Source: a virus
IMG/VR virus record: IMGVR_UViG_3300014202_001529
Direction: 5' to 3' (one strand)
DNA: 64,000 nucleotides
Shown: piece by piece, positions 1 through 64,000 of the stretch
How the letters are laid out: each line of letters starts with the position of its first letter
How positions within the stretch are numbered: the first letter of the stretch is position 1
Notes under the pieces: generated by a model
Seen by the model: only the letters and a program-made list of their open reading frames with translations
Told to the model about the DNA's origin: nothing
Database searches by the model: none
Made by a program: the position numbers and the translations under genes

Positions 1-1225
1 AGGTGTCGCTTTTGGCGGTTCTGCCTTTTTTGCTTTTGGCGGTTCTTCCTTTTTTGCTTTAGGTGGTTGTGTGTTTTTTGCTTTAGGCGTCGTCGCTTTT
101 TTTACCTTTTTTTCAGGTGCAGGCGCAGCAGCCGTAGCGGCTGAACCGGATGGCTTTTCTTCCATTGCTGCAAGCTGAGCTTTAGCCGTGGCAATGGACT
201 TTTCCAGGCTTTCCCGTGCTGCGCCTTGAATGGCAGGATTACTCAACCCCTTTTCCATTTTGGCTATTTTGTCTTGCAATGTTTGCTTATCGTTCATCAC
301 AGATGTATTTTAAGTTTTTTAATATTTATGCAAATTCCATTGCCGTTTCCAATGCCTCAATCGCACTCGCCAAAGAAGCCTTATCGTCCCCTTCAGCAAA
401 TTCCATTGCCAGTTGCAGCGAACTGATTGCGGCCTGCAAATCGTTGTCTGCTGCTTCCTCTTCTTCCTCTTTCGCCTGTGCTTTTTTGATTTGTGAGAAC
501 GGGACTGGTTCCCAATTAAAATCCAGCTCTACACCGTTGCCCATTCGCCCGCGAGCGGCGTTTATTTCCTTCATCGAAAGATAACCCCATTCCGCGTTCT
601 GGTCGTCACCTCCCAGGATGGCAAAGCCAAACAGTTTGTCTTTTCCGTCCCATTCCGCGATGTACCAATCCGAATTGTCAATAAAAAAGTGCGCGTAGAT
701 GATTTTTTCCGCTGCCGGCACGCTTTCCGTAGCGTACAGTGCTGGAATGGATTCTACCTGCACTTTGAGTGGCGCCAGTACGTTGTCTGCATAGCCTGGT
801 TCTGCATTTTCCAGAATGATTCTGGAAACAACCCGCTGTTGTATTTTGGGCATGAACCGGGAAAGCTTTTCCCCAAAGGTGAACGGCTCCGCGATTTGCG
901 CCTGAACCTTTGTGTCTACTTCCACCACTTCGCCGGATTTGATTTCCGTCACCCGCCCGTAGATGTCGCAGGTGTGGATGCCGTCCAGACAGTCGAGCAA
1001 GTAGTTGAGTCTTGAGAACTCCGTGACGCGCTGTGAAACGTTTCGGCTGCTCGCTCTTTCTTTTTCTTTTTCAGCCTCAACAATTGCCAGGCGACGCTGA
1101 AATTCTTCGGGAGATAATAAGATAGAAACGTCATCTGACAGTTTATTTAGCCGGATTTGGTATTCTTCCTTAACATGCGTAAAATCATCAAAAACGGTGA
1201 GTTTGTGTCGAGACAGGATACGTTC
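1..1225. repeat. Copy 1 of a 1225-bp exact overlap marking circularity
   Basis: aggtgtcgcttttggc at 1 and 62776; duplicated ORFs are offset by 62775 (216 vs 62991). Confidence 0.97.
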
Positions 1226-4200
1226 CTGAACCTGTTTAAGTTTTTCACGCTGTTTTCGGAAAGTATCCAGTGTAGAGCCTTTTTCGTAACTGCCATAGGA
1301 TACGTTTGCATAAGCACGAATAAATGCCATCATGGCTTTTTCAGTATCCGGCTCTGTCTCGTATTTTGCGAGCATTTGAGCTACTTTTTCACGTCCTGAT
1401 TGTTTATCCTCTTCAGTGTACGCGTCTATTCTGGGGTTTGTCTTCGCTTCTAAAAGCCAGCCTTCCATTTTTTGAAAGGTTGCTTGGAAGTTATCGCGCT
1501 GTGAGACCACATTGTTTAATTGGTTAATAGCAGACCACGCGAGTAACGCTTCTGACTTCAAAAATTCTTCTTCCTGCTTCACTTCGTATTTTACAATCGC
1601 CTCCGGATCGTTGATCAGGCCGCGTTTCAGCTCTTCTGCATTCAGCTCCGATTCCTCAAAAGCTTTGGTCCCGTCCGTTTTGGTCCAAACTGAATTCAAT
1701 CGCGCCATCTTTTCAGACAGCTTCTGCCATGTAAAAATGTCGCTGGAGTTTTCAATGAGTGGCACTACGATTCGGACAAAACCGTATTTATTGCCAAATC
1801 GCCAGATGCGCCCCATTAATTGGTGCAGGTCTGTTGGATTCCAGTCTAAATAGCACACGTAGATCACGCTTCCGTTTTTTTGAAGATCGACGCCTTCGCG
1901 CATGGTGCTGGTACCAATGATCACCTTTATTTCGCCTTCCAAAAAGGCTTCCTTTATTTTTTCGCGGCGATCGGCACTTATGCCTGCGTGAAATTCAGCC
2001 ACTTCTTTGTCGCTAAACCCTACGTTTTTGACCAAATATTCTTTGATCGTCGGAAACCACTCCTTGCCCCGATCTGAATAAATAATCTGTCCCGAAATTG
2101 GCGTTTTGTTTTTTTCGTGGTGTGCCTTTACGCTGCGAATGCACTCGCAGGCATACAGTATTTTCGGCGAATTTTTGACAAACTCGTCGGCAGGTATTTC
2201 ACCTGGGTATCCAACTGACACGTCGCCGTACCTCACCGCATACGGAGAAAACGTAGCCATTCTGGCAGCATTCATTGCGATAAGCGTTCTACCGTCAACT
2301 ATTCCCTTTTTGTTTGGCGGATACGCCTGTGCAATTGGGTTTTCACGGTCATTTTCGGCGGCAGCAAATTGAGCCGCTGCTTTCAACCATTGCATTTGCA
2401 AAGGCGCCGGAGGAAGTACGGTATCTACAATGTACTGAAAATCTAATGGGATGCCTTTTTCATCAGTTTTCAGCGGTAGTACTACTTTTTCCGGGCGATG
2501 TATGTTTGCATCTTCACCTGTTTTGTAGTTTACCGAACGGCGAACCAAGGATTGCAAAATGGGAAGGTTATTGTAGCCACGAATGACCGCCTTAATAGCG
2601 AACTGGCCTGCTGTCGTCCAGGCATCCTCAAGCGTTTCATCAATAAAGGTGGAACAAAATTGAGCGAGGTTGTATACGTCAAAATCCTTCATGCCGTGGT
2701 AGTCAAACAAAGACAGCATGGAGTAGATTTCCGTAGCCCTGTTGGTGAATGGTGTAGCCGTCAGGCCAAAGGTATTGCGCAGGTTTTTTTGATCTTGGAC
2801 ATAAGCGTTCAACATGAATAGCTTCACGGCACGGGTGCTCGGTGAACTACTGCCCCCGGAAAAGAAATCTTTTCGTTGACGCTCACCGTCACGGCCTATA
2901 TCTCCGCGAACTTCCATGAACAGGTTCCGGAAATTGTGCCCTTCATCCACGATAATGCAATCAATCCCCATTTCATCGATGGTCACTTTGGTGTCTTTTA
3001 ACGCCGTGTCTATCCAGGTATCTGCCTGCCCTTCAATAATTGCTTTTGATCGGCCACTTTCGCCTTGTGAAAGGGCTTCGGCCAACCGCTGGCTAAGCTT
3101 ATTTTCAATTTTCTCGGTAAACCCAATCAGCTCCAGCCCTTCGTAGGTCACCATCGTAATGGAGTATTCTTCCACGGTGAGCGTGATGCTGCCTTGTGTC
3201 GCTTTACCCAGATATTTGCCGCCTAAATTGTAGTAGTCGTTCACCTTCAGTTGCGGCAGAATCCCTTCCGATATAATCTGACCGGCTTTGATGCTTTTGC
3301 CGTTAATGGTCATCGCCTTTTCAGCCTTGATGCCGGAGATTTCCGCAATCCATTTGTGGTAAACTTTTTGCGGCACTACGATCATAGGCCGTTTAAACAA
3401 GCCTTTTTCAATGCCGTCCATAATGCCCAAAATGGCCGTCAGGGTTTTGCCGACGCCCACATCAAAGGCTACAATGCCTCTGCCACGTCCACCCATAAAA
3501 GCGACGCCTTCGCGTTGTGCCGGGCGAATGGCCAGTTTGCCGCCTTTGAACGAACGGTTTACAGAAAATCCAACGGGAATTCGATGGTAGGCTATGTCCA
3601 CGTAGTTGTTGCGCAGGCTATTCCAAAGCCCTGCAATTTTGGCTTTATCCACCTCGGCTAACTGCTCAATAATGAAACGGTCAAAAAGCCTTTGCCCGAT
3701 AATGGTTGTATTTCTCTTTATGGATGCTTTTTCTGCTTCTGAGTAGAGGTTACGCGGGAAATTTATCTTCAGTATCCAACGATTATATATATCCTGTGCA
3801 TTTGTTTGTTTTCTCTCGAAAACAAAATCGCTATTAGGCAATTGGTCCATCCAATTTTTAAAAAACGACCATATAGAAAGCTGTTCACCCTCATCTGCTG
3901 CATAGCCATTTGCAATTTGCTTGATTTCTACATCGTCCCAAATTTTGTCGAAAGGCGACAAATACAATCGCTTGGTTTCGTCCAGTGTGATCAACAATTG
4001 CTTAGGCTTTGCGGCCTGCATTTTGTTGACTTGCAGGTCGTAGCCCCCTTCTCCGATCATCTCCACAATGGCAGCCTTGTTGTCTTCCAGGATGCGTAGG
4101 TTGCGGTAGATGTTGCCGGAGTAGTACAGGCTTTCAGGAACCCACTCCTGGCCGTTGTAGGCAACAAGCTCTTGCTCCCACCAGCTCAGCCACTGGTCTT

Positions 4201-5101
4201 TTGAAGGATTTTCGATGAAATAGTCTTTCCAGTCGTTGCTCTTGATGGTCGCTTTGTCGTAAACCCCTTGCTGCACTTGATAGGTGACCCACACCGTTAT
4301 TTCTTCCGGCGAGATGGTGTAGTAAGCGGTTTGCCCACCTGGTGTTTTGTATTCTACTCTTTGATTATACCGCAGGATGGTTTCCCCCAAACATTCTAAT
4401 CCCTCTTCGCAAGTGCCGCCGCGATTGCTACGTTCAGAATTCTGCTCTTTGGTCGCCTTTACAATCTGCGTAATTTTGGTGGCAAGTTGCACCTGCTTTT
4501 CAACCGGCGCTGCGGGCTGCATGGCTGCCGGCGTTTCATCCGGTTTCACATGCTCAAAGCGCATTCCGTTTCGGATGTGTGATAACCTTTTTATAGCATC
4601 TTCCAGGGACCCTTGAACTTCTGGTCGCGGTTTTCCAAATGCGTCGGTCAATTCCTTGCCGGTATTCTTGTTGTGGGTTACAATTTCGCCCAATACTTTG
4701 CCAGGGTTGTCGAGGAAGTATTGGCCGGAAAATGGGCTTGCGCTTTTTTGGGTAATAACCGTAGCAAATGTTTCTGGCACCGTTAATTTTGCGGACTCCG
4801 TGGTTGCTGTGGTGACAGGTATGATAGGTAATTTTTCAATATACCAATACTTCGTCATTAAGCTTTCTACTGCTTTGGCCAAGTTTGAGTTGCCGTCCAA
4901 TAGCTTCGTTCCAACAATATCGGTAATTTTATACTTTGATCTATTTTGGTAGATATTTGCAACTTTTTTACCGCTTCTATTGAACAGTTCTATATCGCCT
5001 TTATCGTTCAGCGCTACTGTCCATCCGTATTGAGATACAGTTTCCAGCAGTTGCGCATCAATTGTGCTGACTGGTGCAGCGGGTGTTTTTAGCTTTGCCA
5101 T
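326..5101 (-). CDS. Large SNF2/SF2 helicase (DarB / large-polyvalent-protein type) with C-terminal DUF2958-like domain
   Basis: Motif I AFDVGVGKT, motif II IIVDEGHN, motif III LTATPFTN, motif V GTSTMREGVDLQ, motif VI QLMGRIWRFGN. C-terminal HFFIDNSDWYIAEWDG...FG...AEWGYLS is typical of DUF2958. Start taken at MAKLKTP. Confidence 0.85.
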   Translation of the reverse strand: MAKLKTPAAPVSTIDAQLLETVSQYGWTVALNDKGDIELFNRSGKKVANIYQNRSKYKITDIVGTKLLDGNSNLAKAVESLMTKYWYIEKLPIIPVTTATTESAKLTVPETFATVITQKSASPFSGQYFLDNPGKVLGEIVTHNKNTGKELTDAFGKPRPEVQGSLEDAIKRLSHIRNGMRFEHVKPDETPAAMQPAAPVEKQVQLATKITQIVKATKEQNSERSNRGGTCEEGLECLGETILRYNQRVEYKTPGGQTAYYTISPEEITVWVTYQVQQGVYDKATIKSNDWKDYFIENPSKDQWLSWWEQELVAYNGQEWVPESLYYSGNIYRNLRILEDNKAAIVEMIGEGGYDLQVNKMQAAKPKQLLITLDETKRLYLSPFDKIWDDVEIKQIANGYAADEGEQLSIWSFFKNWMDQLPNSDFVFERKQTNAQDIYNRWILKINFPRNLYSEAEKASIKRNTTIIGQRLFDRFIIEQLAEVDKAKIAGLWNSLRNNYVDIAYHRIPVGFSVNRSFKGGKLAIRPAQREGVAFMGGRGRGIVAFDVGVGKTLTAILGIMDGIEKGLFKRPMIVVPQKVYHKWIAEISGIKAEKAMTINGKSIKAGQIISEGILPQLKVNDYYNLGGKYLGKATQGSITLTVEEYSITMVTYEGLELIGFTEKIENKLSQRLAEALSQGESGRSKAIIEGQADTWIDTALKDTKVTIDEMGIDCIIVDEGHNFRNLFMEVRGDIGRDGERQRKDFFSGGSSSPSTRAVKLFMLNAYVQDQKNLRNTFGLTATPFTNRATEIYSMLSLFDYHGMKDFDVYNLAQFCSTFIDETLEDAWTTAGQFAIKAVIRGYNNLPILQSLVRRSVNYKTGEDANIHRPEKVVLPLKTDEKGIPLDFQYIVDTVLPPAPLQMQWLKAAAQFAAAENDRENPIAQAYPPNKKGIVDGRTLIAMNAARMATFSPYAVRYGDVSVGYPGEIPADEFVKNSPKILYACECIRSVKAHHEKNKTPISGQIIYSDRGKEWFPTIKEYLVKNVGFSDKEVAEFHAGISADRREKIKEAFLEGEIKVIIGTSTMREGVDLQKNGSVIYVCYLDWNPTDLHQLMGRIWRFGNKYGFVRIVVPLIENSSDIFTWQKLSEKMARLNSVWTKTDGTKAFEESELNAEELKRGLINDPEAIVKYEVKQEEEFLKSEALLAWSAINQLNNVVSQRDNFQATFQKMEGWLLEAKTNPRIDAYTEEDKQSGREKVAQMLAKYETEPDTEKAMMAFIRAYANVSYGSYEKGSTLDTFRKQREKLKQVQERILSRHKLTVFDDFTHVKEEYQIRLNKLSDDVSILLSPEEFQRRLAIVEAEKEKERASSRNVSQRVTEFSRLNYLLDCLDGIHTCDIYGRVTEIKSGEVVEVDTKVQAQIAEPFTFGEKLSRFMPKIQQRVVSRIILENAEPGYADNVLAPLKVQVESIPALYATESVPAAEKIIYAHFFIDNSDWYIAEWDGKDKLFGFAILGGDDQNAEWGYLSMKEINAARGRMGNGVELDFNWEPVPFSQIKKAQAKEEEEEAADNDLQAAISSLQLAMEFAEGDDKASLASAIEALETAMEFA

Positions 5102-5108
5102 AAGTCGT

Positions 5109-5333
5109 TTAGTCGAGGTGAGACAATTCCATTTCCACTTCGGCAATAGCCGTTTGGATGCTTACCGGCTCTTCCCGGGTCATTAGGTTGTTGGTGAGCA
5201 TGCGCTCCAGCTCTGCATAATTGCCAGTACGCAGCGCACACACTTCCGGATGGGTTTCACAATGCAGCTTTTCTACTTCCTGCTTAATTTCATCCTGGAG
5301 CACCTTCAGCACTCCGTTGATCATGGCGTCCAT
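5109..5333 (-). CDS. Small helical hypothetical protein between methylase and helicase
   Basis: 74-aa ORF filling the gap; in frame with the upstream methylase, separated only by TGA-CCT. Confidence 0.6.
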   Translation of the reverse strand: MDAMINGVLKVLQDEIKQEVEKLHCETHPEVCALRTGNYAELERMLTNNLMTREEPVSIQTAIAEVEMELSHLD

Positions 5334-5336
5334 AGG

Positions 5337-6071
5337 TCATTTTTTTTTGAAGACAACAATATCCGTTTGCACGTCTGTGGCTTCAAAGACGCGCTTAGGC
5401 AGCCGGTATGCATCCAGCATTTCAGCCTTGGCTAAAATGTCGCGTTTGCAGTCGTTTTCCTTCCCGTCTATAAAGCTGGAAGGGATGATGTAAACCAGAA
5501 TCCCGCCAGGTAGCAACAGGTCCAATCCGCGTGTGATGAAATACTCCACGTAGTTGGCAGCTTTGGTGATCTGCTTTTCGGCAGCGGTGCCTTTGCCGGT
5601 GAAATCGCCATACGGCGGATTCCCGATAACAAGATTGTATTCCATTTTCCAGGTTTGTGCAACGCCGGTGCGATCGGCAAACAAAGCGTTGAATGTTCCT
5701 AAGCGAATGTCGAAGGTTGGGAAATTGGCTTTGGCTATGCGGTAGCTTACTTCGTCCAGCTCGATGCCGGTGACGGATGCTTCCGGACTGAAATAGTGCA
5801 AAATCCGGCCTATTCCGCAAGATGGCTCTAACACCTTGCCACCGGTGAACCCGTGGTGATGTGCCAGACCAACCATTTTTTCGACAATCGGGATCGGCGT
5901 GTAGTATTCATACAGGCCACGTTCTTTTTTCAGGTCGGCTTCAAAGTTCCACATGCCGCCAAATCCGATGTACTGATTAACATAAGCCAGTTCGCTGATG
6001 GTGTACGGTGGGGTTTTGCCCATCACGAACTGCGCTATTTCCTGGTTGAGTTTGTAGGCGCCCTGGTTCAT
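5337..6071 (-). CDS. N6-adenine DNA methyltransferase (DarB-like methylase domain, stand-alone)
   Basis: Motif I VLEPSCGIG, motif IV GNPPY, EYYTP near the N-terminus. Start MNQGAY overlaps the upstream stop (ATGA). Confidence 0.88.
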   Translation of the reverse strand: MNQGAYKLNQEIAQFVMGKTPPYTISELAYVNQYIGFGGMWNFEADLKKERGLYEYYTPIPIVEKMVGLAHHHGFTGGKVLEPSCGIGRILHYFSPEASVTGIELDEVSYRIAKANFPTFDIRLGTFNALFADRTGVAQTWKMEYNLVIGNPPYGDFTGKGTAAEKQITKAANYVEYFITRGLDLLLPGGILVYIIPSSFIDGKENDCKRDILAKAEMLDAYRLPKRVFEATDVQTDIVVFKKK

Positions 6072-6754
6072 GTTGTTGCCATTTTGGAGGTGAAAATGTT
6101 GATGCTGGTGCCCCCTTTCTTCTTCACCCAAAACCAAATGCCAACAATGATGAGCAGCACCAGAATGATGATGAAAATGGTAGAGCCTCCGCCGCCACTG
6201 CCTGGTTCCTTGATTTTGGAGCCAAAGAGAAAGCTCCAAATCTTTTCGAGCAGGTTGGGCTTGTCTATGAAGATTTCGTAAGACATTGGATTGAGCGCCA
6301 AAAGGCCAAACAGGCTACCCCCAGGCGCATCTTCCGTTTGTCCGTACCCTACAATGCTATCCTTGCCGATAGCAGGATTGTAAAATCCGCCGCCTTCGGG
6401 GTTGTACTCCAGCTTCAGCACATTTTCCATCATAAATTTGATGTTGCGCCGGTTGATTTGCTCTCCAACCAGTTTGGCAACGGGTTGCAGTTTTTCACCC
6501 TCTACATACTCCGTACCATTGGGTTGGATGAAGAAAATAAGCGTAGGGTCGGTTTTGACTTTTAGCTGCGGGTGCTTTTTTGCATCGGCCATCGGAAAAG
6601 ACCAGTAATCAATGCCAGAAAGCATGGCTTCGTCTTGTGGAAAACTTTCCATGCCTGCCCAAATTTCTTCTGAGAAATTGTGACCATCTGCCCAGTATTT
6701 TTCCCAGTCTTCTGTGTAGACGGCCAGAAGGTAATAGTACTTTAAATCACTCAT
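6068..6754 (-). CDS. Membrane-anchored protein with possible degenerate thioredoxin-like domain
   Basis: PTLIFF segment resembling the thioredoxin cis-Pro strand; C-terminal hydrophobic run IFIIILVLLIIVGIWFWV followed by KKK; no CxxC. Confidence 0.45.
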   Translation of the reverse strand: MSDLKYYYLLAVYTEDWEKYWADGHNFSEEIWAGMESFPQDEAMLSGIDYWSFPMADAKKHPQLKVKTDPTLIFFIQPNGTEYVEGEKLQPVAKLVGEQINRRNIKFMMENVLKLEYNPEGGGFYNPAIGKDSIVGYGQTEDAPGGSLFGLLALNPMSYEIFIDKPNLLEKIWSFLFGSKIKEPGSGGGGSTIFIIILVLLIIVGIWFWVKKKGGTSINIFTSKMATT

Positions 6755-7488
6755 ATCCGATTATACTTTTGAGTTAAAGCGACGCACGCAACGAGTGCCA
6801 CCACAATGAGTAGAAAAAGCCCCCATTCGCGCTGTGCAGCAGGCGAGTGCAGGATGTATTTTGCGCTTTGCAAAAAGTAGAATATCCGGTTGTTTCCGGA
6901 TGCCGTCACCGCGCCTTCTTCCGACTGATCGGGGAATTTTTCCAGCCGGTTCAGCCAGCCTTGCAAAAAGCCCGACTGTTGCGGCTTTGAGGTTACAATG
7001 TCCTGGTAGTATTGCGCCCGGCGATCTTTGTACAAGTTGTGGAGCACGCCAGGGTGATGCTGATCCACGGCAGACAATGTGGCTGTGCCAATGCGACCAT
7101 CCACCTTCAGCTTTTCGCCGAATTTCTGGTTCAGGGTGCTTTGCAGCATCGTGATTCCACCGGTTTTGCCGCTGCTCCCGGGACCGTGTTGGATGGTGGC
7201 ATCGAATACGATTTCAGCGAGCGCCTGGTTGGCGATTTCGCCCAACTGGTTTTTGTCCCAAAACCACTTTTTGTAAATCTCCATCGCCACGGCCTGCGAC
7301 AAGCCTTTCATATCGGCTGCACTTGGCACGCGACCAAGCCACGATTCCAGAATGGGCGCAGAAATACCGTATTTGGTGCCAACCAACTGGCCACGGCTGT
7401 TGTAGTTGCCGCTGTCCATGTCGTTGTTCTGGTAGCCGCCTTCTAATTCCAAAATTTTGGCCTGCAATGACGAGGTGAACTTTGCCAT
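6751..7488 (-). CDS. Glycoside hydrolase family 108 lysozyme with peptidoglycan-binding domain and C-terminal TM anchor
   Basis: EGGY...D.G...GTKYGIS catalytic segment; RRAQYY...FLQGWLNRL PG_binding_3-type tail; terminal hydrophobic helix. Confidence 0.88.
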   Translation of the reverse strand: MAKFTSSLQAKILELEGGYQNNDMDSGNYNSRGQLVGTKYGISAPILESWLGRVPSAADMKGLSQAVAMEIYKKWFWDKNQLGEIANQALAEIVFDATIQHGPGSSGKTGGITMLQSTLNQKFGEKLKVDGRIGTATLSAVDQHHPGVLHNLYKDRRAQYYQDIVTSKPQQSGFLQGWLNRLEKFPDQSEEGAVTASGNNRIFYFLQSAKYILHSPAAQREWGLFLLIVVALVACVALTQKYNRI

Positions 7489-7931
7489 TATTTCTTCTTT
7501 TTGCGGGTGAACCAGAACCAAGCCAGAACGGCCAGGCCAATGATGATGAGCGACGCCAACACCCAGCTAAACTCCTTCAGCCTTTTGATGACGTCCACGC
7601 CGATGCCTACTTTGCCGATCGGGTAGCCCAATTCGCTTAGCGTGTCCATTAGGGTACTTTCCGTGGCCCAATCAGCGGCGTCAATTGTTCGAAGAACGTT
7701 GCCGCTTGATGCCTCGATGAAAGCAAAAGAAGGAATGTTTGACAGGCCGTATTGGCTCATCAACAGCATGGTGTCTTCATTCTCATCATCCATCACCGGG
7801 AAAAGCACGGTGTTGCCTAACTGCTGGTAGTAGTTCTCGCTTACGCGCTCAACGATTTTAAGCAGCGGACCACACGCCGCGCAGTTGTCGGAGTGGAAGT
7901 AGAACACTGTGATCAAATTTTCGCTTTTCAT
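7488..7931 (-). CDS. Thioredoxin-fold protein (CAAC) with C-terminal TM anchor
   Basis: VFYFHSDNCAACGPL active-site context, YGLSNIPSFAF, C-terminal TM followed by RKKKK. Confidence 0.8.
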   Translation of the reverse strand: MKSENLITVFYFHSDNCAACGPLLKIVERVSENYYQQLGNTVLFPVMDDENEDTMLLMSQYGLSNIPSFAFIEASSGNVLRTIDAADWATESTLMDTLSELGYPIGKVGIGVDVIKRLKEFSWVLASLIIIGLAVLAWFWFTRKKKK

Positions 7932-8350
7932 TTTTTTCTACGTTTGCGGGTGTACCAGAAATAGCAGATGGCGATGAGGATGACGCCCAGAATGGCCAGC
8001 ATCCAGGCGTTGCGAGGATTGAGAATGAGAATGACCTGATTGAAAAGCGAAGGTGTTGTGCGCTCGTATCCCAGCTGTGCGAGCTGGTCCACAATGGTGC
8101 CTTCTGTGATGGCCGATGCCGGCGCAATGACCTGCTGAACTTTGGTGTCGAAAAAAGTGACCTGCGGGAGGTCCGTAATGGAAAGGTTCTGAACGGCATC
8201 CGGAGATGCATCCGGGTCTAAAATAGAGAAGACCACCTTGGTTTCGTCATACTGAAGCCGTAGGCGGTCGAAGATTGCAGCCAAGCGGCTGTAATCGGTT
8301 GAAGTCTTTTTTGCGACTAAAATAACGTTCATCACGAGTATTTTAGCCAT
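7928..8350 (-). CDS. Thioredoxin-like paralogue lacking CxxC, with C-terminal TM anchor
   Basis: LSITDLPQVTFFD parallels the neighbour's LSNIPSFAFIE; both share a L(A/S)(Q/E)LGY segment; TM followed by RKRRKK. Confidence 0.55.
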   Translation of the reverse strand: MAKILVMNVILVAKKTSTDYSRLAAIFDRLRLQYDETKVVFSILDPDASPDAVQNLSITDLPQVTFFDTKVQQVIAPASAITEGTIVDQLAQLGYERTTPSLFNQVILILNPRNAWMLAILGVILIAICYFWYTRKRRKK

Positions 8351-8428
8351 CCTCTTAAACAGATTGCAGCGGGAAGTTTGGCGAAGGGCGCCTTCTGTTC
8401 CCACTGTAATCGCTGCAATATTAAACTT

Positions 8429-8710
8429 TTATTGTGAAATAATCAATTTTTGTTTAAAAATTGGATTTATTTTAACGGCAACCATCTTTGCTCCGGATGA
8501 TGTGTATTTGACTCCCAGTTCGATGTCAATATTTTTTTCATCAAGCTTTTTGACTACGATCATCTGATCGAATAGTCCATATTTGTTTAAGTCGTGCAAT
8601 GTGAAATCAGGGTTATGTGCCCTGATAAATGCCCATGCAATTATGATTGCAATTGTCTTTTTATTAAGCATAACGTTTAGCGTTTTTGTGTTGTGAATTA
8701 TATTTTCCAA
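8429..8710 (-). CDS. Hypothetical protein (AT-rich insert)
   Basis: ORF only. Confidence 0.45.
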   Translation of the reverse strand: MENIIHNTKTLNVMLNKKTIAIIIAWAFIRAHNPDFTLHDLNKYGLFDQMIVVKKLDEKNIDIELGVKYTSSGAKMVAVKINPIFKQKLIISQ

Positions 8711-9099
8711 TCTTTTCTCGCCCCATAAACCGGTCGAATCTCAAACACCGCATTTGGCTCGTTCTTTTGCAGTTGCGCCTGCGCATCCTCTGCACTTTCT
8801 AAGTGTTCGTACAACCGCTTTTTGATGTATTCCAGTTGGAATCCGGTTTCTCCGATCCATTCTTTTTCATTGTGGGTAGTGGCGTATTTGGTATTCCTGT
8901 AAATGCAGTAGCCAACAATCGTGTACTCTTGAATGGTATCGGCAGAAACGGATTCTGCATCAAATAAAATTTTTATTGCTGGTTTTAACCGATTGAAGTA
9001 GTCCTTGTTTTGGCGTACAACTTCAATAATGTCATCAATAGTGATGATTTCGCCATCTATTTTTAGGTGAAAGGTTTCCATCTTTTTGACTTTTAGCAA
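8698..9099 (-). CDS. Hypothetical protein
   Basis: ORF in a co-oriented chain. Confidence 0.6.
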   Translation of the reverse strand: MLKVKKMETFHLKIDGEIITIDDIIEVVRQNKDYFNRLKPAIKILFDAESVSADTIQEYTIVGYCIYRNTKYATTHNEKEWIGETGFQLEYIKKRLYEHLESAEDAQAQLQKNEPNAVFEIRPVYGARKDWKI

Positions 9100-9314
9100 A
9101 AAAGAAATAAAAAATCATTACGCGATAGTTCTTGGTCTACATAATAAGTCTTCCAAAACGAGCATGATTTTAACCTTCGGTAGCTCCAGTGAGAATTGTT
9201 CCATTGTTGGAGTTTCATCGCTAAAATTGACTTATCGCCCGGAGTATAAGCCTTCCAAAGGACTAAAACAGTAGAGCTATGTGTACCTATTTTGGCGTTT
9301 ATAGTGTTTTTCAT
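9093..9314 (-). CDS. Hypothetical protein
   Basis: ORF in a co-oriented chain. Confidence 0.5.
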   Translation of the reverse strand: MKNTINAKIGTHSSTVLVLWKAYTPGDKSILAMKLQQWNNSHWSYRRLKSCSFWKTYYVDQELSRNDFLFLFC

Positions 9315-9323
9315 GGCTGCATT

Positions 9324-9548
9324 TTATTTATACTCAATCCAATATTTTGTGTTGTCTTGCGAACTCAACGCTTTAATCCATTCCGACAACGTACACCGGT
9401 ACCCAATTGGAACCCATCCCCAGTAGCTTACACAACCACCACTTTTTTCTGCAATCCGGCAATGGGTCATTGCGCCGGTTTGCGGGGTCAATAGGGACGA
9501 CGATTCCAGGTGGATTAAATTCGCGTATCCGAGTAGTATCTCTATCAT
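9324..9548 (-). CDS. Hypothetical protein
   Basis: ORF in a co-oriented chain. Confidence 0.4.
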   Translation of the reverse strand: MIEILLGYANLIHLESSSLLTPQTGAMTHCRIAEKSGGCVSYWGWVPIGYRCTLSEWIKALSSQDNTKYWIEYK

Positions 9549-9554
9549 CGGCCA

Positions 9555-10082
9555 CTATTTTTTTGGCCAATACCGCTGAATAACCATTAGGTATTCTTCA
9601 GTATTCCCATGATGAAGCGATCTAAGCGCTTCAAAAAAACAAACGATTTCTTCGTGTACACTAAATACTTTTTTGGGCAAATGATAGGTAAATTCTTGAT
9701 CATAGTTCCACTCAATCCGGTCTCCTTTAATAAGAAACTGCGCAAGGGCATTGATGATGGTTCGGGATTTATCTGCATGGCAGTTAAACCCTTCGTAGAC
9801 TTGTATGATTTCGTCCAACTGCGCTTCAACAAATTCAGAATTAAGAAATAACCATTTGGCTTTATCGCTTATTCCCTCAATTTTTGAACTCAAAAACCCA
9901 TTCAAAAACTTTTCATACGGGTAGATCATGGTGTAAAAAAAAGACTCAACATCTCCTATCTTTTGGAGACAGTCTTTGTTGATGTGATCGGCCTCCAAAA
10001 CGGCTTGGTAAAGTGCTATTTCTTCGGCTTTAATACCGTCAACCATTGACAGCATTATCTTTTTCAAACTAACTTCTTCCAT
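9555..10082 (-). CDS. Hypothetical protein (AT-rich)
   Basis: 175-aa ORF. Confidence 0.65.
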   Translation of the reverse strand: MEEVSLKKIMLSMVDGIKAEEIALYQAVLEADHINKDCLQKIGDVESFFYTMIYPYEKFLNGFLSSKIEGISDKAKWLFLNSEFVEAQLDEIIQVYEGFNCHADKSRTIINALAQFLIKGDRIEWNYDQEFTYHLPKKVFSVHEEIVCFFEALRSLHHGNTEEYLMVIQRYWPKK

Positions 10083-10834
10083 GTTGGTAGCTTTTTTCTA
10101 AAGTAATAAAACGCAAGTCCAAACAGCAACACCGCCACCAGCGCCCACGCCAGCGACCTGCCCTTAATATCCTCTCCCCGATCATCCGGACTGACAATTT
10201 CCCGGAACATGCCCACAATGGCCCCAAATGGCCGAAAAAGCCAGTCGAACGAGATTCCCCCCGATGATTGTTGTGTGATATTGGCCGATACGGTGTCGGT
10301 GTTGTAGCGCAGCCGCTTCTGGTTGTTCCAGTAAGCGTAGCGGGCACCCCGCCAGGTCTCCGTCCGTTTGCTGCGGAAAGATGGATACAGTTCTGATTGA
10401 ACTGTATCTATATGCAGGAAGGTATCATACACGCCAAAACCCCTTGCGCCGGCATCCCACAATGCCCGAAAAAGCGGGCCTTTGGCCTTGTAATCTTCGC
10501 GGATCGAAACGTACAGCCGATCTACCTCTGCCTGAGCGCCAATGAACTGGAAATCTATCGCACACGCAAGCATGTGCGGACTTTGAGAAACGCCCCCTGG
10601 GGGGACGTAAGTGCGGTAGGTGGACGTTATCCGGATTGGATAGTCGAAAGCGTCGCGGATGATCTGTACGCAGCGCACTGCCTGCAAGGAGATTGGATGC
10701 GAACGCCCGATTTTCGGATTATACAGTTCAGCTTCCGTGAAATTGTCCGTCACCCGAGCGGATGAACCGGCACTGACCATCACGAAATCGTTCGGGTCGT
10801 TGGCATGCAGTGGTAAAAGCGTGTCAGGCTTCAT
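10064..10834 (-). CDS. Peptidase M15-family Zn peptidase (peptidoglycan hydrolase) with C-terminal TM anchor
   Basis: ITSTYR...SPHMLACAIDF (H-x6-D) and FLHIDT zinc ligands; terminal LAWALVAVLLFGLAFYYF followed by RKK. Confidence 0.82.
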   Translation of the reverse strand: MKPDTLLPLHANDPNDFVMVSAGSSARVTDNFTEAELYNPKIGRSHPISLQAVRCVQIIRDAFDYPIRITSTYRTYVPPGGVSQSPHMLACAIDFQFIGAQAEVDRLYVSIREDYKAKGPLFRALWDAGARGFGVYDTFLHIDTVQSELYPSFRSKRTETWRGARYAYWNNQKRLRYNTDTVSANITQQSSGGISFDWLFRPFGAIVGMFREIVSPDDRGEDIKGRSLAWALVAVLLFGLAFYYFRKKLPTWKKLV

Positions 10835-11138
10835 CTTCTTGTTCTGATTTTAGCTTTAGCCAGAGGATTGCGGCCAGCACAATGACCAATATTAGCAAAA
10901 TCCCGGTTGCGAGCTTGTAATTAAATCCGGGTTTTGGTGGTGGTGCTGGTTGTGGCGTTGTTGCTGTTGTGGCTCCTTTTTCGACGAACGCGTTAATGGC
11001 GTTTTCAAATAAAGCGCCAACGAACTCCCCTTTGTAGGGCGTGCCGGTTTCACTGTCTTTTTGCTCTTCATAGAGCTTCAAGACGTTTTCGGCAATGCCT
11101 GCATCTACTTTCATTCCCAATAGGGTGACTTTGCTCAT
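10824..11138 (-). CDS. Small membrane protein with C-terminal TM
   Basis: Pro/Thr linker followed by LATGILLILVIVLAAILWL-KLK. Confidence 0.75.
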   Translation of the reverse strand: MSKVTLLGMKVDAGIAENVLKLYEEQKDSETGTPYKGEFVGALFENAINAFVEKGATTATTPQPAPPPKPGFNYKLATGILLILVIVLAAILWLKLKSEQEDEA

Positions 11139-11158
11139 ATCGCATCTTATTTAAGAAG

Positions 11159-11173
11159 TTGCAATATACGCAA
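11159..11173. promoter_or_regulatory. Operator palindrome, variant copy (TTGCAATATACGCAA)
   Basis: Matches TTGCG-N5-CGCAA with one mismatch; lies just upstream of the 11138 start. Confidence 0.6.
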
Positions 11174-11208
11174 TTTTTGTTTTATCAAACAAACCTGTAA
11201 AGGGATTT

Positions 11209-11613
11209 TTACACTGACTGGAATTGCCGCAGCTCTATCATCCCCTCTTCGACTGCCGCGTTGAAGGCATAAAGCACCAGCAGGTAGGCCGGGTCGGCGC
11301 TTTGGTGAACATCCTGCGTTTCCAAAATCGCTTCGTGCGATTCTGTGTTTTCGCGGTAGTACTTAATCAGCCGCTCTACAATTGCAGAAGCTGCGCCGCT
11401 TTTGGTTTTATAGATCCGGTCCACTTCTTTCCACCACGGAGCACCGTGGAATCTTACATTTTTGGTTTTGGCGTTGGCAAACGGGTTGTCGCCTTCGCTT
11501 TCCGCAGCAGCGGTATTGCTGTTCTTTTTCCACAAACGAAAAGCTGCATACCACGCGGCAATGGTGAGCAGAATCAATAGTACCAGGGCAATTGTAGCGG
11601 TCGTCTTTTTCAC
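11209..11613 (-). CDS. Membrane protein with N-terminal TM
   Basis: MKKTTATIALVLLILLTIAAWYAAF-RLWKK. Confidence 0.75.
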   Translation of the reverse strand: MKKTTATIALVLLILLTIAAWYAAFRLWKKNSNTAAAESEGDNPFANAKTKNVRFHGAPWWKEVDRIYKTKSGAASAIVERLIKYYRENTESHEAILETQDVHQSADPAYLLVLYAFNAAVEEGMIELRQFQSV

Positions 11614-11620
11614 GGCATTT

Positions 11621-11824
11621 CTATTTTCTTGCAGCAGCCACGCTGGCCGCTATCATCACAATGAGCAAAAACAATAAGCCCAGGATCACATACAACAGGG
11701 TATTATCCCTGCTTTTCTGGAAATCCTTGGCTGTCATCCAATCCGGTAGCCTACCCCAGCGAGCTTCTTTGTCGGCAGCAAAAAGGTTGGTGACGGATGT
11801 TAGAAACCCAAAAATTGCGTTCAT
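11621..11824 (-). CDS. Small membrane protein with C-terminal TM
   Basis: LLYVILGLLFLLIVMIAASVAAA-RK. Confidence 0.75.
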   Translation of the reverse strand: MNAIFGFLTSVTNLFAADKEARWGRLPDWMTAKDFQKSRDNTLLYVILGLLFLLIVMIAASVAAARK

Positions 11825-11828
11825 GACT

Positions 11829-12206
11829 TTATTTTTTACGACTCAACCGCCGCATAAGGAAAAAGCCGGTAATTCCAACCAAAACCAACAGGGCAATCAC
11901 AATCGGCCAGAGCATTTGTGTGCGCTCGGCCTCCTGCTGTTTTTCGCCGGTTGGGTCATAAAACTCTTCGATGGTTGCATCCTGGCCGGAGCAGGGATCG
12001 TATCCGTAGGCAGACATCACCACACGGCGGTCCACGTAGTTCCCGGTGCATAAAAACTCATCCTTGGTTGCAAGGTTGTAGTTCCCGCTGCACGCAGCGT
12101 CGCACGCACGTTCCAAATCGGGCTGCGCACCAAACCAGCTTTTGCACCGCTGCCGGCAATGCAGTTTTTTGCAGGATTTGTACCCTAAGCACGCTTCTAA
12201 GGCCAT
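11829..12206 (-). CDS. Cys-rich membrane protein with C-terminal TM
   Basis: Eight Cys in the N-terminal domain, then TM and RRLSRKK. Start MALEAC follows the stop of the 12211 ORF. Confidence 0.75.
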   Translation of the reverse strand: MALEACLGYKSCKKLHCRQRCKSWFGAQPDLERACDAACSGNYNLATKDEFLCTGNYVDRRVVMSAYGYDPCSGQDATIEEFYDPTGEKQQEAERTQMLWPIVIALLVLVGITGFFLMRRLSRKK

Positions 12207-12210
12207 AGCT

Positions 12211-12366
12211 TTATTTTTTTCGTGTGGATGCAAATACAAGCCCGGAAACGATCAGGGCAATGCCGACTACAATGCCGACAAAAATCAATATGCGCCGACG
12301 TTTCCTACCTGCGCAATTGTTGCAGCCGCAGCCGCAATCCTCTTTTTGTTCTTGTGGATGTTCCAT
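12211..12366 (-). CDS. 51-aa membrane microprotein with CGCGCNNC motif (not in ORF track)
   Basis: Hand translation: MEHPQEQKEDCGCGCNNCAGRKRRRILIFVGIVVGIALIVSGLVFASTRKK; fills the gap exactly. Confidence 0.7.
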   Translation of the reverse strand: MEHPQEQKEDCGCGCNNCAGRKRRRILIFVGIVVGIALIVSGLVFASTRKK

Positions 12367-12369
12367 GTG

Positions 12370-12702
12370 TTATTTTTTACCTCCCCTGAACAGGAAGATG
12401 ATCAATACCAGCACAACCACCACCACCAACGCCACAATGGCGTACATGAGCGTGTTGTTCTGTTGTGGTGCTGGTTGGCCGTTATAGCCTCCCGGCGTTG
12501 GATTGGAACCGCTGCCGCCCCGGTTCAGGATGGCGTCGAGCACTGCGCCCAGGCCGGTGCCCCAACCTGCGGCGTTTTCGCCGGAGTACCAGGGATCAGT
12601 TTTTGTGCCGTCGTTTCCAGCGCCCGTAGCGGATTGGCCCGTTGTTGGCGCCCGCAATCCTTTTATGTTGGAGCCGTAGCCCTGCATGCCAATGGTTTCC
12701 AT
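12370..12702 (-). CDS. Gly-rich small membrane protein with C-terminal TM
   Basis: Gly/Asn/Pro-rich N-terminus; LMYAIVALVVVVVLVLIIFLF followed by RGGKK. Confidence 0.75.
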   Translation of the reverse strand: METIGMQGYGSNIKGLRAPTTGQSATGAGNDGTKTDPWYSGENAAGWGTGLGAVLDAILNRGGSGSNPTPGGYNGQPAPQQNNTLMYAIVALVVVVVLVLIIFLFRGGKK

Positions 12703-12735
12703 AATACTGTTGCTTTTGAAAGTGAAAACATGAGC

Positions 12736-12765
12736 GCCTGCCTGCTTGAAAAGCAGCAGGCAGGC
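12736..12765. terminator. GC-rich hairpin (weak terminator or processing site)
   Basis: GCCTGCCTGCT-8 nt-AGCAGGCAGGC perfect 11-bp stem between two ORFs; poor U-tract. Confidence 0.45.
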
Positions 12766-12776
12766 ACCTGATTAAA

Positions 12777-13229
12777 TTACTGTGGCGATCCAGCCTGGAC
12801 ACGCGAATTCGTTTCTAATTGCTTCGTATTAGCGCTGCCACCCGGCGTCGGGAAAAACCATTTCAGGATGTACGTGTAAAATCCGGTCGCCGTGGCAAAG
12901 CCTGCAATCAGGTCCCAAAAACCGGCTTTCCCATTCACAAAGAAGATAACTGCTCCTACGCCCGCAATAACGATTACCCGAAGGCGGACTTCTGTGATTT
13001 TTTTCAGGAACGGAATCCAATTCGACAGGTACGTGATCAGGATAATCAGAAACCCGTACAACGCAGTGTACCAGCTCAGCCATTCCGGCAATCCCCAGCC
13101 CGGCATGGGCAGTGGAAGTGGTTCCGGTGTGACGGTTTGTGCCAGGCACCAGGCCGTCATGGTAAATGCAAACAAAACAAGCAGCCCCATGCGCAGCATG
13201 AAGCGGTTAAGGTTCAGATGAAGGTTCAT
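12777..13229 (-). CDS. Multi-TM membrane protein with signal-peptide-like N-terminus (holin-like candidate)
   Basis: MLRMGLLVLFAFTMTAWCLA-QT followed by three hydrophobic helices. Confidence 0.55.
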   Translation of the reverse strand: MNLHLNLNRFMLRMGLLVLFAFTMTAWCLAQTVTPEPLPLPMPGWGLPEWLSWYTALYGFLIILITYLSNWIPFLKKITEVRLRVIVIAGVGAVIFFVNGKAGFWDLIAGFATATGFYTYILKWFFPTPGGSANTKQLETNSRVQAGSPQ

Positions 13230-13488
13230 TCTGTTGACGTTTTTTTATATTGGTGGTGAAATAAATTATTGCGGCCATTAACAGGCAATCTCGAATTGTG
13301 TAAGCCACAACATCCGGATAGACCAAACACGCGAACGAAGCAGCAGGAATCGTCAGCAGCAGCATTCTTTTCCACACCTGCACGCAGTCCTCCAACGCCG
13401 TGACAAATAGCAGCACGCCGATGATGAATCCTGTGTTGATCAGGATGTTAAAAAAAAACCGAGCTGTTTCTAATCCTTCTTTTTCCAC
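13207..13488 (-). CDS. Small multi-TM membrane protein
   Basis: Three hydrophobic segments. Confidence 0.6.
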   Translation of the reverse strand: MEKEGLETARFFFNILINTGFIIGVLLFVTALEDCVQVWKRMLLLTIPAASFACLVYPDVVAYTIRDCLLMAAIIYFTTNIKKRQQNEPSSEP

Positions 13489-13826
13489 GGGTTTAAGTCG
13501 TTTATCACTTTTTGCGGATTTTCCAAAAACTTTTTGGAAAGCGTTAGTATTCCTCCAATCAGGTACATACCGGTTAGTCCGAAGACAAACCCAAATCCCG
13601 CTGCGGCAGAAATTTTCAGTTCAATGAAATTCTGCACCAGCAATATTCCGTAGTAAGCCGATGCCAGTCCGGAGGCTACTTGTACCAAGGCTTCAAAAAA
13701 GGTAATGCCCTTTTGATGCGCCACGGCCAGTATGCCGCCGACAAATCCGGCAATCAGCGTCGCAGCCATTTCGCTGCCTAACTTTTCCGCCAACCACAGC
13801 TTTAGTTCGTCATTGTTCATGGTCAT
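13470..13826 (-). CDS. Putative holin-like protein
   Basis: 118 aa, about three Gly/Ala-rich TMs and a charged C-tail ending KKKD, a layout common in phage holins. Confidence 0.55.
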   Translation of the reverse strand: MTMNNDELKLWLAEKLGSEMAATLIAGFVGGILAVAHQKGITFFEALVQVASGLASAYYGILLVQNFIELKISAAAGFGFVFGLTGMYLIGGILTLSKKFLENPQKVINDLNPWKKKD

Positions 13827-13877
13827 GTGTTAGCTTTCTCCACTGGGGGGGAGCTGTGGTGTTTAGAAATCAGTTCT

Positions 13878-15770
13878 CTACGGTACTTTTACCGTCGTAA
13901 TGGCTCGACCTTCTCTTACAATCAGCCAATCGTCTGGAATTGCCGTAGTGATCGTGGTATTCGGGCTTTTCTGTATCAGCCAATCCATTTTTTGTTCACC
14001 TGCGGTTATAGTCTCCATTGCTCCAGGAAGCAAATAATTCAAGGCGCTACCCGTAGCAAATCCTTCAGGCACGCAAACACCGATAAGGCCCTCCATATCG
14101 TCCGTTACCAGAAACCATTCTTTTTGCTTCTCATGCCCGAGTATGGCGCCCAAATGGTGCGACTCCAGCCCCTTGTAAGTGAAGGTGTAAGGCTTGATGG
14201 TTTGGAACCATAGCTTGATCTTAGTTCCGGTTTTCTGCATGGATGCGCGTTGCAAGGTCGTTGTTCGCACGCCGCCGTCTACGCCGGTGATGGTTTCCAC
14301 CTTCACATCCCAACCTTCGCGCTTCAGGATCATCTCAAAAAAATGGCGGCTGTAGAATGTGGCGTCCACAAAGCCGTGGTGGTCCAGCAGCACCAGGCCG
14401 CGATTGGTAAAAAATGTCTTGGTTTTGGTCAACGCATAGTCAAATGCGGCATCGTCCTGAAGGCGTGTGTTGAACACAACCGTCAGGAATATTTCCAGGT
14501 CGCGGAAAGCGGTGCCCGAGCTTGTTTTCCAGATCGTTCGCATAGCAGGTAGTACAAAGCGCACTTCGCGGTTTTCGCGCAGGGTGCTGTCCACCGGTGG
14601 ATCGGGGTCGGGATCAGGGTCGGTATAACCTGGCTTTCGTGGATCTTCGCCGTTTTTCAGCTTGGTGTTGTCGAATTCGAGCGGGCTTTTTGAGATGATT
14701 CCGGATAGCAGCGGACTGCCATAGCCAAAGAACTTATCCCAGCCCGGTGTGCCAAGGTTGTAGCTGTTTGCGGCAATGGATCGCTCGATTTGGTTGGCTG
14801 TCGCCTGTGGGTTCATGCTCGCATGAATGCCCGCAATGCCCGCCAAAATTGGAGTGGCCATGCTTGTTCCGGACATCTGCGCGTAGGCGTTCCCAAGGTG
14901 CGTACTGATGATGTTGCTCCCTGGTGCCGCTGCATATAGCTCCGGACCGTAGTTGCTGTAGGAAGCCCGGTTGCCATTGGCGTCGGCCAAAGCGCCAATG
15001 GCGTTGGCGTTTTTATCGGCCCCGGGGTGCGAAATTTTTTCCTGTCCGTTGTTCCCGGCTGCGATGATAACCAGTTGCCCGGCATCTCTGGCTTTTTGGA
15101 TGGCGGCACTGAGCGCTGCATCCGGACTGCTTCCGCCAAGCGAAAGGTTGTGGATGACGAACCAGCCTTGTTGCTGCAACACCTTTCCTTTTTCGATTCC
15201 GGAAAGCAGAGATGCAGTAATCCAGGGGTAGTTTCCCGCGCCGCTTTTGTTCAAACACTTGTGCAAGGCTGCACGCGCCTTCCCGGCCTCCACCAGCATT
15301 CGCGCTACGCCATACTCGATGTTTCCCTTCAGGGCCGCGATGCAGCCGAGCACGTGCGTGCCGTGGCCATGTTCGTCGAGCTTGACTGTTTCTCCGGTGA
15401 AGGTTTGGCACCTGCTTTTGTCCAGCACGGCCTGCAAGTCGGGGTGATTGGAATCGCCGGCAGTATCGTGAATAAACCAGAACACTGGCCGCTGCGCCGC
15501 TGACTTAATGGCCTGGTAGTAGGCCGATGTGCCAAACCACTGGTTGGCCCAGTTGCCTGCCTGCACATCGTAGTCCGATGGCCTGATGGCAATCTGTTCC
15601 ACCGGATCGAGCACCACATCGAAGTTTTCCTTCAGCAGGCGCACTTTTTCTTCTGCCGCAGACCATGTTTGATTGTCGTATGCTTCGGGCAATCCTTCGG
15701 GGACTTGCGCCGGGAGCATGTAGGCTGCAAAGAGCAACCAAGAGAGTGATAGGATGAGTTTGAGTTTCAT
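13878..15770 (-). CDS. Subtilisin-family (S8) serine protease with Sec signal peptide
   Basis: Asp in FIHDTAG, His in GHGTHVLG, oxyanion AAGNNG, Ser in MSGTSMATP. N-terminus MKLKLILSLSWLLFAAYMLPA-Q. Confidence 0.92.
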   Translation of the reverse strand: MKLKLILSLSWLLFAAYMLPAQVPEGLPEAYDNQTWSAAEEKVRLLKENFDVVLDPVEQIAIRPSDYDVQAGNWANQWFGTSAYYQAIKSAAQRPVFWFIHDTAGDSNHPDLQAVLDKSRCQTFTGETVKLDEHGHGTHVLGCIAALKGNIEYGVARMLVEAGKARAALHKCLNKSGAGNYPWITASLLSGIEKGKVLQQQGWFVIHNLSLGGSSPDAALSAAIQKARDAGQLVIIAAGNNGQEKISHPGADKNANAIGALADANGNRASYSNYGPELYAAAPGSNIISTHLGNAYAQMSGTSMATPILAGIAGIHASMNPQATANQIERSIAANSYNLGTPGWDKFFGYGSPLLSGIISKSPLEFDNTKLKNGEDPRKPGYTDPDPDPDPPVDSTLRENREVRFVLPAMRTIWKTSSGTAFRDLEIFLTVVFNTRLQDDAAFDYALTKTKTFFTNRGLVLLDHHGFVDATFYSRHFFEMILKREGWDVKVETITGVDGGVRTTTLQRASMQKTGTKIKLWFQTIKPYTFTYKGLESHHLGAILGHEKQKEWFLVTDDMEGLIGVCVPEGFATGSALNYLLPGAMETITAGEQKMDWLIQKSPNTTITTAIPDDWLIVREGRAITTVKVP

Positions 15771-15780
15771 ATTATTGATA

Positions 15781-15795
15781 TTGTGTTTTACGCAA
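15781..15795. promoter_or_regulatory. Operator palindrome, variant copy (TTGTGTTTTACGCAA)
   Basis: 10 bp upstream of the S8 start. Confidence 0.6.
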
Positions 15796-15798
15796 TTT

Positions 15799-18606
15799 TT
15801 AAACCAAAGCATAGGGCACAGTAACTCCTGAATAGTTTTCAATCCTATAAACAGTAGACCCTGAGCTTATATACATGTTAGTGCCAGTAATTGTAAGAGA
15901 TTTTGGGTTATCACTGTTAAGAGTAGCGTAGAGTTCTACTGACAAAGTTGTCAAGTCGATTCTGTAAATAGCAGGTTTGCCACTTACATTTGAGATTATC
16001 GAAGCATACAAGATATTCCCAACAGCTTGGAAACAATTAGACACTTGCCAGTTCTGACTACCCCAACTTGATCCTGATCCCCAACCATACTGTACAGCAG
16101 TGGAGTTTGTAGATATTGTTGTAGTTGACAAAACGTTCCCAATAAAACCAGCAGTAATTCCCGTAGGTATTTCTGATTTAGCTAAAGCTGTAACCCTAAC
16201 TCTTGAACTTGATTGCTCATTCCTTAACCAGAAAACATAATCATCGCTTGAACCCATAACTCCTAAGTCAGTAGGAAGGTCAGGGTCTTGTATTTCTAAA
16301 AGATGAACGTTACTATCATCTATTACAGATAGATCAAGTTCATCTATAACTGCTATATGTGGGTAAATGTCTAAGCCTGTATTCTCATCAATCCAGATTC
16401 CAGAACCAACAGTCTCTTCAAACCTAATACCTCTTAGCCCCGATCGTGACTTAGGTTGTAGTCCTATGTAAATATAAGAACCATCTGATTCTACCCCCCT
16501 TCCATTAAACCTGCAAGTATTGTAAAACTTGTTAATGGCTTCATGTCTTGCAAGGCCATAATTAGACATATAGTTTGTCAAAGCAGTTTCACATTCAGCA
16601 TCAGAATAAGTTTCTTGAGGAAGTAAAGATTGACTTCTAACACTTACGGTATTAGCTGTGCTTAAAGCAGCAGGTAAAGTTAAAGCTGTGTTTATAGTCC
16701 CAACAATATAAGACATATACAAGTAAATATTTCTGTAAGATGAAAGCCTTACACCTTCTCCTGTCAACACCCACTGACTGCCAACTCTTTTAGCATACAT
16801 GACTTCTCTCATACCCCCTTGAACGGGGATATTGGTTCTAACCACATTTGCAGGATCAGTTACATTTAATAACTCACATCCACTGATATATCCGTAAGTT
16901 AGTAATTCGTTAGTTGCCGCATTGAATATACTCCCATTAGGACTTAGTAATCTTGATGTGTAGGATATTCTATCATAAGTTTCTAAGCCTGTTAACTCTA
17001 CAATAGCAACGCCGGAATAACTTTTACCAACAACTGCAATTAAGTTTGTACCAATCTCAATTGCATTATTTAATAGACCTACAAAAGTTGGAACTTTATC
17101 AAAATTATAAGTATGGGCTGCTTCTGGTAAAGCCCAATCTGCCGTAGCCTTTACTGTAATACTTGCAAGGTCAGGTCTTTCTGGATCAATCTCTGTTATT
17201 ATCTCTCCGTAGAAAGCGGCTCTAACTTTTGTATTACTTAATGACCTAAACCAATCTTCCCCATCAGTTGCTGTGAATAAAGTTGTTCCATCTTTATAAT
17301 AAAACCCAAGCCCGTGCTCTTCCGTATGATCCCATATAGATATTTCAGCTACGATATAGCTATCAGGATCAGTAGTTGGATTATAAGCTTGAAACGTTTT
17401 GTTATCTGGCCGTATAAACCCTATTGTTCCTGCTAAATTGTACAGAAATGCAACATATTCATCACTACTTGAAAACCCAAAATCACCTCTAAAATTAGCC
17501 TTAAAATACCTTTTTGCGCTATTAGGTACAAATAACATTCCATCAGCTTTATCAAAACTATCTGTGTAGATTGCTTCTCCTGTTTCTTTATCTATTGCAT
17601 AAGACATTAACTGAGCAGCAGAACCATAGTAACTACCAAACCCGCCTTGATATACAAACCTACCAAACCCGATATAAGCGTCAAGAAACTCAGAGCTGAA
17701 GGTTCCTGTCATAAGAGCCGGGACATCTACCCTAAAGGAGTCAAGTGTTAAAACAGCAGACCATGCGGAATCGTCAACAGGAGTTGCAGTTTCATCAACC
17801 CAAGTTGCATTATTATAACCAGTAGACAAAACGGAGCCAGTAGAATACTGGCTATCAATATAAGTCGAAGGAGATTTAATATCTATAAACTTGAAAGTTC
17901 CATCTGCTTTTACAAACAACCTTCGTGTCGCAGAAGCTATTTCTCTATCGTCGGTATGCAGCCAGTAACCACTTGTTACAGTCAATCCAGAGCTTGCAAC
18001 TTCAGCAGCTATTGTAGATACTAAAGCTGTTTCATAGTCTGGTGCAAAATAATATTCACTATAAACCCCAGCAAAATCACCATCTATCTTTACAGCAGTA
18101 AGGTTAAAAGCTCCTAACCTGTGATTCATTTCGTTGTCGGTAGAAAACGAAACATTAGTTAACTCTTTTGTTACTACATCTAATTTAAAAAGCCCGGGGA
18201 TTCTACCAAAACCTCTTGTACCAAACCAAATATCACCATCTGATGAAGGTCTGGAAACATAAGTAAAGTCTCTAAAAGAGTGACTTAAAAAAGGAGAAAT
18301 ATAAGTACTCCCGTTTGTATAGTCATATCTTTTTAACTCCCCCGTCAAACAGTTTAATTCTAAAATATAGCCATAATAAGCCATAAAATATAAACAGTTT
18401 GATTTCCAAGAATAAGACATATAAGTTCTTGGAGGCTCTGTTGTAGAGTTTGATCCAGACCTAACTATAAATCCTGTTCCTGTTTCTGGGGTTAGTTGCA
18501 AAATAGCATACGAATTTAAGAAGACTATAATCTGGTCAAGACCTGTGACATCTTTCATCAGTACGACACCTGTTATACCGACGTTCTTTATTATTTCACT
18601 ATACAT
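15799..18606 (-). CDS. 935-aa beta-rich (propeller-like) putative receptor-binding or spike protein, low GC
   Basis: Short beta-strand/turn repeats rich in S, T, G, Y and D; lies in the fibre cluster; visibly AT-rich codon usage. Confidence 0.5.
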   Translation of the reverse strand: MYSEIIKNVGITGVVLMKDVTGLDQIIVFLNSYAILQLTPETGTGFIVRSGSNSTTEPPRTYMSYSWKSNCLYFMAYYGYILELNCLTGELKRYDYTNGSTYISPFLSHSFRDFTYVSRPSSDGDIWFGTRGFGRIPGLFKLDVVTKELTNVSFSTDNEMNHRLGAFNLTAVKIDGDFAGVYSEYYFAPDYETALVSTIAAEVASSGLTVTSGYWLHTDDREIASATRRLFVKADGTFKFIDIKSPSTYIDSQYSTGSVLSTGYNNATWVDETATPVDDSAWSAVLTLDSFRVDVPALMTGTFSSEFLDAYIGFGRFVYQGGFGSYYGSAAQLMSYAIDKETGEAIYTDSFDKADGMLFVPNSAKRYFKANFRGDFGFSSSDEYVAFLYNLAGTIGFIRPDNKTFQAYNPTTDPDSYIVAEISIWDHTEEHGLGFYYKDGTTLFTATDGEDWFRSLSNTKVRAAFYGEIITEIDPERPDLASITVKATADWALPEAAHTYNFDKVPTFVGLLNNAIEIGTNLIAVVGKSYSGVAIVELTGLETYDRISYTSRLLSPNGSIFNAATNELLTYGYISGCELLNVTDPANVVRTNIPVQGGMREVMYAKRVGSQWVLTGEGVRLSSYRNIYLYMSYIVGTINTALTLPAALSTANTVSVRSQSLLPQETYSDAECETALTNYMSNYGLARHEAINKFYNTCRFNGRGVESDGSYIYIGLQPKSRSGLRGIRFEETVGSGIWIDENTGLDIYPHIAVIDELDLSVIDDSNVHLLEIQDPDLPTDLGVMGSSDDYVFWLRNEQSSSRVRVTALAKSEIPTGITAGFIGNVLSTTTISTNSTAVQYGWGSGSSWGSQNWQVSNCFQAVGNILYASIISNVSGKPAIYRIDLTTLSVELYATLNSDNPKSLTITGTNMYISSGSTVYRIENYSGVTVPYALV

Positions 18607-19282
18607 TTTTCGTTACGTTTATAGTCCCTTCCACATTTTCAAACGTTAGAATGAATGAGGAGTCAAGAACTTGAGGAGATAGAAATAGCCCAGTATCGCC
18701 TTGTGTAGAAGCAGGCGGAGTTACCCAATTTACAGGATAACCATTGGGATAGATATAAATGTTATCATTACTTCCCATTGTAGGGTTTAATCTTTTTCTA
18801 ATTACTGTAACTTGGGTTGAAGAACCTTCTTCTATTTTTCCTATATAAATAGCTTTGTAGGGAAATACTAAATTAGTCAATTTATATCCATCTGCTATAA
18901 AAGGAGCATGAACCTCCATTTCATAAATGAATCCACTATTAATAAATCCATGTACAGGTAATGTTTCTATAACAGGCAAAGCTGTTAATTGTAAATATGT
19001 TCTTGGAGAGTCTTCTGTATTTACAACTCTTTGCCCTGTTTTGATTCTTACTCTATCTCCGGGAAATAAAGTTGGATTAAATAACTCTGCTTGTTCTACT
19101 GTTTCATACCACAATGTTTGTGGGCTTGTACTATTAAACAAGCTATGGCTAAAAGCTCCGGGCTTGCCAGATACTTTGGCTATTAGCGTGTACCGAACGC
19201 CCTCATATACGTACCAGTATTTTCTACCAGCAACAAGAGTAGTTGATCCGGGGATAAATCTAATAATCGGTATCCTTGCCAT
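18599..19282 (-). CDS. Hypothetical beta-rich structural protein, low GC
   Basis: Start taken at MARIP; in the fibre cluster. Confidence 0.55.
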   Translation of the reverse strand: MARIPIIRFIPGSTTLVAGRKYWYVYEGVRYTLIAKVSGKPGAFSHSLFNSTSPQTLWYETVEQAELFNPTLFPGDRVRIKTGQRVVNTEDSPRTYLQLTALPVIETLPVHGFINSGFIYEMEVHAPFIADGYKLTNLVFPYKAIYIGKIEEGSSTQVTVIRKRLNPTMGSNDNIYIYPNGYPVNWVTPPASTQGDTGLFLSPQVLDSSFILTFENVEGTINVTKNV

Positions 19283-19283
19283 A

Positions 19284-21788
19284 TTAATAGATTTTACGAC
19301 TATAAACAGAATAACGATATACCGTAATAGTGTCACTTCCGCTTACAGGCTCAATTCGTAGATCGAAAGTATCATCGGTGCTAACTGTTACGTTTACTTT
19401 AGGCAACGATACAACTCCATAAGTTCCAGTAGCTACTGTAATCCTTACTTTGGTAGAAGCAATTTCAGAACCTTCTTGGAATAAACTAACAAGATAATCT
19501 CCACCAGTTGTAGGAGTAAAACTAACGTTGCCTGTAATTTCAGTTTGACCGGAAGCTCCTATATAGGTAATAGTGCTTCCAGTTTGGGTAAACTCTGCGC
19601 TTACGTTTCCGGTAGGTGTACCGGGAGTGTCCCCATCAGGCAATTCAGGAGTTCCAGTAGTTACACTCGTAGAACCACCACTAATAGCAACTTCTCCCCA
19701 ATGTTCTACTGTTGAGATATAGGCTGTGTCTCTTGTACCTGTTACCTCTTGAATTGCAATACCAGAACCTCCTTTAAATACAACAGGAGTTCCGTTACTA
19801 TTATCTAATTGAAGAACATTCCCCGAACCAGACAAGCTAAGATTAGTAGGAACTAAATCTGCGGTATGAGCTACTGTAAATCTTGTACCAGATTGATTGG
19901 TAAATAGTAATCTTGCTCCCCCTGTTTCTGGTTCTAAGGTTAATGCTTGTGGTGTAGTTAATTGAACTCCATTGCTAAATTTGAAAGGAGCTAAAACAGA
20001 AGTACCAGCTTTTAAATGTAATCCAGCAGTAGGAGATGTAATCCCTAAGCCTACATTACCAGCAGGGTTAATAACCATATGAGCATTGTAAGAGCTGCCT
20101 CCATTTCCTACCTGAAACACGTCATTAGTGTAAGTTCTGATATGAGTTCCGCTTGTTGAAAGAGGAGCAGTGTCTACTGTGAATACAGTACCAGAAATCA
20201 CTTCTTTAACTGATCTATACGACATATTCGTACTGGTTGTTTCCAAGAGAGTAATCCCTTGTCCAACTGCTAAAGTTGCTACGGTTGAAGTAAGTGTTAT
20301 AGTATCAGATAAAGCAGTCCAATTGTTAGTTGTGGCCGTGTTATATCCCATTACTCTTATTTGTGGAATAATACCAAAACTAACTAAACCGCTACCTTGA
20401 GCAATAGTGGCTTTTTCAAAGTCACCATTTCCAACTCCAAGTAAAGCTGTACTGGCGCTTGATGAAATTAAAAGTCTTCCTATGGAGTAAGCATTGCTAT
20501 GCGCAGATGCAGCTTGATGGCCAAAAGCATAACCCCCATTACTACCGGCTGACAAATAACCAATTGCACAAGAAAAGCCTGTACCACCTAAACTGCCTCC
20601 ACCTCCAATCATTATACCATTTCCTCCTAAAGAAAAGCCGCTTCCTATGCCTATTCTTGTCTCCGCAGCAGTAGTAATCCCGGATTGGACATAAATCAAA
20701 TCTTGTTGATTAGACCCATGCCACGGAATCGGCCCTCTGACATTAAAATATGGCCTTCCTTGTAAAGCAGCAGTACTAAAGCCTATACCAAAATATCCTT
20801 TTGATGTAGTAGTTGTCGCAGGAGTAGTTGCGTAGGTTTGACCTTCAACTTCTATAAACGGAGGCCATTGTGGAGTCCCACTTGTAGCGGTTGTTGTATT
20901 TCTAAGAACAAGATTCTTTAAAGACCCATATGTTGCTCCTATTCCAGTAGCAGTCAATCTTAATCTTTGAGATTCATATTCAAAGTCAGAACTATACTTT
21001 AGCCTGCCAGTTGCTCCACTGTGAGCAACTTGATTTGGACTTCCAAGCCCGTCTGCTGTTTCAGATAAGATAACTGAATCAGGAAAACATATTGCAAGAG
21101 CAGCAATAGCTTCCGCCATGTTTGTTACAGGTACTCCGCAGATAGTATCAATTATAGCAACACTATCGGCATCCAAATCAAAACTCTCCCCACCTGTAAT
21201 ATTATTTACCCCTTCCGAAGTTGTGATGTTGAACAAAGGAACTGTCCCTACATCTTTAGAATAAGGCTTGACTGGGTTAATGATACTAATACCCCCTATT
21301 ACCTGTACAATTAAAACTTCACTTGTATCCGGACTTGGTAATAATCCGGCCCCTGTTGAATAATATTTCCCGTCAGGTAGTCCAAAGTTAGTTTCCACAA
21401 ATCCGCAGTAGACAATAATAAAGGAGTTGGCCGAAAGCGAGGATAAAACAATCCCGATTGCAAAAACCGTGTCCCCGTGAGGGATTTCAGCAAAGGCTGT
21501 TCCATTCCAGTAAACAGGATCAGAAGCGACAAAGCCATGCGAAGCCTGGGTAACCGTGTCTCTACAATATTCGTTTGCTCCCAACGCCCCTTTCAATTGT
21601 TGTAGTGTCAAATCCTGCGGAGTTGCCGATGATCCTGTCAAATTACCTTTTACGGTATTTGCAGGCATATCAGCCAGCCTGGCATTGTTGATCGTGGAGT
21701 CTTCCACGGGCACCACCACCCGTCTCCCCTGCTGCCCAAACGCCGAAAAGCCAGCCATAACAGCCAGCACAAGAATAAAAGATCGCAT
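19284..21788 (-). CDS. Fibre/spike-like protein with Sec signal peptide and YadA-head-like repeats
   Basis: MRSFILVLAVMAGFSAFG-QQ; LADMPANTVKGN fibre motif; AIGY..AG..G.YAFG..A repeats; GNVGLGITSP repeat. Confidence 0.65.
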   Translation of the reverse strand: MRSFILVLAVMAGFSAFGQQGRRVVVPVEDSTINNARLADMPANTVKGNLTGSSATPQDLTLQQLKGALGANEYCRDTVTQASHGFVASDPVYWNGTAFAEIPHGDTVFAIGIVLSSLSANSFIIVYCGFVETNFGLPDGKYYSTGAGLLPSPDTSEVLIVQVIGGISIINPVKPYSKDVGTVPLFNITTSEGVNNITGGESFDLDADSVAIIDTICGVPVTNMAEAIAALAICFPDSVILSETADGLGSPNQVAHSGATGRLKYSSDFEYESQRLRLTATGIGATYGSLKNLVLRNTTTATSGTPQWPPFIEVEGQTYATTPATTTTSKGYFGIGFSTAALQGRPYFNVRGPIPWHGSNQQDLIYVQSGITTAAETRIGIGSGFSLGGNGIMIGGGGSLGGTGFSCAIGYLSAGSNGGYAFGHQAASAHSNAYSIGRLLISSSASTALLGVGNGDFEKATIAQGSGLVSFGIIPQIRVMGYNTATTNNWTALSDTITLTSTVATLAVGQGITLLETTSTNMSYRSVKEVISGTVFTVDTAPLSTSGTHIRTYTNDVFQVGNGGSSYNAHMVINPAGNVGLGITSPTAGLHLKAGTSVLAPFKFSNGVQLTTPQALTLEPETGGARLLFTNQSGTRFTVAHTADLVPTNLSLSGSGNVLQLDNSNGTPVVFKGGSGIAIQEVTGTRDTAYISTVEHWGEVAISGGSTSVTTGTPELPDGDTPGTPTGNVSAEFTQTGSTITYIGASGQTEITGNVSFTPTTGGDYLVSLFQEGSEIASTKVRITVATGTYGVVSLPKVNVTVSTDDTFDLRIEPVSGSDTITVYRYSVYSRKIY

Positions 21789-21816
21789 ATAATTAGAGTT
21801 GATCATGTCAAGATAA

Positions 21817-23262
21817 TTAAGGTTTAATCTTTAAATTTCGATCGCCGGTGACGCGGTACACGCCGCCCGATGGAAGCCCCCCATCGGCATCTGCGGCAGC
21901 GTCGTTGGCATAGGATGGAATATCTGGGTGAATGACTAAATCGCCGCTGGCGTCCTGGTAGATGGCGTTCTTTTTCCAGAAAACAAACCCGTCTAAATCT
22001 GAACCTATTACATCAGAAACAGTCCCTTGAAGACCAAGCGAATCATAAATTTTCCCTTTAAAATAGGAGTCGCCGTTGACTGAAAAAAATACGCCAGGAC
22101 CGCGAGTAGCTGGTGTGGTTATGGGGGGCACAGTAGCGCCAATTCTGAACGTTGTAATGGAATCAAAATAAGTCACGTTAGCTTGTAGCTGGATAGCCAA
22201 ATTTCCAGATTGTGTGTAAAGCCAGAATCTCGGAGGGTTAGGCGCAGCGCTGGTAACTGTATTAAAAGTAATAGCTGGCTGCCCGCCCATCGTCCACCGA
22301 AGTACGCTGCCTCCAGGGCTTTCTATGTGCACATTAGCAGTAGGTACTTGCAGGCCAATGCCAACTTTTCCAGTGTGGTAAATGTCCTGCGTGATGTTGG
22401 ATGGGATGGTGTTTGCCGTGCCGGAAACATACCAGTCTGCATCACCGCTACCCGCGTTGATTGGGTAGTTGTCCACATCCCCATTGTAATACTCCACCCG
22501 CAGCGTCGTATCCCCTGGAGTGGTTACCGAAATGACCGGATTGTTGATGACCGGGCTCCCCCCCGGCCCAAACGAAACCACCAATTCCGGCACATCAAAA
22601 TATGCCTTATCCGTCCCGAACGTTCGGAAACCAAAAATGGCGTAGGTGCTGTCCGGAGTGGTCCCGAAGGTGCCGTTGTCCTGAAGGAAATAGTCATTGC
22701 CTTCCGGGCGCCCATGCGCCCAGGTGAGCCAGCCTTCGTTTTGGATCACAAAGGTGTTGGCATCTATGACCTGGCTGATGAACGCAACCGGGAAACTATC
22801 CGGTTCGGAAGCACTGGCCGGGAAGTAATCGCCGTTTCCGGGTTCCTGGCCGACCATCGTGCCAGCAAAAAAACCGTGCCCCGTTTGGGTGATGGTGTCT
22901 CCACCTACGAAAGCCTGTATGATCTGTTGGATATTCGAGCCAGCCGTGAAGGTGTTGCCGCCAATGGTGATGTTGGCCGTGGTGAAAATGTTGTCAGCCT
23001 GGGCATTGATGATGGTTGTGTCGCCGCTGATGGCGTAGGTATAGGTACCGTCGCCGTTGTCGGTCAGAGTGCCACCTCCACCGGTGCCCGGGGGAAGTAC
23101 GTCAATCAGCCGGCGAAACTGAAGCTCGCCAAGGCTGTCAGAGTAGAGGATGTAGGCGCTATCCGGCGCCACATAAATCTGCTTCGCCGGGTTGATGCGG
23201 CGTTGTGCGGTCAAGGCCGTCACGGTGAGCAAAAGAGCGAGTATGGTGAAAAGTTTCTTCAT
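21817..23262 (-). CDS. Fibre/spike-like protein with Sec signal peptide
   Basis: MKKLFTILALLLTVTALTA-QR; LTDNGDGTYTY and GKVGIGLQVP repeats; shares a TQxxHGF...NxFxI domain with the neighbouring fibre. Confidence 0.65.
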   Translation of the reverse strand: MKKLFTILALLLTVTALTAQRRINPAKQIYVAPDSAYILYSDSLGELQFRRLIDVLPPGTGGGGTLTDNGDGTYTYAISGDTTIINAQADNIFTTANITIGGNTFTAGSNIQQIIQAFVGGDTITQTGHGFFAGTMVGQEPGNGDYFPASASEPDSFPVAFISQVIDANTFVIQNEGWLTWAHGRPEGNDYFLQDNGTFGTTPDSTYAIFGFRTFGTDKAYFDVPELVVSFGPGGSPVINNPVISVTTPGDTTLRVEYYNGDVDNYPINAGSGDADWYVSGTANTIPSNITQDIYHTGKVGIGLQVPTANVHIESPGGSVLRWTMGGQPAITFNTVTSAAPNPPRFWLYTQSGNLAIQLQANVTYFDSITTFRIGATVPPITTPATRGPGVFFSVNGDSYFKGKIYDSLGLQGTVSDVIGSDLDGFVFWKKNAIYQDASGDLVIHPDIPSYANDAAADADGGLPSGGVYRVTGDRNLKIKP

Positions 23263-23268
23263 GGCCGT

Positions 23269-23661
23269 TTAGCTGAATATTTGATATTTGACAAAGATGT
23301 TGGCGGCAATTCGGGGTGCAGTGAAAACAATGGTATCCACCGCAGCACCAGCGCCATACGTGACCGAAAAATCCAGAATGGGATAGTCGTCTACCCCTTC
23401 TGTTTTCACCGCCATAAGCGCCAGGTTGGTTGGTAGTTTTCCGCCGTTGACGCCGATGGGCACGGGCAGGTTGGTGCCGGAAAAGTTCTCTTCGACAAAA
23501 TAGAAAGCGCCGGTAAGCACGCCGGATATGCCAACAATTTGTGATGGGTGAACCCTGACGACTTTCCCGTTGGTCAGCTCCAATACAAGCCAATCCCCAT
23601 TGCTTAGCGCAATGTCCGGATCGGTTAATGCTGAAGGCTTATTTCCCGTAATATTGCACAT
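23269..23661 (-). CDS. Small beta-rich putative structural protein
   Basis: 130 aa with alternating hydrophobic strands. Confidence 0.55.
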   Translation of the reverse strand: MCNITGNKPSALTDPDIALSNGDWLVLELTNGKVVRVHPSQIVGISGVLTGAFYFVEENFSGTNLPVPIGVNGGKLPTNLALMAVKTEGVDDYPILDFSVTYGAGAAVDTIVFTAPRIAANIFVKYQIFS

Positions 23662-23673
23662 GTGCTGAGCGTA

Positions 23674-24081
23674 TTACACAAAGGCGATATAGTTGCCTAA
23701 GTGGTCCATTAAAAAATGATTCTGGTGCGTCATGATGGCGTTGGTCAGACCGGTTGCCGGTTCTACGTTTGCGTATCCAGCACAGTCCAACACGTCCATC
23801 TCGACGTTTATGTTCTCGTAAATTTCAAATCCAGGGGGGAAGGTTTTGACCACCGCAATGGGGAATGGCGTGTTGAGCGTGAAAGCCCCCGAAACGCCGT
23901 CTACTTCCAAAAAGGCAATGTCGCTGATGCTGTTGATGGCGTTTTTTGTTCCGGCCAGGGTGACGGTGCCTTCGTTGGCGCCCGCATCCGTGAACCTGAA
24001 GGTGACCTGAATGGGGTCACTCAGGTCGCAGTTGGGTGCGACGACTTTGCATATCTGAAGGCTTATTTTGACGTTTGCCAT
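23674..24081 (-). CDS. Small beta-rich putative structural protein (vertex/penton candidate)
   Basis: 135 aa, predominantly beta pattern; position between capsid candidate and fibres. Confidence 0.5.
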   Translation of the reverse strand: MANVKISLQICKVVAPNCDLSDPIQVTFRFTDAGANEGTVTLAGTKNAINSISDIAFLEVDGVSGAFTLNTPFPIAVVKTFPPGFEIYENINVEMDVLDCAGYANVEPATGLTNAIMTHQNHFLMDHLGNYIAFV

Positions 24082-24093
24082 TGGGTGCTGGTT

Positions 24094-24417
24094 TTAGGTG
24101 ATTGGGACGAATCCAAAACCGGGTGTGGGAATGGTACGGCATTCGGTAGCGTAGGTGGCAAAGTTGTCGTAGCTCGCTTGCACGCAGATGATGTCGCCGT
24201 TTTCGAGTTCCACGGTATACTCGATCTGGTTGGTGCCGGTGTTTGGTTCGCCGGCAGTGGTTTCAATCACGATGCCGTCTCGGGTGATGACCACGCGCAC
24301 ATCGTCGCCGATGCTGCCGGTGCTGTCCACTGTCAGGCCGTCGCCGTCGTAGCCTTCGTTTTGAGCGAAAGGCAAAGGCCCAGAACTGCCAAAAACCCGA
24401 CTGCAACTAAAACTCAT
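24094..24417 (-). CDS. Small beta-rich putative structural protein
   Basis: 107 aa from MSFSC; Ig- or jelly-roll-like strand pattern. Confidence 0.5.
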   Translation of the reverse strand: MSFSCSRVFGSSGPLPFAQNEGYDGDGLTVDSTGSIGDDVRVVITRDGIVIETTAGEPNTGTNQIEYTVELENGDIICVQASYDNFATYATECRTIPTPGFGFVPIT

Positions 24418-24494
24418 ATTCGTGGAAATTAAAAATGGCCTTGCCCGAAACAAGTCAAGCAAGGCCATTTATGTGTTAGCAATTACTTGCTGTA

Positions 24495-24635
24495 TTAAGC
24501 GATTCGCTTAGAAACCACTACTGCGACCAGTGTACCGATTACGATTCCAAGGAATAAGGCCGCGCCAATCGAGATTCCGAGGTAGGTAGCGGATGTCTTG
24601 TCCAAGGAGAAATTAATGTCCATCAAGCCTCCCAT
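24495..24635 (-). CDS. 46-aa single-TM microprotein (not in ORF track)
   Basis: MGGLMDINFSLDKTSATYLGISIGAALFLGIVIGTLVAVVVSKRIA. Confidence 0.7.
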   Translation of the reverse strand: MGGLMDINFSLDKTSATYLGISIGAALFLGIVIGTLVAVVVSKRIA

Positions 24636-24638
24636 AGT

Positions 24639-24776
24639 TTATTCAGTTTTGCCAGTTGTATCGGTAAGCAATTTTTCAAGTTGCTTTTCCTGAATTTTCA
24701 TAGTGAAGTAGTCAGCCACAACACTTGCGAGTACGATGACGAGGAATAATATTCCCCATTCTTGCCAGTTTTTCAT
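24639..24776 (-). CDS. 45-aa single-TM microprotein (not in ORF track)
   Basis: MKNWQEWGILFLVIVLASVVADYFTMKIQEKQLEKLLTDTTGKTE. Confidence 0.7.
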   Translation of the reverse strand: MKNWQEWGILFLVIVLASVVADYFTMKIQEKQLEKLLTDTTGKTE

Positions 24777-24777
24777 G

Positions 24778-24903
24778 TCACTCTTTGATTTGAGCAGTTT
24801 CATCGAGCTTTTTGTTGACGTGATACGTCACATAAGCTCCAATAACTGCAAGAATTACGTTGATGGCGATGAAGCCCACAATGAATTGCCAGGTAACTTT
24901 CAT
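24778..24903 (-). CDS. 41-aa single-TM microprotein (not in ORF track)
   Basis: MKVTWQFIVGFIAINVILAVIGAYVTYHVNKKLDETAQIKE. Confidence 0.7.
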   Translation of the reverse strand: MKVTWQFIVGFIAINVILAVIGAYVTYHVNKKLDETAQIKE

Positions 24904-24905
24904 CG

Positions 24906-25082
24906 TTATGCCGGTTTACAGTTGAAGTACTCGCCTTTGAACACCAATGGGTAACCGGATTCTTCTTCCTCGTTGCCTTTGAACAGGCGCTTGATTCCGC
25001 CTACTACAAGCGACAACAGGATGATGACGCCAACAAAGGCGACCACATAAATCCCGTATTGTACCCATTTCTTGTTGTCCAT
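24906..25082 (-). CDS. 58-aa single-TM microprotein (not in ORF track)
   Basis: MDNKKWVQYGIYVVAFVGVIILLSLVVGGIKRLFKGNEEEESGYPLVFKGEYFNCKPA. Confidence 0.7.
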   Translation of the reverse strand: MDNKKWVQYGIYVVAFVGVIILLSLVVGGIKRLFKGNEEEESGYPLVFKGEYFNCKPA

Positions 25083-25088
25083 CGCTGG

Positions 25089-25304
25089 TTACTTCTTGCC
25101 GTAAGAATAGGCTTTCGCAATAGCGCCAGCCGTACTGTCGGTTTGGTTGCCGGAAGTGCCTCCTACAGGATCTCCTCCAGTTCCAGTGCCGCCACCTGCT
25201 TCATCCTTTTTCTTTTTGCGGTAGTAATAAACCGCAACGACGATACCTGCGACGAGCACAAGGACGATAATCCAAAATTTGTTCTTTGACCAGTTCATAG
25301 TCAT
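25089..25304 (-). CDS. Single-TM microprotein
   Basis: FWIIVLVLVAGIVVAVYYY followed by RKKKK and a Gly-rich tail. Confidence 0.75.
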   Translation of the reverse strand: MTMNWSKNKFWIIVLVLVAGIVVAVYYYRKKKKDEAGGGTGTGGDPVGGTSGNQTDSTAGAIAKAYSYGKK

Positions 25305-25708
25305 TTCCTTTGTTGAAGAAGTCTAAAAATCAAAGCGATCATAAGCAGACAAAAAAGCACGAAAAGTATGCTTATCCAGTTCACGTTCATCTGCGAAAAC
25401 CATTTCCCTATTTGCACCTCCGGTTTATCCGAATGCTGCTTTTCGATCAGGTTTTGCAAGGTCGTCCGGTTGGATGATGCGGTCAGAAAATCTGCATTTT
25501 CGCCGTAAAAATCAACGGGCACACTTAGTACGTCAACCAAAAAAGCCTTTGCTTCCCGGTCTCCCATGCCACTCATGGCATCAATAATCACGGTGTATAA
25601 TTCATCCGGCATTAAATACTCCTGAAGAATCCCACGCGTCTGAAGCTTTTCAGCGACGGCAGTGGGATTGTTCAAGAGGATGGCGGAAATAAAATCTTGC
25701 AGGTTCAT
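25301..25708 (-). CDS. Membrane protein with C-terminal TM
   Basis: WISILFVLFCLLMIALIF followed by RLLQQRK. Confidence 0.75.
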   Translation of the reverse strand: MNLQDFISAILLNNPTAVAEKLQTRGILQEYLMPDELYTVIIDAMSGMGDREAKAFLVDVLSVPVDFYGENADFLTASSNRTTLQNLIEKQHSDKPEVQIGKWFSQMNVNWISILFVLFCLLMIALIFRLLQQRK

Positions 25709-25761
25709 ACAATTGCTTTTTCGCCGCTATTGCCTTGCGGCATGATGCCGACGAAAAAAAG

Positions 25762-26472
25762 CTAGTCGCGAGCGTAAGCCTGTACGAAGAAAGTCATGGT
25801 GATGACCATCCCGTGGTAGGCATTGAAAACCCAGGCGCAGTTGCGATCCACACGCGACTTCTCATCCGTCAGCGGGATGATGTACGTGTTGCGGTCGTAG
25901 TTGGCCGGGTCGTTGAAGTTGCCGAGTGGCAATTCATGCGACACTTTCTTCCGTGTGGTCATGTTGTAGCAGATGATCCGCTCCTGGTACTGCATCAGTG
26001 CAGTCGCAGCGGCACCTGCCGCTGGCGCTACATCAATCTTCACGCCGCTGAACAGGTAAGTTTGTCCACACAGACCGGCAACCCAGCTGTTGTACAAGTT
26101 ACGGGCAGCAGTATTGACATACACGCTATTGGCTGGGAATGGCGTAGCCAAACCTTCATAAGCCTGGAAGTATTTGCCCTCATCGAAAAGGACGATTTGC
26201 TGCTGTGCGGAAGTGAGGCCGAGGGCAACCGTGTTTACTACAACCGTTACGCTGTCCTCAACAGCAATTCCTTCAGGGATGGACAAGTTAGCGATCGGTT
26301 GGCCAACAGGCACCTTTGCGCTTACGTTCATGCCGCGTTCGGGCAGGATGAGCTTTGTGCCTGCGCCTGGAACAAGCTTAGATGCCGTGCCGGGGAGTAG
26401 GTTAGAAGAAACCGCGTCCGAAGCCTGACGGTTCATTTTGGATCTGGTAAGCAATTGTTGGAAAGCACTCAT
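25762..26472 (-). CDS. Putative major capsid protein with jelly-roll-like fold
   Basis: 236 aa from MSAFQQ: ~70-aa low-complexity N-arm, then about eight predicted beta strands (VTVVVN, QIVLFD, YLFSGVKIDV, RIICYN, HELPL, TYIIPL, AWVFNA, VITMTFFV). First gene after the ATPase-operon terminator and ahead of the membrane-protein run. Confidence 0.5.
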   Translation of the reverse strand: MSAFQQLLTRSKMNRQASDAVSSNLLPGTASKLVPGAGTKLILPERGMNVSAKVPVGQPIANLSIPEGIAVEDSVTVVVNTVALGLTSAQQQIVLFDEGKYFQAYEGLATPFPANSVYVNTAARNLYNSWVAGLCGQTYLFSGVKIDVAPAAGAAATALMQYQERIICYNMTTRKKVSHELPLGNFNDPANYDRNTYIIPLTDEKSRVDRNCAWVFNAYHGMVITMTFFVQAYARD

Positions 26473-26622
26473 GGCAAAAATTTGTTTTGCGCGTTGTCGC
26501 GTTATAAACTTTGAATGCCCAAATTTTTGCATTCTGCCGGTTTGCGGTTTTTCAATACGCTTGAAAAAAATGCATTCCTATGGAATCTTTTCCATTTTTA
26601 TGGATAAAATACGATAAAAAAC

Positions 26623-26652
26623 AAAAAAGCCGGAACCAACAGGGTTCCGGCT
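26623..26652 (-). terminator. Intrinsic terminator after the ATPase operon
   Basis: AGCCGGAACC-5 nt-GGTTCCGGCT stem with a U-run on the minus strand. Confidence 0.8.
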
Positions 26653-26689
26653 CTAAATTCCGATTGAACGCATTACTAATGAAAAGTAA

Positions 26690-26977
26690 CTACACGTCTT
26701 CGTACCTAAATCTGATCGTAACCTCATCTCCTGACCGACGGAAAATCGTGATCAAGATGATGCGGGCTACCTCAATGGATACTTTTTTCTTCCGCTTTTG
26801 GTTCTCGTACAATTCTGAAAACCCCTCAACGGTATTTTTTAATAGCGATATTTCCTGGTTGTATAAGCCGGTATTACCTATGTTGAGCTTTTGCCTCAAC
26901 ACGGCTTTGAAAACGAAAGAACCGCAAGCGGGTACTTCGATGACTTTAGTTTCCTGTTCATTGTTTTGTTCACTCAT
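26690..26977 (-). CDS. Small basic hypothetical protein downstream of the ATPase
   Basis: 95 aa; ATGA overlap with the ATPase. Confidence 0.65.
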   Translation of the reverse strand: MSEQNNEQETKVIEVPACGSFVFKAVLRQKLNIGNTGLYNQEISLLKNTVEGFSELYENQKRKKKVSIEVARIILITIFRRSGDEVTIRFRYEDV

Positions 26978-27747
26978 ACCTCTACAATTTCATACGGCTG
27001 CACCAGGTAATTCGTTTCCTTTGCTTTTTCTACGCGCTGGTATGCCTGCCACAACCGTTCGGAGCAACTGTACCTACTTATCTGTTTGTAAGTAAGGTTA
27101 GTCTCTCCTGTCTTAAAGAGAATTATTTTCGCCAACATGTCGCTGCGTGAAAAAAACAGCGGCACCTTCATGAGCTGGTGGCACACGAAGAAAACCTCGA
27201 CGCCCCAGTTGCGGTGGTTGTTGATGATGTCAATCTGCCAATCAGGCGGATTAGCACGGACGTAGGTGGTCCACTCATCCAGAACCAACAATCCGTTTTT
27301 AAAATTTGTGGCGATGTAGGTGTACATGTGCTCAATGTTCCGGATGCCCCGGCACATGTAGCGCAATGCGCCGTTTTTCCAGAGGGGCTGGCCATTTCTG
27401 TCTTTTGCGGCCATCAGGTCAAGCGGATGCTCGAATTTTATGCCAAATTTTATGCGAAGTTGTTCGCACGCCTGCTCCACGGTAATGATGTCTGAAAATG
27501 CCCGGCTTCCGGACATATCGTGTATAAAAACTCGCGGCTGAACGTTTTCATACCGCGTGCTGAATTTGTCCAGATAGATGTCCACAGCATCGCGCAAAAA
27601 GGTAGATTTCCCTTGCCCTTTGCCGCCGATTATCAAATAAGCCTGATAATCGCGGGCGCCGGTCTGCTTTTCCTGCATAGCACGCAAAGTTCGCCCTGGC
27701 AATGGCTCCAGCCCTCTGTTCTCTCCTTCTTCTTTGCGCTTTGCCAT
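26974..27747 (-). CDS. FtsK/HerA-superfamily (A32/P9-like) packaging-type ATPase
   Basis: Walker A YLIIGGKGQGKST, Walker B LLVLDE, then NHRNWGVEVFFVCHQ (Arg finger plus Gln sensor). 257 aa, no TM, no nuclease domain. Confidence 0.8.
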   Translation of the reverse strand: MAKRKEEGENRGLEPLPGRTLRAMQEKQTGARDYQAYLIIGGKGQGKSTFLRDAVDIYLDKFSTRYENVQPRVFIHDMSGSRAFSDIITVEQACEQLRIKFGIKFEHPLDLMAAKDRNGQPLWKNGALRYMCRGIRNIEHMYTYIATNFKNGLLVLDEWTTYVRANPPDWQIDIINNHRNWGVEVFFVCHQLMKVPLFFSRSDMLAKIILFKTGETNLTYKQISRYSCSERLWQAYQRVEKAKETNYLVQPYEIVEV

Positions 27748-27752
27748 GTTGC

Positions 27753-28475
27753 CTATGATTCGCGGTATTTGAATTCAGGCATTTTTACCTGAATGGTCAT
27801 TAATGCACTCAACACGCGAACTTCCGGCAGCACAAACAAATAAACCGGCACCATCCATGTTGGAAACTTTTTGCCCTGAAGCTTCATTTTTTCAACCTTG
27901 TAGCTGATGTATTTGAGCATCAATGCCCGGTGTTTTTCGCTGTATGGCACTGCACTCAAGTACTCTCGCTTCAGTACGTCGTGCTCATCCACAAAAGCCC
28001 ATAGCGCTTTCATCAGGTTCGTTTCCTGTGTGGTTTTTGCATCCTTTACGGACAATTCGCGGATGATCCGTTTGGCTTCGGCTGTGGCAGCAGTGTAGAT
28101 TTTGTGGTCGTAGGCGTAGTTGTGGATATTGATGCGAAGATCTTCCCACACATCCAGTAACATTTCCGCATCCAGCTCTGAAAAGTCAAAACTTTCTTGG
28201 TCGTTCCCGCCTGGCGGGATGTCGCTGTCGCTATCAGAACCGGACGCGGCTTCTTCCGCCATAATTCGTTCCACTTCCTCCGTGGAGAACATTTCTTCCA
28301 GCTTTGGACCGTCCTTTGCGCTGGCATTCGGATCGGCTGGCTCGTAGGGGATGTATTCTCCTCCAGCGTCGCCGGTGGAGCCAAAATTGGGTTTGGTGCT
28401 GGCTCCGGCTTTGGTATTTACCTCGCCGGGTATGCTCCCAGCGTCGCCAAAAATATCGAATGTGTTATTGGCCAT
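27753..28475 (-). CDS. Hypothetical protein (acidic N-terminus, helical C-terminus) upstream of the ATPase
   Basis: 240-aa ORF in the operon. Confidence 0.75.
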   Translation of the reverse strand: MANNTFDIFGDAGSIPGEVNTKAGASTKPNFGSTGDAGGEYIPYEPADPNASAKDGPKLEEMFSTEEVERIMAEEAASGSDSDSDIPPGGNDQESFDFSELDAEMLLDVWEDLRINIHNYAYDHKIYTAATAEAKRIIRELSVKDAKTTQETNLMKALWAFVDEHDVLKREYLSAVPYSEKHRALMLKYISYKVEKMKLQGKKFPTWMVPVYLFVLPEVRVLSALMTIQVKMPEFKYRES

Positions 28476-29094
28476 CTTGCCCTCCTTCTATTTTTTTTGT
28501 GGTTGCATCTGGAATGAGGTTGTATTTATTCAAAATGGCGACTATTTCCGGCAACATGCTGCCCATTTGCGGAAATGAAGCTTTAATTTGTTCGAGGTTT
28601 TGCCGCATGACTGTAATGACCTCCCAAACAATTCTTGCCCCGTCAGGTGGCAGTTCAATACCAAACATGGTTTTCAGTACTTTTACAAAAACTGAGGGTA
28701 TTTTGCCTTGTGATTCTGGAATATCAATGGCTCTTTGGATCAAAAAACCAAAATTTTTATGAAACACAACCACGGCTTTGAGTAGCGTGTCGCGCTCCGC
28801 TTTCACTTCTTCCAGTGCCAATTCAAACTCCAGTTTTTCGCTTACCAGGTCTCGCGCACGTTGCCGGAAAAGATCCATCTGCTCTTTGGTGTGCAGCGTC
28901 AATTCGCCTGCTTCAACCATTTTCAAAAACTCCTCTACCCTACCCTGCTCCAGCATGGTCTTTGGGTCATCAAGCGGTTTGGGTTCATCTTCACCCTTCA
29001 CAACCTCTTCCGGCCCCTGCTCTTCGCCCCGTCCTTCTTTCACTGGTCTGTCTGGCAGTATTCTCTTCTTTTTTAAAACTTTTCCATCCTCCAT
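28465..29094 (-). CDS. Hypothetical coiled-coil protein, first gene of the morphogenesis block
   Basis: 209-aa ORF. Confidence 0.75.
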   Translation of the reverse strand: MEDGKVLKKKRILPDRPVKEGRGEEQGPEEVVKGEDEPKPLDDPKTMLEQGRVEEFLKMVEAGELTLHTKEQMDLFRQRARDLVSEKLEFELALEEVKAERDTLLKAVVVFHKNFGFLIQRAIDIPESQGKIPSVFVKVLKTMFGIELPPDGARIVWEVITVMRQNLEQIKASFPQMGSMLPEIVAILNKYNLIPDATTKKIEGGQDGQ

Positions 29095-29116
29095 GTGTCG
29101 TATTTTGATACAAAAA

Positions 29117-29204
29117 TTGACAATTTTGCAATAATTGTCAAATTTATTGACATTTATTAACTCAAAAGTTGCTTATTTTGCAATAAATGTCAATTTTCTT
29201 GACA
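29117..29204. promoter_or_regulatory. Divergent control region with five TTGACA/TGTCAA hexamers
   Basis: TTGACAATT-N7-AATTGTCAA at 29117-29141; further hexamers at 29147, 29188 and 29199. Confidence 0.65.
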
Positions 29205-29217
29205 ATTTGTAAATCAA

Positions 29218-29664
29218 ATGCCTATGAACGCGGATACTTTTTCAGGCTTGCAGCAAACACCTTTCATGCGGCTGATGAGCGAAGATGTGGAGTTTGTAAA
29301 CGTACGAACCAAAGCCGAGCCACAACGCACCCGCAGGGGATCGTACTGGTTTCGGGTGACGTTGAAGCATCTGGATGAAGATGATGAGCTGGTTGAAACG
29401 GATTACCAGCTATGCTTTCAACCCGACAATCCGGCCTATTTTCTGGATCGGCTGTGGACAGGCACCGAAGATGACCTGAATGAAGCGCTGAAAGATGGGG
29501 AAGGGATTACCTCCCCGACATTAATCGAAGCGGAAAAGCTGCGGATGATCAAGATGAAATGTGCAGAGGCTGTTCGGAAATTGCCTTATTGGCTACTTTC
29601 CGTAAGAGGTGTGCCTGGCTTTAAGGACGGGGGATTTGGCAGGTATTTTTTAAGTGTGGTTTAA
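29218..29664 (+). CDS. Hypothetical protein
   Basis: 148 aa, divergent from the virion block. Confidence 0.7.
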   Translation: MPMNADTFSGLQQTPFMRLMSEDVEFVNVRTKAEPQRTRRGSYWFRVTLKHLDEDDELVETDYQLCFQPDNPAYFLDRLWTGTEDDLNEALKDGEGITSPTLIEAEKLRMIKMKCAEAVRKLPYWLLSVRGVPGFKDGGFGRYFLSVV

Positions 29665-29690
29665 AATTTCGTCACTATAAATCAAGTCAA

Positions 29691-30170
29691 ATGGGTCTGA
29701 ATGACATCATTAAGCAACGTGCCAAAATCCAGGAGCAAATAGACCAGCACCAGGAAGAAGCACAGGTAGCTCAAAGCTCACTGGAAAAAGTAGTTGAGCT
29801 GAAATACCAGGATTACAAACTGGTACGGCAGGCGCTGGAAGAAGAGCAAACGCAACTCAACGAGTTTGAAGCGCAATTCACCAGGAATTCTTCGCAAGAA
29901 GATTGCGTGCCGATTAATTTGAAGGTTGTGATCGGCGGTTCTTTGTCCACTCACAAAATTGAGCTGGATTTGTCCTGGAAAGGCACCAAAGAATCAACCT
30001 CCCTTCGCGGCATAGCGCCGCAGATTGGCATGCTGATCATCAGCGCAAAGCGGGAATTCATCCAAAACGAATTGTCCAAACTGCAAGCCGACAATGTTTC
30101 GGCAAACAGGTACCAGGAAGAGCTTTGGGCAGCAAACCGCAAATTTGCGGCTGATCCGAACAATCAGTAA
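29691..30170 (+). CDS. Hypothetical coiled-coil protein
   Basis: 159 aa, Q/E-rich N-terminal half. Confidence 0.7.
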   Translation: MGLNDIIKQRAKIQEQIDQHQEEAQVAQSSLEKVVELKYQDYKLVRQALEEEQTQLNEFEAQFTRNSSQEDCVPINLKVVIGGSLSTHKIELDLSWKGTKESTSLRGIAPQIGMLIISAKREFIQNELSKLQADNVSANRYQEELWAANRKFAADPNNQ

Positions 30171-30190
30171 GCTGCCTTTTCACGTAAAAC

Positions 30191-30226
30191 AAAAGCGGCG
30201 CCGGAGATTACTCCTGCGCCGCTTTT
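30191..30226. terminator. Bidirectional intrinsic terminator
   Basis: AAAAGCGGCGC...GCGCCGCTTTT between convergent genes. Confidence 0.85.
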
Positions 30227-30259
30227 CTCTTTTCCTGCATGTCTTTTTCCCCTACCCTC

Positions 30260-30577
30260 TTAGAAAGAGACAATGCGGTGTTTGCATTGCTCCACTTCCA
30301 CGGTTCCGGATCGGATGTCCTGATCTATCAAAAAATTCACCTCTTTTGCCTCCCAGGCAAAGGTGCGGGCTGGCACTTTCAGCAACGTGGCCGTTTCGCC
30401 TGCTTGAATAGTTTTCTGGAATGCTCCATCCATGTAGAGGTTGTAAGCCTCTGACTTGGAATTTGTAAATTCCATACTCCCGAAATTATCCACTTCGCAG
30501 GGGAGTAACGGCGTTTCTTCTTTTTCGCATCCGGCCAAAATGATGATGGCCAGGAATGAAAATAGCATTTTTTTCAT
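30260..30577 (-). CDS. Lipoprotein (stand-alone; superinfection-exclusion candidate)
   Basis: MKKMLFSFLAIIILAG-C lipobox; own TACTTTTG box at 30607-30614 and a downstream terminator. Confidence 0.7.
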   Translation of the reverse strand: MKKMLFSFLAIIILAGCEKEETPLLPCEVDNFGSMEFTNSKSEAYNLYMDGAFQKTIQAGETATLLKVPARTFAWEAKEVNFLIDQDIRSGTVEVEQCKHRIVSF

Positions 30578-30826
30578 GCTGTTGATGTTTTGGTTAAATA
30601 TTATTGCAAAAGTAGTGAATAAAATTAGGACGGGTATTGGGTTTTCAGTCACGCGGTTGTCATACACATTTACAATCAACTGAAAAAAATATAACCTGCT
30701 TGCCTTCTTTGTAAAATATCAAGCCCATTGCATCCGAGTCTGGCAATAGATTTATGCCATAGAGGATCATTTTCCCCGAAGGAGTTATCACCTCTTTAAG
30801 GAGGTTTTCTTTTGCTTCCTGCAATG

Positions 30827-31081
30827 TCATACAGCCTTTTCAGTGTTATTGTGATTCCAATAACAAACTAAGCTTTCATAATCTTTATCTGGGAGTTGGC
30901 CTTTTAATGGCACAAAATCAATAAGGCATGAAACTTGTCGTCGTCCTGATCCCGTATCAAACAAAAAATAATGGTCATCTTCACATTCGATAACCTCCAC
31001 AAACCGGGCTATGCTAAGGAACTCAATCACCAATGTGTTTTTGAATGGCTCCATTTTCGCCTTTAGTTCTTCAATTCCCAT
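30827..31081 (-). CDS. Hypothetical protein
   Basis: 84-aa ORF. Confidence 0.6.
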   Translation of the reverse strand: MGIEELKAKMEPFKNTLVIEFLSIARFVEVIECEDDHYFLFDTGSGRRQVSCLIDFVPLKGQLPDKDYESLVCYWNHNNTEKAV

Positions 31082-31290
31082 TGTACAAGTTTTGTTTCTG
31101 ATTTACAATATAACGGGTGCTTTGGACTGCCATCCCTGTTAATGTGCAGGGCTTTTGCGTTTCGGAACATCACAGTAAGCCTAATATCCTGCCGTAATTC
31201 TTTCACTACGGAGAATGAACCCCAGGCGAATACAACGTTACTACATGATGCTCCTAAATGACGTCTTGTGGGTTGTTGTCATAGCGGATG
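31063..31290 (-). pseudogene. C-terminal remnant of a DUF1643-family gene
   Basis: Hand translation: CSNVVFAWGSF...NAKALHINRDGSPKHPLYCKSET*, with no in-frame start upstream. Confidence 0.55.
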
Positions 31291-31324
31291 CAATCAACCT
31301 CATAGGCTTTGCGAATTGCTTTCA

Positions 31325-31738
31325 TCAGCACTGTGGTGTATAGTTTACTTTCGTTTTCAAACCAATAAATTCATTGTCCCAGTTGATCAGCAAATAGCGG
31401 TCAACAATAACATCTTCATAAAATTTATCACTTCTGTCAGGAACATCAAGACAGAGTATAGACATTTTATTGTTCACTGCCGTCCAGCGGAAAATATAGT
31501 CCTGCTGTTCAATCCAATGTTTAAAATCATGGCGCATAGAAAACCACTTCTTTTGGTCAGCGACAACACCCAAGACATTCTTTGTGCTTGCTTTTTGGTT
31601 GATGATCAAATCAACTACTTCGTCCGGAGACAGCTTCACCAACTCAAATTTGTAGGCATAGTCATTGTAATAGAACAAAGCGTTTTTAGCAATGTCCGTT
31701 AGCTTTTCTATTGCAGTTTCGTAAGGTATTTTTTTCAT
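31325..31738 (-). CDS. Hypothetical protein
   Basis: 137-aa ORF. Confidence 0.65.
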   Translation of the reverse strand: MKKIPYETAIEKLTDIAKNALFYYNDYAYKFELVKLSPDEVVDLIINQKASTKNVLGVVADQKKWFSMRHDFKHWIEQQDYIFRWTAVNNKMSILCLDVPDRSDKFYEDVIVDRYLLINWDNEFIGLKTKVNYTPQC

Positions 31739-32244
31739 GACACCGATCGTTTTTTAAACCCAAATAAAATCAACACCAACGCCAGCAACAGCACCCCTAT
31801 TACCGCAAGCACCCAAATCACCGTCCGCAAGTTGCCGACCTTCTTTTCCAAGGCGACAACCTGCTTCTGGCTTTCGTTCCTTGCCTCTTCGGCAAGGTGA
31901 ATCCGGGCTTTATCTTCAAAGTAGATCAGACTATCTTGGCACTGATACTCGACCTGAATGTGCCGAACGGGCACTTTCATCTCCACCGGCACTAAGATGA
32001 CTTTTGGCGCGTTTGCCGGCGGGCAAAGCGCTTCGATAGTGTCCCTAAGAGTTTCGCCCGGGACGGTTACTTCAATTGTATCCTTACGCTCGCGCACAAC
32101 TGCGGGGAGCTGCTGGCATGGGAAAAGCTCTGCGCACTGCCGCGCTTTCTTCGACATGTCTACGCCACATGCGGCAGTACAACAGAGAAGCAGTAACCAA
32201 AAGGCTCTGCTCATACAAAAAACAGCAGGATATATGTTGTTCAT
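31735..32244 (-). CDS. Putative unimolecular spanin-like lipoprotein
   Basis: N-terminal hydrophobic stretch ending TAA-C, beta-rich middle, C-terminal TM (VIWVLAVIGVLLLALVLILFG) followed by FKKR. Confidence 0.5.
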   Translation of the reverse strand: MNNIYPAVFCMSRAFWLLLLCCTAACGVDMSKKARQCAELFPCQQLPAVVRERKDTIEVTVPGETLRDTIEALCPPANAPKVILVPVEMKVPVRHIQVEYQCQDSLIYFEDKARIHLAEEARNESQKQVVALEKKVGNLRTVIWVLAVIGVLLLALVLILFGFKKRSVS

Positions 32245-33077
32245 AGTGTTTCAGTTAATTCTGTTTCAAAAAGGCCGAATTTGGCCGGATGCACAGGTAG
32301 TTCATAATTCCAGGTCAACACTTCTGTTTTCCTGAAATTGCCACCAGTAATGCCAAGGCGCATTTCCACTTCCTTTTGCTGCCAGCCTTCTTTTCTGACC
32401 GCATCGGTCAACGCGGCGTTGTGGTAGCTGCTCATCAGGAATTTGCCCTGCATGGTGGAAGCCTTATCAATCAGGGCTTCAAACTGGTTTTGCGTGTACC
32501 CAGAGTAATGCCCTTGCCTGGCGCCCACATAAGGCGGATCGAAATAGAAGAACGTATCGGCGCAGTCCAGCTTATCCACAATCACGAGCGCGTCGCGGTC
32601 AAAAACCGTCACTTGTCGCAGCCTGGCCTGGTAGTGCCGGAAAGCGTTAATGCGGTTGCGGATGCCCACTGCTGGCGTCCAGTTGTCATGCTTGTTTTGT
32701 CCCCATCGAAACGTTGCAGCAGCTTCGCCGCCAAAACTCATATTGATGGCCACCCAGGTTGCCCAGGCACGGGTCACGTCGTCGTGCTGGTCCGGATCGT
32801 TGTAGATGTCGCATGCTCGCCCGTGTGTGTGCTCATCGTGGATGGTGCCTTCCAGCATTTCGGCCAATGCCTGGCTTTTTGTGGCGACCACCAGGTAGAA
32901 ATTGGCGATGTTTCCATTCGCGTCGTTTAGGTACTCGGCAGCGGATGGCTGCTTGGCAAAAAACAATGCAGCCCCCCCTGCAAAAGCCTCGACATAGGTT
33001 TTGTGCTCCGGGATCATCGGCAGCATGGTGGGTACCATGCGGGCTTTGCCCCCGTAATATGTGAGGAGGCTACGCAT
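32241..33077 (-). CDS. D12/Dam-class N6-adenine DNA methyltransferase
   Basis: YYGGK, YVEAFAGGAALFF, LNDANGN, FYFDPPY. Confidence 0.92.
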   Translation of the reverse strand: MRSLLTYYGGKARMVPTMLPMIPEHKTYVEAFAGGAALFFAKQPSAAEYLNDANGNIANFYLVVATKSQALAEMLEGTIHDEHTHGRACDIYNDPDQHDDVTRAWATWVAINMSFGGEAAATFRWGQNKHDNWTPAVGIRNRINAFRHYQARLRQVTVFDRDALVIVDKLDCADTFFYFDPPYVGARQGHYSGYTQNQFEALIDKASTMQGKFLMSSYHNAALTDAVRKEGWQQKEVEMRLGITGGNFRKTEVLTWNYELPVHPAKFGLFETELTETL

Positions 33078-33429
33078 TACGACGACGTGGCATTTCAATA
33101 TCTAAACGAAAATCAAAGTCTTCGGCCTCTTTCATGTGCTGGATGAATAACCCTATCAGGATGCGGAGGCAATTACCCGCCCTGCTTTCTTTCCCGCGTC
33201 GGGGAGCCAATTTCCCAACCAGATATTCAGTATTTGTGTTGGCTAAAAATTCCGGAAAGCTGTTGCCAAATGCGCGAAACGACGTTGCGTATTCGCCCCA
33301 GTCGGAAATGAGGGCTATATTGCCCTCAGTGTCGTAAAGGAAGATGCCGTAGGACGCTTCTGCATCCAAAATGCGGACGGATGCGCCCGGCGCTGTTGTG
33401 ATTTGTGATTTGCTGCTGGTCTGGCTCAT
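33070..33429 (-). CDS. Hypothetical protein
   Basis: 119-aa ORF. Confidence 0.65.
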   Translation of the reverse strand: MSQTSSKSQITTAPGASVRILDAEASYGIFLYDTEGNIALISDWGEYATSFRAFGNSFPEFLANTNTEYLVGKLAPRRGKESRAGNCLRILIGLFIQHMKEAEDFDFRLDIEMPRRRNA

Positions 33430-33435
33430 TTTTGT

Positions 33436-34005
33436 TCAATTTGATGTTCCCATCGCAGTTTCAAAATATTTCCTGTATTTCGGTTTTTCTTCCAGGTAGC
33501 GCTCCCATCCGTTGTAGTCCACTACGAACTCCCCTTCTTTTCCCAGCTCCACCAAATGCGCCCCAACCAGTGCGCCTGTGCGATCGTAGCCGTGCCGGCA
33601 GTGAATCAGCGTTTCGCCCTTCAGGAGCAGGTCATGTGCCTTCATGGCGCTGCCCTGGTAGCCTTTTCCTTTCTGGTAGCCTTCGTGCGCATTCAGGGCA
33701 ATGAAGGTTACGCCGTAGCGCTCGCAAAGCGCTTGTTCGTCTGCGTGCGACACGCCGTCGCTGTCCTTTCCGTTGCCGTTCAGGCGGATGACCTGCCGGA
33801 ACTGGCCGGATGCCAGCATGGTTTCGAGTTGTTGCAAGGTAGGCTGTCCGCTGCGGGCATTGCCCCTGGCGTCGGGTATCCAGGCGAAGCGGGTAATCTC
33901 GGCCTCGATCCAGGATGGCCAGTTGGTGTTGATTTTGTCCTGTTTTTTGCCAATAAACAGGGATGCCAGTGCGGCAAAAAAAATGATGGATAGCATTTTG
34001 GTCAT
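33436..34005 (-). CDS. Tyrosine/dual-specificity phosphatase-family protein with N-terminal hydrophobic segment
   Basis: LIHCRHGYDRTG matches the HCxxGxDRT P-loop; RSGQP motif upstream. Confidence 0.82.
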   Translation of the reverse strand: MTKMLSIIFFAALASLFIGKKQDKINTNWPSWIEAEITRFAWIPDARGNARSGQPTLQQLETMLASGQFRQVIRLNGNGKDSDGVSHADEQALCERYGVTFIALNAHEGYQKGKGYQGSAMKAHDLLLKGETLIHCRHGYDRTGALVGAHLVELGKEGEFVVDYNGWERYLEEKPKYRKYFETAMGTSN

Positions 34006-34541
34006 GATTGGTAAGGATTATTGTGCCAGGAAATCAGTTGGAGCGTTGATTTTTCTTTTGGAAACCAGTCCTGGAAATCGCCCATCTCCAGTCCGTCGTT
34101 TTTCGCTACTTCGTCCATATCCAAAAGGAACCTGTGTCCTTCCATGACAACGTAAGGGAATCCATATTTTTCAAGATTTTTATGGATTACGGTCTCTGCC
34201 AAAAACTTCACTTTTAATGCAGGTGCAAATTGTATTTGTGGGCTGTGGTAAGGACGTCCCGACCAGATTACTGGCAAAAACTCATCTCCCAATTGAAAAG
34301 GCCGGATCACCCGTTCAGGCCGCAGGGTATGCAGCTTAGGAAAGCGGGTTAATCGAACATCGCTGCGAATAATATTTTCAATATCCCAGTGAATTCCATC
34401 ATGCGGCGCCAGCCATTCCCGCATCACCTCTTCGCCAAAAACCGGAAGCAATCCCTTCCAGATTTTTTCAATAAAAAATGTTTTTTCCCTCTTACGCGGG
34501 TGATAGCTGGGGAATGTGGTAGAAAATACAATTCTTTTCAT
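34002..34541 (-). CDS. Hypothetical protein, possibly ASCH/PUA-like
   Basis: KLHTLR, WSGRPY.SPQ and A.NDGL...F..WF motifs seen in phage ASCH-like proteins. Confidence 0.5.
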   Translation of the reverse strand: MKRIVFSTTFPSYHPRKREKTFFIEKIWKGLLPVFGEEVMREWLAPHDGIHWDIENIIRSDVRLTRFPKLHTLRPERVIRPFQLGDEFLPVIWSGRPYHSPQIQFAPALKVKFLAETVIHKNLEKYGFPYVVMEGHRFLLDMDEVAKNDGLEMGDFQDWFPKEKSTLQLISWHNNPYQS

Positions 34542-34568
34542 ATCGCTGCTGTTTCTGTGCAAATATAA

Positions 34569-34931
34569 CTATAATTGCGTAATACGCAATCTTTGTATTA
34601 AAAAATCGACCGCATTTTTTACAATCGTAATGTCTCTTTTGGCTGTTGCGGCGTCAATGAGCCTTTTAAGAACCTGTTCGCCCTTCTCTTTTTTTGTTTC
34701 GCGCAGCCACAGCTCCAGTTCTGCTTTTATCTCCGGCAGGGTTTTGCCGTAGATGTCGGTTCTGCCGTCTTTCAGCACCAGCAACGCGGACTGAAGGCAG
34801 AGGTGACGGTGGTTGGCGGTGTTTCGATCCATGACGCCATCCGTCACCTGTTGCTTCCAGGAAAGCAGCCTGCGATCCAGTTCGCGCTGGATGGTTTGTT
34901 GGAAGGCGTCGGTGGTGGTGGTGGTGGTCAT
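34569..34931 (-). CDS. Hypothetical protein
   Basis: 120-aa ORF. Confidence 0.7.
   Translation of the reverse strand: MTTTTTTDAFQQTIQRELDRRLLSWKQQVTDGVMDRNTANHRHLCLQSALLVLKDGRTDIYGKTLPEIKAELELWLRETKKEKGEQVLKRLIDAATAKRDITIVKNAVDFLIQRLRITQL
34575..34589. promoter_or_regulatory. Operator palindrome TTGCGTAATACGCAA
   Basis: 7 bp from a minus-strand TATATTTG box (34560-34567). Confidence 0.8.
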
Positions 34932-36064
34932 AGTTGTTCTACTTCAAAACACGTGGATTCAAAAGGCACAGTAGGCGGAAATTGATAGATGCTGTCAACC
35001 TGCATAAAAGTGTTGACAATAGCAATTGTTATTGCACCACTTTTAAAGACATTCACGCCGCCGCGTTTTGGTGAAATTGCAACATGAATTAATTCTCCTG
35101 TAATCTTCGCAACGGTAAGCAAAAGGTGTGCATATTCCGGTCCAATCCTGGCCCCATTAATGTCTATGACGTTATTGGAAAAATCATATTCTTCGCCAAC
35201 GATCTCGGTCGTTTTTCCAGAGCCTTTACAATCGCCGCACATTGCGTTGTGTCCGCAGGCACAGCAATGTATTGTGCCTTCGCCTTTGCAAATTTCGCAT
35301 TTGGCGTATACCGGCTCTGTCGGTACCATCTCTAATACCATTTCACAAGCCCCAATATCCATTTTTATTTCCGGCACAATGCGGTTTTCGCTCATCGCCC
35401 GATCAAAACAGTCTTGGAAATTATATCCCCCTGGACTCTCGATAAAATCAGACTCATAATTCAGGCTCATTGCGTGTGCTTCATCTGCCGGAATGCAGAT
35501 CATGACGTGTCGGTCAGTCGCATAAACAAAATCTCCTTGCTTATGCGGTGACCGAAGTTCATAAGGAAGGATGTGGTCTTTGCCGACAAACCGCTTTAGT
35601 AGCTGGTCCCAAACAGTCACTTTTTTTAGAGCTGCTTCCGGAATGGGTTCATCCCAATAAGGAAATAATTTGTTTTCTGTCAATTCTACAAAGCACCTCC
35701 GATTTTCATCAATGCCAAGAATTGTAGCTTCTTTACCCTCTGGAGTCGCAACGGCCATGCCAACCCCCAAAGTGTTGGGAACCCATTCGGCCACATGATG
35801 AGCATAAAACCAGCCAACACTTACCTCAATTACCACATATTGAAGACTTGGCGCAATCACCAGTTGCATGGATGGATCAGCCATGTTTATTACTGCTACG
35901 TCCATTACTCTATAAGGGGTTTGAACTCGTGTTTTATCATTTCCAGCCCAAAACAACATGCCCTTATGAATCTCTTTTGCCGGGATGCCGGCAAACATGA
36001 CATTTAGCAGGGCTTCATTGCCTGCGTGTTCTATCATCAATTTTGTACGAATCTCGTTTTTCAT
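34928..36064 (-). CDS. Protein with DnaJ-type CxxCxGxG zinc finger and possible clamp-like segments
   Basis: CEICKGEG...CCAC...CGDCKGSG; VYATDRHV resembles the beta-clamp ATDxH motif. Confidence 0.5.
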   Translation of the reverse strand: MKNEIRTKLMIEHAGNEALLNVMFAGIPAKEIHKGMLFWAGNDKTRVQTPYRVMDVAVINMADPSMQLVIAPSLQYVVIEVSVGWFYAHHVAEWVPNTLGVGMAVATPEGKEATILGIDENRRCFVELTENKLFPYWDEPIPEAALKKVTVWDQLLKRFVGKDHILPYELRSPHKQGDFVYATDRHVMICIPADEAHAMSLNYESDFIESPGGYNFQDCFDRAMSENRIVPEIKMDIGACEMVLEMVPTEPVYAKCEICKGEGTIHCCACGHNAMCGDCKGSGKTTEIVGEEYDFSNNVIDINGARIGPEYAHLLLTVAKITGELIHVAISPKRGGVNVFKSGAITIAIVNTFMQVDSIYQFPPTVPFESTCFEVEQL

Positions 36065-36077
36065 GCTGTTTTTATTT

Positions 36078-36320
36078 TTATAAGCTGAACGTAAATCGAA
36101 CATATAATTTACTGCCAAACTCCTGTGTCTCCAAGGTTTGATCATTTAGCCTTTTGGCAATAAATAGCAATAGCTTTTCCACATGATCTTCTGCTGGAAA
36201 AGCTTCCCGCAAACGAGAAAAGGGAATCCACGATCCCGGGTTTTCGTGTTGAATATCCGCCAACGCTGAAAAAATCATTGAATCTGCTGTCATATCAATC
36301 TTGTTTTTTAGTGTCATCAT
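36078..36320 (-). CDS. Small hypothetical protein (wHTH-like)
   Basis: 80-aa ORF. Confidence 0.5.
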   Translation of the reverse strand: MMTLKNKIDMTADSMIFSALADIQHENPGSWIPFSRLREAFPAEDHVEKLLLFIAKRLNDQTLETQEFGSKLYVRFTFSL

Positions 36321-36489
36321 CGCACTCTACAACTACCCCATTTCCATATAAATCCTTTGCTACTCTACTAATCGAATCACCTCTCAACGTTAAAGAGGCT
36401 AACCCAACTTCCATCGCAGTTTGGATAATCTCGACCACTTCATTGGCCGGGTATTCGTTCGTGGTTTCAACCCAAATCGTAAAGTTCAT
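36295..36489 (-). CDS. Small hypothetical protein
   Basis: Start MNFTIW has an ATGA overlap with the upstream stop. Confidence 0.55.
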   Translation of the reverse strand: MNFTIWVETTNEYPANEVVEIIQTAMEVGLASLTLRGDSISRVAKDLYGNGVVVECDDDTKKQD

Positions 36490-37253
36490 ATCGCTAATTC
36501 TTTTGGTTTCAAAATAGGAAACTCCCGTACCCTCAAATGCTCCGGCCACTCCTCCATGTCTCCGCCTTTTTTGTCCTTCATGCCCATGCGGTTGGCTATG
36601 TCGGAACCCAGCTGCTTCACAAAGCAGGGCACGCCGTAATGGCGGCATTCTTCCACGATCATTTCAATCAATTCAATTTCACATTTCCGGTATCGAAATT
36701 TGCCGGTTTTGTTGCCGCTCTCCCCGCCAACGATCACCCAGTCTACCACATTGGCGCTGAGATCAAGTGGCACCCAGGCCAACAGCGGTTCAATGCTCAC
36801 AAATTTTACTGCGGCATTGGTTTTCGACAACTCCCCTACCCTTTTTTCGTAGAGGTCGCTTGTTTCGGCAGATACGCCAAGCCAGATATTTGCCGGCGGG
36901 ATGGCGTCCTGGTATGGCCAGGCAACCGGGTAGCGCTCCGGACGCTTGGTAAGGATGAGGTATTCGTGCTGTGGCGTGCGCTCGATGATGTCGTAGGCAG
37001 CCGGGCGCCAGGCGTCGGCCTGTGCAATGAAGAAGTCACTCCAGGAACAGGTAAAGATGCGTTTAGGGCTTTTCCAGTGCAAAGGGCTGTTGAACGTTTT
37101 GTCGCTCGTTCGCCGTGGAATCCTCGGGTTTTTGCCCCATCGCTTCATGTCGCGAAACATGTAGCAATTCATGCAACCCGAAGACACCTTCTCGCACCCT
37201 TCCCAGGGGTTCCAGGTGTTGTCGGCCCATTGTATGTTGGTGTCTTTACCCAT
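36486..37253 (-). CDS. DUF5131 / phage Gp37-Gp68 radical-SAM-like protein
   Basis: IQWADNTWNPWEGCEKVSSGCMNCY, LTKRPER, FVSIEPLL, WVIVGGESG, FVKQLG. Confidence 0.9.
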   Translation of the reverse strand: MGKDTNIQWADNTWNPWEGCEKVSSGCMNCYMFRDMKRWGKNPRIPRRTSDKTFNSPLHWKSPKRIFTCSWSDFFIAQADAWRPAAYDIIERTPQHEYLILTKRPERYPVAWPYQDAIPPANIWLGVSAETSDLYEKRVGELSKTNAAVKFVSIEPLLAWVPLDLSANVVDWVIVGGESGNKTGKFRYRKCEIELIEMIVEECRHYGVPCFVKQLGSDIANRMGMKDKKGGDMEEWPEHLRVREFPILKPKELAI

Positions 37254-37286
37254 ATCCTGTGTTTTGATTGCAAATTTAAGTAAAAG

Positions 37287-37301
37287 TTGCGAAAAACGCA
37301 A
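37287..37301. promoter_or_regulatory. Operator palindrome TTGCGAAAAACGCAA
   Basis: 8 bp from a minus-strand TAAATTTG box (37271-37278). Confidence 0.8.
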
Positions 37302-37417
37302 TTTTTAGTTTAAATAAAATCAAAAGAAATGAATTTGCTGTGTCCCAGGGACGGCTGGCTGTGTCAGCCATTCGTCGTTCATCATGCGGGCTGACTGGTG
37401 AGAACTCATGCCGGTTT

Positions 37418-37678
37418 TCATTCTTTGTTGATCCAGAAGTGGTTCCACAGGCGATCGGCCTGGTTTATTTTTGTCCCGTTCTCGAATGTCAGCTCAACGT
37501 GATGGTAAGTCACATCTTTCACCTTCAGCTTTTTGTGCCAGAATGGCTTAGATAATTCACCAAGCATAACCCTCGCCTGCCAGTTGATGTACACAATGTC
37601 GCCGGGCTTGAAGTCTTTGTGGTCCCACAAGCCGGACTTTATTTGTTGGTTGATGATGAATAGTAGGATTTTTTTCAT
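37418..37678 (-). CDS. Hypothetical protein
   Basis: 86-aa ORF. Confidence 0.6.
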   Translation of the reverse strand: MKKILLFIINQQIKSGLWDHKDFKPGDIVYINWQARVMLGELSKPFWHKKLKVKDVTYHHVELTFENGTKINQADRLWNHFWINKE

Positions 37679-38190
37679 GGTTTTTTTTGGATAAAATCTC
37701 TGTAATATTTCATGCCGTCTACAAAATGATTAGGCGCAAAACCAACTTCATTGTATAAATCAGGCATGTTATCAATTGAAGCGATGTTTTCAAGTTCCTG
37801 GTCAGATGGAAATACCTGTTTTACGCGAGAACAAGCATAGTTATCAATATTTGTCACCGTGTTTTTAATTTCAATGCACCCTGGAAAGCCATCCGGAACG
37901 CGATGGATTGGGTTTTCAAATTGGGTCATATCGTTGTTGAAAACCAACCCCATGTATATCCCTAATTGGTATGTAATTGAACTCTCGTCTTTTTCCCTGC
38001 AAAAAAAGTAAAACCTTATCCATGATCCGTGCTCAGGAACTTTTGAATAAAAAATATAATAGTCCCGAACAAGGAAATAAAGAACCTTCATTTCCATTGT
38101 TTCAACTTTGTCATTTTTCAGCAGCAGGGTTAACTGCATTTTTTTAAAGCCGTCTGGTATTTTGTTCATAAATTTTTGTTTTACTTCCAT
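37675..38190 (-). CDS. Hypothetical protein
   Basis: 171-aa ORF. Confidence 0.65.
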   Translation of the reverse strand: MEVKQKFMNKIPDGFKKMQLTLLLKNDKVETMEMKVLYFLVRDYYIFYSKVPEHGSWIRFYFFCREKDESSITYQLGIYMGLVFNNDMTQFENPIHRVPDGFPGCIEIKNTVTNIDNYACSRVKQVFPSDQELENIASIDNMPDLYNEVGFAPNHFVDGMKYYRDFIQKKP

Positions 38191-38393
38191 TTCCCCTTTG
38201 ATGGGTAATAAACTGCTTCAAATTGAGCGCCGTCACAGCAGTTGCCGTAAATTACTTTACAGCGTTGGCCGCGATATGATACCCATCCAAACGTGAGTTT
38301 GCCAAGGCTGAATGATCGCTGCACGATTTCAATTTCCGCGCCTGAATCGTCGCCGTTAACCATTCGGACGGTGAATGTTTCGTACCTGGTCAT
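38181..38393 (-). CDS. Hypothetical protein
   Basis: Start MTRYE has an ATGA overlap. Confidence 0.55.
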   Translation of the reverse strand: MTRYETFTVRMVNGDDSGAEIEIVQRSFSLGKLTFGWVSYRGQRCKVIYGNCCDGAQFEAVYYPSKGKWK

Positions 38394-38632
38394 GGTTTTC
38401 CAATATACCCAGCGCACCGTTCCAAAGCGGCGGCTCGCTGGTGAGCAGGAACATACCGCAGCCATCCTTTTGGCTCGCGGTTGCATATTTTGCCCTTGCT
38501 CATGCGCCAGAGTTGAGCACCAACTTCGTTGAACACAAAATAGTTGCCTCCATGCAAGGCATAGCCGGGCTGGTTGTGCGAAAGGCATGGGCGCATGATG
38601 CGCTTTATGGTGTTTTTAGACGGGTTTCTCAT
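38390..38632 (-). CDS. Hypothetical protein
   Basis: 80-aa ORF. Confidence 0.55.
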   Translation of the reverse strand: MRNPSKNTIKRIMRPCLSHNQPGYALHGGNYFVFNEVGAQLWRMSKGKICNREPKGWLRYVPAHQRAAALERCAGYIGKP

Positions 38633-38897
38633 CTATGCTTGGTTTCTCTGGTTCAACCATGAATGAATGCCCCTCCCCTTTTGTACCGATGGTAATCATC
38701 GTATTCATCGGTGCAACGCGCGTTTTTATTTCAGTTGCTACGATGTTACATTCCTCTGCTGTATATAATTTGCTTTCCACAATTACTTTCTCTCCAAAAA
38801 GGATTTTTATACGATCCCAAAGGCTGAACCGCGTTGTGGTTGTGTGATGGACTACATCGAGGTAGTTGATTTCAGTGTTGTTGATTGTTTTTGTCAT
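38616..38897 (-). CDS. Hypothetical protein
   Basis: Start taken at MTKTIN. Confidence 0.6.
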   Translation of the reverse strand: MTKTINNTEINYLDVVHHTTTTRFSLWDRIKILFGEKVIVESKLYTAEECNIVATEIKTRVAPMNTMITIGTKGEGHSFMVEPEKPSIDEKPV

Positions 38898-38908
38898 TGT
38901 TGATTGAT

Positions 38909-39418
38909 TTAATACATTGTCCCGGCAATAATATCCGGATTGTGGTTTTCTTTCATCCAATCCTCAAAGGTTTGCTCTGGCGTTTGATCGTCTTCCCTGA
39001 TGATGTGCTCTGTCCACTTCTCACGCGGCAGCTCTGTAATTTCTTCGTCGCCTTCAAACTCAACCAAATCCATCCCGGTCACGGAACAGTAGGTTTGGAT
39101 CGCTTCAATGATTGTTCTTGCGGCAATCCATGTTTTTTCGCCATCGAAGGCGAGTTCAAAGATTTTTAGGTCGTTTATGCCTTTTACCGTTTTACTGGTA
39201 ATAAATACAATCCTATCCGATTGTAATTCGACTTTCAATCCTTGTTCTTTTGCTCTTTTTATTATTTCATCAAAAACATTTTTGAGTGGAATAGCACTTA
39301 TGTGCGGTGTGTTGATGTTGTCCACAAAAAAGCTGTTATCCATCATATCTGATGAAAATTCTTTTTGTGGAAATTCTGATATTTTACGTCCTGGCATGAT
39401 TTTTGAATTTTTATTCAC
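38909..39418 (-). CDS. Hypothetical protein
   Basis: 169-aa ORF. Confidence 0.65.
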   Translation of the reverse strand: MNKNSKIMPGRKISEFPQKEFSSDMMDNSFFVDNINTPHISAIPLKNVFDEIIKRAKEQGLKVELQSDRIVFITSKTVKGINDLKIFELAFDGEKTWIAARTIIEAIQTYCSVTGMDLVEFEGDEEITELPREKWTEHIIREDDQTPEQTFEDWMKENHNPDIIAGTMY

Positions 39419-39455
39419 CTTTTTATAATAGAGTTAATTGACAAGGATAGATTAG

Positions 39456-39692
39456 TTAGGTGTAATGCTGACGAAGGAACTCGACAATGGTTTTGCTATC
39501 AACTTGTTTAGCACCTGCCTTTATTGCCTTATCAATCATTAGACCTTTAACATCATAATGTGGCTGATGTTTGTTTCGTTTGTTTTGAAACCAGCATTTG
39601 TTTAACCCAATACTTTGAGCGAATGAATGAAGATTTGGTATAGTATCAGCCACTAAATGACACCAACCATTTTTCGGAAAATCAATAAGCAC
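39456..39692 (-). CDS. DUF4031-family protein (cassette ORF)
   Basis: WCHLVADT...LHSFAQSIGL...WFQ...PHYDV. GTG start 10 nt inside the core site; stop lies within the inverse core. Confidence 0.8.
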   Translation of the reverse strand: MLIDFPKNGWCHLVADTIPNLHSFAQSIGLNKCWFQNKRNKHQPHYDVKGLMIDKAIKAGAKQVDSKTIVEFLRQHYT

Positions 39693-39695
39693 TAC

Positions 39696-39827
39696 ACCTA
39701 ACACTGCATACCCGACAATGGGGGTTGACGTGCTATTTTCGGCATTTGTGCTATTATCAAAGTTCAGTTCTAAATTCATCGTTTGTGCTTTTAATTCCCC
39801 CACTGCGGGTATGCTTTTACGTTGGCT
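39696..39827. repeat. attC-like hairpin site B (132 bp)
   Basis: ACCTAAC-N3-GCATACCCGACAATGGGGG ... CCCCCACTGCGGGTATGC-N6-GTTGGCT, with one unpaired base in the stem. Confidence 0.75.
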
Positions 39828-39834
39828 GCAAGTG

Positions 39835-40188
39835 CTACCAGTGTTTATAAAACAATCTGAATAAGAACTTGTAAAGCCATTGTGGTTTTCTGTAATGGAA
39901 TGGTCTTTCACCTGTTTTTCTGTAAGGATAAGTCCAATGATAGCCTACCATCCACTCAAATTTTTTTTGCCTAAATAACCAATTAACTTTTTCTTTAAAA
40001 GATAGTTTGTATATCTGACAAAAACTTTCATCCCATTCATCTTTTTCTTCATTAAAATCTCCCTCCAAAGTTTGAAAATAGCAAACTTCTTTTTCATAAA
40101 TACATAAGCCTTGTAAGTGCAAATCATAGTGGTTGCTTATAAATTTGAATTTAGTTTGACTGTATGGTATTGTGTTTATTAATTTCAT
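39835..40188 (-). CDS. Hypothetical protein (cassette ORF between two attC-like sites)
   Basis: AT-rich 117 aa; stop is 6 nt before the inverse core. Confidence 0.7.
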   Translation of the reverse strand: MKLINTIPYSQTKFKFISNHYDLHLQGLCIYEKEVCYFQTLEGDFNEEKDEWDESFCQIYKLSFKEKVNWLFRQKKFEWMVGYHWTYPYRKTGERPFHYRKPQWLYKFLFRLFYKHW

Positions 40189-40221
40189 TTTGACATTTTT
40201 TTGTTATTAACCGCCCCTGAC

Positions 40222-40352
40222 AGCCAACATTGCATTGGCAAAAGCAGGGCTGACGTACTAATTTAAAACATTTGCAATCCTATTGAGCATCGGTAAGTAA
40301 TTGAACATTAGTGCTACTATCCCCTGCCTTCGCCAATGCTTCAACGTTATGC
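40222..40352. repeat. attC-like hairpin site A (131 bp)
   Basis: AGCCAAC-N3-GCATTGGCAAAAGCAGGG ... CCCTGCCTTCGCCAATGC-N6-GTTATGC; same geometry as site B. Confidence 0.75.
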
Positions 40353-40451
40353 GGAATGCGAAAGGGCGGCAACTTCAATATCGTGGTTTGTGAGCATTCG
40401 AGTAAATTCATGTAAAATTATTTTAAAATTGTGCGAATCGGCTAACTGGTG

Positions 40452-40670
40452 CTATGCAAAAAGAATAAGTTGCTCCCCAACAGCGGGGATTACTTCTAAT
40501 ATCTCCGGCTCTGGAATACCGTATTTTTCACCCGCAATGGTAACAGATGCTTTTGGCGGGTATCGTCCAACGCGATCCTCGCAGATGTCTTCTATTTCTG
40601 CTGTCACTTGCACCGTTTCTCCAAGTGCAAAGTCCTCATACAAAAACCGAATTTTCTGCCCCTTTTTCAT
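40452..40670 (-). CDS. Small hypothetical protein
   Basis: 72-aa ORF. Confidence 0.6.
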   Translation of the reverse strand: MKKGQKIRFLYEDFALGETVQVTAEIEDICEDRVGRYPPKASVTIAGEKYGIPEPEILEVIPAVGEQLILFA

Positions 40671-40730
40671 CTTTTAGGAATTAGTTTTAAGCACCTATAA
40701 ACAAGTTAGTCGCAATCAGAAAGATAATCC

Positions 40731-40952
40731 CTATGCAGGTAAACATTGATAGTCTGCTAACGCTTTGAAAACGTCGTAAGAAGATGTATTTAGACTAAGA
40801 TTTCGGTCCTTGCTTACTCTTATGACGTCATCCGCTTTTAAACGTCTTTTCCCTTCGGCGTTTTTAACTTTTTCTGATGAATCTTCGTATCGCCAGTCTC
40901 CGTATTTCGCTACATATATGTCGCCGTTCTTTATTGTCGCTGAAAATGTCAT
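40731..40952 (-). CDS. Small hypothetical protein flanked by TAAACAAGTTA direct repeats
   Basis: Repeats at 40698-40708 and 40991-41001. Confidence 0.55.
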   Translation of the reverse strand: MTFSATIKNGDIYVAKYGDWRYEDSSEKVKNAEGKRRLKADDVIRVSKDRNLSLNTSSYDVFKALADYQCLPA

Positions 40953-41006
40953 ATTTTTTGATTTAAAGATTAAAAAATAATATGCCAGCGTAAACAAGTT
41001 ACAACG

Positions 41007-41375
41007 CTACTTTACAAACTCCGATTCAAGCATTCCTTTGTCATGTTCAAGTCGATTCTGAAACATTTTTTGAAAGGTTTCCCAAATATCATCGGTGTAC
41101 GATATTTTAATAACGTTGCGCACTTCTGCGAACGTCTCAAAATCGGTATCTTGAATAAATATGCAGTTGGTGTTGTTCACTAAAATGTGTTCACCGCTTT
41201 TTAAGTCGCAACTAAAATAGGTTTCCTTAAAATAAGGATAGCCAAAGTATTTTACAAAAAAGCCGTTTTCAACACGAGCAATTTTCCATTCAAAATTATT
41301 TTCATCCAAACAGCTTATTTCTTCAATAGTCTGTTCAGGTGTTGGATACATTTCTGGTTTTAAACAAAAAATCAT
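41007..41375 (-). CDS. Hypothetical protein (AT-rich)
   Basis: 122-aa ORF. Confidence 0.6.
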   Translation of the reverse strand: MIFCLKPEMYPTPEQTIEEISCLDENNFEWKIARVENGFFVKYFGYPYFKETYFSCDLKSGEHILVNNTNCIFIQDTDFETFAEVRNVIKISYTDDIWETFQKMFQNRLEHDKGMLESEFVK

Positions 41376-41397
41376 TTCGTTTCAATTTAAATGCCGT

Positions 41398-42072
41398 TCA
41401 AAAAATAAACACCACTTCCTTAGCTTCAATAAATTCAACAGCTCCGTTGTTTTCATAAAACCATACAGGGTACTTATCATTGCTGTGCGGTATAACAGAT
41501 GTAGTCAACCCGAATTTATCATTTACAGTTACCGCTTTCATTGTTAAATTGCTAATGCAAAGTCTTTTTGATAAATCAAGATTCGGAGCTTTATCCACGG
41601 GGTAATAGGTACTCCCAATCAGCATGTGTACCCAATATTGCCCTTCTTTATACGTAATTTTAAAAACTCTTTTACCAGATACATCGCCGTATGCAATTAT
41701 ATCTCTTGCTGAGACATCGGCAGAATAAAAATGAATAATTTCTTTTTCAGGAATCCGTTGCATCAATTTATACACCTCAAAATCTTTTGAGATGTGGCCA
41801 ACAATCCCAAAAATATTATTTGCCATCCCTTTTTCAAGATGCTCAATGCACTTGCCATAAGGTTTAGACGTCAACGGATCACCATCGTACCAAAGCCCGC
41901 CAAAAAGATAGAACCCTGTTTGGTTTTTGTTGTTTTTTCTCATTTTTTCGCGATGTTCCATATCGCAATTTGAATGATGAATACAAACCCAATCACGAGT
42001 ATTGTCATTATTCAGGCGAATAATTGTACCGTTAGTGATTTTAAAAAAATCAAAATTGATTATTGCTTCCAT
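41398..42072 (-). CDS. Hypothetical protein (AT-rich)
   Basis: Start taken at MEAIINF. Confidence 0.65.
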   Translation of the reverse strand: MEAIINFDFFKITNGTIIRLNNDNTRDWVCIHHSNCDMEHREKMRKNNKNQTGFYLFGGLWYDGDPLTSKPYGKCIEHLEKGMANNIFGIVGHISKDFEVYKLMQRIPEKEIIHFYSADVSARDIIAYGDVSGKRVFKITYKEGQYWVHMLIGSTYYPVDKAPNLDLSKRLCISNLTMKAVTVNDKFGLTTSVIPHSNDKYPVWFYENNGAVEFIEAKEVVFIF

Positions 42073-42076
42073 CGTA

Positions 42077-42349
42077 TTAATTGGTGTAGTCTCCGACGTT
42101 AGGAAATCCAAGAAAAACATTTGATTGAGGTATATCAACATCAAAATTTGCCTTTGCAGATTTAATGGCATGGTCTGAAAAAATCAAATCAGAAACCCAA
42201 ATCTTTAGATTATAGCCATCAATGATTATATGCCCTATTTCTGGGTCTCCTTTAACTTTAAAAACAGCTTCTTGAAGGGAAAAAAGTTTCCCCCAGCCGC
42301 CCCAACTTTTGCCATCAAATGTCTTTGCTGAAATTTTATAATGCTCCAT
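42077..42349 (-). CDS. Hypothetical protein
   Basis: 90-aa ORF. Confidence 0.6.
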   Translation of the reverse strand: MEHYKISAKTFDGKSWGGWGKLFSLQEAVFKVKGDPEIGHIIIDGYNLKIWVSDLIFSDHAIKSAKANFDVDIPQSNVFLGFPNVGDYTN

Positions 42350-42367
42350 TTGTATTGTAATTAATTT

Positions 42368-43909
42368 TTAAAAAGGAATATCCTCATCATCATTCATCCG
42401 GCTTGGCCGCGTAATGATGTGCATTGCTGCCGGCGGTTTTGGCATTTCATCCTGCTGCTGCGGGTTCTCAACCACTTCTGCTTCCAGCATGCCGTTATAA
42501 TCGTCGAATTCGGTATACTGGCCTTTGAAGGTCAGCTTGGTTTTGTCCAAAGCTCCATCACGGTTTTTGGCCGTGTGAATTTCCACCACTCCAACCAGGG
42601 AATTGCCTTCTTCATCCTCCAATATGTGGTAATATTCAGGCCGGTAGATGAAATCCACGCGGTTTGCGTCCTGCTCCACACTTCCGCTCTCGCGAAGATC
42701 AGAAAGCTGCGGTATTTTGGCGCCGCCTCGCGTTTCTACTGCCCTCGACAGTTGTGCCAACGCTTCCACCGGCAAATCCAGTTCTTTTGCCGTGGCTTTC
42801 AAGCACCGGCTAATTTCCCCAACCACCTGCTCTCGAATCGGAGATGGGTTGGAAACCGTCATCAATTGCAGGTAGTCTACGTAGCAATACTCTATATCGT
42901 AGAGCATTTTCATCAACCTTGCCTTAATCCGGAATTCCGATATTGGCAATGATGGCGTGTCGTCAATATAGATCGGCAGTTGAGACAGCCGATCTATAGC
43001 TGCTAAATAATCAGACAGTCGGTAGCCCGGTCCCGAATCGCCATCCAGCCGGAATGCGCCGTTTTTGATGACCGCTAAGGGAATTTGCCCTTCTATTGAC
43101 GTTGCCCGGTCTATCAATTGCGCTTCCGTCATCTCCAGGGAAAATATGCCCACTGCCATACCCATTTTTGCTTGTCGCAGCGCTTTGGACAGCATAAACC
43201 CAGTTTTGCCCATGCCGGGTCGCCCGGCTGTGATGATGAGGTCGCCTTTTGCGGCACATCCGGTTCTCATGTCCAGGTCGCGAAAACCTGACGGCACACC
43301 GGTTGTGACCGGCTCGCCGTTATGGCGTTTCTGCGCCACTTCCATCACCGCCTTTGCCCTTTCCATCACAGCGCCGGAAAAGCTGGAGACCTCTTTGCCG
43401 TACAATCCACGCTGAATCTGTGCGATGGAGGTGGCGTACTCTTCCAGCATTTGTATCGGGTCTTCCACGTCCTCAAATGCTTTCCGGATGCCCACCGTGG
43501 ATACTTCGATCATTGCCCGGTTGATCCATTTTTGCAGGACAATGCGGGCATGGTATTCGATGTTGGCGGCAGATCCTACCCGATTGGTCAGTTCTGCCAG
43601 GTAGGCCGGGCCGCCAACTGCTTCCAGTTTGTCTGCTTTCCGCAATTCTTCCATCACGGTGAGCAGGTCCACCGGCAGTGTTTTGTCAAAAAGCGCTTTG
43701 ATAGCTCCAAAAATGGCTTTGTGGGCCTCGACATAGAAGTGTTCTGGTCGTAGAAAGCCTTCTATGATGCGATATGCTCCCTTGTCGAGCATCAACGCAC
43801 CAAGCACGGCTTCTTCCAGCGGCACGGCTTGTGGCTGCACCTTGCCGAACACGTAGTTGGAAAGGTGGGCTGCCTCCTGCGGTATCGGTTTATGCCTCTG
43901 CATTGTCAT
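42368..43909 (-). CDS. dnaB: Replicative DNA helicase DnaB
   Basis: PPQA-like PQAVPLEEAVLGALM, FYVEAHKAIF, AGRPGMGKT, FSLEM, YVDYLQLM, LAQLSRAVETR, SDLRESGSVEQDA, AKNRDG; C-tail DEDIPF. Confidence 0.97.
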   Translation of the reverse strand: MTMQRHKPIPQEAAHLSNYVFGKVQPQAVPLEEAVLGALMLDKGAYRIIEGFLRPEHFYVEAHKAIFGAIKALFDKTLPVDLLTVMEELRKADKLEAVGGPAYLAELTNRVGSAANIEYHARIVLQKWINRAMIEVSTVGIRKAFEDVEDPIQMLEEYATSIAQIQRGLYGKEVSSFSGAVMERAKAVMEVAQKRHNGEPVTTGVPSGFRDLDMRTGCAAKGDLIITAGRPGMGKTGFMLSKALRQAKMGMAVGIFSLEMTEAQLIDRATSIEGQIPLAVIKNGAFRLDGDSGPGYRLSDYLAAIDRLSQLPIYIDDTPSLPISEFRIKARLMKMLYDIEYCYVDYLQLMTVSNPSPIREQVVGEISRCLKATAKELDLPVEALAQLSRAVETRGGAKIPQLSDLRESGSVEQDANRVDFIYRPEYYHILEDEEGNSLVGVVEIHTAKNRDGALDKTKLTFKGQYTEFDDYNGMLEAEVVENPQQQDEMPKPPAAMHIITRPSRMNDDEDIPF

Positions 43910-44684
43910 CCTGCGCGCTTTTCACAATCATGTGGAAGATTGTTTCTTTGGTTTTGCCTACAAGCTGAATCCGCAACTGAGCGGCGGAAGGATCGCCGCT
44001 CCAGAAAATCCGCAGCGCACGGTAGTACGTAACTGCCCTGCTGAACGACACATATTGCGCAAGCGCATCCCAGCGCTCTTCTGCGGCATGGCGAGAATTC
44101 ACCAGGTCGCGAAGTGTTGTAACAAAACGTGATCGAACCTGCCCTTCCATCAGGGTTTCGGTTTTGCCTTCCTCCCACGCTATTTTTACTTTCCTAAACA
44201 TTGCCAGGGTTTCTGCGGAAATTGTGGTGTCTGCGGTGTCTGCGCCTGTGCCAGCGTAGTTTGCACCCTGCCTTTGTACATCGCGCTTCCAGGCGGCGCG
44301 TTGCTTAATTTCAGCTTCAGACAAAGGGTTGCCGAGTGCGTTTTGGCGTTTCGCCGAAGGCATTGCCCCCCCGTTGTCCGCCGGTTTTAGTTCGCGGATG
44401 TTATCCGGCTGTGGTCGTTGTGGCTGTGGTCGTTGTGGCTGTGGTCGTTGTGGCTGTTGTGGCTGTTGTGGCTCCTGCTTGGGGGCTGGATTTCGGTTTT
44501 GCATGCTGGCTTTTTTCAGGCGGATGGCTTCGTCTATACGGGCCAAGCCATTCTTGTACCATTGCATTTCCGAAGCGTCAACGCCCTGTTTTCCCATTGC
44601 GTTTATTACCGTCTGCCTATCTGCTTCCAACTCCGTTAAACTTTTATGCGGCTGCATACTGTAAAATAGTTTGTAGCGCGGCAA
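43890..44684 (-). CDS. Hypothetical protein with PQRPQ repeats (helicase-loader position)
   Basis: 264 aa, immediately upstream of dnaB. Confidence 0.65.
   Translation of the reverse strand: MPRYKLFYSMQPHKSLTELEADRQTVINAMGKQGVDASEMQWYKNGLARIDEAIRLKKASMQNRNPAPKQEPQQPQQPQRPQPQRPQPQRPQPDNIRELKPADNGGAMPSAKRQNALGNPLSEAEIKQRAAWKRDVQRQGANYAGTGADTADTTISAETLAMFRKVKIAWEEGKTETLMEGQVRSRFVTTLRDLVNSRHAAEERWDALAQYVSFSRAVTYYRALRIFWSGDPSAAQLRIQLVGKTKETIFHMIVKSAQDDNAEA
44405..44471. repeat. In-frame tandem repeat (15-bp x3 plus 9-bp units) encoding Pro/Gln/Arg
   Basis: (tgtggtcgttgtggc)n. Confidence 0.85.
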
Positions 44685-44829
44685 GGCGCTGGTTGATAGA
44701 TTGGTACTCCTCCCCTTCTGTGTATTGCAGCAGCACCTGAAGGGCTGCTATTCTGTATCTTATTTCGGCTGCTTCTGTGGCTTCGCTTTTCGGCTGTTCT
44801 GGCTGCTGTTCTGGTTCTGGCTCTGACAT
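44644..44829 (-). CDS. Small hypothetical protein
   Basis: 61 aa; internal repeat R(I/L)AALQxxLQY, similar to the helicase C-tail style. Confidence 0.5.
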   Translation of the reverse strand: MSEPEPEQQPEQPKSEATEAAEIRYRIAALQVLLQYTEGEEYQSINQRLAALQTILQYAAA

Positions 44830-44852
44830 TTTAGCCTCTGTGTCAGAGCCGT

Positions 44853-45839
44853 CTAAAAATCCTCTTCCTCGTCATTTCCTCCTTCTCCTTTCACGTAAGC
44901 GTCCACATCTTTGCCATTAACGACGCCGTCGCCGTTGATGTCCAATTCTTTGTTTTTGTGAAGAAAACTGATTACTAAGAATAGCCTGAACAGAACGCTG
45001 AGTGCTTTCGCACCTGCGCCGCTATAAAAGTACAGCTCGCTTAGGCTTGTTCGTTGTGTGTTGTTGTTTTCTGTTATTTTTTCGTTATCCGCTGTAACTC
45101 TTTGTGTTTCGGTAGATAAGACTTTATTGCTTTCTGCAAGTGCTGTTGTGTATTGCTGCATTACACTATGCAATTCCGTTCTTAGCTTCTTAGTAGCATC
45201 AGCTTTTATTCTTGCCAATTTTTTTGTACCCCATTCGTCCTTTTGCTTTTTTTTGGCAACAAGCGTAGGGTTTCGATCTTCAATAGATTGCTCGATGTTT
45301 CGTATTTCTGTTTCAATTCGTTTCACCTGCTCTCTAATCGGATTGGTAGACGCAGCAAGCGTAGAATTAAGTGTTGTAGCAAAGCTATCCACATCCACCG
45401 TTGGTGTGGTTTTTGCGGTATTGGCAAATGGATCTCTCATTGCCTGAACGCTGAACCAATCCCCAGCAAACAGTGCCGCCACAATAGCGGTAAGAAATAA
45501 CCACTTCACTACACCAAGCACATGAAAATATAATTTCTGTTTCTTTTTTGGGCAGCCAGGGTGCAGCCAGGCAAGCATCTGGAAGGCAACCTCTTGAAGC
45601 AGGTGCCTGAATGCATAATCTGTTATCCATCCGCTCAACCCTGCTGCGACCAAGCCAATTATAAATGCCAAAAAATATGGCGCTCCCATTTTTTCAGATA
45701 CATCCACCCCCAGTTTAAAGAATCCAATGCTCGTTACCACCATCGCCAAGGTGATTGCTATCTGCTCTGCGCGAAGAGCCATTCTGTCTACCTTTCGCGA
45801 ATCCTGCGAAGGATTAATAACGTTTTCGACTTGTGCCAT
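44853..45839 (-). CDS. Multi-TM coiled-coil membrane protein with C-terminal EF-hand/dockerin-like motif
   Basis: N-terminal TMs, long coiled coil, DINGDGVVNGKDV. Confidence 0.6.
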   Translation of the reverse strand: MAQVENVINPSQDSRKVDRMALRAEQIAITLAMVVTSIGFFKLGVDVSEKMGAPYFLAFIIGLVAAGLSGWITDYAFRHLLQEVAFQMLAWLHPGCPKKKQKLYFHVLGVVKWLFLTAIVAALFAGDWFSVQAMRDPFANTAKTTPTVDVDSFATTLNSTLAASTNPIREQVKRIETEIRNIEQSIEDRNPTLVAKKKQKDEWGTKKLARIKADATKKLRTELHSVMQQYTTALAESNKVLSTETQRVTADNEKITENNNTQRTSLSELYFYSGAGAKALSVLFRLFLVISFLHKNKELDINGDGVVNGKDVDAYVKGEGGNDEEEDF

Positions 45840-45866
45840 TTTTTTCCTTTGTTTTTACTTTGAAAA

Positions 45867-45964
45867 TCCTTAGTAACTTATCAAAAAACCGCTGTTTTTT
45901 CTGCGCAATTCCTTCGCTTTTCCTTAGATTTTCCATTATGGAAAAACAGCGGAATTACTAAGGA
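45867..45964. repeat. Nested inverted repeats
   Basis: TCCTTAGTAA/TTACTAAGGA, CCGCTGTTTTT/AAAAACAGCGG, and inner TTTTCCA-TTA-TGGAAAA. Confidence 0.7.
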
Positions 45965-46086
45965 AAATAAAAGGAAACCCAAAGGTTTTTTTCGTGCCAT
46001 TCGCCGGAATCGAACCGGATTGCGTAGCCGCTTTTCCTACGCCGAAAGCAAAACAGGGGATAGGCAACAATGCCCATCCCCGTCAA

Positions 46087-46686
46087 TTATGAAGAAATTG
46101 TAATCTTCGCCAACGTGAGCTGGATTTCCTTTTCCAGCGTTTTGTCAAGCATCACTACCGTGTCATCGCGGCGAATCTCCGCGACTTTCTCCTTGCCGCG
46201 ATACACGTATGCTATTCGCATTGTCTCTGCGTATGCGCCATTCCGGATGGCTCTGTACAGTGCCAGAAAAGTAGCTGCGTCCGTGGATTGTTCGGGCACG
46301 CAGACTGTTTCCAGGGGATTAAGTCCCAAACGGGCGCGTTGTGCGGCAATCTGCGGCAAAAAAGCCACAGAAACTTTAAGCGATAGGGTAGGCGCGTAGG
46401 CCACAACGGGCTTTATGGCCTGCTCAAACTGCTCTTTCGTTACCTTTCCCTTTCCGGGAAGCCAAAAGCCCAGCACAGTGCCTGCATTGCGGTCTTCCAG
46501 CTTTGCCCAGTCGTACCTGTCTTTGCAGGTCGTTTCCAGTATTTTTTCCAGGCCTTCTACGGCTTTCAACGGCCCCAGGCCGTCGTTGCTGTTATACGTA
46601 AAGTCGTCCCGCGTAAACCGGTAGGGTTGTGCGAACTTGACGTACAAGTAGTATCTGCTGTGTTTTCCTGTCTTCGATTTTGCCAT
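46087..46686 (-). CDS. Hypothetical protein
   Basis: Start MAKSK lies downstream of the operator/promoter. Confidence 0.65.
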   Translation of the reverse strand: MAKSKTGKHSRYYLYVKFAQPYRFTRDDFTYNSNDGLGPLKAVEGLEKILETTCKDRYDWAKLEDRNAGTVLGFWLPGKGKVTKEQFEQAIKPVVAYAPTLSLKVSVAFLPQIAAQRARLGLNPLETVCVPEQSTDAATFLALYRAIRNGAYAETMRIAYVYRGKEKVAEIRRDDTVVMLDKTLEKEIQLTLAKITISS

Positions 46687-46720
46687 TGCGTTAGAAACTT
46701 GGCACAAGTATAAACATAAA

Positions 46721-46735
46721 TTGCGTAAATCGCAA
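46721..46735. promoter_or_regulatory. Operator palindrome TTGCGTAAATCGCAA
   Basis: 8 bp from a minus-strand TATACTTG box (46705-46712). Confidence 0.78.
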
Positions 46736-46829
46736 TTTTTAAATCCTTGTTTTTTCCTTAGTTTTTCCTTTTTCTTTAAAAAGCGCTGATAAATAGACAA
46801 TTAGGTGGATTTACATAAATTTACACAAG

Positions 46830-46860
46830 TTGCGTTTTTCGCAATTATCTGTTATCTTTG
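46830..46860 (+). promoter_or_regulatory. Operator TTGCGTTTTTCGCAA plus TATCTTTG promoter box
   Basis: 8-bp spacer; divergent partner of the 46721 site. Confidence 0.8.
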
Positions 46861-46884
46861 CAGAGAACCAAAACGCAAAGCATC

Positions 46885-47139
46885 ATGGCTGAAAAGCGCA
46901 ACATCTTCACCGTCTTAGAAAAGGATCAGTTCAGCCTGACCATTGTGGACCAGGCGAAATTTGACGCGGAGTTCCAGAAGTGGAAAAAGATCGCGGTCCA
47001 GAAAAACCCAACCAAGCAGCAGTTTTTGAAAATGCTTGCCCTGAAGCATCACAAAGGGGAGGGGATTGCAGAAGCGGGTGTGAGGGCTTACACGCTTGAT
47101 TTTAAGCGGACGGTGAGCTTTTCGGTAAAAGTGATGTAG
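46885..47139 (+). CDS. Small hypothetical protein
   Basis: 84 aa directly after the promoter. Confidence 0.65.
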   Translation: MAEKRNIFTVLEKDQFSLTIVDQAKFDAEFQKWKKIAVQKNPTKQQFLKMLALKHHKGEGIAEAGVRAYTLDFKRTVSFSVKVM

Positions 47140-47174
47140 GAATAGATTTGTTAAAGTTTTATTAAAATACCATG

Positions 47175-47210
47175 TTTTGTATTTACATTTTCAAAGTAAT
47201 AGTATATTTG
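47175..47210 (+). promoter_or_regulatory. Promoter with TTTTGTATTTACATTTTCAAAG upstream motif and TATATTTG
   Basis: Near-identical motif at 48612. Confidence 0.6.
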
Positions 47211-47252
47211 CAATGCCAAGGCAATGAAGCGGAGGCGAAAAAATAAAAAGTA

Positions 47253-47597
47253 ATGCCGACTATTAAAGTTATCAACTACAAAGAAAAAAACGATCAATGG
47301 TTTGCGGGTCAAGAGCTTTCAAGCTACTTAGTTAGTACCAATGGCTGCGATCCAACGCGAGGCGATATTTATCGCTTTGCAAAAATGGGAAATCAGTTAG
47401 GAATTTTGACCACCGAATACGGAGGCCAATACGCCACAAACGAAAACGACGACCAGAAGGAGTTCGGGTTCTGGCCGGCAAATGAAGTTGAGTTCACATC
47501 CGATGATAAAGATGATGAAACAGATTTTCTCATTTTGTTGGACAACGCGCTTTTAAGCGGCGAAAGCTGGCGCGTTTGGGGCAAAGTCAAAGTTTAG
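47253..47597 (+). CDS. Hypothetical protein
   Basis: 114-aa ORF. Confidence 0.65.
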   Translation: MPTIKVINYKEKNDQWFAGQELSSYLVSTNGCDPTRGDIYRFAKMGNQLGILTTEYGGQYATNENDDQKEFGFWPANEVEFTSDDKDDETDFLILLDNALLSGESWRVWGKVKV

Positions 47598-47638
47598 GCT
47601 CCACTGGAATTTTTAAACCATCCAAAAATTTCAATATC

Positions 47639-47812
47639 ATGTCAACTCAAGAAAAAATCGCACACAACATTGCAACTGCTGCTGCAAACAAAGTTTATAA
47701 TAAAGCCTACCGCGATGCTCGCAATAGCGGCGAGGAAGATTATAATGCAAATCAAATTGCGCTTAAGGAGAAAGAAGCGGAATACGATCGTGTTTATAAC
47801 GAGCAGTTTTAA
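47639..47812 (+). CDS. Small hypothetical protein
   Basis: 57 aa from MSTQEK. Confidence 0.55.
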   Translation: MSTQEKIAHNIATAAANKVYNKAYRDARNSGEEDYNANQIALKEKEAEYDRVYNEQF

Positions 47813-47840
47813 TTTTCTTTCATTCTAAAATTTCAACATC

Positions 47841-48055
47841 ATGTCAACAACACATCTCATGCAGATTGGAAAAAAGCTGTTTTCCCATCTGGCATAACTG
47901 CTGGTTAGTTCATACCAAATGCAGGCGAGCCAAAAGAAGTTTGGTTGAAAGATGGGAAATATTACCTCATGCGTTTTGACCACTTTAACGGACACCTTAG
48001 TAACTTCAAAGAAGGTGTTCACAATGTTGTGTTTACGGAACTTACAGAAGTATAG
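47841..48055 (+). pseudogene. Probable disrupted small gene (frameshift plus in-frame TAG at 47906)
   Basis: The ATG frame closes after 18 aa; another frame reads SHADWKKAVFPSGITAG*FIPNAGEPKEVWLKDGKYYLMRFDHFNGHLS. Confidence 0.35.
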
Positions 48056-48078
48056 TTGATCATTCAAATCAAAAAATA

Positions 48079-48272
48079 ATGACTATTCAAATTCAAAAAC
48101 CCGGAACGAAGCGGGGCAAGATTTTGCAATCGAAGCAGCGGGGCTTTCCCGGCAATGGGAGGCTTTTAAGAAGAAAAAGCGGCAAGGATTGTTTCGCAGC
48201 GGGGACGAAACCACGGAAAGCAACATTATCGTGAACTGCGCCACTGATTTTATTGTGGCATGGTACTCATAA
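48079..48272 (+). pseudogene. Probable frameshifted small gene
   Basis: A protein-like frame NEAGQDFAIEAAGLSRQWEAFKKKK...CATDFIVAWYS lies -1 from the ATG frame. Confidence 0.3.
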
Positions 48273-48305
48273 ATTCATTTTTTTAAAAACAAAACAGCAT
48301 CAATC

Positions 48306-48596
48306 ATGAATGTGATCCAGAAAAACGACAAGTTCTATGTCGAAACCAATTACACAACAGGCAATAAAGCACACTTTGCAAGAATTAGCGGCTTAGATCC
48401 CAAGTGGGGGCTTAAAAGAGAATTTTTGAATTCGACCCGAAAAGGACTCAAACTTGATGAAGTAAAAGAAGGGGAGTTCTTTGAGGAAAGTATTTCATCA
48501 CATTCCGGAAAAAACACAGATAGGTATTATTATGTTTTTAAGGCCGGAGCCTTTGAAAGAATAACTGAAAAAGACCTAAAGCTTTCATTTTTGTAG
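48306..48596 (+). CDS. Hypothetical protein
   Basis: 96-aa ORF. Confidence 0.65.
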   Translation: MNVIQKNDKFYVETNYTTGNKAHFARISGLDPKWGLKREFLNSTRKGLKLDEVKEGEFFEESISSHSGKNTDRYYYVFKAGAFERITEKDLKLSFL

Positions 48597-48611
48597 CTAC
48601 ACCGTAAGTAT

Positions 48612-48649
48612 TTTTGTATTTACTTTTTCAAAAGAGCAGCATATATTTG
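48612..48649 (+). promoter_or_regulatory. Promoter with TTTTGTATTTACTTTTTCAAAAG motif and TATATTTG
   Basis: Twin of the 47175 site. Confidence 0.6.
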
Positions 48650-48682
48650 TGCATGCTCTTTTGAAAAATCAAAGACACCATC

Positions 48683-48961
48683 ATGAGTACACCAAAAAAA
48701 GGCGGTAGCCGCCCAGGATCAGGCCGCAAAAAACTTTCGCCCAAAGTAGTCAGCCTCAAGCTCACGCCTGATGAAATTGCGGTGCTGCAAGCGAGCGGTA
48801 ACCAAAGCAAACTGGTCCGGTACCTGATCCGCGTATACGCTGGGCTATGCCTGCATCCAATAGGGGAGATGGATATGGGCACCGGTGCTTTGAAGTGCCG
48901 CGATTGCGGTGCTGATGTGTTTGAAAATTTTAGTGAGTTCATGATCAAAAACCCGGAGTGA
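48683..48961 (+). CDS. Small DNA-binding protein candidate (GGxRxGxGRK motif, RHH-like core, CxH..CxxC)
   Basis: KKGGSRPGSGRKK...SLKLTPDE; CLH...CRDCG. Confidence 0.55.
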   Translation: MSTPKKGGSRPGSGRKKLSPKVVSLKLTPDEIAVLQASGNQSKLVRYLIRVYAGLCLHPIGEMDMGTGALKCRDCGADVFENFSEFMIKNPE

Positions 48962-49161
48962 TGCTTGTATTTCTACAAAACATTGGTAGATACTACAAAA
49001 AGCTTTGGGTAATCAATGTTGTGCCTTTCATCATCGTTATTTTGTTCAAAATTTTCGTTGTTGAGGACTACATTCAAATAGAACTGTACCTGTATGGAAT
49101 AGCAGTGCTAAGAACCCTCATAGTTCTACACAACGGAAAGCCGGTACGAATTCATTTTTAA
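48958..49161 (+). CDS. Small membrane protein
   Basis: Two hydrophobic stretches. Confidence 0.45.
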   Translation: MMLVFLQNIGRYYKKLWVINVVPFIIVILFKIFVVEDYIQIELYLYGIAVLRTLIVLHNGKPVRIHF

Positions 49162-49180
49162 ACCTGCACAACCCAAAAAA

Positions 49181-49693
49181 ATGGCAGCATTCGACGAAGA
49201 AACAGCAAAAACGATCATCGCCAAATTCAACCTCGACAAAAAAACCCTGAAGGTTTGGAGAACGCGAAAAAAAATTCCCGACCGGTATTTTGATCCGGAA
49301 TACGACCATTCGGAAGGGCTGAAAGACCACGATACAGAATACCAGAAATTTATAGAAATTTTGGGATTCAAAGAAATCGCGTCCACTAAATTCCGCTCCC
49401 TGGGGCAAAAAGGAGCGGACATCCAGCGAAAAAAAGACCGGATGACCGAACAGGAGCGGATCGGGTTCAAAACCGAAGTTACAGAGCTACGGAATAAACT
49501 GCGGGCGTTTATGGATGCTCCAGGAGAGCGCACGATAAAGCCGATCTTGACAGAGGGTAGGTTTCATCCTACCATTCTGTTCTCAAAGCAAATACAGAAT
49601 AAGGTAAATCAGGGCAGGACTTTACTGACTACTGCCGAAAAGCAGGAGTTGAAGGTGCAGGCTATGAGTTTGTATAACAGACTGAAAATATAG
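49181..49693 (+). CDS. Basic hypothetical protein (possible HTH at N-terminus)
   Basis: AKFNLDKKTLKVWRTRKKIP. Confidence 0.6.
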   Translation: MAAFDEETAKTIIAKFNLDKKTLKVWRTRKKIPDRYFDPEYDHSEGLKDHDTEYQKFIEILGFKEIASTKFRSLGQKGADIQRKKDRMTEQERIGFKTEVTELRNKLRAFMDAPGERTIKPILTEGRFHPTILFSKQIQNKVNQGRTLLTTAEKQELKVQAMSLYNRLKI

Positions 49694-49707
49694 ACAACAC
49701 TGGCGCC

Positions 49708-49755
49708 CAAAGCAAAAAGCCCTGAAACTTGACAGTGACAGGGCTTTTTGCTTTG
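49708..49755. terminator. Bidirectional intrinsic terminator
   Basis: CAAAGCAAAAAGCCCTG...CAGGGCTTTTTGCTTTG between convergent genes. Confidence 0.88.
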
Positions 49756-49773
49756 ACAAAAGGCGGTATCGGC

Positions 49774-50169
49774 TTACGCTTCTTCTTCTTCCTCCGTAGC
49801 CAGCAATTCATCTACATAGGTGGATAAATCGTTTCCGGCATTGACGACATCCACCGTTGCATCAAACGCTTCATCCAGAGCCGCATCAACCACAGGGTCG
49901 GCATTTGTGATGACGGCTTTCATATCTTCCCGGAATTGCGCTTTGACTTCCTCGGAAAGGTTGTTGTCAACGTTCGCGTAAGTTTTGGCAACGCCCAGGA
50001 TGCCATTTACCTGGTTTTCATCGGCCAATACTTCATCAAGTTTTCTGCCAGCAGCTTCTGCGCGGGCACCTGCATCAATTGCTGCCTTGAATTTGGCTTC
50101 CAACACTGCGTTGTTGAAAACAATTGATTCGAGGCCAATGTTTCTGATTTTTTCAGCGGTAGTGCTCAT
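49774..50169 (-). CDS. Acidic helical hypothetical protein
   Basis: 131 aa, A/D/E-rich; own operator-linked promoter. Confidence 0.7.
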   Translation of the reverse strand: MSTTAEKIRNIGLESIVFNNAVLEAKFKAAIDAGARAEAAGRKLDEVLADENQVNGILGVAKTYANVDNNLSEEVKAQFREDMKAVITNADPVVDAALDEAFDATVDVVNAGNDLSTYVDELLATEEEEEA

Positions 50170-50236
50170 GAATGAGTTAAATTTTGGTTGGTAAATAAAA
50201 GTTATAAATGAACGAGATGCGAATTTAAAACAAAAG

Positions 50237-50251
50237 TTGCGTAATACACAA
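50237..50251. promoter_or_regulatory. Operator palindrome, variant copy (TTGCGTAATACACAA)
   Basis: 9 bp from a minus-strand TAAATTCG box (50220-50227). Confidence 0.7.
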
Positions 50252-50265
50252 TTTATAAATCAAAA

Positions 50266-52308
50266 TCATGCTCGTAATGCAACTTTTTCCGGTAACCGGG
50301 TCAGCTCCGCCACAAGCGCTTCCGCCCAGGCTTTCACAAAAGCCGGAACAACCGAGTTCCCAATGAATTTTTTCTGATCGGCCTGGGTGCCTTTCAGAAC
50401 GTAAGAAGCCGGGAATCCTTGGATGATCTTCATTTCTTGCACCAGCAACATCCGCATTTTGATGTCGCTGATCTGGTATGCCGCCATGAAGATTTTTATC
50501 TTCCTCATGGCCGGTGAATCCTCCGGATACACTATGATGGCGATGCCTTGCTGATCACCTTCAGCAGTGTTAATGCTAATCAGGTAGGGTGGACGTTTGT
50601 CTGTTCTCGCGATAAGCGTGAACAATGGTTCATTTATACTGCCACCGGCGCAGGTATACTGCGGGTTCAGCACGTAATGGTACTTCCTGTTGGCCGTGAT
50701 GGTTGGCAGTGGCGCTTCAATAGAAGATCCAACATTGTCGAAATTCGTGCTCAGGATAAAAGGCTTGCACGTGACCAGGTTGGTTTTTGGCACGGTGAGC
50801 AATGCGCCCATTGGTCCGTCCACATCCACCAATTGCCCGCCGCCGCTGAAATCCCGGGCGATGAACACCAGGCCAAGTTTGTTTTGGGTAGTGATTGTTG
50901 GGCAACAATCGTCTAACTCCTGCATATTCAAGCCTTTGCCGTAGTATTTCATCAAAACCACGCCGATCCTGTCCTTAGTGGTCAGGGTACTGCATGGGCC
51001 ATTGATCTCCACAAGGTTCTCGCCGGTGCCGTGATACTTCAGCATGATCACTCCAGTCCGTTGCTGCACGGTTAGGGTAGGGCAGGGTTGATTAGGGCTT
51101 GAACCAGGGCTTACCTTCCCGTTTTCATTTGTGGAATTCCATTTGGTTATAAACACAGACGCATGACTATCCGTTGTCGTGAAAGCACCAGTTGGTCCAT
51201 AAATGCTTATACACTTACTTGCAGGGGCGCCGGAGTAGTATTTCATCAGGAAGGAATCATCGCCATCTGCGACAAACTTAACCAGCCCTGCATAAATCCT
51301 TTCGAGCGTTTTTTCAACGAGCGGTTTGTCCCGGTCAAAAATGCTTTGCCCTTCGTTACTCAAGTCTAAGCATTCCTTCACCGCTTTCCATGGGTGCAGC
51401 TTTGTTCCGAATAGCATTTGCTGGCCGTTGCCCGCTGCCTTTTGTGGGTTTTTCGCGTGCGTAGCTTCCGGCCAGATCATTGGAAGCCCTGGCTTGGCAA
51501 AAATGCCAAACAGACGCCGGCGGGACGTGTATGCACCATAATTGGCGGAGTCCTGGATGGTCCAGTCATCCGTATAGCCATAACTATTTATGTGCTGCCG
51601 CCACTTTAACCAGCTCCGGCCTTTCGTCAAGCTTTCCGGAATCCAGTGTGGCTCCAACCGGTTGGTTTTCTTGTTTATTACTAAGGGGCAATAATCATTT
51701 CCGCCCTTAGTAACTACTTTCGGAATCATTGGCCCCCAGGCCATAAACTCCCGTACGTTTTCGATTTGGACATAATCCGGATCAAGTACTTCAATATAGG
51801 GGTAAAGGTGTTCTGCTAATGTACGGCTATCTGCATCCCGACTTTTTCCCCCTTTAGCCTGGGAAAAGTTGGTACACTCAAGCGAAGCCCACAGTATCAC
51901 CTTCGCTTTTGGGTGCAGGGCCCGATAAATATCTACCAACCGCTTCAACCGGACCATTTCCGGGCTAAGGAAATGGATGCCGTGATAGCGGAATCCGTAC
52001 ATCCGCGTAATGTCCTCGTTAAAGTGGACAACATCCGGATGGTTTGCCCAATGCGATGCAATTGCCTTCGCATCGTGGTTGACGCAGGCTATTATTTTGC
52101 AGACCTTTCGGCCCAGCTGGTTCATGGCTTCGGCAAAGCCTTGCGTGACTCCACCGGCACCGCAAAAGAGGTCAATTATTAACAGTTGGGTATTGTCGTC
52201 CTGAATGTAGAGCGGAGATTGCTTCGGTCTTTTAAAGACCGTATTTTCAAGCCTTTGCGCCGTTTCTAAGGATAAGTATTCCATATCTGTGCTGTTTTGT
52301 AAGCTCAA
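50266..52308 (-). CDS. C5-cytosine DNA methyltransferase with expanded repetitive target-recognition region
   Basis: IDLFCGAGG, ASLECTNFS, IENVREF, GAYTSRRRLF, IGNSVVP; repeated PxxT(L/I)TxxxR/K units. Confidence 0.92.
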   Translation of the reverse strand: MSLQNSTDMEYLSLETAQRLENTVFKRPKQSPLYIQDDNTQLLIIDLFCGAGGVTQGFAEAMNQLGRKVCKIIACVNHDAKAIASHWANHPDVVHFNEDITRMYGFRYHGIHFLSPEMVRLKRLVDIYRALHPKAKVILWASLECTNFSQAKGGKSRDADSRTLAEHLYPYIEVLDPDYVQIENVREFMAWGPMIPKVVTKGGNDYCPLVINKKTNRLEPHWIPESLTKGRSWLKWRQHINSYGYTDDWTIQDSANYGAYTSRRRLFGIFAKPGLPMIWPEATHAKNPQKAAGNGQQMLFGTKLHPWKAVKECLDLSNEGQSIFDRDKPLVEKTLERIYAGLVKFVADGDDSFLMKYYSGAPASKCISIYGPTGAFTTTDSHASVFITKWNSTNENGKVSPGSSPNQPCPTLTVQQRTGVIMLKYHGTGENLVEINGPCSTLTTKDRIGVVLMKYYGKGLNMQELDDCCPTITTQNKLGLVFIARDFSGGGQLVDVDGPMGALLTVPKTNLVTCKPFILSTNFDNVGSSIEAPLPTITANRKYHYVLNPQYTCAGGSINEPLFTLIARTDKRPPYLISINTAEGDQQGIAIIVYPEDSPAMRKIKIFMAAYQISDIKMRMLLVQEMKIIQGFPASYVLKGTQADQKKFIGNSVVPAFVKAWAEALVAELTRLPEKVALRA

Positions 52309-52321
52309 AAATAAACATTAA

Positions 52322-52336
52322 TTGCGTTTTACGCAA
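52322..52336. promoter_or_regulatory. Operator palindrome TTGCGTTTTACGCAA
   Basis: 8 bp from a minus-strand TATTTTTG box (52306-52313). Confidence 0.8.
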
Positions 52337-52344
52337 TTTTTAGT

Positions 52345-53364
52345 CTAAAAAGAACCAGAAGATTCGCCGCTGAATGCGCCCTGGGGCCGTTCCCAGCTGT
52401 CCACAAAGATGGGGGAGGAGAAGTCCGACATGGCTTCGTGCTGCCAGCGTTTCAGGTTTGCATCGGTGAGAAAGGATGTGCCGCGTTGCGCCCGCGAAAA
52501 AATATCTTCTTTGGCATACAGTGTGTGCTGCAACTGCACCTCCATGCGGCCAATTTCCAGCAACTTTGTGGGCGCCAGTTCGGCAATGGCTGCCCAGTTG
52601 TTGGGGCTGGAGAAGATGCACAGTTGGCAGGAGCATCGAGACCAGCCTAATTCGTAGCAGGGATGGGGTTGGATTCTGTTTTTGGCGATAATGTCCCACA
52701 CCTGCCGCTCCGACCAGTTAATGATCGGACGCCATTGCAGCACCTGGCGGGATTGGCTCGTTGCTCGGTATGGCTCCAGCTCTTCGTATTTGGAGCGGGC
52801 TGCACTTTCTTCCCGGCGCTCGCCGGTGCAAACCACGAAGCGGCCAGTCTTATAATCCGGGTGATTAGTGATCACTCTACTAAGCACATCAATTTTTACC
52901 ACGGCGCTGCACCAGCGCGTGCGCAGGTCCGCAGTCACAGCTGGGAACTTCATGCGCGTGCTGTTTCCGGCACGACTTTCTAAGCGGGTGTGCTTTTTGC
53001 CTGCGGTTTCCTGGTACAGGACATCCTGCAAGCCCTCGTTTTTCCGGAACATTTCCCTCCGGATGCCACCATCGCGGTAAGAAAACAGGATCGGTATGTC
53101 GAGCGCATCCGCAAAAGCCTGGCAATAGGAGGGTGTGCATGGCCAGTCGAACAGGTTTTGCCCATCACCATCCACATCGTGGTGATGCAGGGTGATTCTT
53201 TCCTTAGTAACTCCCAGGGAAAGCAGGTGCAAAACCATTGCAACGCTGTCTTTTCCCCCGGAAAAAGCGACCAAAAACCGCGTTTCAGTGTTGTCAATCT
53301 CCTTAGTAATCCCTGCAGGGATTGCGGATGTTGTCCACGGAGCAACCACAGGTAGGTGCAGCAT
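52345..53364 (-). CDS. PAPS-reductase-family (PP-loop) protein
   Basis: VAFSGGKDS, RWCSAVVK, GERREES.AR, GWSRCSCQLC. Confidence 0.85.
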   Translation of the reverse strand: MLHLPVVAPWTTSAIPAGITKEIDNTETRFLVAFSGGKDSVAMVLHLLSLGVTKERITLHHHDVDGDGQNLFDWPCTPSYCQAFADALDIPILFSYRDGGIRREMFRKNEGLQDVLYQETAGKKHTRLESRAGNSTRMKFPAVTADLRTRWCSAVVKIDVLSRVITNHPDYKTGRFVVCTGERREESAARSKYEELEPYRATSQSRQVLQWRPIINWSERQVWDIIAKNRIQPHPCYELGWSRCSCQLCIFSSPNNWAAIAELAPTKLLEIGRMEVQLQHTLYAKEDIFSRAQRGTSFLTDANLKRWQHEAMSDFSSPIFVDSWERPQGAFSGESSGSF

Positions 53365-53366
53365 GG

Positions 53367-55007
53367 CTATAGGCTTTTACGATACCGAAGAAAATCGTTC
53401 CAGGTCGTGTCTTCTTCCTCAAAAGTTGCCTTTTGGATGGCATGGAAGATGCCGGTGCATTTGTCGGCGAAGTCTTTCCTGACCTTAGTTGTGGTTGCAT
53501 CCGAAACGCCAATTTTCTGGAGTTTTCGGTTCAGTTTGCCCAAGGCTTCCTGGAAGATGGCCGTGGCCTGGAAGTAGCCCGATTTTTTCAGCGTGAACAT
53601 CACGTCGCGAAAAAGATCCTCCGCGTATGCTTCCGATTGCTGCCAGCGGAAAAGATGGGTATTCTTGTCGGCGCGTAGTTTTCTCCGTTTGTCTTCTGCC
53701 GGCAGCCACTTATCCACCACATCGCGCAGGCCGTTTTTCATACCGTCATCCAGCCGCAGGTAGGTGAGTGGCTCATAGATGTTAAATTGTTTCTTCGCCA
53801 TCCAAAGATGCGCGATATAGATAGCCCGGCTGACCCTGATGGCCGCTTGCTGGATGTGCTCATCGTTGGTTTTTGCGCCAACGACCTCAATGCGGCGCAG
53901 GTGCAGCTCCAGCATCCCGCGCACTTGCCCGGCAATGCTGTCAAGGTAGTCCGCAGGCAGGTGGCCATACAGCATTTCGACCAGTTGGTGGTACAAAATA
54001 AGCGTCCAGTAGCCCATCGTGGTCCCGTCCGCAGTCAGGTGCGCGGAGATGCGCTCGCTGCGCCGCATTTCCTGCTGGTAGCGCTGCAAACTAAAGGTTT
54101 GGCGGTCTTTCACTGGCACAACTACGCCGGATTTCGGCGATTTTTTCGCGATTCCGGCGATTTTTTCGCCCGCTGCCGGCGCGCCGCCGCCAAAATCGTT
54201 CTTGGTTGCGTCGTTTCGGTTTTTTTCATCGGAGGCGATAGCCTCCGTTAATCTTTCATGTGGCGAAGCCACTCGTTCTTCACCCTGTTTTTCAGGGTTA
54301 TTCTTTTCTATTTTTTTAGTTTCTTTTTTCTCTGTACATACTTGCTGTAATTTTGAAATTTGGAGGGTTTGTAACCGCGATTTTCCGTTCTGCTCCAGCA
54401 CTCCGGCCAGGAGCAGTTTTTGCTTGAAAACCTTGCGGCTAATCCACAGGGTGAAGTCGCCTCTTCCGTTGTCTGCCATCTCCACAATGATGGTTCTGTG
54501 CCCATCTTCCTCGATGACTTCCCGGCGCTGGCGTGAGGTGTTCGCCTTAGAGATGATAATGTCGGCTTCTTGCAGCTGGTTTAGGTGCCGCCAAAGGGTT
54601 GCCAGTCCGTTTTTCTTGCCCAAGAGCCTCCTTAGTTCGCCGCGATTAGTAGTGACTGGTATTGAGTCTGCATCGCCGTAGTACATCAGGTACTTTTGTC
54701 GAGCTGCCAGGTCGCCGCCAACGGCTGCCCGGCGTGTCTCCTCTGCCTGCGTCATGGCCAACCAGATGAGTTTTTGCCCCAGGGCTGTTTGTGGCGCCCT
54801 TAGTTTTCCGGCAACGTATTCGCGAGTGCGACCCAAGCTGTCTGTTATGGTTGTGGATGCAGGTAGGCTTTCGTTGTATCGCTGGATCAATTCTTCCAGC
54901 AAAACGTGCTGTGAGTGGCCTATATCTATGGTCTCCCAGCATGAAAGATTCAAAAAATCTTGTGAATTATCTTGCTTAGTAGCAAGAGATTGGTTAAATT
55001 TGCCCAT
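53367..55007 (-). CDS. Putative replication initiator (wHTH) protein
   Basis: TNRGELRRLLG...LATLWRHLNQLQEADII wHTH-like segment and low-complexity linker; follows the excisionase. Family assignment uncertain. Confidence 0.45.
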   Translation of the reverse strand: MGKFNQSLATKQDNSQDFLNLSCWETIDIGHSQHVLLEELIQRYNESLPASTTITDSLGRTREYVAGKLRAPQTALGQKLIWLAMTQAEETRRAAVGGDLAARQKYLMYYGDADSIPVTTNRGELRRLLGKKNGLATLWRHLNQLQEADIIISKANTSRQRREVIEEDGHRTIIVEMADNGRGDFTLWISRKVFKQKLLLAGVLEQNGKSRLQTLQISKLQQVCTEKKETKKIEKNNPEKQGEERVASPHERLTEAIASDEKNRNDATKNDFGGGAPAAGEKIAGIAKKSPKSGVVVPVKDRQTFSLQRYQQEMRRSERISAHLTADGTTMGYWTLILYHQLVEMLYGHLPADYLDSIAGQVRGMLELHLRRIEVVGAKTNDEHIQQAAIRVSRAIYIAHLWMAKKQFNIYEPLTYLRLDDGMKNGLRDVVDKWLPAEDKRRKLRADKNTHLFRWQQSEAYAEDLFRDVMFTLKKSGYFQATAIFQEALGKLNRKLQKIGVSDATTTKVRKDFADKCTGIFHAIQKATFEEEDTTWNDFLRYRKSL

Positions 55008-55072
55008 TCTTAGTAGCGTTAAAGTCAAGAATCAGAATAGAGCATTCCGGCCAGGGTGCTCTGTTTTTTTTT
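54971..55072 (+). ncRNA. Candidate ~60-nt antisense RNA to the replication-gene translation start
   Basis: Plus-strand TTG-N20-TAAATTTG promoter (54972-55002); AGAGCA/TGCTCT hairpin with a T9 run (55039-55072). Confidence 0.45.
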
Positions 55073-55231
55073 GACACCATCGGGAGGGGAATCCTTCTTA
55101 GTAAGAATTCATCCCCAGCCCGGTTCTTGGTGTGCGTCGAAACATCCAGGGGTTTCGCTCCCCACACCGGAAGGAAATCCGGTGGCATTCTGTTATGTGG
55201 ATGCCTATAACTCATGCAAATATACTTTAAA

Positions 55232-55246
55232 TTGCGTTAATCGCAA
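55232..55246. promoter_or_regulatory. Operator palindrome TTGCGTTAATCGCAA
   Basis: 7 bp from a minus-strand TATATTTG box (55217-55224). Confidence 0.8.
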
Positions 55247-55263
55247 TTTTTGTTTAAAAAAAA

Positions 55264-55605
55264 TTATTTCCCTCCGTAGTACTTGCCTACGAAACGTTTG
55301 ATTTCCTTGCCGGAGATTCGGTAGTGTGTTCCTGGAATGGGAACGATAAGCCCTTGTTTGATCCACCTTAACACCGTGGTGTCAGACACGGGCTTCCCTT
55401 TTTTGGTAGAAGGCGCAATTAATTGCGCAACCTGATCTGTAGTATAAAGCATATTGTCTTGCGTAGTAAGCATTTCCCGTTGTATCGCAGCGAGGGCTTC
55501 AACGTTTTCTCTTACTAACCGCATTTCTTTGATTAGAGCCTCAAATAGAGCATCTTGGTTAGTCGGTGTTGTTTGTCTGTCTGGTAAATTTGTCAATTTG
55601 CTCAT
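55264..55605 (-). CDS. Excisionase-like HTH_17/MerR-type protein
   Basis: LYTTDQVAQLI...SDTTVLRWIKQGLI...YRISGKEIKRF. Confidence 0.8.
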   Translation of the reverse strand: MSKLTNLPDRQTTPTNQDALFEALIKEMRLVRENVEALAAIQREMLTTQDNMLYTTDQVAQLIAPSTKKGKPVSDTTVLRWIKQGLIVPIPGTHYRISGKEIKRFVGKYYGGK

Positions 55606-55619
55606 TGTGTGTGTAGTTT

Positions 55620-55964
55620 TTATAGAGTGATTAGCGTGATGAATTTTTCCAATTGCTGGATGGCTGTGCTTACAGCCATATCAATTGTTTCGTAGCTCTT
55701 TCCTAAATCACTTGGCTGAAATACCAATGGTGCCATCCCGACTTCAGGGATGATGTACCATTCTTCCACTTTAGTGGAATCAACTTCTTCTTCTTCTGGA
55801 TCGTACTTGGCAATTAAAAACAGTAGAACACCATTGGTGCTTTCAATCAACTTGTCTTGTTGTCCTGTTTTGTCGTTTTTTTTGCTACGAATTACTACAT
55901 TTGCCGTTGTTGCCATCATAGCCCATATAGGTTTTGTACACGCGAAGCAGGAATGCTCGCGCAC
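55620..55964 (-). CDS. Hypothetical protein
   Basis: 114-aa ORF. Confidence 0.55.
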   Translation of the reverse strand: MREHSCFACTKPIWAMMATTANVVIRSKKNDKTGQQDKLIESTNGVLLFLIAKYDPEEEEVDSTKVEEWYIIPEVGMAPLVFQPSDLGKSYETIDMAVSTAIQQLEKFITLITL

Positions 55965-56033
55965 TGTTCAATTAATCTTTTTGTGGAGGGGGTGGTGCGA
56001 ATTTATACAATTCCAACTTCTAAATCCATAAAA

Positions 56034-56429
56034 ATGGACGAGAATCAACAAAACTATGGAAAAGAATTTGAGACTTGGCATATCCGGCTCAAAAAAATCA
56101 TGGATACCCTGGAATTAAACCAAACGTCGTTTGCCGCGAAAATCGGCGTAGGAGCTACAACCGTTAACAACCTGCTAAGCCGCCCAGTTAAAGCCCAGAT
56201 GGGCTTTTTTATCAGTTTGAAGCAAGCCTATCCTTATATCAATCTTAATTATCTGTTTGTAAACCAAGGCGATATGTTTGTGGGTGGAATTACAGAAGAA
56301 AACGTGAAGGTCTACCTTGCAAAGGAACCTTCTGTGGAGTACAATAATGCCTTAGTTGCGATGCATGAAGAGCTAACAGCGCTGAAAACGATCACAAGCG
56401 AATTGTTAGAAGAGTATCGAAAAAAATAA
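56034..56429 (+). CDS. CI-like XRE repressor without S24 peptidase domain
   Basis: LELNQTSFAAKIGVGATTVNNLL HTH; YPYINLNYLF..QGDMF typical of Bacteroidota phage repressors. Confidence 0.8.
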   Translation: MDENQQNYGKEFETWHIRLKKIMDTLELNQTSFAAKIGVGATTVNNLLSRPVKAQMGFFISLKQAYPYINLNYLFVNQGDMFVGGITEENVKVYLAKEPSVEYNNALVAMHEELTALKTITSELLEEYRKK

Positions 56430-56506
56430 TGCACGTTGATTGCTTACGGTTAAACAAATCCAAATGTTTTATTTATTCATAAACAACAAGTTGCTTACGT
56501 GGGTCG

Positions 56507-56524
56507 GATTCCTGGCGGGGCTAC
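56507..56524 (+). other. Putative attP core resembling a tRNA 3' end
   Basis: GATTCCTGGCGGGGCTAC reads as T-loop end, T-stem and acceptor strand; ~120 bp upstream of int; flanking TTGCTTACG repeats. Confidence 0.55.
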
Positions 56525-56642
56525 TTTTTAAACCTTTTCTCGTTTTTATTTCTATTCAATTCGTACATTTACAGTGCTTTGTACTACTTTGTAGTTTTTC
56601 TAAGCTTGATTTCTATCGAGAACAGACAAAAATGCACACGGA

Positions 56643-57818
56643 ATGTTTACGTATCCAAGCATAAAAATCGTTTTGTTAAAAAACGACGTAAACAAAAAAA
56701 ATGAATGCCCGATCTACCTTCAGTTTATTCACCAGCGCAGGACGTTCCGGCTTTCGCTTAGAAAATTTGTTCCTCTTGCATCCTGGAATGGAGTGCATCC
56801 AAAATATTTGAAAGACAAGGGACCCGATAAGCACCCAAATGCCCGGCAACTAAACATCTTGCTGGCCGGGATGCAGAACAAAGCCCAGGAGATCATCCTG
56901 GCATACGAAATTGAAAATAAGGCCATTACCTGGGAGCTTTTCCAACAAGAAATGAACCCGGGCGCAGCGAAGCCGCAAACGTTCTACGACTTTCACATGT
57001 TATATGTGGAAGAGCAGCGGAAAGAGGGCACCAAGGTATCAACGCTGGAAACCTATAGTTCCAAGCTAAAAAAGCTCCGAGAGTTTGCTCCGGAGCTGAA
57101 CATCGAGGATGTGACGGCAGAATTTGCCAGAGAGTATATTTACTGGATGAAGACGGTAAAGGGAAATGTCCCAAACACCATCTACAAATCCTTCCAATAC
57201 CTTACTGCTGTTTGCAGGCTTGCGGTCCGGATGAAAGCATTGAAGGAGTATCCACTCGAAGGAGTGGCTGTCCGTAAGGAAGTTAGAGATCCAAGCAGGT
57301 TGAATCAGGCAGAAGTGGATAAGTTGATGGCGTTATACCGGTCGGGAGTGTTGCCGGATAGCCGGCAGAACGTTCTGGGGCAATTCCTGTTTGCCTGTCA
57401 CACTGGTCTGGCATTTGGAGACATCCAGGTATTGGATTATGCAGACATTCAGGTTCATACCGATGGAACGTTGTACGTTGAAAAAGACCGCAACAAAACG
57501 GACATTCGGTTTATCTGTCCGCTTTTACCTGAAGCTTTGGAATTGATTGACTATCCTAACGAAGGGAAAGTTTTCCGTGGAATATCGAATAAAAACACGA
57601 ATGACTACATACAGGATACCTGTAAATTCGTTGGCATTCAAAGGCATGTCCGGTTTCATACGGCACGGCATACTTTCGGAACGATTGCCATCAACAAAGG
57701 CATACGACTGGAGGTTGTGCAGAAAATGATGGGGCACGCTAAAGCTTCCATGACTTCGCACTATGCGAAGTTAAATACTTCCACAATAATTGAAGAAGGT
57801 CTAAAACCGTCAAAATGA
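56643..57818 (+). CDS. int: Tyrosine recombinase / integrase (Bacteroidota IntDOT-like)
   Basis: N-terminal arm-binding CPIYLQF...R; SAM-like middle; TGLAFGD (Arg-I replaced), RNKT, FHTARHTF, MMGH, HYA. Confidence 0.95.
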   Translation: MFTYPSIKIVLLKNDVNKKNECPIYLQFIHQRRTFRLSLRKFVPLASWNGVHPKYLKDKGPDKHPNARQLNILLAGMQNKAQEIILAYEIENKAITWELFQQEMNPGAAKPQTFYDFHMLYVEEQRKEGTKVSTLETYSSKLKKLREFAPELNIEDVTAEFAREYIYWMKTVKGNVPNTIYKSFQYLTAVCRLAVRMKALKEYPLEGVAVRKEVRDPSRLNQAEVDKLMALYRSGVLPDSRQNVLGQFLFACHTGLAFGDIQVLDYADIQVHTDGTLYVEKDRNKTDIRFICPLLPEALELIDYPNEGKVFRGISNKNTNDYIQDTCKFVGIQRHVRFHTARHTFGTIAINKGIRLEVVQKMMGHAKASMTSHYAKLNTSTIIEEGLKPSK

Positions 57819-58105
57819 ACGCTCCCATAAAAAAACATGCTGCTGCTTTTTTAGAGGCGGTGCTCAGGGAATTGATCCTTGAGCGACGGTCTAAATACCC
57901 GAAAGTTACGAGAAGGGATTTGGCCGCATTTCTGGAAATTGATCCAGCATCGGCAATGAGGCTGGAGAATGGAGAAACAGACCTTTCTGTTGAAAGATTT
58001 GCGCAGATTTGTTTTTTTTTGAAACAGGACCCTGTCCAAATCCTGCACAAAGCATCCGTTCGTGTACAAAAAATAAAGGCTAAGACGCCACCGGAACCGG
58101 AATAA
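57815..58105 (+). CDS. XRE-family HTH regulator
   Basis: TRRDLAAFLEIDPASAMRLENGETDLSVERFAQIC. Confidence 0.85.
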   Translation: MNAPIKKHAAAFLEAVLRELILERRSKYPKVTRRDLAAFLEIDPASAMRLENGETDLSVERFAQICFFLKQDPVQILHKASVRVQKIKAKTPPEPE

Positions 58106-58331
58106 GCTCGTCCAAACTGATATTGAATATCGTCCTGGCCGCCAGTATCATCCGCTGTGTGGCCTTTTGGTTCTCACTCATGAATCGGCTCAAGCTTGTC
58201 TCAGAAACGCGCATCATTTTTGCCGCTTCCTTCTGTGTAATACCCAATTGCTCAAAAGTGAGTTTTAGCGCTTCACGCAACCGTGCCTCAAATCCATTTA
58301 CCTCTTGCGTCGGAGCTTGTGTGTTGTTCAT
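58080..58331 (-). CDS. XRE/Cro-like HTH regulator
   Basis: GITQKEAAKMMRVSETSLSRFMS...FNISLDEL. Confidence 0.85.
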   Translation of the reverse strand: MNNTQAPTQEVNGFEARLREALKLTFEQLGITQKEAAKMMRVSETSLSRFMSENQKATQRMILAARTIFNISLDELIPVPVAS

Positions 58332-58561
58332 AAATTTCTTTTTTTATGTTTTCGAGTGCAATTTATTGCAAAATAAGCAACTTTTGGCCGCTTTTTTTGC
58401 AGATTTTTTATTTTCGGCATTATGCAAAGCCAGTCCGAAAGCAAAAAAGGCAGAACCGCCAAAATGGTGTCCCCGTTCATAAGTCGCATAGTTTAGCAAA
58501 AAAAAATGCATCTTTGTCCCAAGCCGACTTGGTATAGCAAATCCTGGCCGTATCGAGCCGC

Positions 58562-58599
58562 AAAAAAGCCTTGGCTATTTAGCCAAGGTGTTTTTTTTT
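58562..58599. terminator. Bidirectional terminator
   Basis: A6-CCTTGGCT-ATTT-AGCCAAGG-T9. Confidence 0.75.
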
Positions 58600-58692
58600 A
58601 AAGATGTAATATTCCGGCTTCCCTGTGCCCGAGCACTCCACCGGCGTTCACGGTGCTGCAACCGCAGTAACTTATTAGCAACACACCCCAGT

Positions 58693-58827
58693 CTAATTTG
58701 AGCTGGGTGCTACAAATGGCGCTTCAAGCGCTGCCTTCATTTCTGTCTCCATAAATTCCTTCACAAATGCGGCTAACCTATTGACATAAACCGGCTGCAA
58801 ACCTATCCATATACCAATCTGTCTCAT
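58693..58827 (-). CDS. 44-aa microprotein (not in ORF track)
   Basis: MRQIGIWIGLQPVYVNRLAAFVKEFMETEMKAALEAPFVAPSSN. Confidence 0.4.
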   Translation of the reverse strand: MRQIGIWIGLQPVYVNRLAAFVKEFMETEMKAALEAPFVAPSSN

Positions 58828-58832
58828 GCTTT

Positions 58833-58940
58833 TTAGACGACACGCTCGGGTTGTTTGAACGTGATTGTCTCTTTTAGCGAGAATTCCTGCTCACGTTCGC
58901 GCTTGTAAACTTCGTTTTCTTTGACCAGATGCATAGTCAT
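58833..58940 (-). CDS. 35-aa microprotein (not in ORF track)
   Basis: MTMHLVKENEVYKREREQEFSLKETITFKQPERVV, abutting the upstream stop. Confidence 0.4.
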   Translation of the reverse strand: MTMHLVKENEVYKREREQEFSLKETITFKQPERVV

Positions 58941-59363
58941 TTATTTAATTTGATTAAGTAGTTCCCATGTCTTTAATCCCTCTATCGGTGTGTAAAAGCC
59001 ATTCAAAAATGCCTGGAACTCCATATGCAGTAGATCCCATTGTTGTTTTGTCGCAGGCTTATTGTAACAATCTTCTCCAATCAGATAATACTCGGCATTG
59101 TCGGGTTTATCTTTTCTAACCACGAAATTCATTTCAAAGCATACATTACATGTTCCATCACCCATGCTTTGGGTAACTTTTTGTAGTCGAAAGCTTTCAT
59201 ACGGAGAGATGATTTTCGTCATTTCGTAGTGCGTTTCCGTTTCAACTTCATCCTCGAAATCAGTTGTTTTCCTGTGATTATATCCAGACAGAACATAAAG
59301 CGGAAATTCCACTTCCACTTCTTTGAAAGTGATTTGTTTATCTTTTACAGTTACTGTTGCCAT
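58941..59363 (-). CDS. Hypothetical protein
   Basis: 140-aa ORF. Confidence 0.7.
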   Translation of the reverse strand: MATVTVKDKQITFKEVEVEFPLYVLSGYNHRKTTDFEDEVETETHYEMTKIISPYESFRLQKVTQSMGDGTCNVCFEMNFVVRKDKPDNAEYYLIGEDCYNKPATKQQWDLLHMEFQAFLNGFYTPIEGLKTWELLNQIK

Positions 59364-59388
59364 TGAATTCTATTTTATGGATGATAAA

Positions 59389-59586
59389 TCATTTCCCACG
59401 TCGGATGAAACTTCGCAGGATGTGTTTTTGCCTCGCCATCAAACCGAATCCGGATGTGGGCGCCATCGCAACTCGTAATGACGCCGTTCTGTGGTATCTT
59501 GCCTGCAGGTCGTTACGATCATCCGCAAGATGATTCTTTACGGCCTCTGCGTAGGTAAGTAGATCGTATAGGGTTTCTTTTTTCAT
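59389..59586 (-). CDS. Small hypothetical protein
   Basis: Start MKKETL has an ATGA overlap. Confidence 0.5.
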   Translation of the reverse strand: MKKETLYDLLTYAEAVKNHLADDRNDLQARYHRTASLRVAMAPTSGFGLMARQKHILRSFIRRGK

Positions 59587-59762
59587 TGTACGTTTTTTTG
59601 TATTTCCATCGCCAGGCAAAACGCCGCCATTCCTGCTACCACATACCATTTCCCCGCCTCCGAATCTTCCGGACTATGCCAGGCAGCATACCAGATCGAG
59701 CCGCCATACAAGATCATAGCGCTGCCGAAAATCCAGAGAAGCGTTATAACTGTCTGTATCAT
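59583..59762 (-). CDS. Small two-TM membrane protein
   Basis: Two hydrophobic helices. Confidence 0.55.
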
Positions 59763-60310
59763 TGTATTTTGCCGCAGCACATTTTATACTTCTTGCCGGA
59801 GCCACAAGAGCACGGCTCATTTCTGCCAACTTTAGGGGTTGTGCGGACCTCTACTGCCCGTTCGCAATGCCGGGGTTTTCGGGGTGTGCCAAAATCGAAA
59901 AGTCGAGGAGGCAGCATTCCATAGTCCAGAAGCGTTGGTGGAAGCGTTATTGGCATTACTGAAGCTGGCATTCTTCCTCCAATAAAGCCAGTTCCCTCTA
60001 TTCCAATTTCTGAACAATAGTCTTTTACGACAACAAATGGATCTTCATCAGACCAAACATCCGGCTCCTCCAAAATACTTTTTATGCACTTCCCTTCTGC
60101 GCTCACCGTAATGCCGTTGCTGTCGCTGCCGATAAGCACATAATGATAGTAGTCTTCATCTTCTTCGTACACGAGGTGCGGTTTCCTGTCATCATTGCAA
60201 GTTCCCGATCCCTCCAGGAAGCGAAAACAGAACTTTGTGCGTTCGCACAATTCCAGAAAGGTCAGGGTATGATCCCAGTCTTTTGAGATGATGATGTCTG
60301 GTTGTCTCAT
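59759..60310 (-). CDS. SEC-C motif protein
   Basis: C-terminal [21 protein letters not shown]. Confidence 0.85.
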
Positions 60311-61170
60311 TCGTTGCAATGGCATTTACTTTCCCTGTCCATATCCCCGTTGAATCCTTCCAGCGCGCACGCGGTCTCAATCTCCGGGAAGAGTGACAAA
60401 ATATTTTGTGATTGTCTGTACTTATCCTGTGCTCGCCGAAATGGCTTTTTCGTGGCCGCTGCTATTTTCGCGATGGTATATCCATCCCGGTCAAAAACAT
60501 AGCCGCCTTCTTGCTCCAGTTCCCATTGCTGCCATTGGTCCGCAACTTGTGGGTTTTCGGCAATAATGGTCATGCGCTTCCGGAGCGACTTTTTCCAACA
60601 CAGGTCGCAATTGCCTTCATAATCCTTTAGCTGAAGGTCGTAGTCCTGGCCTGCCCAAAAATTCCGCACTTGCATTTCCCAGGTCGGAAACCAGTCAATG
60701 AGCGGATAGACCTTTGTGCTATCCTTTCTGTTTGCCCGGCCAGCTTCATCAATCCGAATGCCGATAGCCGTATTATATTTGCCCCCCCCCATCAATTCCT
60801 TACAATATTTTCCAATGGGTCGGGTTTTTAATTCCCGGTTGCAGTGTGGGAATTCTTTGTTCGGAATTCCAAATTTTCTGATCATCGCCTCAAACGGCTC
60901 GCCTTTCCTGGAAGCCGTTTCAAAATCAACAATGCGATACGATACGCCAATACCTCTTTCCTGATTGATCACGGCTTCTATCCATACTAAATTCAGCCCC
61001 ATCCGTTTGTCGCACTCATCAACGAATTCCAGGGTTTCTTCCCGCTCTTTGCCGGTGTTGGCAAAAACAAACGCCTTTGGCATCTCCGGATAGTGCTTCT
61101 GGAGCATGTGGCACATGTATGCACTGGAGCGGCCACCGGAAAAGCTTATGATGAGTGGAGTTGCTTGCAT
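60307..61170 (-). CDS. Second PAPS-reductase-family (PP-loop) protein
   Basis: [45 protein letters not shown]. Confidence 0.85.
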
Positions 61171-61191
61171 GGGCACAAATATAAACATAAA

Positions 61192-61206
61192 TTGCGTTTT
61201 ACGCAA
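61192..61206. promoter_or_regulatory. Operator palindrome TTGCGTTTTACGCAA
   Basis: 8 bp from a minus-strand TATATTTG box (61176-61183). Confidence 0.8.
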
Positions 61207-61215
61207 TTTTAGACA

Positions 61216-61246
61216 AAAAAAATAGGCAACCTTGTGAGTCGCCTAT
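61216..61246 (-). terminator. Intrinsic terminator ending the virion/DarB-like block
   Basis: TAGGC-AAC...GTC-GCCTA stem with a U-run on the minus strand. Confidence 0.65.
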
Positions 61247-61281
61247 CTAAAAACACCTAAAACCCCATTTAAATTGAATCT

Positions 61282-63075
61282 CTACGCCGCCTGGGCTTTG
61301 ATCTCATCCGCTACACGGCTGACGGCTGCCGCGTAGCTTTCGCCCGCCCTCCTTTTGGACTTTACTTCTTCGTGGAACTTCCGGATTGCCTTCGGATTCT
61401 GTTCCAATTTTTTGATGAGGTCGCCGCATTCGTGGTATGAGGTTTTCCATTTTTCCTTCTGCGTTTGGGAGCAACTACCTTCCAGGGAGCAGTGCAGCAG
61501 TTCTTTGTACGTTTTCAGGCAGGCCATGTACATTTCATCCCCTTTCGTGGTGTAGATCCTTTTCATTTCAGGCTCTTTGATCAGGATTTGGTAGCTGCCC
61601 GTTTTGGGCCTGTCTACTTTATCCAGGCTGAATGAATCTACGCAAAGCCGGTAGTATTTGCGACCGCCCATCCATGCTTTAATCCCAGCCATGCCTGCAT
61701 AGTCCGCTACCTCTACAATAACGTCGTGCTGGCCTTCCTTGCCCTTCACGCGCATAATTTTCGTGATCTGGCGGCTGCTTTTGCTTTCGCGCCAGTCGGT
61801 CGCTTCTTTAAGGAACCAGGTTACTACCTTGTTCACTCGGCGACCTGTTTCTGCATCATCCAGCGTGCAGACCGAGCGCTTTTGGGCATTTTCTTCGGGT
61901 GCTTTGGCTGCGGGTTCCTTTTCTGATGCTTTTTTGAATCTATTTTTCAAGGACTGCAAAACGTCAGGCCCCCTGACGCCTTTAGGCATCATTCCCATCA
62001 GTGTTTCTTCTAAAACTGAAATCCCCCGCGAAGTCCTGTCCGAACTTTCGTATTCCTCAAATTGCTTAGCAACCGCAAATGCAATTTCTTCTGCATCTTT
62101 GTATTTGAGTTCGGCCATTTTAGCCTCAATTTCTTGAAGCAGAAATTCAGCGTAATCATCTTTTAAACGCTTTCGTTTTTGGATTTCTGGACCACTTTTC
62201 GCTGGATCGGGTTTGTGCTCGTCTGCAATGTGCTGCTTCCATGTAGTTCCTAAAATGCACTTTTTATTGAAGCTGGCCGGGATCATGATGAACACCAGGT
62301 AGCCGCCATCGTCGAAGATCAGGTGCTCGCCTTTTTTGGCAGTCACGGTGATGCTGCCATCGCCGGTGCCTTTCAGGCGCACCAGGGTGTCTTCTTTCAC
62401 CTCCAGCGAATAGTGCTGGCAGTGGAGCACGATGGGCTTCAATGTGCCCGTGTCCGTTTTCTTTTTCCAGCTATATGCCGGTTTTTCAGCAGCGGGAGCG
62501 GTTTTCGGCTCTGGTTTCGGCTCTGGTTTGGGTTCTGGTTTTGCTGCTTTCGGTTTTTCTGCTCCGGCAGGGATGTGCTTCATAATGTAGGCCGCTACCC
62601 AATCGGATACAAAGGATCTATGCAAAATATCCTTATCCCTTACCGTTTCCCGCATTTTGGCGATCAACTCATCGTAGTCTTTTTGTGGAAGACCCAGGAT
62701 TTTATCCCGGGTTTGACCCGGGAAAGCTGCATCGAGCAGCGCATACACTTCTGCTTTTGTTGTGCCTGGTTCCGGAGGTGTCGCTTTTGGCGGTTCTGCC
62801 TTTTTTGCTTTTGGCGGTTCTTCCTTTTTTGCTTTAGGTGGTTGTGTGTTTTTTGCTTTAGGCGTCGTCGCTTTTTTTACCTTTTTTTCAGGTGCAGGCG
62901 CAGCAGCCGTAGCGGCTGAACCGGATGGCTTTTCTTCCATTGCTGCAAGCTGAGCTTTAGCCGTGGCAATGGACTTTTCCAGGCTTTCCCGTGCTGCGCC
63001 TTGAATGGCAGGATTACTCAACCCCTTTTCCATTTTGGCTATTTTGTCTTGCAATGTTTGCTTATCGTTCATCAC
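61282..63075 (-). CDS. 597-aa Lys/Pro/Ala-rich protein following the helicase across the circle junction
   Basis: PPKAKKxE and KPEP repeats, Cys-containing C-terminus; starts just after the helicase stop (63101 = 326). Confidence 0.75.
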   Translation of the reverse strand: MMNDKQTLQDKIAKMEKGLSNPAIQGAARESLEKSIATAKAQLAAMEEKPSGSAATAAAPAPEKKVKKATTPKAKNTQPPKAKKEEPPKAKKAEPPKATPPEPGTTKAEVYALLDAAFPGQTRDKILGLPQKDYDELIAKMRETVRDKDILHRSFVSDWVAAYIMKHIPAGAEKPKAAKPEPKPEPKPEPKTAPAAEKPAYSWKKKTDTGTLKPIVLHCQHYSLEVKEDTLVRLKGTGDGSITVTAKKGEHLIFDDGGYLVFIMIPASFNKKCILGTTWKQHIADEHKPDPAKSGPEIQKRKRLKDDYAEFLLQEIEAKMAELKYKDAEEIAFAVAKQFEEYESSDRTSRGISVLEETLMGMMPKGVRGPDVLQSLKNRFKKASEKEPAAKAPEENAQKRSVCTLDDAETGRRVNKVVTWFLKEATDWRESKSSRQITKIMRVKGKEGQHDVIVEVADYAGMAGIKAWMGGRKYYRLCVDSFSLDKVDRPKTGSYQILIKEPEMKRIYTTKGDEMYMACLKTYKELLHCSLEGSCSQTQKEKWKTSYHECGDLIKKLEQNPKAIRKFHEEVKSKRRAGESYAAAVSRVADEIKAQAA

Positions 63076-64000
63076 AGATGTATTTTAAGTTTTTTAATAT
63101 TTATGCAAATTCCATTGCCGTTTCCAATGCCTCAATCGCACTCGCCAAAGAAGCCTTATCGTCCCCTTCAGCAAATTCCATTGCCAGTTGCAGCGAACTG
63201 ATTGCGGCCTGCAAATCGTTGTCTGCTGCTTCCTCTTCTTCCTCTTTCGCCTGTGCTTTTTTGATTTGTGAGAACGGGACTGGTTCCCAATTAAAATCCA
63301 GCTCTACACCGTTGCCCATTCGCCCGCGAGCGGCGTTTATTTCCTTCATCGAAAGATAACCCCATTCCGCGTTCTGGTCGTCACCTCCCAGGATGGCAAA
63401 GCCAAACAGTTTGTCTTTTCCGTCCCATTCCGCGATGTACCAATCCGAATTGTCAATAAAAAAGTGCGCGTAGATGATTTTTTCCGCTGCCGGCACGCTT
63501 TCCGTAGCGTACAGTGCTGGAATGGATTCTACCTGCACTTTGAGTGGCGCCAGTACGTTGTCTGCATAGCCTGGTTCTGCATTTTCCAGAATGATTCTGG
63601 AAACAACCCGCTGTTGTATTTTGGGCATGAACCGGGAAAGCTTTTCCCCAAAGGTGAACGGCTCCGCGATTTGCGCCTGAACCTTTGTGTCTACTTCCAC
63701 CACTTCGCCGGATTTGATTTCCGTCACCCGCCCGTAGATGTCGCAGGTGTGGATGCCGTCCAGACAGTCGAGCAAGTAGTTGAGTCTTGAGAACTCCGTG
63801 ACGCGCTGTGAAACGTTTCGGCTGCTCGCTCTTTCTTTTTCTTTTTCAGCCTCAACAATTGCCAGGCGACGCTGAAATTCTTCGGGAGATAATAAGATAG
63901 AAACGTCATCTGACAGTTTATTTAGCCGGATTTGGTATTCTTCCTTAACATGCGTAAAATCATCAAAAACGGTGAGTTTGTGTCGAGACAGGATACGTTC
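62776..64000. repeat. Copy 2 of the 1225-bp overlap (window wraps the circle)
   Basis: Matches 1-1225 and ends at ...ggatacgttc as base 1225 does. Confidence 0.97.

Follow-up and report, generated by a model that had tools for sequence, protein, structure and literature searches.

What kind of element is a circular genome that carries lysis-type enzymes and an integrase, and in which no tailed-phage structural genes are recognised? We addressed this question for a 64,000-nucleotide stretch of viral metagenomic DNA, hereafter the window. Its first 1,225 bases are identical to its last 1,225; the record is therefore a circle of 62,775 bp, continued past its starting point to fill the window, which bears out the original prediction of a closed 62.8-kb genome several times larger than those of PRD1 or PM2 (10–15 kb). 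We interpret the circle as the excised or episomal genome of an icosahedral-type virus that is temperate, lacks a tail and infects Saprospiraceae, a reading to which we assign a probability of roughly 0.68; there is no particle, lipid or virome evidence, and lipid content, absence of a tail and particle formation are all inferred. The element most likely belongs to a rare lineage unrecognised by phage databases, with a genome most likely three to four times the size typical for bacterial viruses of such build.

The late block spans about 29 kb with all genes on one strand, and encodes a candidate packaging motor: a 257-aa soluble FtsK/HerA-type ATPase of the A32/P9-like kind (26974–27747, minus strand), assigned from motifs, Atlas neighbors and hhalign. 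The predicted motifs GGKGQGKST (Walker A), LVLDE (Walker B) and HRNWG...HQ (the HRN..HQ block) are all present, and 17 homologues show little or no variation in them. The nearest ESM-Atlas clusters are viral and labelled Pox_A32, Zot or DUF87 (score 0.97, TM 0.63–0.68). In hhalign comparisons, PM2 P9 (85% over 125 columns spanning Walker A, Walker B and the R..YG..Q block) and P23-77 ORF13 (89%) were the best reference matches, compared to 42% for M13 pI and 1% for the DnaB control; alignments with PRD1 P9 and Bam35 gp14 were not significant. When the ATPase HMM was searched against the ORFs of SSIP-1, PRD1, PM2 and P23-77, the packaging ATPases of PM2 and P23-77 were the sole matches with E < 0.1. 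The protein falls under the cut-off of every Pfam family.

The genes around the ATPase are likewise conserved in related loci. Directly upstream lies a 240-aa protein with a C-terminal membrane helix at residue 208 (27753–28475, minus strand), a candidate assembly or packaging-vertex protein kept in 11 loci at 23–89% identity and occupying the position of PRD1 P10 and PM2 gp h. The late block opens with a 209-aa acidic helical protein (28465–29094, minus strand) that has no Pfam or PHROG match; it holds the same position in eight related loci, and its candidate role in scaffolding or assembly is inferred. Between the ATPase and coat genes is a 95-aa protein (26690–26977, minus strand), present in 12 of 12 related loci, whose position matches those of PRD1 gpi/P20, PM2 P7 and P23-77 ORF14. 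A strong terminator-like hairpin (26626–26654, minus strand; 12-bp stem with seven GC pairs, followed by a T run) is located just upstream of the coat gene, at an intergenic spot that carries insertions in relatives.

Structure prediction supports a viral-type coat protein, though not the type expected. The gene begins at the conserved Met21 and therefore encodes 236 aa (25762–26472, minus strand). AlphaFold2 (AF2) modelled this major coat protein candidate confidently (pLDDT 90.6, pTM 0.76) as a single jelly roll whose N-terminus forms a helical arm. The best 50 Foldseek matches in the PDB were all viral coat proteins, albeit with low TM scores (0.2–0.37), and the named top matches in BFVD were likewise viral coats; language-model neighbors included Viral_coat, Cucumo, Luteo and Circo coats. 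VIA Z scores of 5–6 were obtained to jelly rolls, including the phiCjT23 and FLiP MCPs and the PR772 penton, but this is a generic jelly-roll level common also to nucleoplasmin, TNF and CBMs. A three-copy complex gave a self-association score of 0.88 compared to 0.00 for the best control. Among solved homomers, 20 of 30 reached the mark, as did one of 23 single chains. In this model, copies 1 and 2 each engage a single, different face and copy 3 engages both faces, giving an open head-to-tail arc that would fit rings of more than three subunits. The protein has no signal peptide and comes from a rare family, which numbers just 34 representatives in 1.84 billion proteins. The earlier proposal of a beta-rich capsid protein thus stands, whereas a tectivirus- or corticovirus-like coat does not, since the fold is a single rather than double jelly roll; the P23-77/SH1 group or SPV1 comes closer in concept. 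Where membrane-containing dsDNA viruses are known to build their coats from single barrels, they employ two such proteins, whereas the window shows one jelly roll: no second was found, the 124- and 135-aa proteins being Ig/FN3-like, with the folds of the 935-, 840-, 553-, 597-, 405-, 245- and 130-aa proteins not predicted. The 236-aa protein could also be a penton instead of the main coat protein.

Membrane proteins are concentrated in the same region. Transmembrane segments or signal peptides were predicted in 24 of the 37 ORFs at 5337–29094 compared to 8 of 58 elsewhere (Fisher p = 4e-7), in keeping with a predicted set of about 20 small membrane proteins, and all eight C-tail-anchored proteins lie inside this block. 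Transmembrane predictions define a run of small single-pass proteins of 135, 71, 58, ~41, 54 and 46 aa after the coat gene (24495–25708, minus strand), of which those of 135, 71, 54 and 46 aa are kept across several loci. A membrane-enzyme block (6068–12702, minus strand), delineated by Pfam and transmembrane/tail statistics, comprises small transmembrane proteins, a GH108 muramidase with PG_binding_3 (6751–7521), an M15 peptidase (Peptidase_M15_3, 10064–10834) and two thioredoxin-like proteins; these four proteins each end in a C-terminal transmembrane helix and basic tail, and the wall hydrolases thereby resemble PRD1 P7, which is membrane-anchored. The M15, GH108 and a 136-aa protein are conserved and collinear in the element of cultured Phaeodactylibacter xiamenensis KD52. 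Adjacent are two multi-pass membrane proteins and a 118-aa holin with three transmembrane segments (12777–13826, minus strand; holin at 13470–13826, phrog_2359, E 4.6e-10), completing the lysis-type enzymes that had been anticipated.

Less easily accommodated are the exported proteins. Four fibre-like proteins of 481, 840, 245 and 935 aa, recognised from their sequences (15799–23262, minus strand), have no Pfam or PHROG match and no C-terminal anchor. The two of 481 and 840 aa bear Sec signal peptides, and five relatives keep the signal peptide together with the motif that follows it; in the 481-aa protein, the N-terminal ~120 aa are conserved and the rest is variable. Downstream is a subtilisin-like S8 protease (13878–15842, minus strand; Peptidase_S8, E 2e-32), with a signal peptide beginning at internal Met25 and a homologue in the KD52 element. 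Fibre-like proteins are hence present as proposed, but Sec export of these proteins and the protease is not explained by cytoplasmic, PRD1-type virion assembly. A virus with the same coat and motor might instead follow another virion plan, in which the nucleocapsid either buds through the inner membrane and so gains an outer envelope, or is completed in the periplasm, with the exported fibres and protease outside and the tail-anchored enzymes beneath the envelope. The conservation of these signal peptides in relatives, the sulfatase-domain proteins with signal peptides that fill the same slot in KD52, and the very many membrane proteins favor such a plan; the lack of a C-terminal anchor on the fibre-like proteins and a gene order equal to that of internal-membrane viruses count against it, and we know of no phage of this kind for double-membraned bacteria. 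We regard it as unlikely, though the likeliest of the alternatives.

Two small beta-rich proteins put forward as vertex candidates proved otherwise. The 124- and 135-aa proteins (23674–24468, minus strand) are Ig/FN3-like by AF2 (pLDDT 72 overall, 76–96 within the two domains), VIA (Z 9.0 to tandem Ig-like Bap-C) and Foldseek (FN3/Ig tandems), and form a single 250-aa fusion in a relative (L004:14654-15406). A plus-strand ORF at 23716–24432 was rejected as spurious. The 130-aa beta-rich protein (23269–23661, minus strand), kept in eight loci at 35–87% identity with no Pfam or PHROG family match, remains a penton or vertex candidate whose fold is untested.

Outside the late genes, Pfam identified a lysogeny module (55264–58105) comprising an excisionase-like HTH_17 protein (55264–55605, minus strand), a tyrosine integrase (56643–57818, plus strand) and a weakly matching Cro/CI-type HTH (57815–58105, plus strand). 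The predicted integrase is therefore secure, but the repressors find only weak support in this single HTH. An early replication module contains the DnaB helicase (42368–43909, minus strand; DnaB_C E 5e-74, DnaB E 1e-31). At the late-block end, a split DarB-like N6-methyltransferase (300 aa as listed) and SNF2 helicase (1606 aa) lie at 326–6071 (minus strand); the two align to successive stretches of the profiles phrog_1685, phrog_11801 and phrog_10089, with Pfam matches to N6_Mtase/Eco57I, SNF2-rel_dom and Helicase_C. The ORF at 5337–6239 is over-extended at its 5' end as listed.

This polyvalent methylase-helicase, together with ParB-like, Zeta and RelA-SpoT proteins, recalls conjugative elements, and a non-viral, plasmid- or ICE-like integrative element could be envisaged in which the late block is an envelope or surface apparatus, the jelly roll a mere beta-sandwich and the ATPase a motor for secretion or DNA transfer. 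The exported fibre-like proteins and protease, the generic jelly-roll Z scores and the failure of viral pipelines to recognise the lineage are compatible with this. Against it, the ATPase is like capsid-packaging ATPases in size and motifs and can be aligned to those of PM2 and P23-77, a holin is present, and the coat candidate lacks a signal peptide and has exclusively viral coats as Foldseek matches. We searched for hallmark genes using Pfam on every ORF of at least 237 aa and PHROGs on most, the 935-, 840-, 553-, 597- and 405-aa proteins being covered by sequence profiles only. Grouping of the ATPase with VirB4/VirD4 in the company of a relaxase would have refuted a viral assignment, but relaxase, VirB4 and the coupling protein T4CP/VirD4 gave no Pfam or PHROG match among ORFs of at least 237 aa. 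A non-viral element is thus unlikely, and marginally more so than a different virion plan.

Relatives of the viral module lie in Saprospiraceae chromosomes, that of KD52 among them, and are integrated in contigs of 0.2–0.9 Mb; a 230-kb contig is a further record of the identical coat protein. A predicted Bacteroidota host is consistent with this, although the range seen is one family rather than Bacteroidota at large. The module is conserved in at least 12 loci, and even in a member with coat identity of only 19%; no relatives were found in IMG/VR or INPHARED (50,697 phage genomes). The family is sparse (8 of 301 genomes), sometimes with two copies each, as expected of a mobile element. This distribution speaks against a defective or domesticated particle-forming module, GTA- or bacteriocin-like, rather than an autonomous virus, as does the window copy itself: a closed circle with intact integrase, Xis-like gene, DnaB and lysis genes. 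In favor of such a module, at least in some hosts, are the copies in KD52 and L002/L003, which are only ~33 kb, directly adjoin host genes and an IS, and retain an integrase remnant but no replication genes or, in KD52, early region; we consider this reading improbable.

Terminase, portal, HK97 and tail genes, none of which had been recognised from the sequence alone, likewise gave no Pfam or PHROG match in ORFs of at least 237 aa. That the element is a tailed phage so divergent that these profiles miss its terminase, portal, capsid and tail proteins is very improbable: Bacteroidota phages are known for divergent structural genes and the 935-, 840-, 553-, 597- and 405-aa ORFs lack any match, but no ORF of at least 380 aa has a TerL-like Walker A motif, a recognised NTPase role attaches to just two Walker-A proteins, DnaB and the 257-aa ATPase, two large unknown proteins carry signal peptides, the 553- and 597-aa proteins, both encoded in the early region, are helical or low-complexity, and a dedicated small packaging ATPase sits beside a jelly-roll protein. 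Overall, the tailless-virus reading is supported, and neither refuting finding, conjugative nor tailed, emerged from the searches that were run.

Under the tailless-virus reading, the jelly-roll protein would assemble into rings of more than three subunits that serve as capsomers, overlying a patch of virus-specific membrane filled with the small membrane proteins, and the ATPase would drive dsDNA through a special vertex. With their tethers, GH108 and M15 may ride in the virion membrane and breach the wall at entry, as P7 does, with progeny released by the holin and hydrolases. Integrase and Xis-like protein would shuttle the genome into and out of the chromosome, and the methylase-helicase might enter the particle to counter restriction. 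The Sec-exported proteins are not yet placed in this putative scheme.

The order of ATPase, small gene, coat gene and micro-membrane proteins mirrors that of PRD1, PM2 and P23-77. The closest-system candidates are Thermus P23-77/IN93 and haloarchaeal SH1/HHIV-2/SNJ1 (Halopanivirales; Helvetiavirae, now realm Singelaviria). Like the window, these encode a small A32-type ATPase, a small gene, single-jelly-roll coat gene(s) and then small membrane proteins, as well as virion-associated wall hydrolases; some are temperate with circular dsDNA, and P23-77 carries a PAPS-reductase gene, a further likeness. In Halopanivirales, two single-barrel coat genes lie side by side and genomes measure 16–31 kb (PMC12642351, PMC12643093); in contrast, the window group has one jelly roll found, genomes of 33–63 kb and Sec-exported fibres, and its coat has no detectable sequence similarity to those of P23-77 or other Halopanivirales. 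All known prokaryotic DJR viruses have genomes of 7–18 kb (PMC5894146). PM2 (a Pseudoalteromonas phage, Corticoviridae) and PRD1/Bam35 (Tectiviridae) share the order of ATPase, micro-gene, coat, small transmembrane proteins and spike, and PM2-like elements also occur as temperate prophages, but their coats are double jelly rolls and their genomes 10–15 kb. Sulfolobus polyhedral virus 1 (SPV1, Portogloboviridae) likewise has a single-jelly-roll shell protein, there over a membrane, and the coat model matched it weakly (6oj0_Z, VIA Z 4.8); SPV1 forms hexameric capsomers, but is archaeal, 20 kb and without a packaging ATPase. SSIP-1 infects a host from a Bacteroidota-related group. It is a tailless, internal-membrane phage with a 43.8-kb circular dsDNA genome that matches almost nothing (PMC6356626). 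Neither the ATPase nor the coat of the window has sequence or profile similarity to SSIP-1 ORFs, and SSIP-1 differs in its two reported coat protein types, lytic lifestyle and halophily; it is nevertheless the only isolated precedent that we found for the window's size class.

We consider it probable, at roughly two chances in three, that the window is the genome of a temperate virus that lacks a tail, contains a membrane, and combines a coat built on one jelly roll with a motor of the A32 type. Because the record begins and ends with the same 1,225 bases, it represents a circle of 62,775 bp that was extended by wrapping to 64,000 bases, and the closed genome of about 62.8 kb in the original prediction is thus borne out. 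Between 29094 and 326, almost all genes lie on the minus strand and form what we call the late block, and a divergent gene pair begins on the plus strand at 29218. Pfam and PHROG searches identified on the minus strand a split DarB-like N6-methyltransferase and SNF2 helicase (5337-6239 and 326-5146), a GH108 and PG_binding_3 muramidase (6751-7521), two thioredoxin-like proteins (7488-7931 and 7928-8404), a Peptidase_M15_3 protein (10064-10834), a holin (13470-13826; phrog_2359, E 4.6e-10), and an S8 subtilase (13878-15842); no Pfam or PHROG match was obtained anywhere in 15799-29094. Outside the late block, Pfam matches comprised DnaB (42368-43909), a tyrosine integrase of Bacteroidota type (56643-57818), an excisionase-like HTH_17 protein (55264-55605), a weak Cro/CI-type HTH (57815-58105), Dam and Dcm methylases, two PAPS-reductase-like genes, and DUF5131. 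No tRNA was found in the window and no Rfam family matched, leaving no clue to an att site.

Several of these genes merit separate description. The Dcm (680 aa), Dam, PAPS-reductase-like, and DarB-like proteins make up a dense DNA-modification set (50266-53364, 60307-61206, 32241-33098); phage P23-77 likewise has a PAPS reductase. The listed 300-aa methylase ORF (5337-6239, minus strand) overlaps the gene at 6068-6754, and its first ~55 residues are rich in His and Arg and look non-coding; the real start is probably near 6071. A 405-aa protein (34928-36145, minus strand) bears a DnaJ-like CxxCxGxG zinc-finger cluster and has only weak PHROG matches, to families of unknown function. The helical 553-aa protein at 53367-55028 (minus strand) lacks a family match, is found at 36% identity upstream of the ATPase-coat module in the related loci L004 and L005, and is a candidate replication initiator or regulator. 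The divergent pair (29218-30170, plus strand) encodes small proteins of 148 and 159 aa that match no family and are candidate late-gene regulators; the 148-aa gene is kept at that position in nine related loci.

The gene for the 257-aa ATPase (26974-27747, minus strand) encodes a protein without a transmembrane segment, within the soluble class of A32/P9-like ATPases of ~200-260 aa. In an alignment of 17 homologues, the GGKGxGKS, Walker B DE, HRN, and H(Q) blocks were common to all, and the motifs first read from the single sequence (GGKGQGKST, LVLDE, HRNWG...HQ) are invariant or nearly so across the family. Searches against the Pfam families Pox_A32, Zot, and DUF87 gave nothing above cut-off for the ATPase; generic P-loop matches below threshold (E ~0.02-0.04) were seen for one of the 17 family members with Pox_A32 and for two each with Zot and FtsK_SpoIIIE. 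Its neighbours in the ESM Atlas were viral clusters labelled Pox_A32, Zot, or DUF87 (feature score 0.97, TM score 0.63-0.68), in one of which the commonest phylum was Preplasmiviricota. When the family HMM was searched against the ORFs of SSIP-1, PRD1, PM2, and P23-77, only the packaging ATPases of PM2 and P23-77 reached E < 0.1. Alignment with hhalign gave probabilities of 89% for P23-77 ORF13 (46 columns) and 85% for PM2 P9 (125 columns, including Walker A, Walker B, and the R..YG..Q block), compared to 42% for M13 pI (44 columns), 11% for Bam35 gp14 (20 columns), 3.6% for PRD1 P9 (19 columns), and 1.1% for the DnaB of the window, used as a control (30 columns). The PM2 alignment pairs HRNWGVE..HQ in the window with GRKYGVQ..TQ. 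Given these profile matches and the Atlas neighbours, the protein most probably is, and works like, an A32/P9-type packaging ATPase; the evidence is moderate because the hhalign templates were single sequences.

The coat candidate lies close to the ATPase. Alignment moved its start to a conserved Met21, giving a protein of 236 aa (25762-26472, minus strand). Its family is small: a word search of 5.8 billion proteins returned four clusters, and exhaustive HMMER searching of 1.84 billion proteins returned 34 representatives at E ≤ 0.001, nearly all of 220-258 aa. AlphaFold2, with a 40-row alignment, predicted two N-terminal helices (residues 3-33) followed by an extended linker and then a single beta sandwich of ~165 residues (pLDDT 90.6, pTM 0.76). 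The top 50 Foldseek matches in the PDB were viral coat proteins throughout (picornavirus VP2/VP3, comovirus, tymovirus, calicivirus), with E of 4e-4 to 2e-3 and a probability of up to 0.97 for CPMV; TM scores were low (0.2-0.37) because of the arms. A BFVD search agreed with this picture. VIA-align against 48,161 chains gave Z of 5-6 over residues 70-236, with viral matches to the nanovirus coat, the second barrels of the phiCjT23 and FLiP MCPs, PR772 penton P31, PBCV-1, STIV A223, and SPV1; nucleoplasmin, TNF, and carbohydrate-binding modules fell in the same range, and the tool's own note takes Z < 8 to indicate a common fold only. Language-model neighbours obtained before folding, a lead only, were likewise single-jelly-roll coats (0.89). 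Profile searches of PDB sequences returned nothing meaningful, a PHROG scan of 40 family members returned nothing, an Atlas shape search stayed below TM 0.5, and clusters of the AFDB yielded nothing but unnamed proteins with lengths of 209-241 aa (best E 2e-8, TM 0.55/0.61). On these results, we read the modelled fold as one jelly roll of the kind seen in viral coats, for which no specific relative can be named. The beta-rich capsid candidate of the original prediction is supported to this extent.

We also predicted a three-copy complex of the coat protein, which scored 0.88, compared to 0.00 for the best control. Among proteins solved as one-chain pairs, 20 of 30 reached the tool's mark for self-association, whereas 1 of 23 proteins solved as single chains did so; as the tool warns, our job differed from its calibration in using our own alignment and three copies. 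In the predicted contacts, copies 1 and 2 each used a single face, the two faces being opposite, and copy 3 used both, from which we infer that the copies form an arc, head to tail, and not a closed trimer; such an arc is compatible with a ring of five or six; this inference is made from residue lists of a model. The proposed likeness to tectivirus, corticovirus, and sphaerolipovirus virions stands in part: the ATPase aligns with those of PM2 and P23-77, but the coat is modelled as one barrel and not as a double jelly roll (DJR). Neither of the two folded proteins meets the coat criterion of DJR viruses (Bamfordvirae), the 236-aa protein having one barrel and the fused 124- and 135-aa proteins being tandem Ig/FN3. 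Halopanivirales have two adjacent single-jelly-roll coat genes; among the proteins folded here, one jelly roll was found, and the coat candidate's neighbours are transmembrane proteins.

The 124- and 135-aa proteins, encoded as one 250-aa ORF in L004, had been put forward as vertex candidates, and this assignment did not survive structure prediction. An AlphaFold2 model of the fused protein shows two seven-strand sandwiches (pLDDT 72 overall, 76-96 in the domains) with best matches to tandem Ig/FN3 domains (VIA Z 9.0 to Bap-C; FN3 tandems by Foldseek), ruling them out as jelly rolls and as a second or double jelly-roll coat. An Atlas search of the fused protein (0.77) was uninformative, and hhalign detected no relation among the 124-aa, 135-aa, 130-aa, and coat families. 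A decoration or fibre-shaft role is possible. The 238-aa plus-strand ORF at 23716-24432 was rejected as spurious: it is kept in the closest relative alone, while the minus-strand 124- and 135-aa genes opposite it are kept everywhere; in a close relative, the counterpart of this ORF was annotated as a gene by a public gene caller (L001:12084-12800, minus strand).

The late block is markedly enriched in membrane proteins. By a simple hydropathy rule, 24 of its 37 ORFs have a transmembrane segment or signal peptide, compared to 8 of 58 elsewhere (Fisher p = 4e-7); this excess is real and accords with the earlier count of about 20 small membrane proteins. Eight proteins, all in the late block and including the GH108 and M15 proteins and a thioredoxin-like protein, end in a single C-terminal helix with a short basic tail. 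Evidence for an internal lipid membrane under an icosahedral shell remains indirect, an inference from this abundance alone. BLAST against fetched loci recovered one fixed gene order (the module) in 12 loci, i.e., 209 aa, 240 aa (C-terminal transmembrane segment), ATPase, 95 aa, coat candidate, 135 aa (transmembrane), small transmembrane proteins, 124 aa, 135 aa, 130 aa, and the N-terminal ~120 aa of a 481-aa protein. The order is kept even in L017, where coat identity is 19%, with a thioredoxin and an N6-methylase downstream. The ATPase, 95-aa, and coat genes adjoin in most related loci, with an insertion between them in two. In the window, the 95-aa and coat genes have a strong terminator-like hairpin (26654-26626) between them. 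The same gap is an insertion hot spot in relatives (L007:11070-16933, L012:11071-19709, L004:11048-11320): two copies within one MAG carry inserts of 6-9 kb, one with a tyrosine-recombinase-like gene, and another relative has an HU-like gene there.

Named genomes with matches were Saprospiraceae only, namely the cultured Phaeodactylibacter xiamenensis KD52, Lewinella, Phaeodactylibacter, and Saprospiraceae MAGs. The coat profile matched 8 of 301 genomes sampled from the family of KD52 (~3%, counting KD52 and a second sampled genome, G002) and none of 400 other genomes sampled from the phylum. Relatives were located in contigs of 0.2-0.9 Mb, and an identical coat protein is recorded on a 230-kb contig. 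There were no matches by megablast of 13000-30000 against phages and plasmids, by tblastn with the ATPase and coat as queries against 50,697 phage genomes, or in IMG/VR scans with both alignments; a JGI metagenome scan returned four loci only. The KD52 element spans only ~33 kb (G001:C79, about 217.3-251.1 kb) and is collinear with the window across the module, S8, M15, GH108, methylase, and helicase genes; host genes and an IS directly flank the divergent pair, and only a remnant of the integrase is present. This collinearity, with host genes beside the divergent pair, indicates at the level of gene content that the core of the lineage is the late block plus polyvalent proteins, to which the window adds ~27 kb of early and accessory genes. 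At its end, the KD52 element (L013:3-3551, 7703-10273) encodes a 1183-aa polyvalent protein (Zeta toxin and RelA/SpoT) and a ddrB-ParB protein of 856 aa, alongside the SNF2 helicase; a 597-aa protein of the window matches part of the former.

The best surviving alternative keeps the coat and motor and places them in a virion of another plan, either enveloped or periplasmic. Two fibre-like proteins (481 and 840 aa) and the S8 protease start with classical Sec signal peptides ending AQ or GQ, and the signal peptide and the motif following it are kept in five relatives. In KD52 and L002, the corresponding slot is filled by signal-peptide proteins with a sulfatase domain; such proteins are encoded at L010:18537-20396 and from L002:20689 onward, and may be polysaccharide-degrading virion or secreted enzymes in an alga-associated host. 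PRD1-type virions are assembled in the cytoplasm, and exported spikes are for that reason unexpected. Three options remain for the exported proteins: they lie in the lumen of an internal vesicle, they sit in an outer envelope on the virion, or they are not virion parts. We regard as unlikely, without discarding it, a jelly-roll virus with Sec-exported fibres, protease, and degradative enzymes that either gains an envelope at the inner membrane or loads periplasmic proteins into the internal vesicle lumen. If true, either Sec-dependent assembly route would be without precedent among phages of double-membraned bacteria. The conserved signal peptides on fibre-like proteins pose a concrete and testable problem of virion assembly.

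The remaining probability falls, in descending order, to a non-viral envelope apparatus, a domesticated particle module, and a divergent tailed phage. A relaxase would have counted against a virus; Pfam searches of the large ORFs found no relaxase, VirB4, or coupling protein. Filamentous phages are likewise a poor match, since the features of Inoviridae (a Zot/pI protein with transmembrane and periplasmic domains, a rolling-circle Rep, and a 5-15 kb genome) are unmet by a soluble ATPase, a 62.8-kb genome, and DnaB; no rolling-circle Rep was present among the Pfam matches of the window. The integrase remnant in KD52 speaks for a domesticated module; the closed circle and intact integrase of the window speak against it. 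A divergent tailed phage is the weakest alternative, as no ORF of at least 237 aa had a Pfam or PHROG match to a terminase, portal, HK97 capsid, or tail protein, in line with the initial reading, although this holds at profile and not at fold level. No TerL-like Walker A protein was found; only DnaB and the 257-aa ATPase are Walker-A proteins with a recognised NTPase role, the [AG]xxxxGK[ST] pattern occurring by chance in three further proteins.

We therefore return to the reading of a tailless membrane-containing virus. It is open to experiment, since the cultured KD52 has a relative and the family is carried by about 3% of sampled Saprospiraceae genomes. Full-text literature searches turned up no description of this lineage. 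If the reading is true, the absence of matches in IMG/VR and in the phage genomes would show that an entire type of prophage escapes current virus-detection pipelines. The tailless dsDNA viruses of bacteria that have jelly-roll coats have been thought to be capped in size. Prokaryotic DJR viruses have genomes of 7-18 kb (PMC5894146), and the single-barrel Simuloviridae and Sphaerolipoviridae have genomes of 16-31 kb with two coat proteins (PMC12642351, PMC12643093); that of P23-77 is 17 kb. The one isolated large tailless membrane phage that we found, SSIP-1 (43.8 kb; PMC6356626), has no detectable sequence or profile similarity to the window. Bacterial viruses known to be built in this way have genomes only a quarter to a third as large as the present one. 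A lineage of 33-63 kb with one small jelly-roll coat and an A32-type motor would, if confirmed, extend their known size range and supply a bacterial branch close to the root of the capsid lineages with single and double barrels.

Follow-up and report, generated by a model that had tools for sequence, protein, structure and literature searches.

Why should several enzymes encoded close together in one viral operon each end in a membrane helix, and would such enzymes serve the virus at entry, at exit or at both? The question is raised by IMG/VR virus record IMGVR_UViG_3300014202_001529, of which a stretch of 64,000 nucleotides (the window) was analysed. Between positions 6068 and 10834, a Kyte-Doolittle scan gives five ORFs one hydrophobic segment apiece, located at the C-terminus, and finds no N-terminal hydrophobic segment or signal peptide in any of them; past the transmembrane (TM) core, the five tails carry two to six K/R and no acidic residues. 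The design that an earlier note had ascribed to these ORFs, a soluble part followed by one C-terminal TM helix and a basic tail with no signal peptide, is therefore borne out, although not for all of the interval, as three anchorless ORFs lie inside 8429-10082. The pattern is also wider than first noted, growing from five ORFs to at least 11 proteins of the operon, with real genes of this layout at 6.0-12.7 kb and 25.3-25.7 kb. Because at least 11 genes share the layout here and none of the ~60 ORFs in the non-structural half (29-64 kb) does, one antisense ORF excepted, the C-terminal-anchor pattern is not a product of chance. The anchor helix of the set is strongly hydrophobic (KD 1.6-3.1) and is followed by a basic clamp, and relatives at 24-93% identity keep the layout. 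A single anchor design in at least 11 differently functioning proteins goes far beyond the needs of a lysis cassette.

Two of the five ORFs encode wall hydrolases whose identities, first proposed from the letters alone, are upheld by scores above the Pfam thresholds and by the motifs EGGY and H-x6-D...H. The muramidase P0001, encoded on the minus strand at 6751..7488 (or to 7521 in a longer form), has 245 aa from its ATG and was defined with Pfam, PHROGs and hydropathy. It combines a GH108 domain (PF05838; 63.9 bits, Pfam cut-off 21.2) with PG_binding_3 (PF09374; 59.3 bits, gathering score 24.6), a C-terminal TM helix and a KYNRI tail, and the start of its gene overlaps the stop of the upstream gene. 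EGGY near the N-terminus is the conserved catalytic motif of the GH108 family; it stands as ELEGGYQ in P0001 and is found in every GH108 homologue read. In PHROGs the protein falls into phrog_315, an 'endolysin' family (8.5e-33). Matches in phages cover the catalytic part only and are ordinary free endolysins, and the Phocaeicola phage match is a gene of 171 aa, too short for the anchor region. A scan of viral_contigs found no GH108 relatives, a search for a sequence identical to P0001 gave no record, and PHROGs gave no hits for the neighbours of distant anchored GH108 genes at loci L003 and L005. At L005, a distant prophage, an S8 protease adjoins the anchored GH108.

Turning to the peptidase, the minus-strand gene at 10064..10834 encodes a Peptidase M15_3 protein of 256 aa with a conserved juxtamembrane motif, a C-terminal TM helix and an RKKLPTWKKLV tail, as defined with Pfam, PHROGs and homologues. 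It scores 36.2 bits against PF08291 in Pfam (Peptidase_M15_3, of the VanY / L-Ala-D-Glu peptidase type; cut-off 23.2) and matches phrog_894, also an 'endolysin' family, at 2.2e-13. The zinc-ligand pattern H-x6-D...H is present, and 12 homologues show no variation at the metal and catalytic residues H87, D94, H141 and D143. Retention of the anchor in homologues had been suggested as a check on the whole idea; the anchor is kept in every M15 homologue read (12/12, at 36-93% identity) and in many GH108 homologues (8/12 non-identical ones). Within this family of elements M15 is the core enzyme, and in most relatives it is the sole recognisable wall hydrolase. In the distant relative L009, a lipoprotein signal peptide replaces the anchor of M15, and this predicted exported lipoprotein points to action on the periplasmic side.

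The remaining three ORFs had been described together as thioredoxin-like, a description that probably stands for two paralogues, of which one has a CxxC, and shrinks to a weak lead for the third. The 147-aa protein (minus strand, 7488..7931; Pfam, PDB profiles and hydropathy) carries CAAC, a C-terminal TM helix and an RKKKK tail. Its Trx Pfam matches are below the cut-off (19.5 vs 27), its CAAC is conserved, and its weak PDB profile matches (E 0.0065-1) are nearly all thioredoxins; homology search yielded a single orthologue. Its paralogue by hhalign (98.5%, E 3e-15) is a protein of ~140 aa on the same strand (7928..8350, start uncertain at 8404, 8350 or 8332) with a C-terminal TM helix, an RKRRKK tail and no cysteines. 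The third, a tail-anchored protein of 228 aa (minus strand, 6068..6754; hydropathy and models) whose TM core is followed by a KKKGG... tail, likewise has no Cys and shows no hhalign relation to the other two. Its AF2 model is unusable (pLDDT 47.7), and residues 5-115 align to thioredoxins only in a low-confidence Atlas model, by which its N-terminal ~115 aa may possibly form a thioredoxin fold. Trx-like genes are missing from most relatives; these anchored proteins are restricted to this lineage and accessory.

The surrounding genes, on the minus strand unless listed as a run, place the enzymes in a larger conserved block. A low-GC (0.41) accessory stretch at 8429..10082 holds the three anchorless ORFs (93, 133 and 175 aa) and a 450-bp gap, and occurs also in the related locus L001. 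Past M15 come a 104-aa tail-anchored protein (10824..11138), a 134-aa protein with an N-terminal TM that is conserved in relatives (11209..11613), and four core tail-anchored families of 67, 125-136, 51 and 110 aa (11621..12702). Among these, the 125-136-aa family has seven invariant Cys and an eighth that is near-conserved, and the 51-aa family has the motif CGCGC..C with four conserved Cys. Three small multi-TM proteins span 12777..13826, with a 118-aa 3-TM holin-family protein at 13470-13826 (PHROG match, E 4.6e-10). On the other side lie an N6-adenine methylase (5337-6071) and an SNF2 helicase (326-5146), both matching a DarB-like antirestriction PHROG; these genes (326..6071) are translationally coupled to those of the anchored enzymes. 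A further tail-anchored protein, of 135 aa (25301..25708), adjoins the capsid-like gene, with a run of 41-71-aa single-TM ORFs after it (24495-25304). The syntenic block is found in seven Saprospiraceae genome loci, including cultured Phaeodactylibacter xiamenensis KD52, and in metagenome contigs. Its order is protease, multi-TM proteins, the four core anchored families, M15, an optional GH108, methylase and helicase, and the leading protease is always a secreted S8 or astacin enzyme.

With an A32-type ATPase encoded beside a protein of single-jelly-roll (SJR) capsid-like fold, the element has the appearance of a tailless virus of the jelly-roll kind. The P-loop packaging ATPase (minus strand, 26974..27747) has the Walker A motif GGKGQGKST and the Walker B motif LVLDEW. 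It matches A32/HerA/Zot clusters (features 0.97, TM 0.63-0.68) and has no sequence match in the PDB. The capsid-like protein (minus strand, 25762..26472; 236 aa from Met21, with an N-terminal helical arm) is modelled as a jelly roll with pLDDT 86.9. Nearly all of the 47 Foldseek matches to this model at E<=1e-3 are SJR capsid proteins, and its VIA scores against capsid and penton proteins are middling (Z 5-6, thus Z<8). It is the only jelly-roll protein identified in the window, where Pfam and PHROGs detect no terminase, portal or tail families. The region's DNA has no match among GenBank phages, nor do the capsid-like protein, the ATPase or M15 by tblastn against phages. A conjugative element was considered and rejected, as T4SS families are absent and the ATPase and jelly roll are present. 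The virus would be a temperate (dormant) virus of Saprospiraceae with a genome of about 70 kb and, by analogy with known tailless viruses, probably has an internal lipid membrane.

Membrane-associated virion lysins have been described as P7 and P15 of PRD1 and P7 of PM2, and for PRD1 P7 both membrane association and a role in entry are published (PMC5380687). The likeness to PRD1 P7 proposed for the present enzymes was confirmed for the layout: P7 (265 aa) carries its wall-cutting domain at the N-terminus, lacks a signal peptide, has one C-proximal TM at 221-239 and is similar in size to the GH108 and M15 proteins. In the late operon of PRD1 the genes run from ATPase through capsid protein and small membrane proteins to P7 and holin, which parallels the element, and PRD1 P7 with P14 (Tectiviridae) is one of the closest known systems. 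P7 is, however, an SLT-type transglycosylase, whereas here a GH108 muramidase and an M15 peptidase are found with no SLT match in Pfam, for which reason the two proteins are best regarded as predicted analogues of P7 and not members of its family. Moreover, the P7 tail of 26 residues is not basic-rich as the tails here are, and PRD1 is a 15-kb tectivirus with a double jelly roll, whereas the present virus of about 70 kb has a single-jelly-roll capsid-like protein.

The reading put forward here, at roughly an even chance, is that of a conserved tail-anchored set of a tailless, probably lipid-containing virus, in which GH108 and M15 are P7-like membrane-tethered wall hydrolases for entry and, in the case of M15, probably for lysis. 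The five ORFs would belong to at least 11 tail-anchored membrane proteins from a late (particle-building) operon. Lacking a signal peptide, these proteins would be synthesised in the cytoplasm, stay tethered to the cell membrane through the final helix and enter the particle's internal membrane along with a patch of cell membrane. A role of GH108 and M15 in the virion membrane is plausible: the glycan cutter and the peptide cutter would breach the wall locally during entry. M15 would probably act in lysis at exit as well, alongside the holin-like protein that the operon also encodes, since it is the only hydrolase in most relatives. PRD1 P15 is also both virion-associated and a lysis enzyme.

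The holin-family gene and the endolysin-type PHROG assignments would fit lysis alone equally well. It is possible, if somewhat unlikely, that GH108 and M15 follow the M4Lys/Enc34 endolysin design: they would sit on the cytoplasmic membrane, get to the wall by way of the TM domain, the holin-like protein or both, and be absent from particles, the other anchored proteins being unrelated to them. The two are the sole recognisable wall hydrolases in 64 kb, in most relatives M15 alone is recognisable as one, and the L009 lipoprotein also favours such a use. Precedents exist, contrary to the earlier premise that free endolysins normally do without such anchors: C-terminal TM domains (TMDs) are present on some endolysins of tailed phages, which have no virion membrane (PMC7143992, PMC8943055), and the C-terminal TMD of M4Lys, with its three basic residues, is needed for lysis and works independently of holin and Sec (PMC7143992). 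Like the present enzymes, Enc34 ORF39, M4Lys of BSPM4, the Siskin-type (Chivirus-like) enzymes and LysAP of AP1 have their catalytic domain at the N-terminus, lack a signal peptide and end in a TMD followed by basic residues. They differ in that their lysozyme-like domain is of PHA02564 type and their TMD has two helices, where the present enzymes have GH108 or M15 and a single helix. They also sit between holin and spanins, whereas here the holin-like gene is 2.6-6 kb away from the enzymes and separated from them by nine other anchored proteins, and no spanin-like pair is recognised in the window. Published accounts restrict that type to one clade, whereas GH108 and M15 belong to an 11-member anchored set, in which non-enzymatic core proteins of the structural block use the same anchor design. 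Adjacency to a holin does not discriminate, as the virion enzyme P7 of PRD1 adjoins one too, and tailless viruses need to open the wall at entry, for which no other candidate is seen.

Other membrane-held proteins offer partial likenesses. Signal-anchor-release (SAR) endolysins, such as P1 Lyz and R21 of phage 21, are also wall hydrolases held in the membrane before acting, but their anchor is N-terminal, Sec-dependent and releasable, whereas the one here is C-terminal, strongly hydrophobic and clamped by basic residues. P1 Lyz additionally uses thiol-disulfide isomerisation. A SAR endolysin was rejected for GH108 and M15, neither of which has an N-terminal hydrophobic segment. In bacteria, ElaB/YqjD/YgaM, DjlC, Flk and TssL lack a signal peptide, carry their single TM within the last ~30 residues and often have a basic end; such tail-anchored inner-membrane proteins are scattered cellular genes, whereas here 11 stand in one viral operon, two of them with wall hydrolases. 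The hydrophobic helix and the basic cluster at the extreme C-terminus also bear a superficial tripartite resemblance to a cleavable sortase, exosortase or rhombosortase sorting signal. This interpretation is scarcely credible and was rejected: all anchored proteins lack an N-terminal signal peptide, the flanks before the helix are unrelated and share no signature motif, and the window yielded no sortase-like family.

The positive-inside rule had been invoked to place the catalytic domains outside the cytoplasm. Across 53 anchored proteins, K+R stands at 2.75 for the 15-residue flank on the N-terminal side (N-flank) against 2.81 for the tail, which is indecisive, while net charge is +2.4 in the tail against +0.3 in the N-flank; the argument is weak and ambiguous. 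If the basic tails did obey the rule, the enzymes would lie on the face that becomes the vesicle interior; under the PRD1 assembly model a periplasm-facing domain would end up there, in conflict with wall-cutting at entry. A distinctly improbable alternative takes that orientation at face value: the proteins would be reverse signal-anchors (N-out, basic tail cytoplasmic), and hydrolases, Cys-rich proteins and the CAAC thioredoxin would form a disulfide and wall-remodelling set for assembly or release of secreted fibre proteins, perhaps freed by the conserved secreted protease. Besides the net charge, the conserved Cys of the two core families suggest disulfides, and the secreted protease ahead of the block recurs beside the L005 GH108. 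However, metal binding in the cytoplasm would account for the Cys clusters just as well, most relatives have no Trx-like genes, K+R counts are equal on both sides of the helix, and no known bacterial route carries N-terminal domains of 120-230 residues over the membrane without a signal peptide (PMC8943055). A bolder and rather improbable reading is that the last helix and basic clamp are an address tag, used by large tailless viruses of Saprospiraceae that form a new lineage. The tag would load changeable cytoplasm-made proteins (muramidase, peptidase, thioredoxin-fold, Cys-rich) on the capsid-facing side of the internal membrane, and the membrane-bound CxxC thioredoxin would serve a cytoplasmic disulfide system like those of poxviruses and giant viruses.

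Seen against earlier work, the P7-like reading varies a known theme and introduces no new principle, with P7-like anchoring now joined to GH108 and M15. Membrane-tethered wall hydrolases have been described in a few small tailless phages (PRD1, PM2) and C-terminally anchored endolysins in one clade of tailed phages, where the route to the wall is unexplained. The anchored set described here belongs to an undescribed group of ~70 kb viruses of Saprospiraceae, bacteria commonly found in activated sludge and in marine habitats. With Phaeodactylibacter xiamenensis KD52 as a cultured host, the choice among entry, exit or both, as well as the topology, can be settled at the bench, and the anchors could serve as tags for lipid-containing viruses in metagenomes.

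Kyte-Doolittle scans agree with the layout that the earlier note described for five enzyme-like ORFs, namely a soluble N-terminal domain without a signal peptide, one C-terminal TM helix and a short basic tail. All five lie on the minus strand, which carries a single long operon of tightly packed genes. They encode a 228-aa protein (6068-6754), a GH108 protein of 245 aa counted from ATG and identical to database protein P0001 (6751-7488), a thioredoxin-like protein of 147 aa (7488-7931), its paralogue of about 140 aa (7928-8350) and an M15 protein of 256 aa (10064-10834). Each has one hydrophobic segment (Kyte-Doolittle 1.6-3.1), located at the C-terminus, and none has an N-terminal hydrophobic segment in the same scan. 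The tails begin with K/R and contain 2-6 basic and 0 acidic residues. Since the starts and stops of neighbouring operon genes overlap by 1-11 nt, the anchored ORFs are translationally coupled, and this coupling reaches the N6-adenine methylase and SNF2 helicase genes further downstream. The methylase and helicase (326-6071) both match a DarB-like antirestriction PHROG (phrog_10089). At a related locus, L002 (2-4171), an anchored GH108 gene is again found a few genes from a DarB-like helicase in a different gene order.

GH108 with PG_binding_3 and Peptidase_M15_3 both score above the Pfam curated thresholds, and both proteins are assigned to PHROG "endolysin" families. An EGGY motif is found in the GH108 protein, and the H-x6-D...H residues of the M15 protein are invariant in 12 homologues. 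Of the three proteins proposed as thioredoxin-like, one would be redox-capable, one is degenerate and one is only suggestive. The 147-aa protein has a CAAC motif, also kept in its sole orthologue, together with sub-threshold Pfam thioredoxin matches and weak PDB matches that are almost all thioredoxins. Its paralogue of about 140 aa (hhalign 98.5%) contains 0 cysteines. The 228-aa protein likewise contains 0 cysteines, has no relation to the other two detectable by hhalign except the anchor, and aligns to thioredoxins over residues 5-115 only in a low-confidence Atlas model. The thioredoxin-like genes are confined to the window and to L001, a close relative of it.

The anchored set is larger than was first reported, with at least 11 such genes in the window. 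The same layout is encoded on the minus strand at 10824-11138, 11621-11824, 11829-12239, 12211-12366, 12370-12702 and 25301-25708, while no real gene with it was found in the non-structural half at 29-64 kb. The core family at 11829-12239 carries, over about 100 aa, seven invariant Cys plus one that is near-conserved; in the family at 12211-12366 a CGCGC..C cluster immediately precedes the helix. The conserved cysteines could form disulfides or bind metal, which matters for the side of the membrane assigned to the domains. The set is interrupted at 8429-10082 by a low-GC stretch (GC 0.41 versus about 0.50) that contains three soluble, anchorless ORFs and a poorly coding gap of 450 bp and resembles an accessory (moron-like) island. 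This insert is present in L001 and missing from the related loci L008 and L014.

Whether homologues keep the anchor was raised as a check in the earlier note, and by and large they do. The C-terminal helix is present in 12/12 M15 homologues (36-93% identity), with a basic tail in some but not all. Among GH108 relatives the anchor is retained at 42-89% identity and in many at 34-40%, and it is absent from others of 180-190 aa. Scanning reference genomes with the M15 alignment returned seven loci, all from Saprospiraceae, including cultured Phaeodactylibacter xiamenensis KD52 (L014) and a Lewinella MAG. The related prophage of KD52 is located at around 220.8-241.5 kb of scaffold NZ_JPOS01000079, and in L014 coordinates its M15 gene spans 9986-10729 and its GH108 gene 11176-11916. 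The syntenic order begins with large signal-peptide-bearing proteins, a secreted protease, small multi-TM proteins and the four core anchored families (11621-12702 in the window); it continues with an N-terminal-TM protein, an anchored protein, the anchored M15, an optional anchored GH108, a methylase and the DarB-like helicase. In most loci whose upstream region is seen, a protease with a signal-peptide-like hydrophobic N-terminus precedes the anchored block (window 13878-15842; L001 1583-3484; L008 5598-7247; L014 4192-5841; L005 8050-9633; L007 5708-6556). Most lineages have an S8 protease here, L007 an unrelated astacin; the enzyme might serve to process or release anchored proteins or fibre-like ones. 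In the distant marine prophage L005/L006, an S8 protease gene is one gene upstream of an anchored GH108.

The virus itself appears to be tailless. In these 64 kb, out of some 70 kb for the whole genome, Pfam and PHROGs detected neither a terminase or portal nor an HK97-type capsid or tail protein. A P-loop protein of 257 aa (26974-27747) matches clusters of the A32/HerA/Zot kind, including many from viruses, by its features (0.97) and in structure (TM scores of 0.63-0.68 on the query and as high as 0.90 on the target). Two genes downstream, a capsid-like protein (25762-26472) with 20 distant relatives, each of about 240 aa, is modelled as a jelly roll of eight strands with a helical arm at its N-terminus (pLDDT 86.9). 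Foldseek gave 47 PDB matches for this model at E<=1e-3, nearly all to single-jelly-roll capsid proteins, and VIA-align gave middling yet consistent Z scores of 5-6 to satellite, nano- and geminivirus coats, the PR772 penton and the FLiP and PBCV-1 capsid proteins. Three conserved proteins of 124-135 aa (23269-24468, minus strand), located between the small membrane proteins and a 481-aa signal-peptide protein, match no known family and might include a second capsid, penton or spike-base protein; a 405-aa protein (34928-36145) is a further possible capsid or penton protein. The window also encodes a Bacteroidota-type integrase, DnaB and several methylases, in keeping with a temperate virus. In L001 (69,876 bp), the genes at 18326-20738 that follow the helicase resemble genes at the far right end of the window (61282-63775), pointing to a genome of some 70 kb that is circular or circularly permuted.

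The gene order resembles that of PRD1, whose GenBank record lists ATPase P9, capsid P3, small membrane proteins, P7 and holin P35. P7 also lacks a signal peptide and has one TM (residues 221-239 of its 265), and PRD1 P7/P15 and PM2 P7 are membrane-associated virion lysins (PMC5380687). Given the kind of virus, a gene order and architecture like those of PRD1, and an anchor design common to eleven functionally unrelated proteins, which exceeds the needs of a lysis cassette, we favour, at an even chance, the anchored proteins as the membrane proteome of a lipid-containing particle, with GH108 and M15 as P7 analogues. A role of the two hydrolases as endolysins in lysis only is the less likely reading, and a part in lysis would be compatible with a virion-membrane location. 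The anchored M15, last in its block, is the sole recognisable wall hydrolase in L007, L011, L012, L013, L015 and L016, and as such the only endolysin candidate in most relatives. Moreover, tailed phages have endolysins with a C-terminal TM domain and basic end in which the domain is needed for lysis (PMC7143992, PMC8943055). A 118-aa, 3-TM protein (13470-13826, minus strand) matches a PHROG holin family (phrog_2359, E 4.6e-10), but its adjacency is indecisive because the PRD1 holin gene adjoins P7 too. This protein is the first of the small-membrane-protein run and is 83% identical in L001.

The positive-inside argument, by which the catalytic domains had been placed on the non-cytoplasmic face, is not decisive. 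For 53 anchored proteins taken from the window and from seven related loci, the mean K+R count is 2.75 over the 15 residues preceding the helix versus 2.81 over the 5.8-residue tail; only net charge differs (+0.3 versus +2.4), because the N-flank is also acidic. In the established model of PRD1 assembly, capsid protein surrounds a piece of the cytoplasmic membrane within the cell. What was the periplasmic face would then become the vesicle interior, trapping any periplasm-facing enzyme together with the DNA, in conflict with an entry role. An enzyme on the cytoplasmic face would instead lie beneath the capsid and on the exterior of the membrane tube made at entry. By this analogy, a true tail-anchor topology, with the N-terminal domain cytoplasmic, would be the better fit to entry, and it sidesteps the unsolved problem of how an N-terminal domain of 120-230 residues would be exported with no signal peptide. 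The conserved Cys-rich families would pull the other way, as would the M15 (6103-6720) of L009, a distant relative whose ATPase and capsid-like protein are 37% and 32% identical, respectively; this M15 has a lipoprotein-type signal peptide and no C-terminal anchor.

Virion-membrane lysins and C-terminally anchored endolysins are both already in the literature. What is new is the occurrence of such anchors on GH108 and M15 proteins, the placement of these enzymes in a conserved, multi-member tail-anchored set alongside thioredoxin-like proteins, and the virus lineage that hosts them, which is undescribed and unusually large.

Follow-up and report, generated by a model that had tools for sequence, protein, structure and literature searches.

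Why would the fibre proteins of a phage begin with signal peptides if phage assembly, as the textbooks have it, is wholly cytoplasmic? To our knowledge, filamentous phages are the only phages that route virion proteins through Sec. The question is raised by a 64,000-nucleotide stretch of DNA from IMG/VR record IMGVR_UViG_3300014202_001529 (the window, meaning the whole stretch that was analysed). This virus is integrated in a Saprospiraceae-type (Bacteroidota) genome, and its relatives lie in Saprospiraceae MAGs. The initial annotation saw leaders followed by Gln on two fibre-like proteins of 481 and 834 amino acids, on an S8 protease and probably on a small protein at 12777, and held that export implies an unusual topology of assembly: budding with periplasmic spikes, loading into the lumen of an internal vesicle, or decoration after lysis. 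The features of the locus are collected in Table 1.

Table 1. Features of the locus, with positions counted from the first letter of the window.
Feature	Position	Strand	Remarks
150-aa protein	12777..13229	-	Probable start ATG at 13199; within lysis region
Holin, three membrane helices	13470..13826	-	
S8 (subtilisin-family) protease, 630 aa	13878..15770	-	Predicted signal peptide, residues 1-21; cut between A21 and Q22
935-aa protein, leaderless	15799..18606	-	Last gene of cassette; full-length homologue in L006
227-aa protein, leaderless	18599..19282	-	Middle gene of cassette; weak similarity to same-position 239-aa protein of L006
Fibre 2, 834 aa	19284..21788	-	840 aa if ATG at 21806 is used; first gene of low-GC cassette
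Fibre 2 signal peptide	residues 1-18		Predicted cut between G18 and Q19
Fibre 1, 481 aa	21817..23262	-	Predicted signal peptide, beta-tulip, trimer model, C-terminal motif
Fibre 1 signal peptide	residues 1-19, nt 23206-23262	-	Predicted cut between A19 and Q20
Fibre 1 beta-tulip domain	residues ~118-232		Predicted structure
Fibre 1 intertwined trimer region	residues 233-481		Model
Fibre 1 conserved C-terminal motif	residues ~449-481		Family alignment
Candidate coat protein, 236 aa	25762..26472	-	Single jelly-roll-type beta-sandwich
Small P-loop ATPase, 257 aa	26974..27747	-	Resembles A32/HerA/Zot-type viral packaging ATPases

All four leaders are present in the sequence as described. In a heuristic scan of the ~78 window ORFs, only four carried a leader with a small-x-small site and Gln: the 481-aa protein (fibre 1), the 834-aa protein (fibre 2), the S8 protease and the 150-aa membrane protein. 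The same scan found lipoprotein-type leaders on two further ORFs. Each of the four has an n-region with a net charge of +1 to +2 and an uncharged core of 16-17 residues. Fibre 1 begins with MKK, followed by a 16-residue core and LTA before the Gln, and its predicted mature N terminus is Q-R-R-I-N-P-A-K-Q. The leader of fibre 2 consists of MR, a 16-residue core and AFG, and that of the protease of MKLK, a 17-residue core and LPA; in the 150-aa protein it ends in CLA, and two further membrane helices come after it. Position -1 reads A, G, A and A, and position +1 is Q in 4/4; position -3 reads L, A, L and C, two of which are not small. Gln at +1 is a signature of Bacteroidota signal peptidase I substrates (PMC5837995; PMC10653852). 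The start codons are taken as fixed because the leader-bearing genes begin 6-29 nt past the preceding stops: the ATG of fibre 1 lies 6 nt past its upstream stop, and that of the protease, at 15770, lies 29 nt past the stop of the 935-aa gene (a TTG at 15842 was discarded). An independent gene caller gave identical starts for the 481-aa and 834-aa genes, and for the protease a start 14 codons upstream of the leader.

The initial annotation had proposed conservation in homologues as a check, and the leaders are indeed kept. Leader and Gln were found in 24/27 homologues of the 481-aa family, the three exceptions beginning inside the protein, in 21/23 close homologues of the protease and in 9/9 homologues of the second or third fibre. 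They are retained in P0029 and P0030, relatives of the 834-aa protein, and in the second and third fibres of L001, L005, L009 and L010; the S8 homologue of L005 has no leader. The -1 residue in homologues is A, G, S or C throughout. The pattern recurs in ~50 divergent homologues, so that the leader is kept as a property while leader sequences themselves diverge. Since the leaders have the host-type Sec/signal peptidase I form with Gln at +1 and are retained in divergent homologues, export of these proteins is well supported at the sequence level. Cleavage is favoured because the small-x-small site with Gln is near-universal, and after predicted cleavage the fibres have neither a membrane helix nor a lipobox in the ORF scan. 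No homologue of the 150-aa protein was found in four related loci.

Are these proteins fibres? The fibre-like character proposed for them is supported by structural matches of the beta-tulip domain, by AlphaFold DB neighbours and by a trimer model of the 481-aa protein. The beta-tulip of fibre 1, predicted with a pLDDT above 90, resembles the capsid-decoration proteins of Adjutor, Patience, HFTV1 and Pam3 and the base of the phi29 head fibre (Z 8.5-5), the best match having Z 8.5 and rmsd 3.4 over 112 residues. Neighbours of fibre 1 in AlphaFold DB include DUF2190, tail-collar fibre and S74 fibre proteins. When residues 233-481 were modelled as three copies, the score was 0.88 against 0.00 for the best control, with ~800 contacts, and the pLDDT rose from <50 as a monomer to 83-92 as a trimer; the mark for this score is reached by 20/30 solved homo-pairs and by 1/23 single chains. 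This is model support, not proof, for an intertwined homotrimer in the C-terminal half of the 481-aa protein. A C-terminal motif of ~33 residues, YANDAAADAD..LPSGGVY.VTGDR.LRIKP, is strongly conserved in 23/27 members of the family. In some relatives the N-domain is rich in Cys (PVCW...CCCSG), as would suit folding under oxidising conditions beyond the cytoplasm.

At its N terminus fibre 2 has a motif of the tail-fibre type, and it also contains a second copy of the beta-tulip-type motif DT(I/V)TQ..HGF. With the 834-aa protein, tblastn against phages matched nothing beyond this short N-terminal motif, which recurs in hypothetical proteins of Rhodobacter phages; their genes lie among those for replication, and the match is uninformative. 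Features from a language model relate the 834-aa protein weakly (0.82-0.84) to YadA-head and phage-tail-like trimer proteins of Bacteroidota cells. The domains of the fibres are swapped in a mosaic manner typical of receptor-binding proteins. Sequence searches otherwise gave little: zero tblastn matches among phages for the 481-aa and 935-aa proteins, no relatives in IMG/VR scans with the 481-aa protein, the 834-aa protein and the beta-tulip alignment, none of the alignment in GTDB species genomes, zero megablast matches of the 13-24.5 kb region to GenBank phages, and nothing useful in the PDB. The initial annotation saw no type IX secretion (T9SS) C-terminal domain, and the Pfam and NCBIfam searches agree: neither the type A (TIGR04183) nor the type B (TIGR04131) sorting domain was matched at E<=1 in the 481-, 834- and 935-aa proteins, the protease or relatives. 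We therefore rejected the reading of these proteins as T9SS cargo. The protease has the Asp, His and Ser motifs of its family and a conserved C-terminal domain of ~200 aa that matches no known family.

The O-glycosylation sequon D-(S/T)-(A/I/L/V/M/T) (PMC8550257) is enriched in both fibres: 8 sites where 2.3 are expected in the 481-aa protein (p 0.0005), and 10 where 3.0 are expected in the 834-aa protein (p 0.001). The leaderless 935-aa neighbour has 1 against 4.3, and most cytoplasmic proteins of the window are likewise unenriched. The enrichment holds also for L006, L009 and L010. The fibres of L001 and L005 lack it, as do gp091-095 of Cellulophaga phage phi10:1, and we rejected it as a general marker.

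The genes for the 834-, 227- and 935-aa proteins form a cassette of foreign composition, with a GC content of 0.39 against 0.53-0.54 in the flanks. This cassette recurs in the crAss-like contig L006, directly after the head genes and with a leader and Gln on the fibre; the 935-aa proteins of the two share 29% identity over their full length (E 4e-96). L006 has the markers of a tailed phage: a portal (E 1.4e-41), a major head protein (E 2.3e-26) and Crass_capsid. Judging from these sequences, the signal-bearing fibre cassette has moved between a probably tailless lineage and a crAss-like tailed phage. The trait is not universal in Crassvirales but lineage-specific, for leaders are missing from the tail fibres (gp22-26) of the cultured crAss001. 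A second tailed case is phi10:1 (KC821618), a cultured siphovirus: each of gp091-094 opens with a leader and Gln, and their annotation as structural proteins rests on MS/MS of virions. The virion proteomics of phi10:1 is reportedly that of Holmfeldt et al. 2013. Virion MS/MS can also pick up co-purifying envelope material.

The element itself is probably tailless: terminase, portal and tail genes were not found in the window with Pfam and PHROGs, and an A32/HerA-like ATPase and a small jelly-roll coat candidate are present. The ATPase has Walker A and B motifs, an Atlas feature score of 0.97 and TM values of <=0.68 to Pox_A32/HerA/Zot-type proteins, with zero sequence matches in Pfam, NCBIfam and the PDB. 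The coat candidate belongs to a family of ~21 representative clusters of ~240 aa and is predicted as a single beta-sandwich of ~170 residues (pLDDT 82). Its Foldseek matches are all single jelly-roll coats (E ~1e-3), with VIA Z <=6.0, and as one beta-sandwich it is not a PRD1-type double jelly-roll major capsid protein. The element appears rich in small membrane proteins and has a normal holin/endolysin set. The holin and the peptidoglycan hydrolases point to release by lysis. No spanin was recognised in the element.

What, then, could the leaders mean? Conceivably the proteins are exported without ever joining the virion and have the host envelope as their target, working from the periplasm or the cell surface. 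The fibres might mask or destroy receptors, giving superinfection exclusion or preventing re-adsorption to debris, and the protease might help to break down the outer membrane at lysis; it and the 150-aa protein adjoin the holin, and the lack of a recognised spanin would fit such a role. The fibres would then resemble the signal-bearing chimeric fibres on the surface of Bdellovibrio, where cell-displayed fibres made of phage-fibre parts exist (PMC10769870). The Q-rule proteins of Porphyromonas gingivalis phages have been read as host-surface modifiers (PMC10367356), and the weak language-model features of the 834-aa protein lean the same way. We nevertheless regard a non-virion role as the less likely reading. 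In five related elements the fibre genes immediately follow those for the coat and the small structural proteins, and in L006 they come behind the head genes; we read this fixed position as that of receptor-binding proteins. Mosaic domain swapping likewise argues for such proteins, no other fibre or spike candidate was seen in these elements, and the analogous phi10:1 proteins are annotated as virion components.

A topology peculiar to a membrane-containing particle is a more improbable explanation. Here the leader would stay uncleaved as an anchor in an internal membrane, or the proteins would lie in a vesicle lumen or on an envelope acquired when particles bud into the periplasm. The tailless look of the element, its small membrane proteins, its ATPase and its coat candidate are all compatible with such a particle. 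Basic residues flank the hydrophobic core on both sides, with Arg just past the predicted cut (Q-R-R in fibre 1, Q-Q-G-R-R in fibre 2). Arg directly past the cut is unfavourable for Sec export in E. coli, and these residues could alternatively mark a membrane anchor. However, the near-universal cleavage site argues for cleavage. As to SAR (signal-arrest-release) proteins, whose weakly hydrophobic N-terminal helix stays uncleaved and is released on depolarisation, Ala, Thr, Gly and Ser abound in the leader cores here; a canonical site with its Gln, which SAR domains could dispense with, is nevertheless conserved. Cleaved fibres would have nothing to hold them in a membrane, and release appears to be lytic; both points speak against budding or a vesicle in this element. 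The decoration-type beta-tulip and the swapped distal domains suggest a protein that faces outward. The same cassette also occurs in a membrane-free tailed phage. Because such leaders occur in tailed phages, export does not indicate budding or an internal vesicle. The foreign GC of the cassette, its recurrence in L006 and the virion annotation in phi10:1 all weaken the idea that the topology is peculiar to membrane-containing or PRD1-type particles. Of the topologies in the initial annotation, late attachment outside the cytoplasm is thus the only one that fits all cases; budding and vesicle-lumen loading are inapplicable to the tailed L006 and phi10:1. It is extremely improbable, finally, that mis-called starts or chance-hydrophobic N termini make cytoplasmic proteins look exported. 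Our scan was a heuristic and not a SignalP-type predictor, but the close gene spacing, the second gene caller and the recurrence in homologues all speak against an artefact.

We favour the reading that the leaders are real Sec signal peptides, that the exported fibres attach to capsids at lysis, and that this is a general trait of Bacteroidota phages; we give it a probability of roughly 0.55. Host signal peptidase I would cut the four leaders and expose Gln, which Bacteroidota cyclise to pyroglutamate (the Q-rule). Two trimeric fibres, a subtilisin-type protease and a small membrane protein would thereby leave the cytoplasm. The fibres may fold and trimerise in the periplasm, possibly with O-glycosylation by the host, and would meet capsids assembled in the cytoplasm only once the holin and endolysins break the envelope. 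They could then bind these capsids through the decoration-type beta-tulip domain, through their conserved ends or through both. The generality is suggested by the cassette in a tailed crAss-like phage together with the signal-bearing, virion-annotated proteins in a tailed Cellulophaga phage. To us the trait looks general and little described in Bacteroidota phages, and we do not take it to signal an exotic particle topology. Attachment that waits for lysis would suffer from dilution and poor efficiency, and it has no known mechanism. The uneven sequon enrichment, the leaderless L005 protease and crAss001 fibres and the Arg residues past the predicted cuts also count against the reading.

A bolder version, which we offer only tentatively and at less than even odds, is that particle assembly ends outside the cytoplasm in Bacteroidota phages whose builds are unrelated, with Sec-exported fibres docking only during lysis and fibre cassettes exchangeable between tailed and tailless viruses. 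The builds would be a probably tailless jelly-roll virus, a crAss-like podovirus and Cellulophaga siphoviruses, and the fibres would pass through pyroglutamate trimming, periplasmic folding and sometimes glycosylation. The window extends the trait to a lineage without tail genes and with a jelly-roll coat candidate. If these fibres prove to be exported and also belong to the particle, phage assembly gains an extracytoplasmic last step. Host-range engineering would change, and expression of such fibres for structural work would need oxidising or glycosylating conditions. Annotation, in which signal peptides are now used as an argument against a virion role, would change too. Public virion MS/MS data of Cellulophaga phages exist and can be searched for pyroglutamate N termini.

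Among known systems, phi10:1 is like the window in that gp091-gp094 and the pectate lyase gp095 are encoded one after another in the late region behind the tail genes, each with a leader and Gln; it differs in being a tailed siphovirus, in the lack of detected sequence similarity to the window proteins and in showing no sequon enrichment. PRD1 and other Tectiviridae have spikes (P5, P2, P31) that fill the role of fibres on a tailless, membrane-containing icosahedral phage, and the ATPase resembles the A32/P9 class. The coat candidate here is a single, not a double, jelly roll, and the genome is larger by a factor of about four. P5 and P2 gave no match in sequence or fold, and we rejected a similarity to PRD1 spikes, on which we know of no signal peptides. 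The known beta-tulip proteins (Adjutor 8saj, Patience 8giu, Pam3 8hdt and phi29 gp8.5 6qyy; DUF2190) share their fold with fibre 1 and are trimers that bind finished capsids from outside. They are small, cytoplasmic and leaderless, whereas here the domain lies inside a 481-aa fibre with a predicted signal peptide, and its Z is only moderate.

Q-rule substrates of Sec and signal peptidase I are established in Bacteroidota (Bochtler et al. 2018, PMC5837995; PMC10653852), and those of unknown function in P. gingivalis phages (Matrishin et al. 2023, PMC10367356) are, as here, phage encoded and use the host export route. They have the same tripartite leader, small -1 residue and Gln at +1. The carriers differ: in the window, predicted cleavage concerns large trimeric fibre-part proteins and a protease, and the genes stand at the receptor-binding position in the late operon of a probably tailless virus. 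Our literature searches did not find a paper describing signal peptides on Bacteroidota phage fibres. Bdellovibrio supplies a cellular counterpart in the mosaic adhesive trimer (MAT) fibres on the surface of its cells (Caulton et al. 2024, PMC10769870). These too carry signal peptides, are trimers put together from modules of phage tail fibres and leave a Gram-negative cell by export. MAT genes, however, belong to the chromosome of a predator, and those of the window to the late operon of a virus, beside its lysis genes.

Four proteins of the window, the 481-aa and 834-aa putative fibres (fibres 1 and 2), the S8 protease and the 150-aa membrane protein, begin with a leader, a Sec-type signal peptide with Gln at +1 (the Bacteroidota Q-rule), and these leaders match the initial annotation exactly. 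Start codons of these genes were set by the short gaps, 6-29 nt, from upstream stop codons, and an independent gene caller made the same choice for the 481-aa and 834-aa products. For the S8 protease, translation truly begins at the ATG at 15770 rather than at the TTG at 15842. Of about 78 ORFs screened heuristically, these four alone pair an uncharged N-terminal core of 16-17 residues with both a small residue at -1 and Gln at +1. Two other ORFs, one of them read from an internal ATG, have lipoprotein-type leaders and by sequence would be further exported proteins of the element.

The initial annotation had made its reading depend on conservation of the signal peptides in homologues, and they are conserved. 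Leader and Gln are kept in 24 of 27 database relatives of fibre 1 (26-83% identity), the remaining three starting inside the protein, and in 21 of the 23 closest S8 relatives that have the C-terminal domain too; the other two are cut N-terminally, with "...A-Q" still visible. Four related elements (L001, L005, L009 and L010) have the coat candidate, small proteins, hydrolases and fibre 1 in one common order. Each second or third large protein after fibre 1 in these elements bears leader and Gln, and these proteins show no similarity to each other. A more distant S8 homologue in L005 (14900-16312; 28% identity) has the same C-terminal domain and no leader. Since leader sequences vary freely among homologues, selection acts on the leader property, not on the sequence.

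We then considered whether these proteins are fibre-like. The fibre 1 monomer model is confident only at residues ~118-232 and at a C-terminal motif. Residues ~118-232 match beta-tulip proteins that decorate capsids or form head fibres in tailed phages and in an archaeal tailed virus; the top-scoring one, Adjutor (8saj), reaches a moderate Z of 8.5 (rmsd 3.4 over 112 residues), and the top matches are consistently phage structural proteins, including Patience, HFTV1, Pam3 and fragments of phi29 gp12 and gp8.5. In AlphaFold DB, the neighbours comprise DUF2190, tail-collar fibre and S74-fibre proteins together with "structural" proteins. Residues 233-481 have pLDDT < 50 as a monomer and 83-92 as three copies, with about 800 inter-chain contacts and a score of 0.88 vs 0.00 for the best control. 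That mark was reached by 20/30 solved homo-pairs and 1/23 single chains, a calibration that is only rough here because our own alignment and three copies were used. The 834-aa protein repeats the fibre 1 motif DT(I/V)TQ..HGF and bears a tail-fibre-type N-terminal motif. The domain matches, trimer model and 834-aa motifs thus support the predicted fibre-like nature of both proteins.

Both ends of the fibres are conserved and are docking-site candidates. The C-terminal motif of fibre 1, YANDAAADAD..LPSGGVY.VTGDR.LRIKP (about 33 residues), was not mentioned in the initial annotation. Nearly invariant in the window's fibre 1 and homologues P0002-P0027, with 23/27 family members carrying it, it has no match in Pfam or NCBIfam, is confidently predicted as a short helix and hairpin, and may serve in docking or sorting. 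Conserved basic motifs sit right after the predicted cut: mature fibre 1 would start Q-R-R-I-N-P-A-K-Q, and second fibres read Q-x(0-2)-R, often with G before and R, L or V after. Such basic residues are also the most unusual feature if the proteins are Sec substrates. As first noted from the sequence, no T9SS C-terminal domain was detected (no Pfam/NCBIfam match at E<=1). In L010, a leaderless 240-aa protein (8160-8882), whose N-terminus resembles window 23269-23661, and a signal-bearing 355-aa protein (8921-9988) have one C-terminal domain in common, so that one distal domain occurs in cytoplasmic and exported versions. Three small leaderless proteins just upstream of fibre 1, kept in L010 and L001, are candidate vertex or adaptor proteins receiving the fibres.

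Features of the window, with the evidence for each assignment
Feature	Coordinates	Strand	Basis
Cys-rich protein, C-terminal membrane helix	11829-12239
150-aa membrane protein	12777-13229	-	leader
Holin	13470-13826		Pfam/PHROGs
S8 protease, 630 aa	13878-15770	-	Pfam/PHROGs; leader
935-aa protein	15799-18606	-	cassette
227-aa protein	18599-19282	-	cassette
Fibre 2, 834 aa	19284-21788	-	cassette; leader
Fibre 1, 481 aa	21817-23262	-	leader
Fibre 1 C-terminal motif	21817-21915	-	homologues
130-, 135- and 124-aa proteins	23269-24468
236-aa jelly-roll coat candidate, upstream of fibre genes	25762-26472		predicted fold
257-aa P-loop ATPase, upstream of fibre genes	26974-27747		language-model features, Atlas model
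Lipoprotein-type leader (…ILAGC), internal ATG	30260-30577
Lipoprotein-type leader (…CCTAAC)	31735-32244
Tyrosine integrase, Bacteroidota-type arm-binding domain	56643-57818		Pfam/PHROGs
DnaB helicase, several DNA methylases, PAPS-reductase-like proteins			Pfam/PHROGs
Wall hydrolases GH108 and M15			Pfam/PHROGs

From ~55.6 kb to 0.3 kb, nearly all genes are on the minus strand. Pfam/PHROGs matched none of the 40 larger ORFs tested within the 64-kb window to a terminase, portal, HK97 coat or tail protein. The ATPase resembles A32/HerA/Zot-type viral ATPases (language-model features 0.97; Atlas model TM up to 0.68), and the coat candidate lies near it. The latter was modelled with good confidence (pLDDT 82) as one jelly-roll-type sandwich; its best 50 Foldseek matches, weak at E about 1e-3, are all single jelly-roll virus coats, and VIA matches (Z <= 6.0) include phiCjT23, PR772 and FLiP capsid entries. 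Among 1.84 billion proteins, its family accounts for about 21 representative clusters of ~240 aa. Also upstream of the fibre genes is a series of one-helix microproteins. The element is probably a tailless, membrane-protein-rich temperate virus, the tailless call resting on the absence of tail genes within the 64-kb window and on moderate fold evidence. The Cys-rich protein is kept in L001, L005 and L010 (28-55% identity) and is a core gene of the lineage. Window proteins also turn up on metagenome contigs as long as 230 kb, and relatives are found in Saprospiraceae MAGs.

The block of 834-, 227- and 935-aa genes (15799-21806, 6 kb) has a GC of 0.39 vs 0.53-0.54 in flanking genes. A homologous three-gene block (GC 0.35) is found at 10001-16591 of L006, a tailed crAss-like phage contig with a GC of 0.335. 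There it directly follows genes for a portal (PHROG E 1.4e-41), a major head protein of crAss type (Pfam Crass_capsid; PHROG 2.3e-26) and one virion structural protein. Its 1017-aa fibre has leader and Gln and 39% identity over 280 residues to the 834-aa protein, a 239-aa protein is the middle gene, and its 935-aa protein is 29% identical over the full length to that of the window (E 4e-96). Judged from this shared block, the signal-bearing cassette looks like a recent transfer between a tailed crAss-like phage and the probably tailless element. In the cultured Cellulophaga siphovirus phi10:1 (KC821618), all of gp091-gp094, annotated "structural protein, experimental MS/MS proteomics," have a leader and then Gln at the N-terminus, as does the pectate lyase gp095. 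The trait is not universal, since crAss001 fibres gp22-26 have no leader.

Evidence for a periplasmic stage is supporting but uneven. In the window's two fibres, the Bacteroidota sequon for O-glycosylation (PMC8550257) shows a three-fold enrichment (p about 0.001), and fibres of L006, L009 and L010 are enriched in it as well; for the leaderless 935-aa neighbour and most cytoplasmic proteins, it is absent or depleted. No enrichment was found in L001 and L005 fibres or phi10:1 proteins. Many fibre 1 relatives (P0007, P0013, P0014, P0016, P0017, P0023) have a Cys-rich module (PVCW … CCCSG) after the leader. This module, absent from the window's fibre 1, suggests disulfide-bonded folding outside the cytoplasm.

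Export of the leader proteins, as predicted from sequence, is the best-supported step, and we infer what follows: fibres would mature in the periplasm and attach once lysis merges the compartments. The initial annotation had offered budding, loading into the vesicle lumen, or attachment after lysis. Neither of the first two can explain the occurrence of the cassette in a tailed phage; the third corresponds to our reading. Periplasmic maturation followed by attachment at lysis would cover tailed phages too. We favor it given the cassette in a tailed phage, fibres without a membrane anchor after predicted cleavage, a normal lysis set, and the precedent of beta-tulip-fold proteins (lambda gpD-type, phi29 head-fibre proteins), which attach to completed capsids from the outside. 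The S8 protease, predicted to be exported and conserved in the lineage, could act in fibre maturation or attack envelope proteins at lysis.

A literature search found no paper describing signal peptides on Bacteroidota phage fibre proteins, and IMG/VR scans, whose queries were both fibre proteins and the alignment of the beta-tulip domain, returned no related contigs. Signal-bearing fibres in a probably tailless jelly-roll lineage are new, as is the apparent cassette exchange with a crAss-like phage. A serious rival to attachment at lysis is that the fibres are exported but act at the host envelope, outside the virion. Q-rule proteins of Porphyromonas gingivalis phages have been interpreted in this way (PMC10367356), and this reading also matches the use that Bdellovibrio makes of exported phage-like fibres (PMC10769870).
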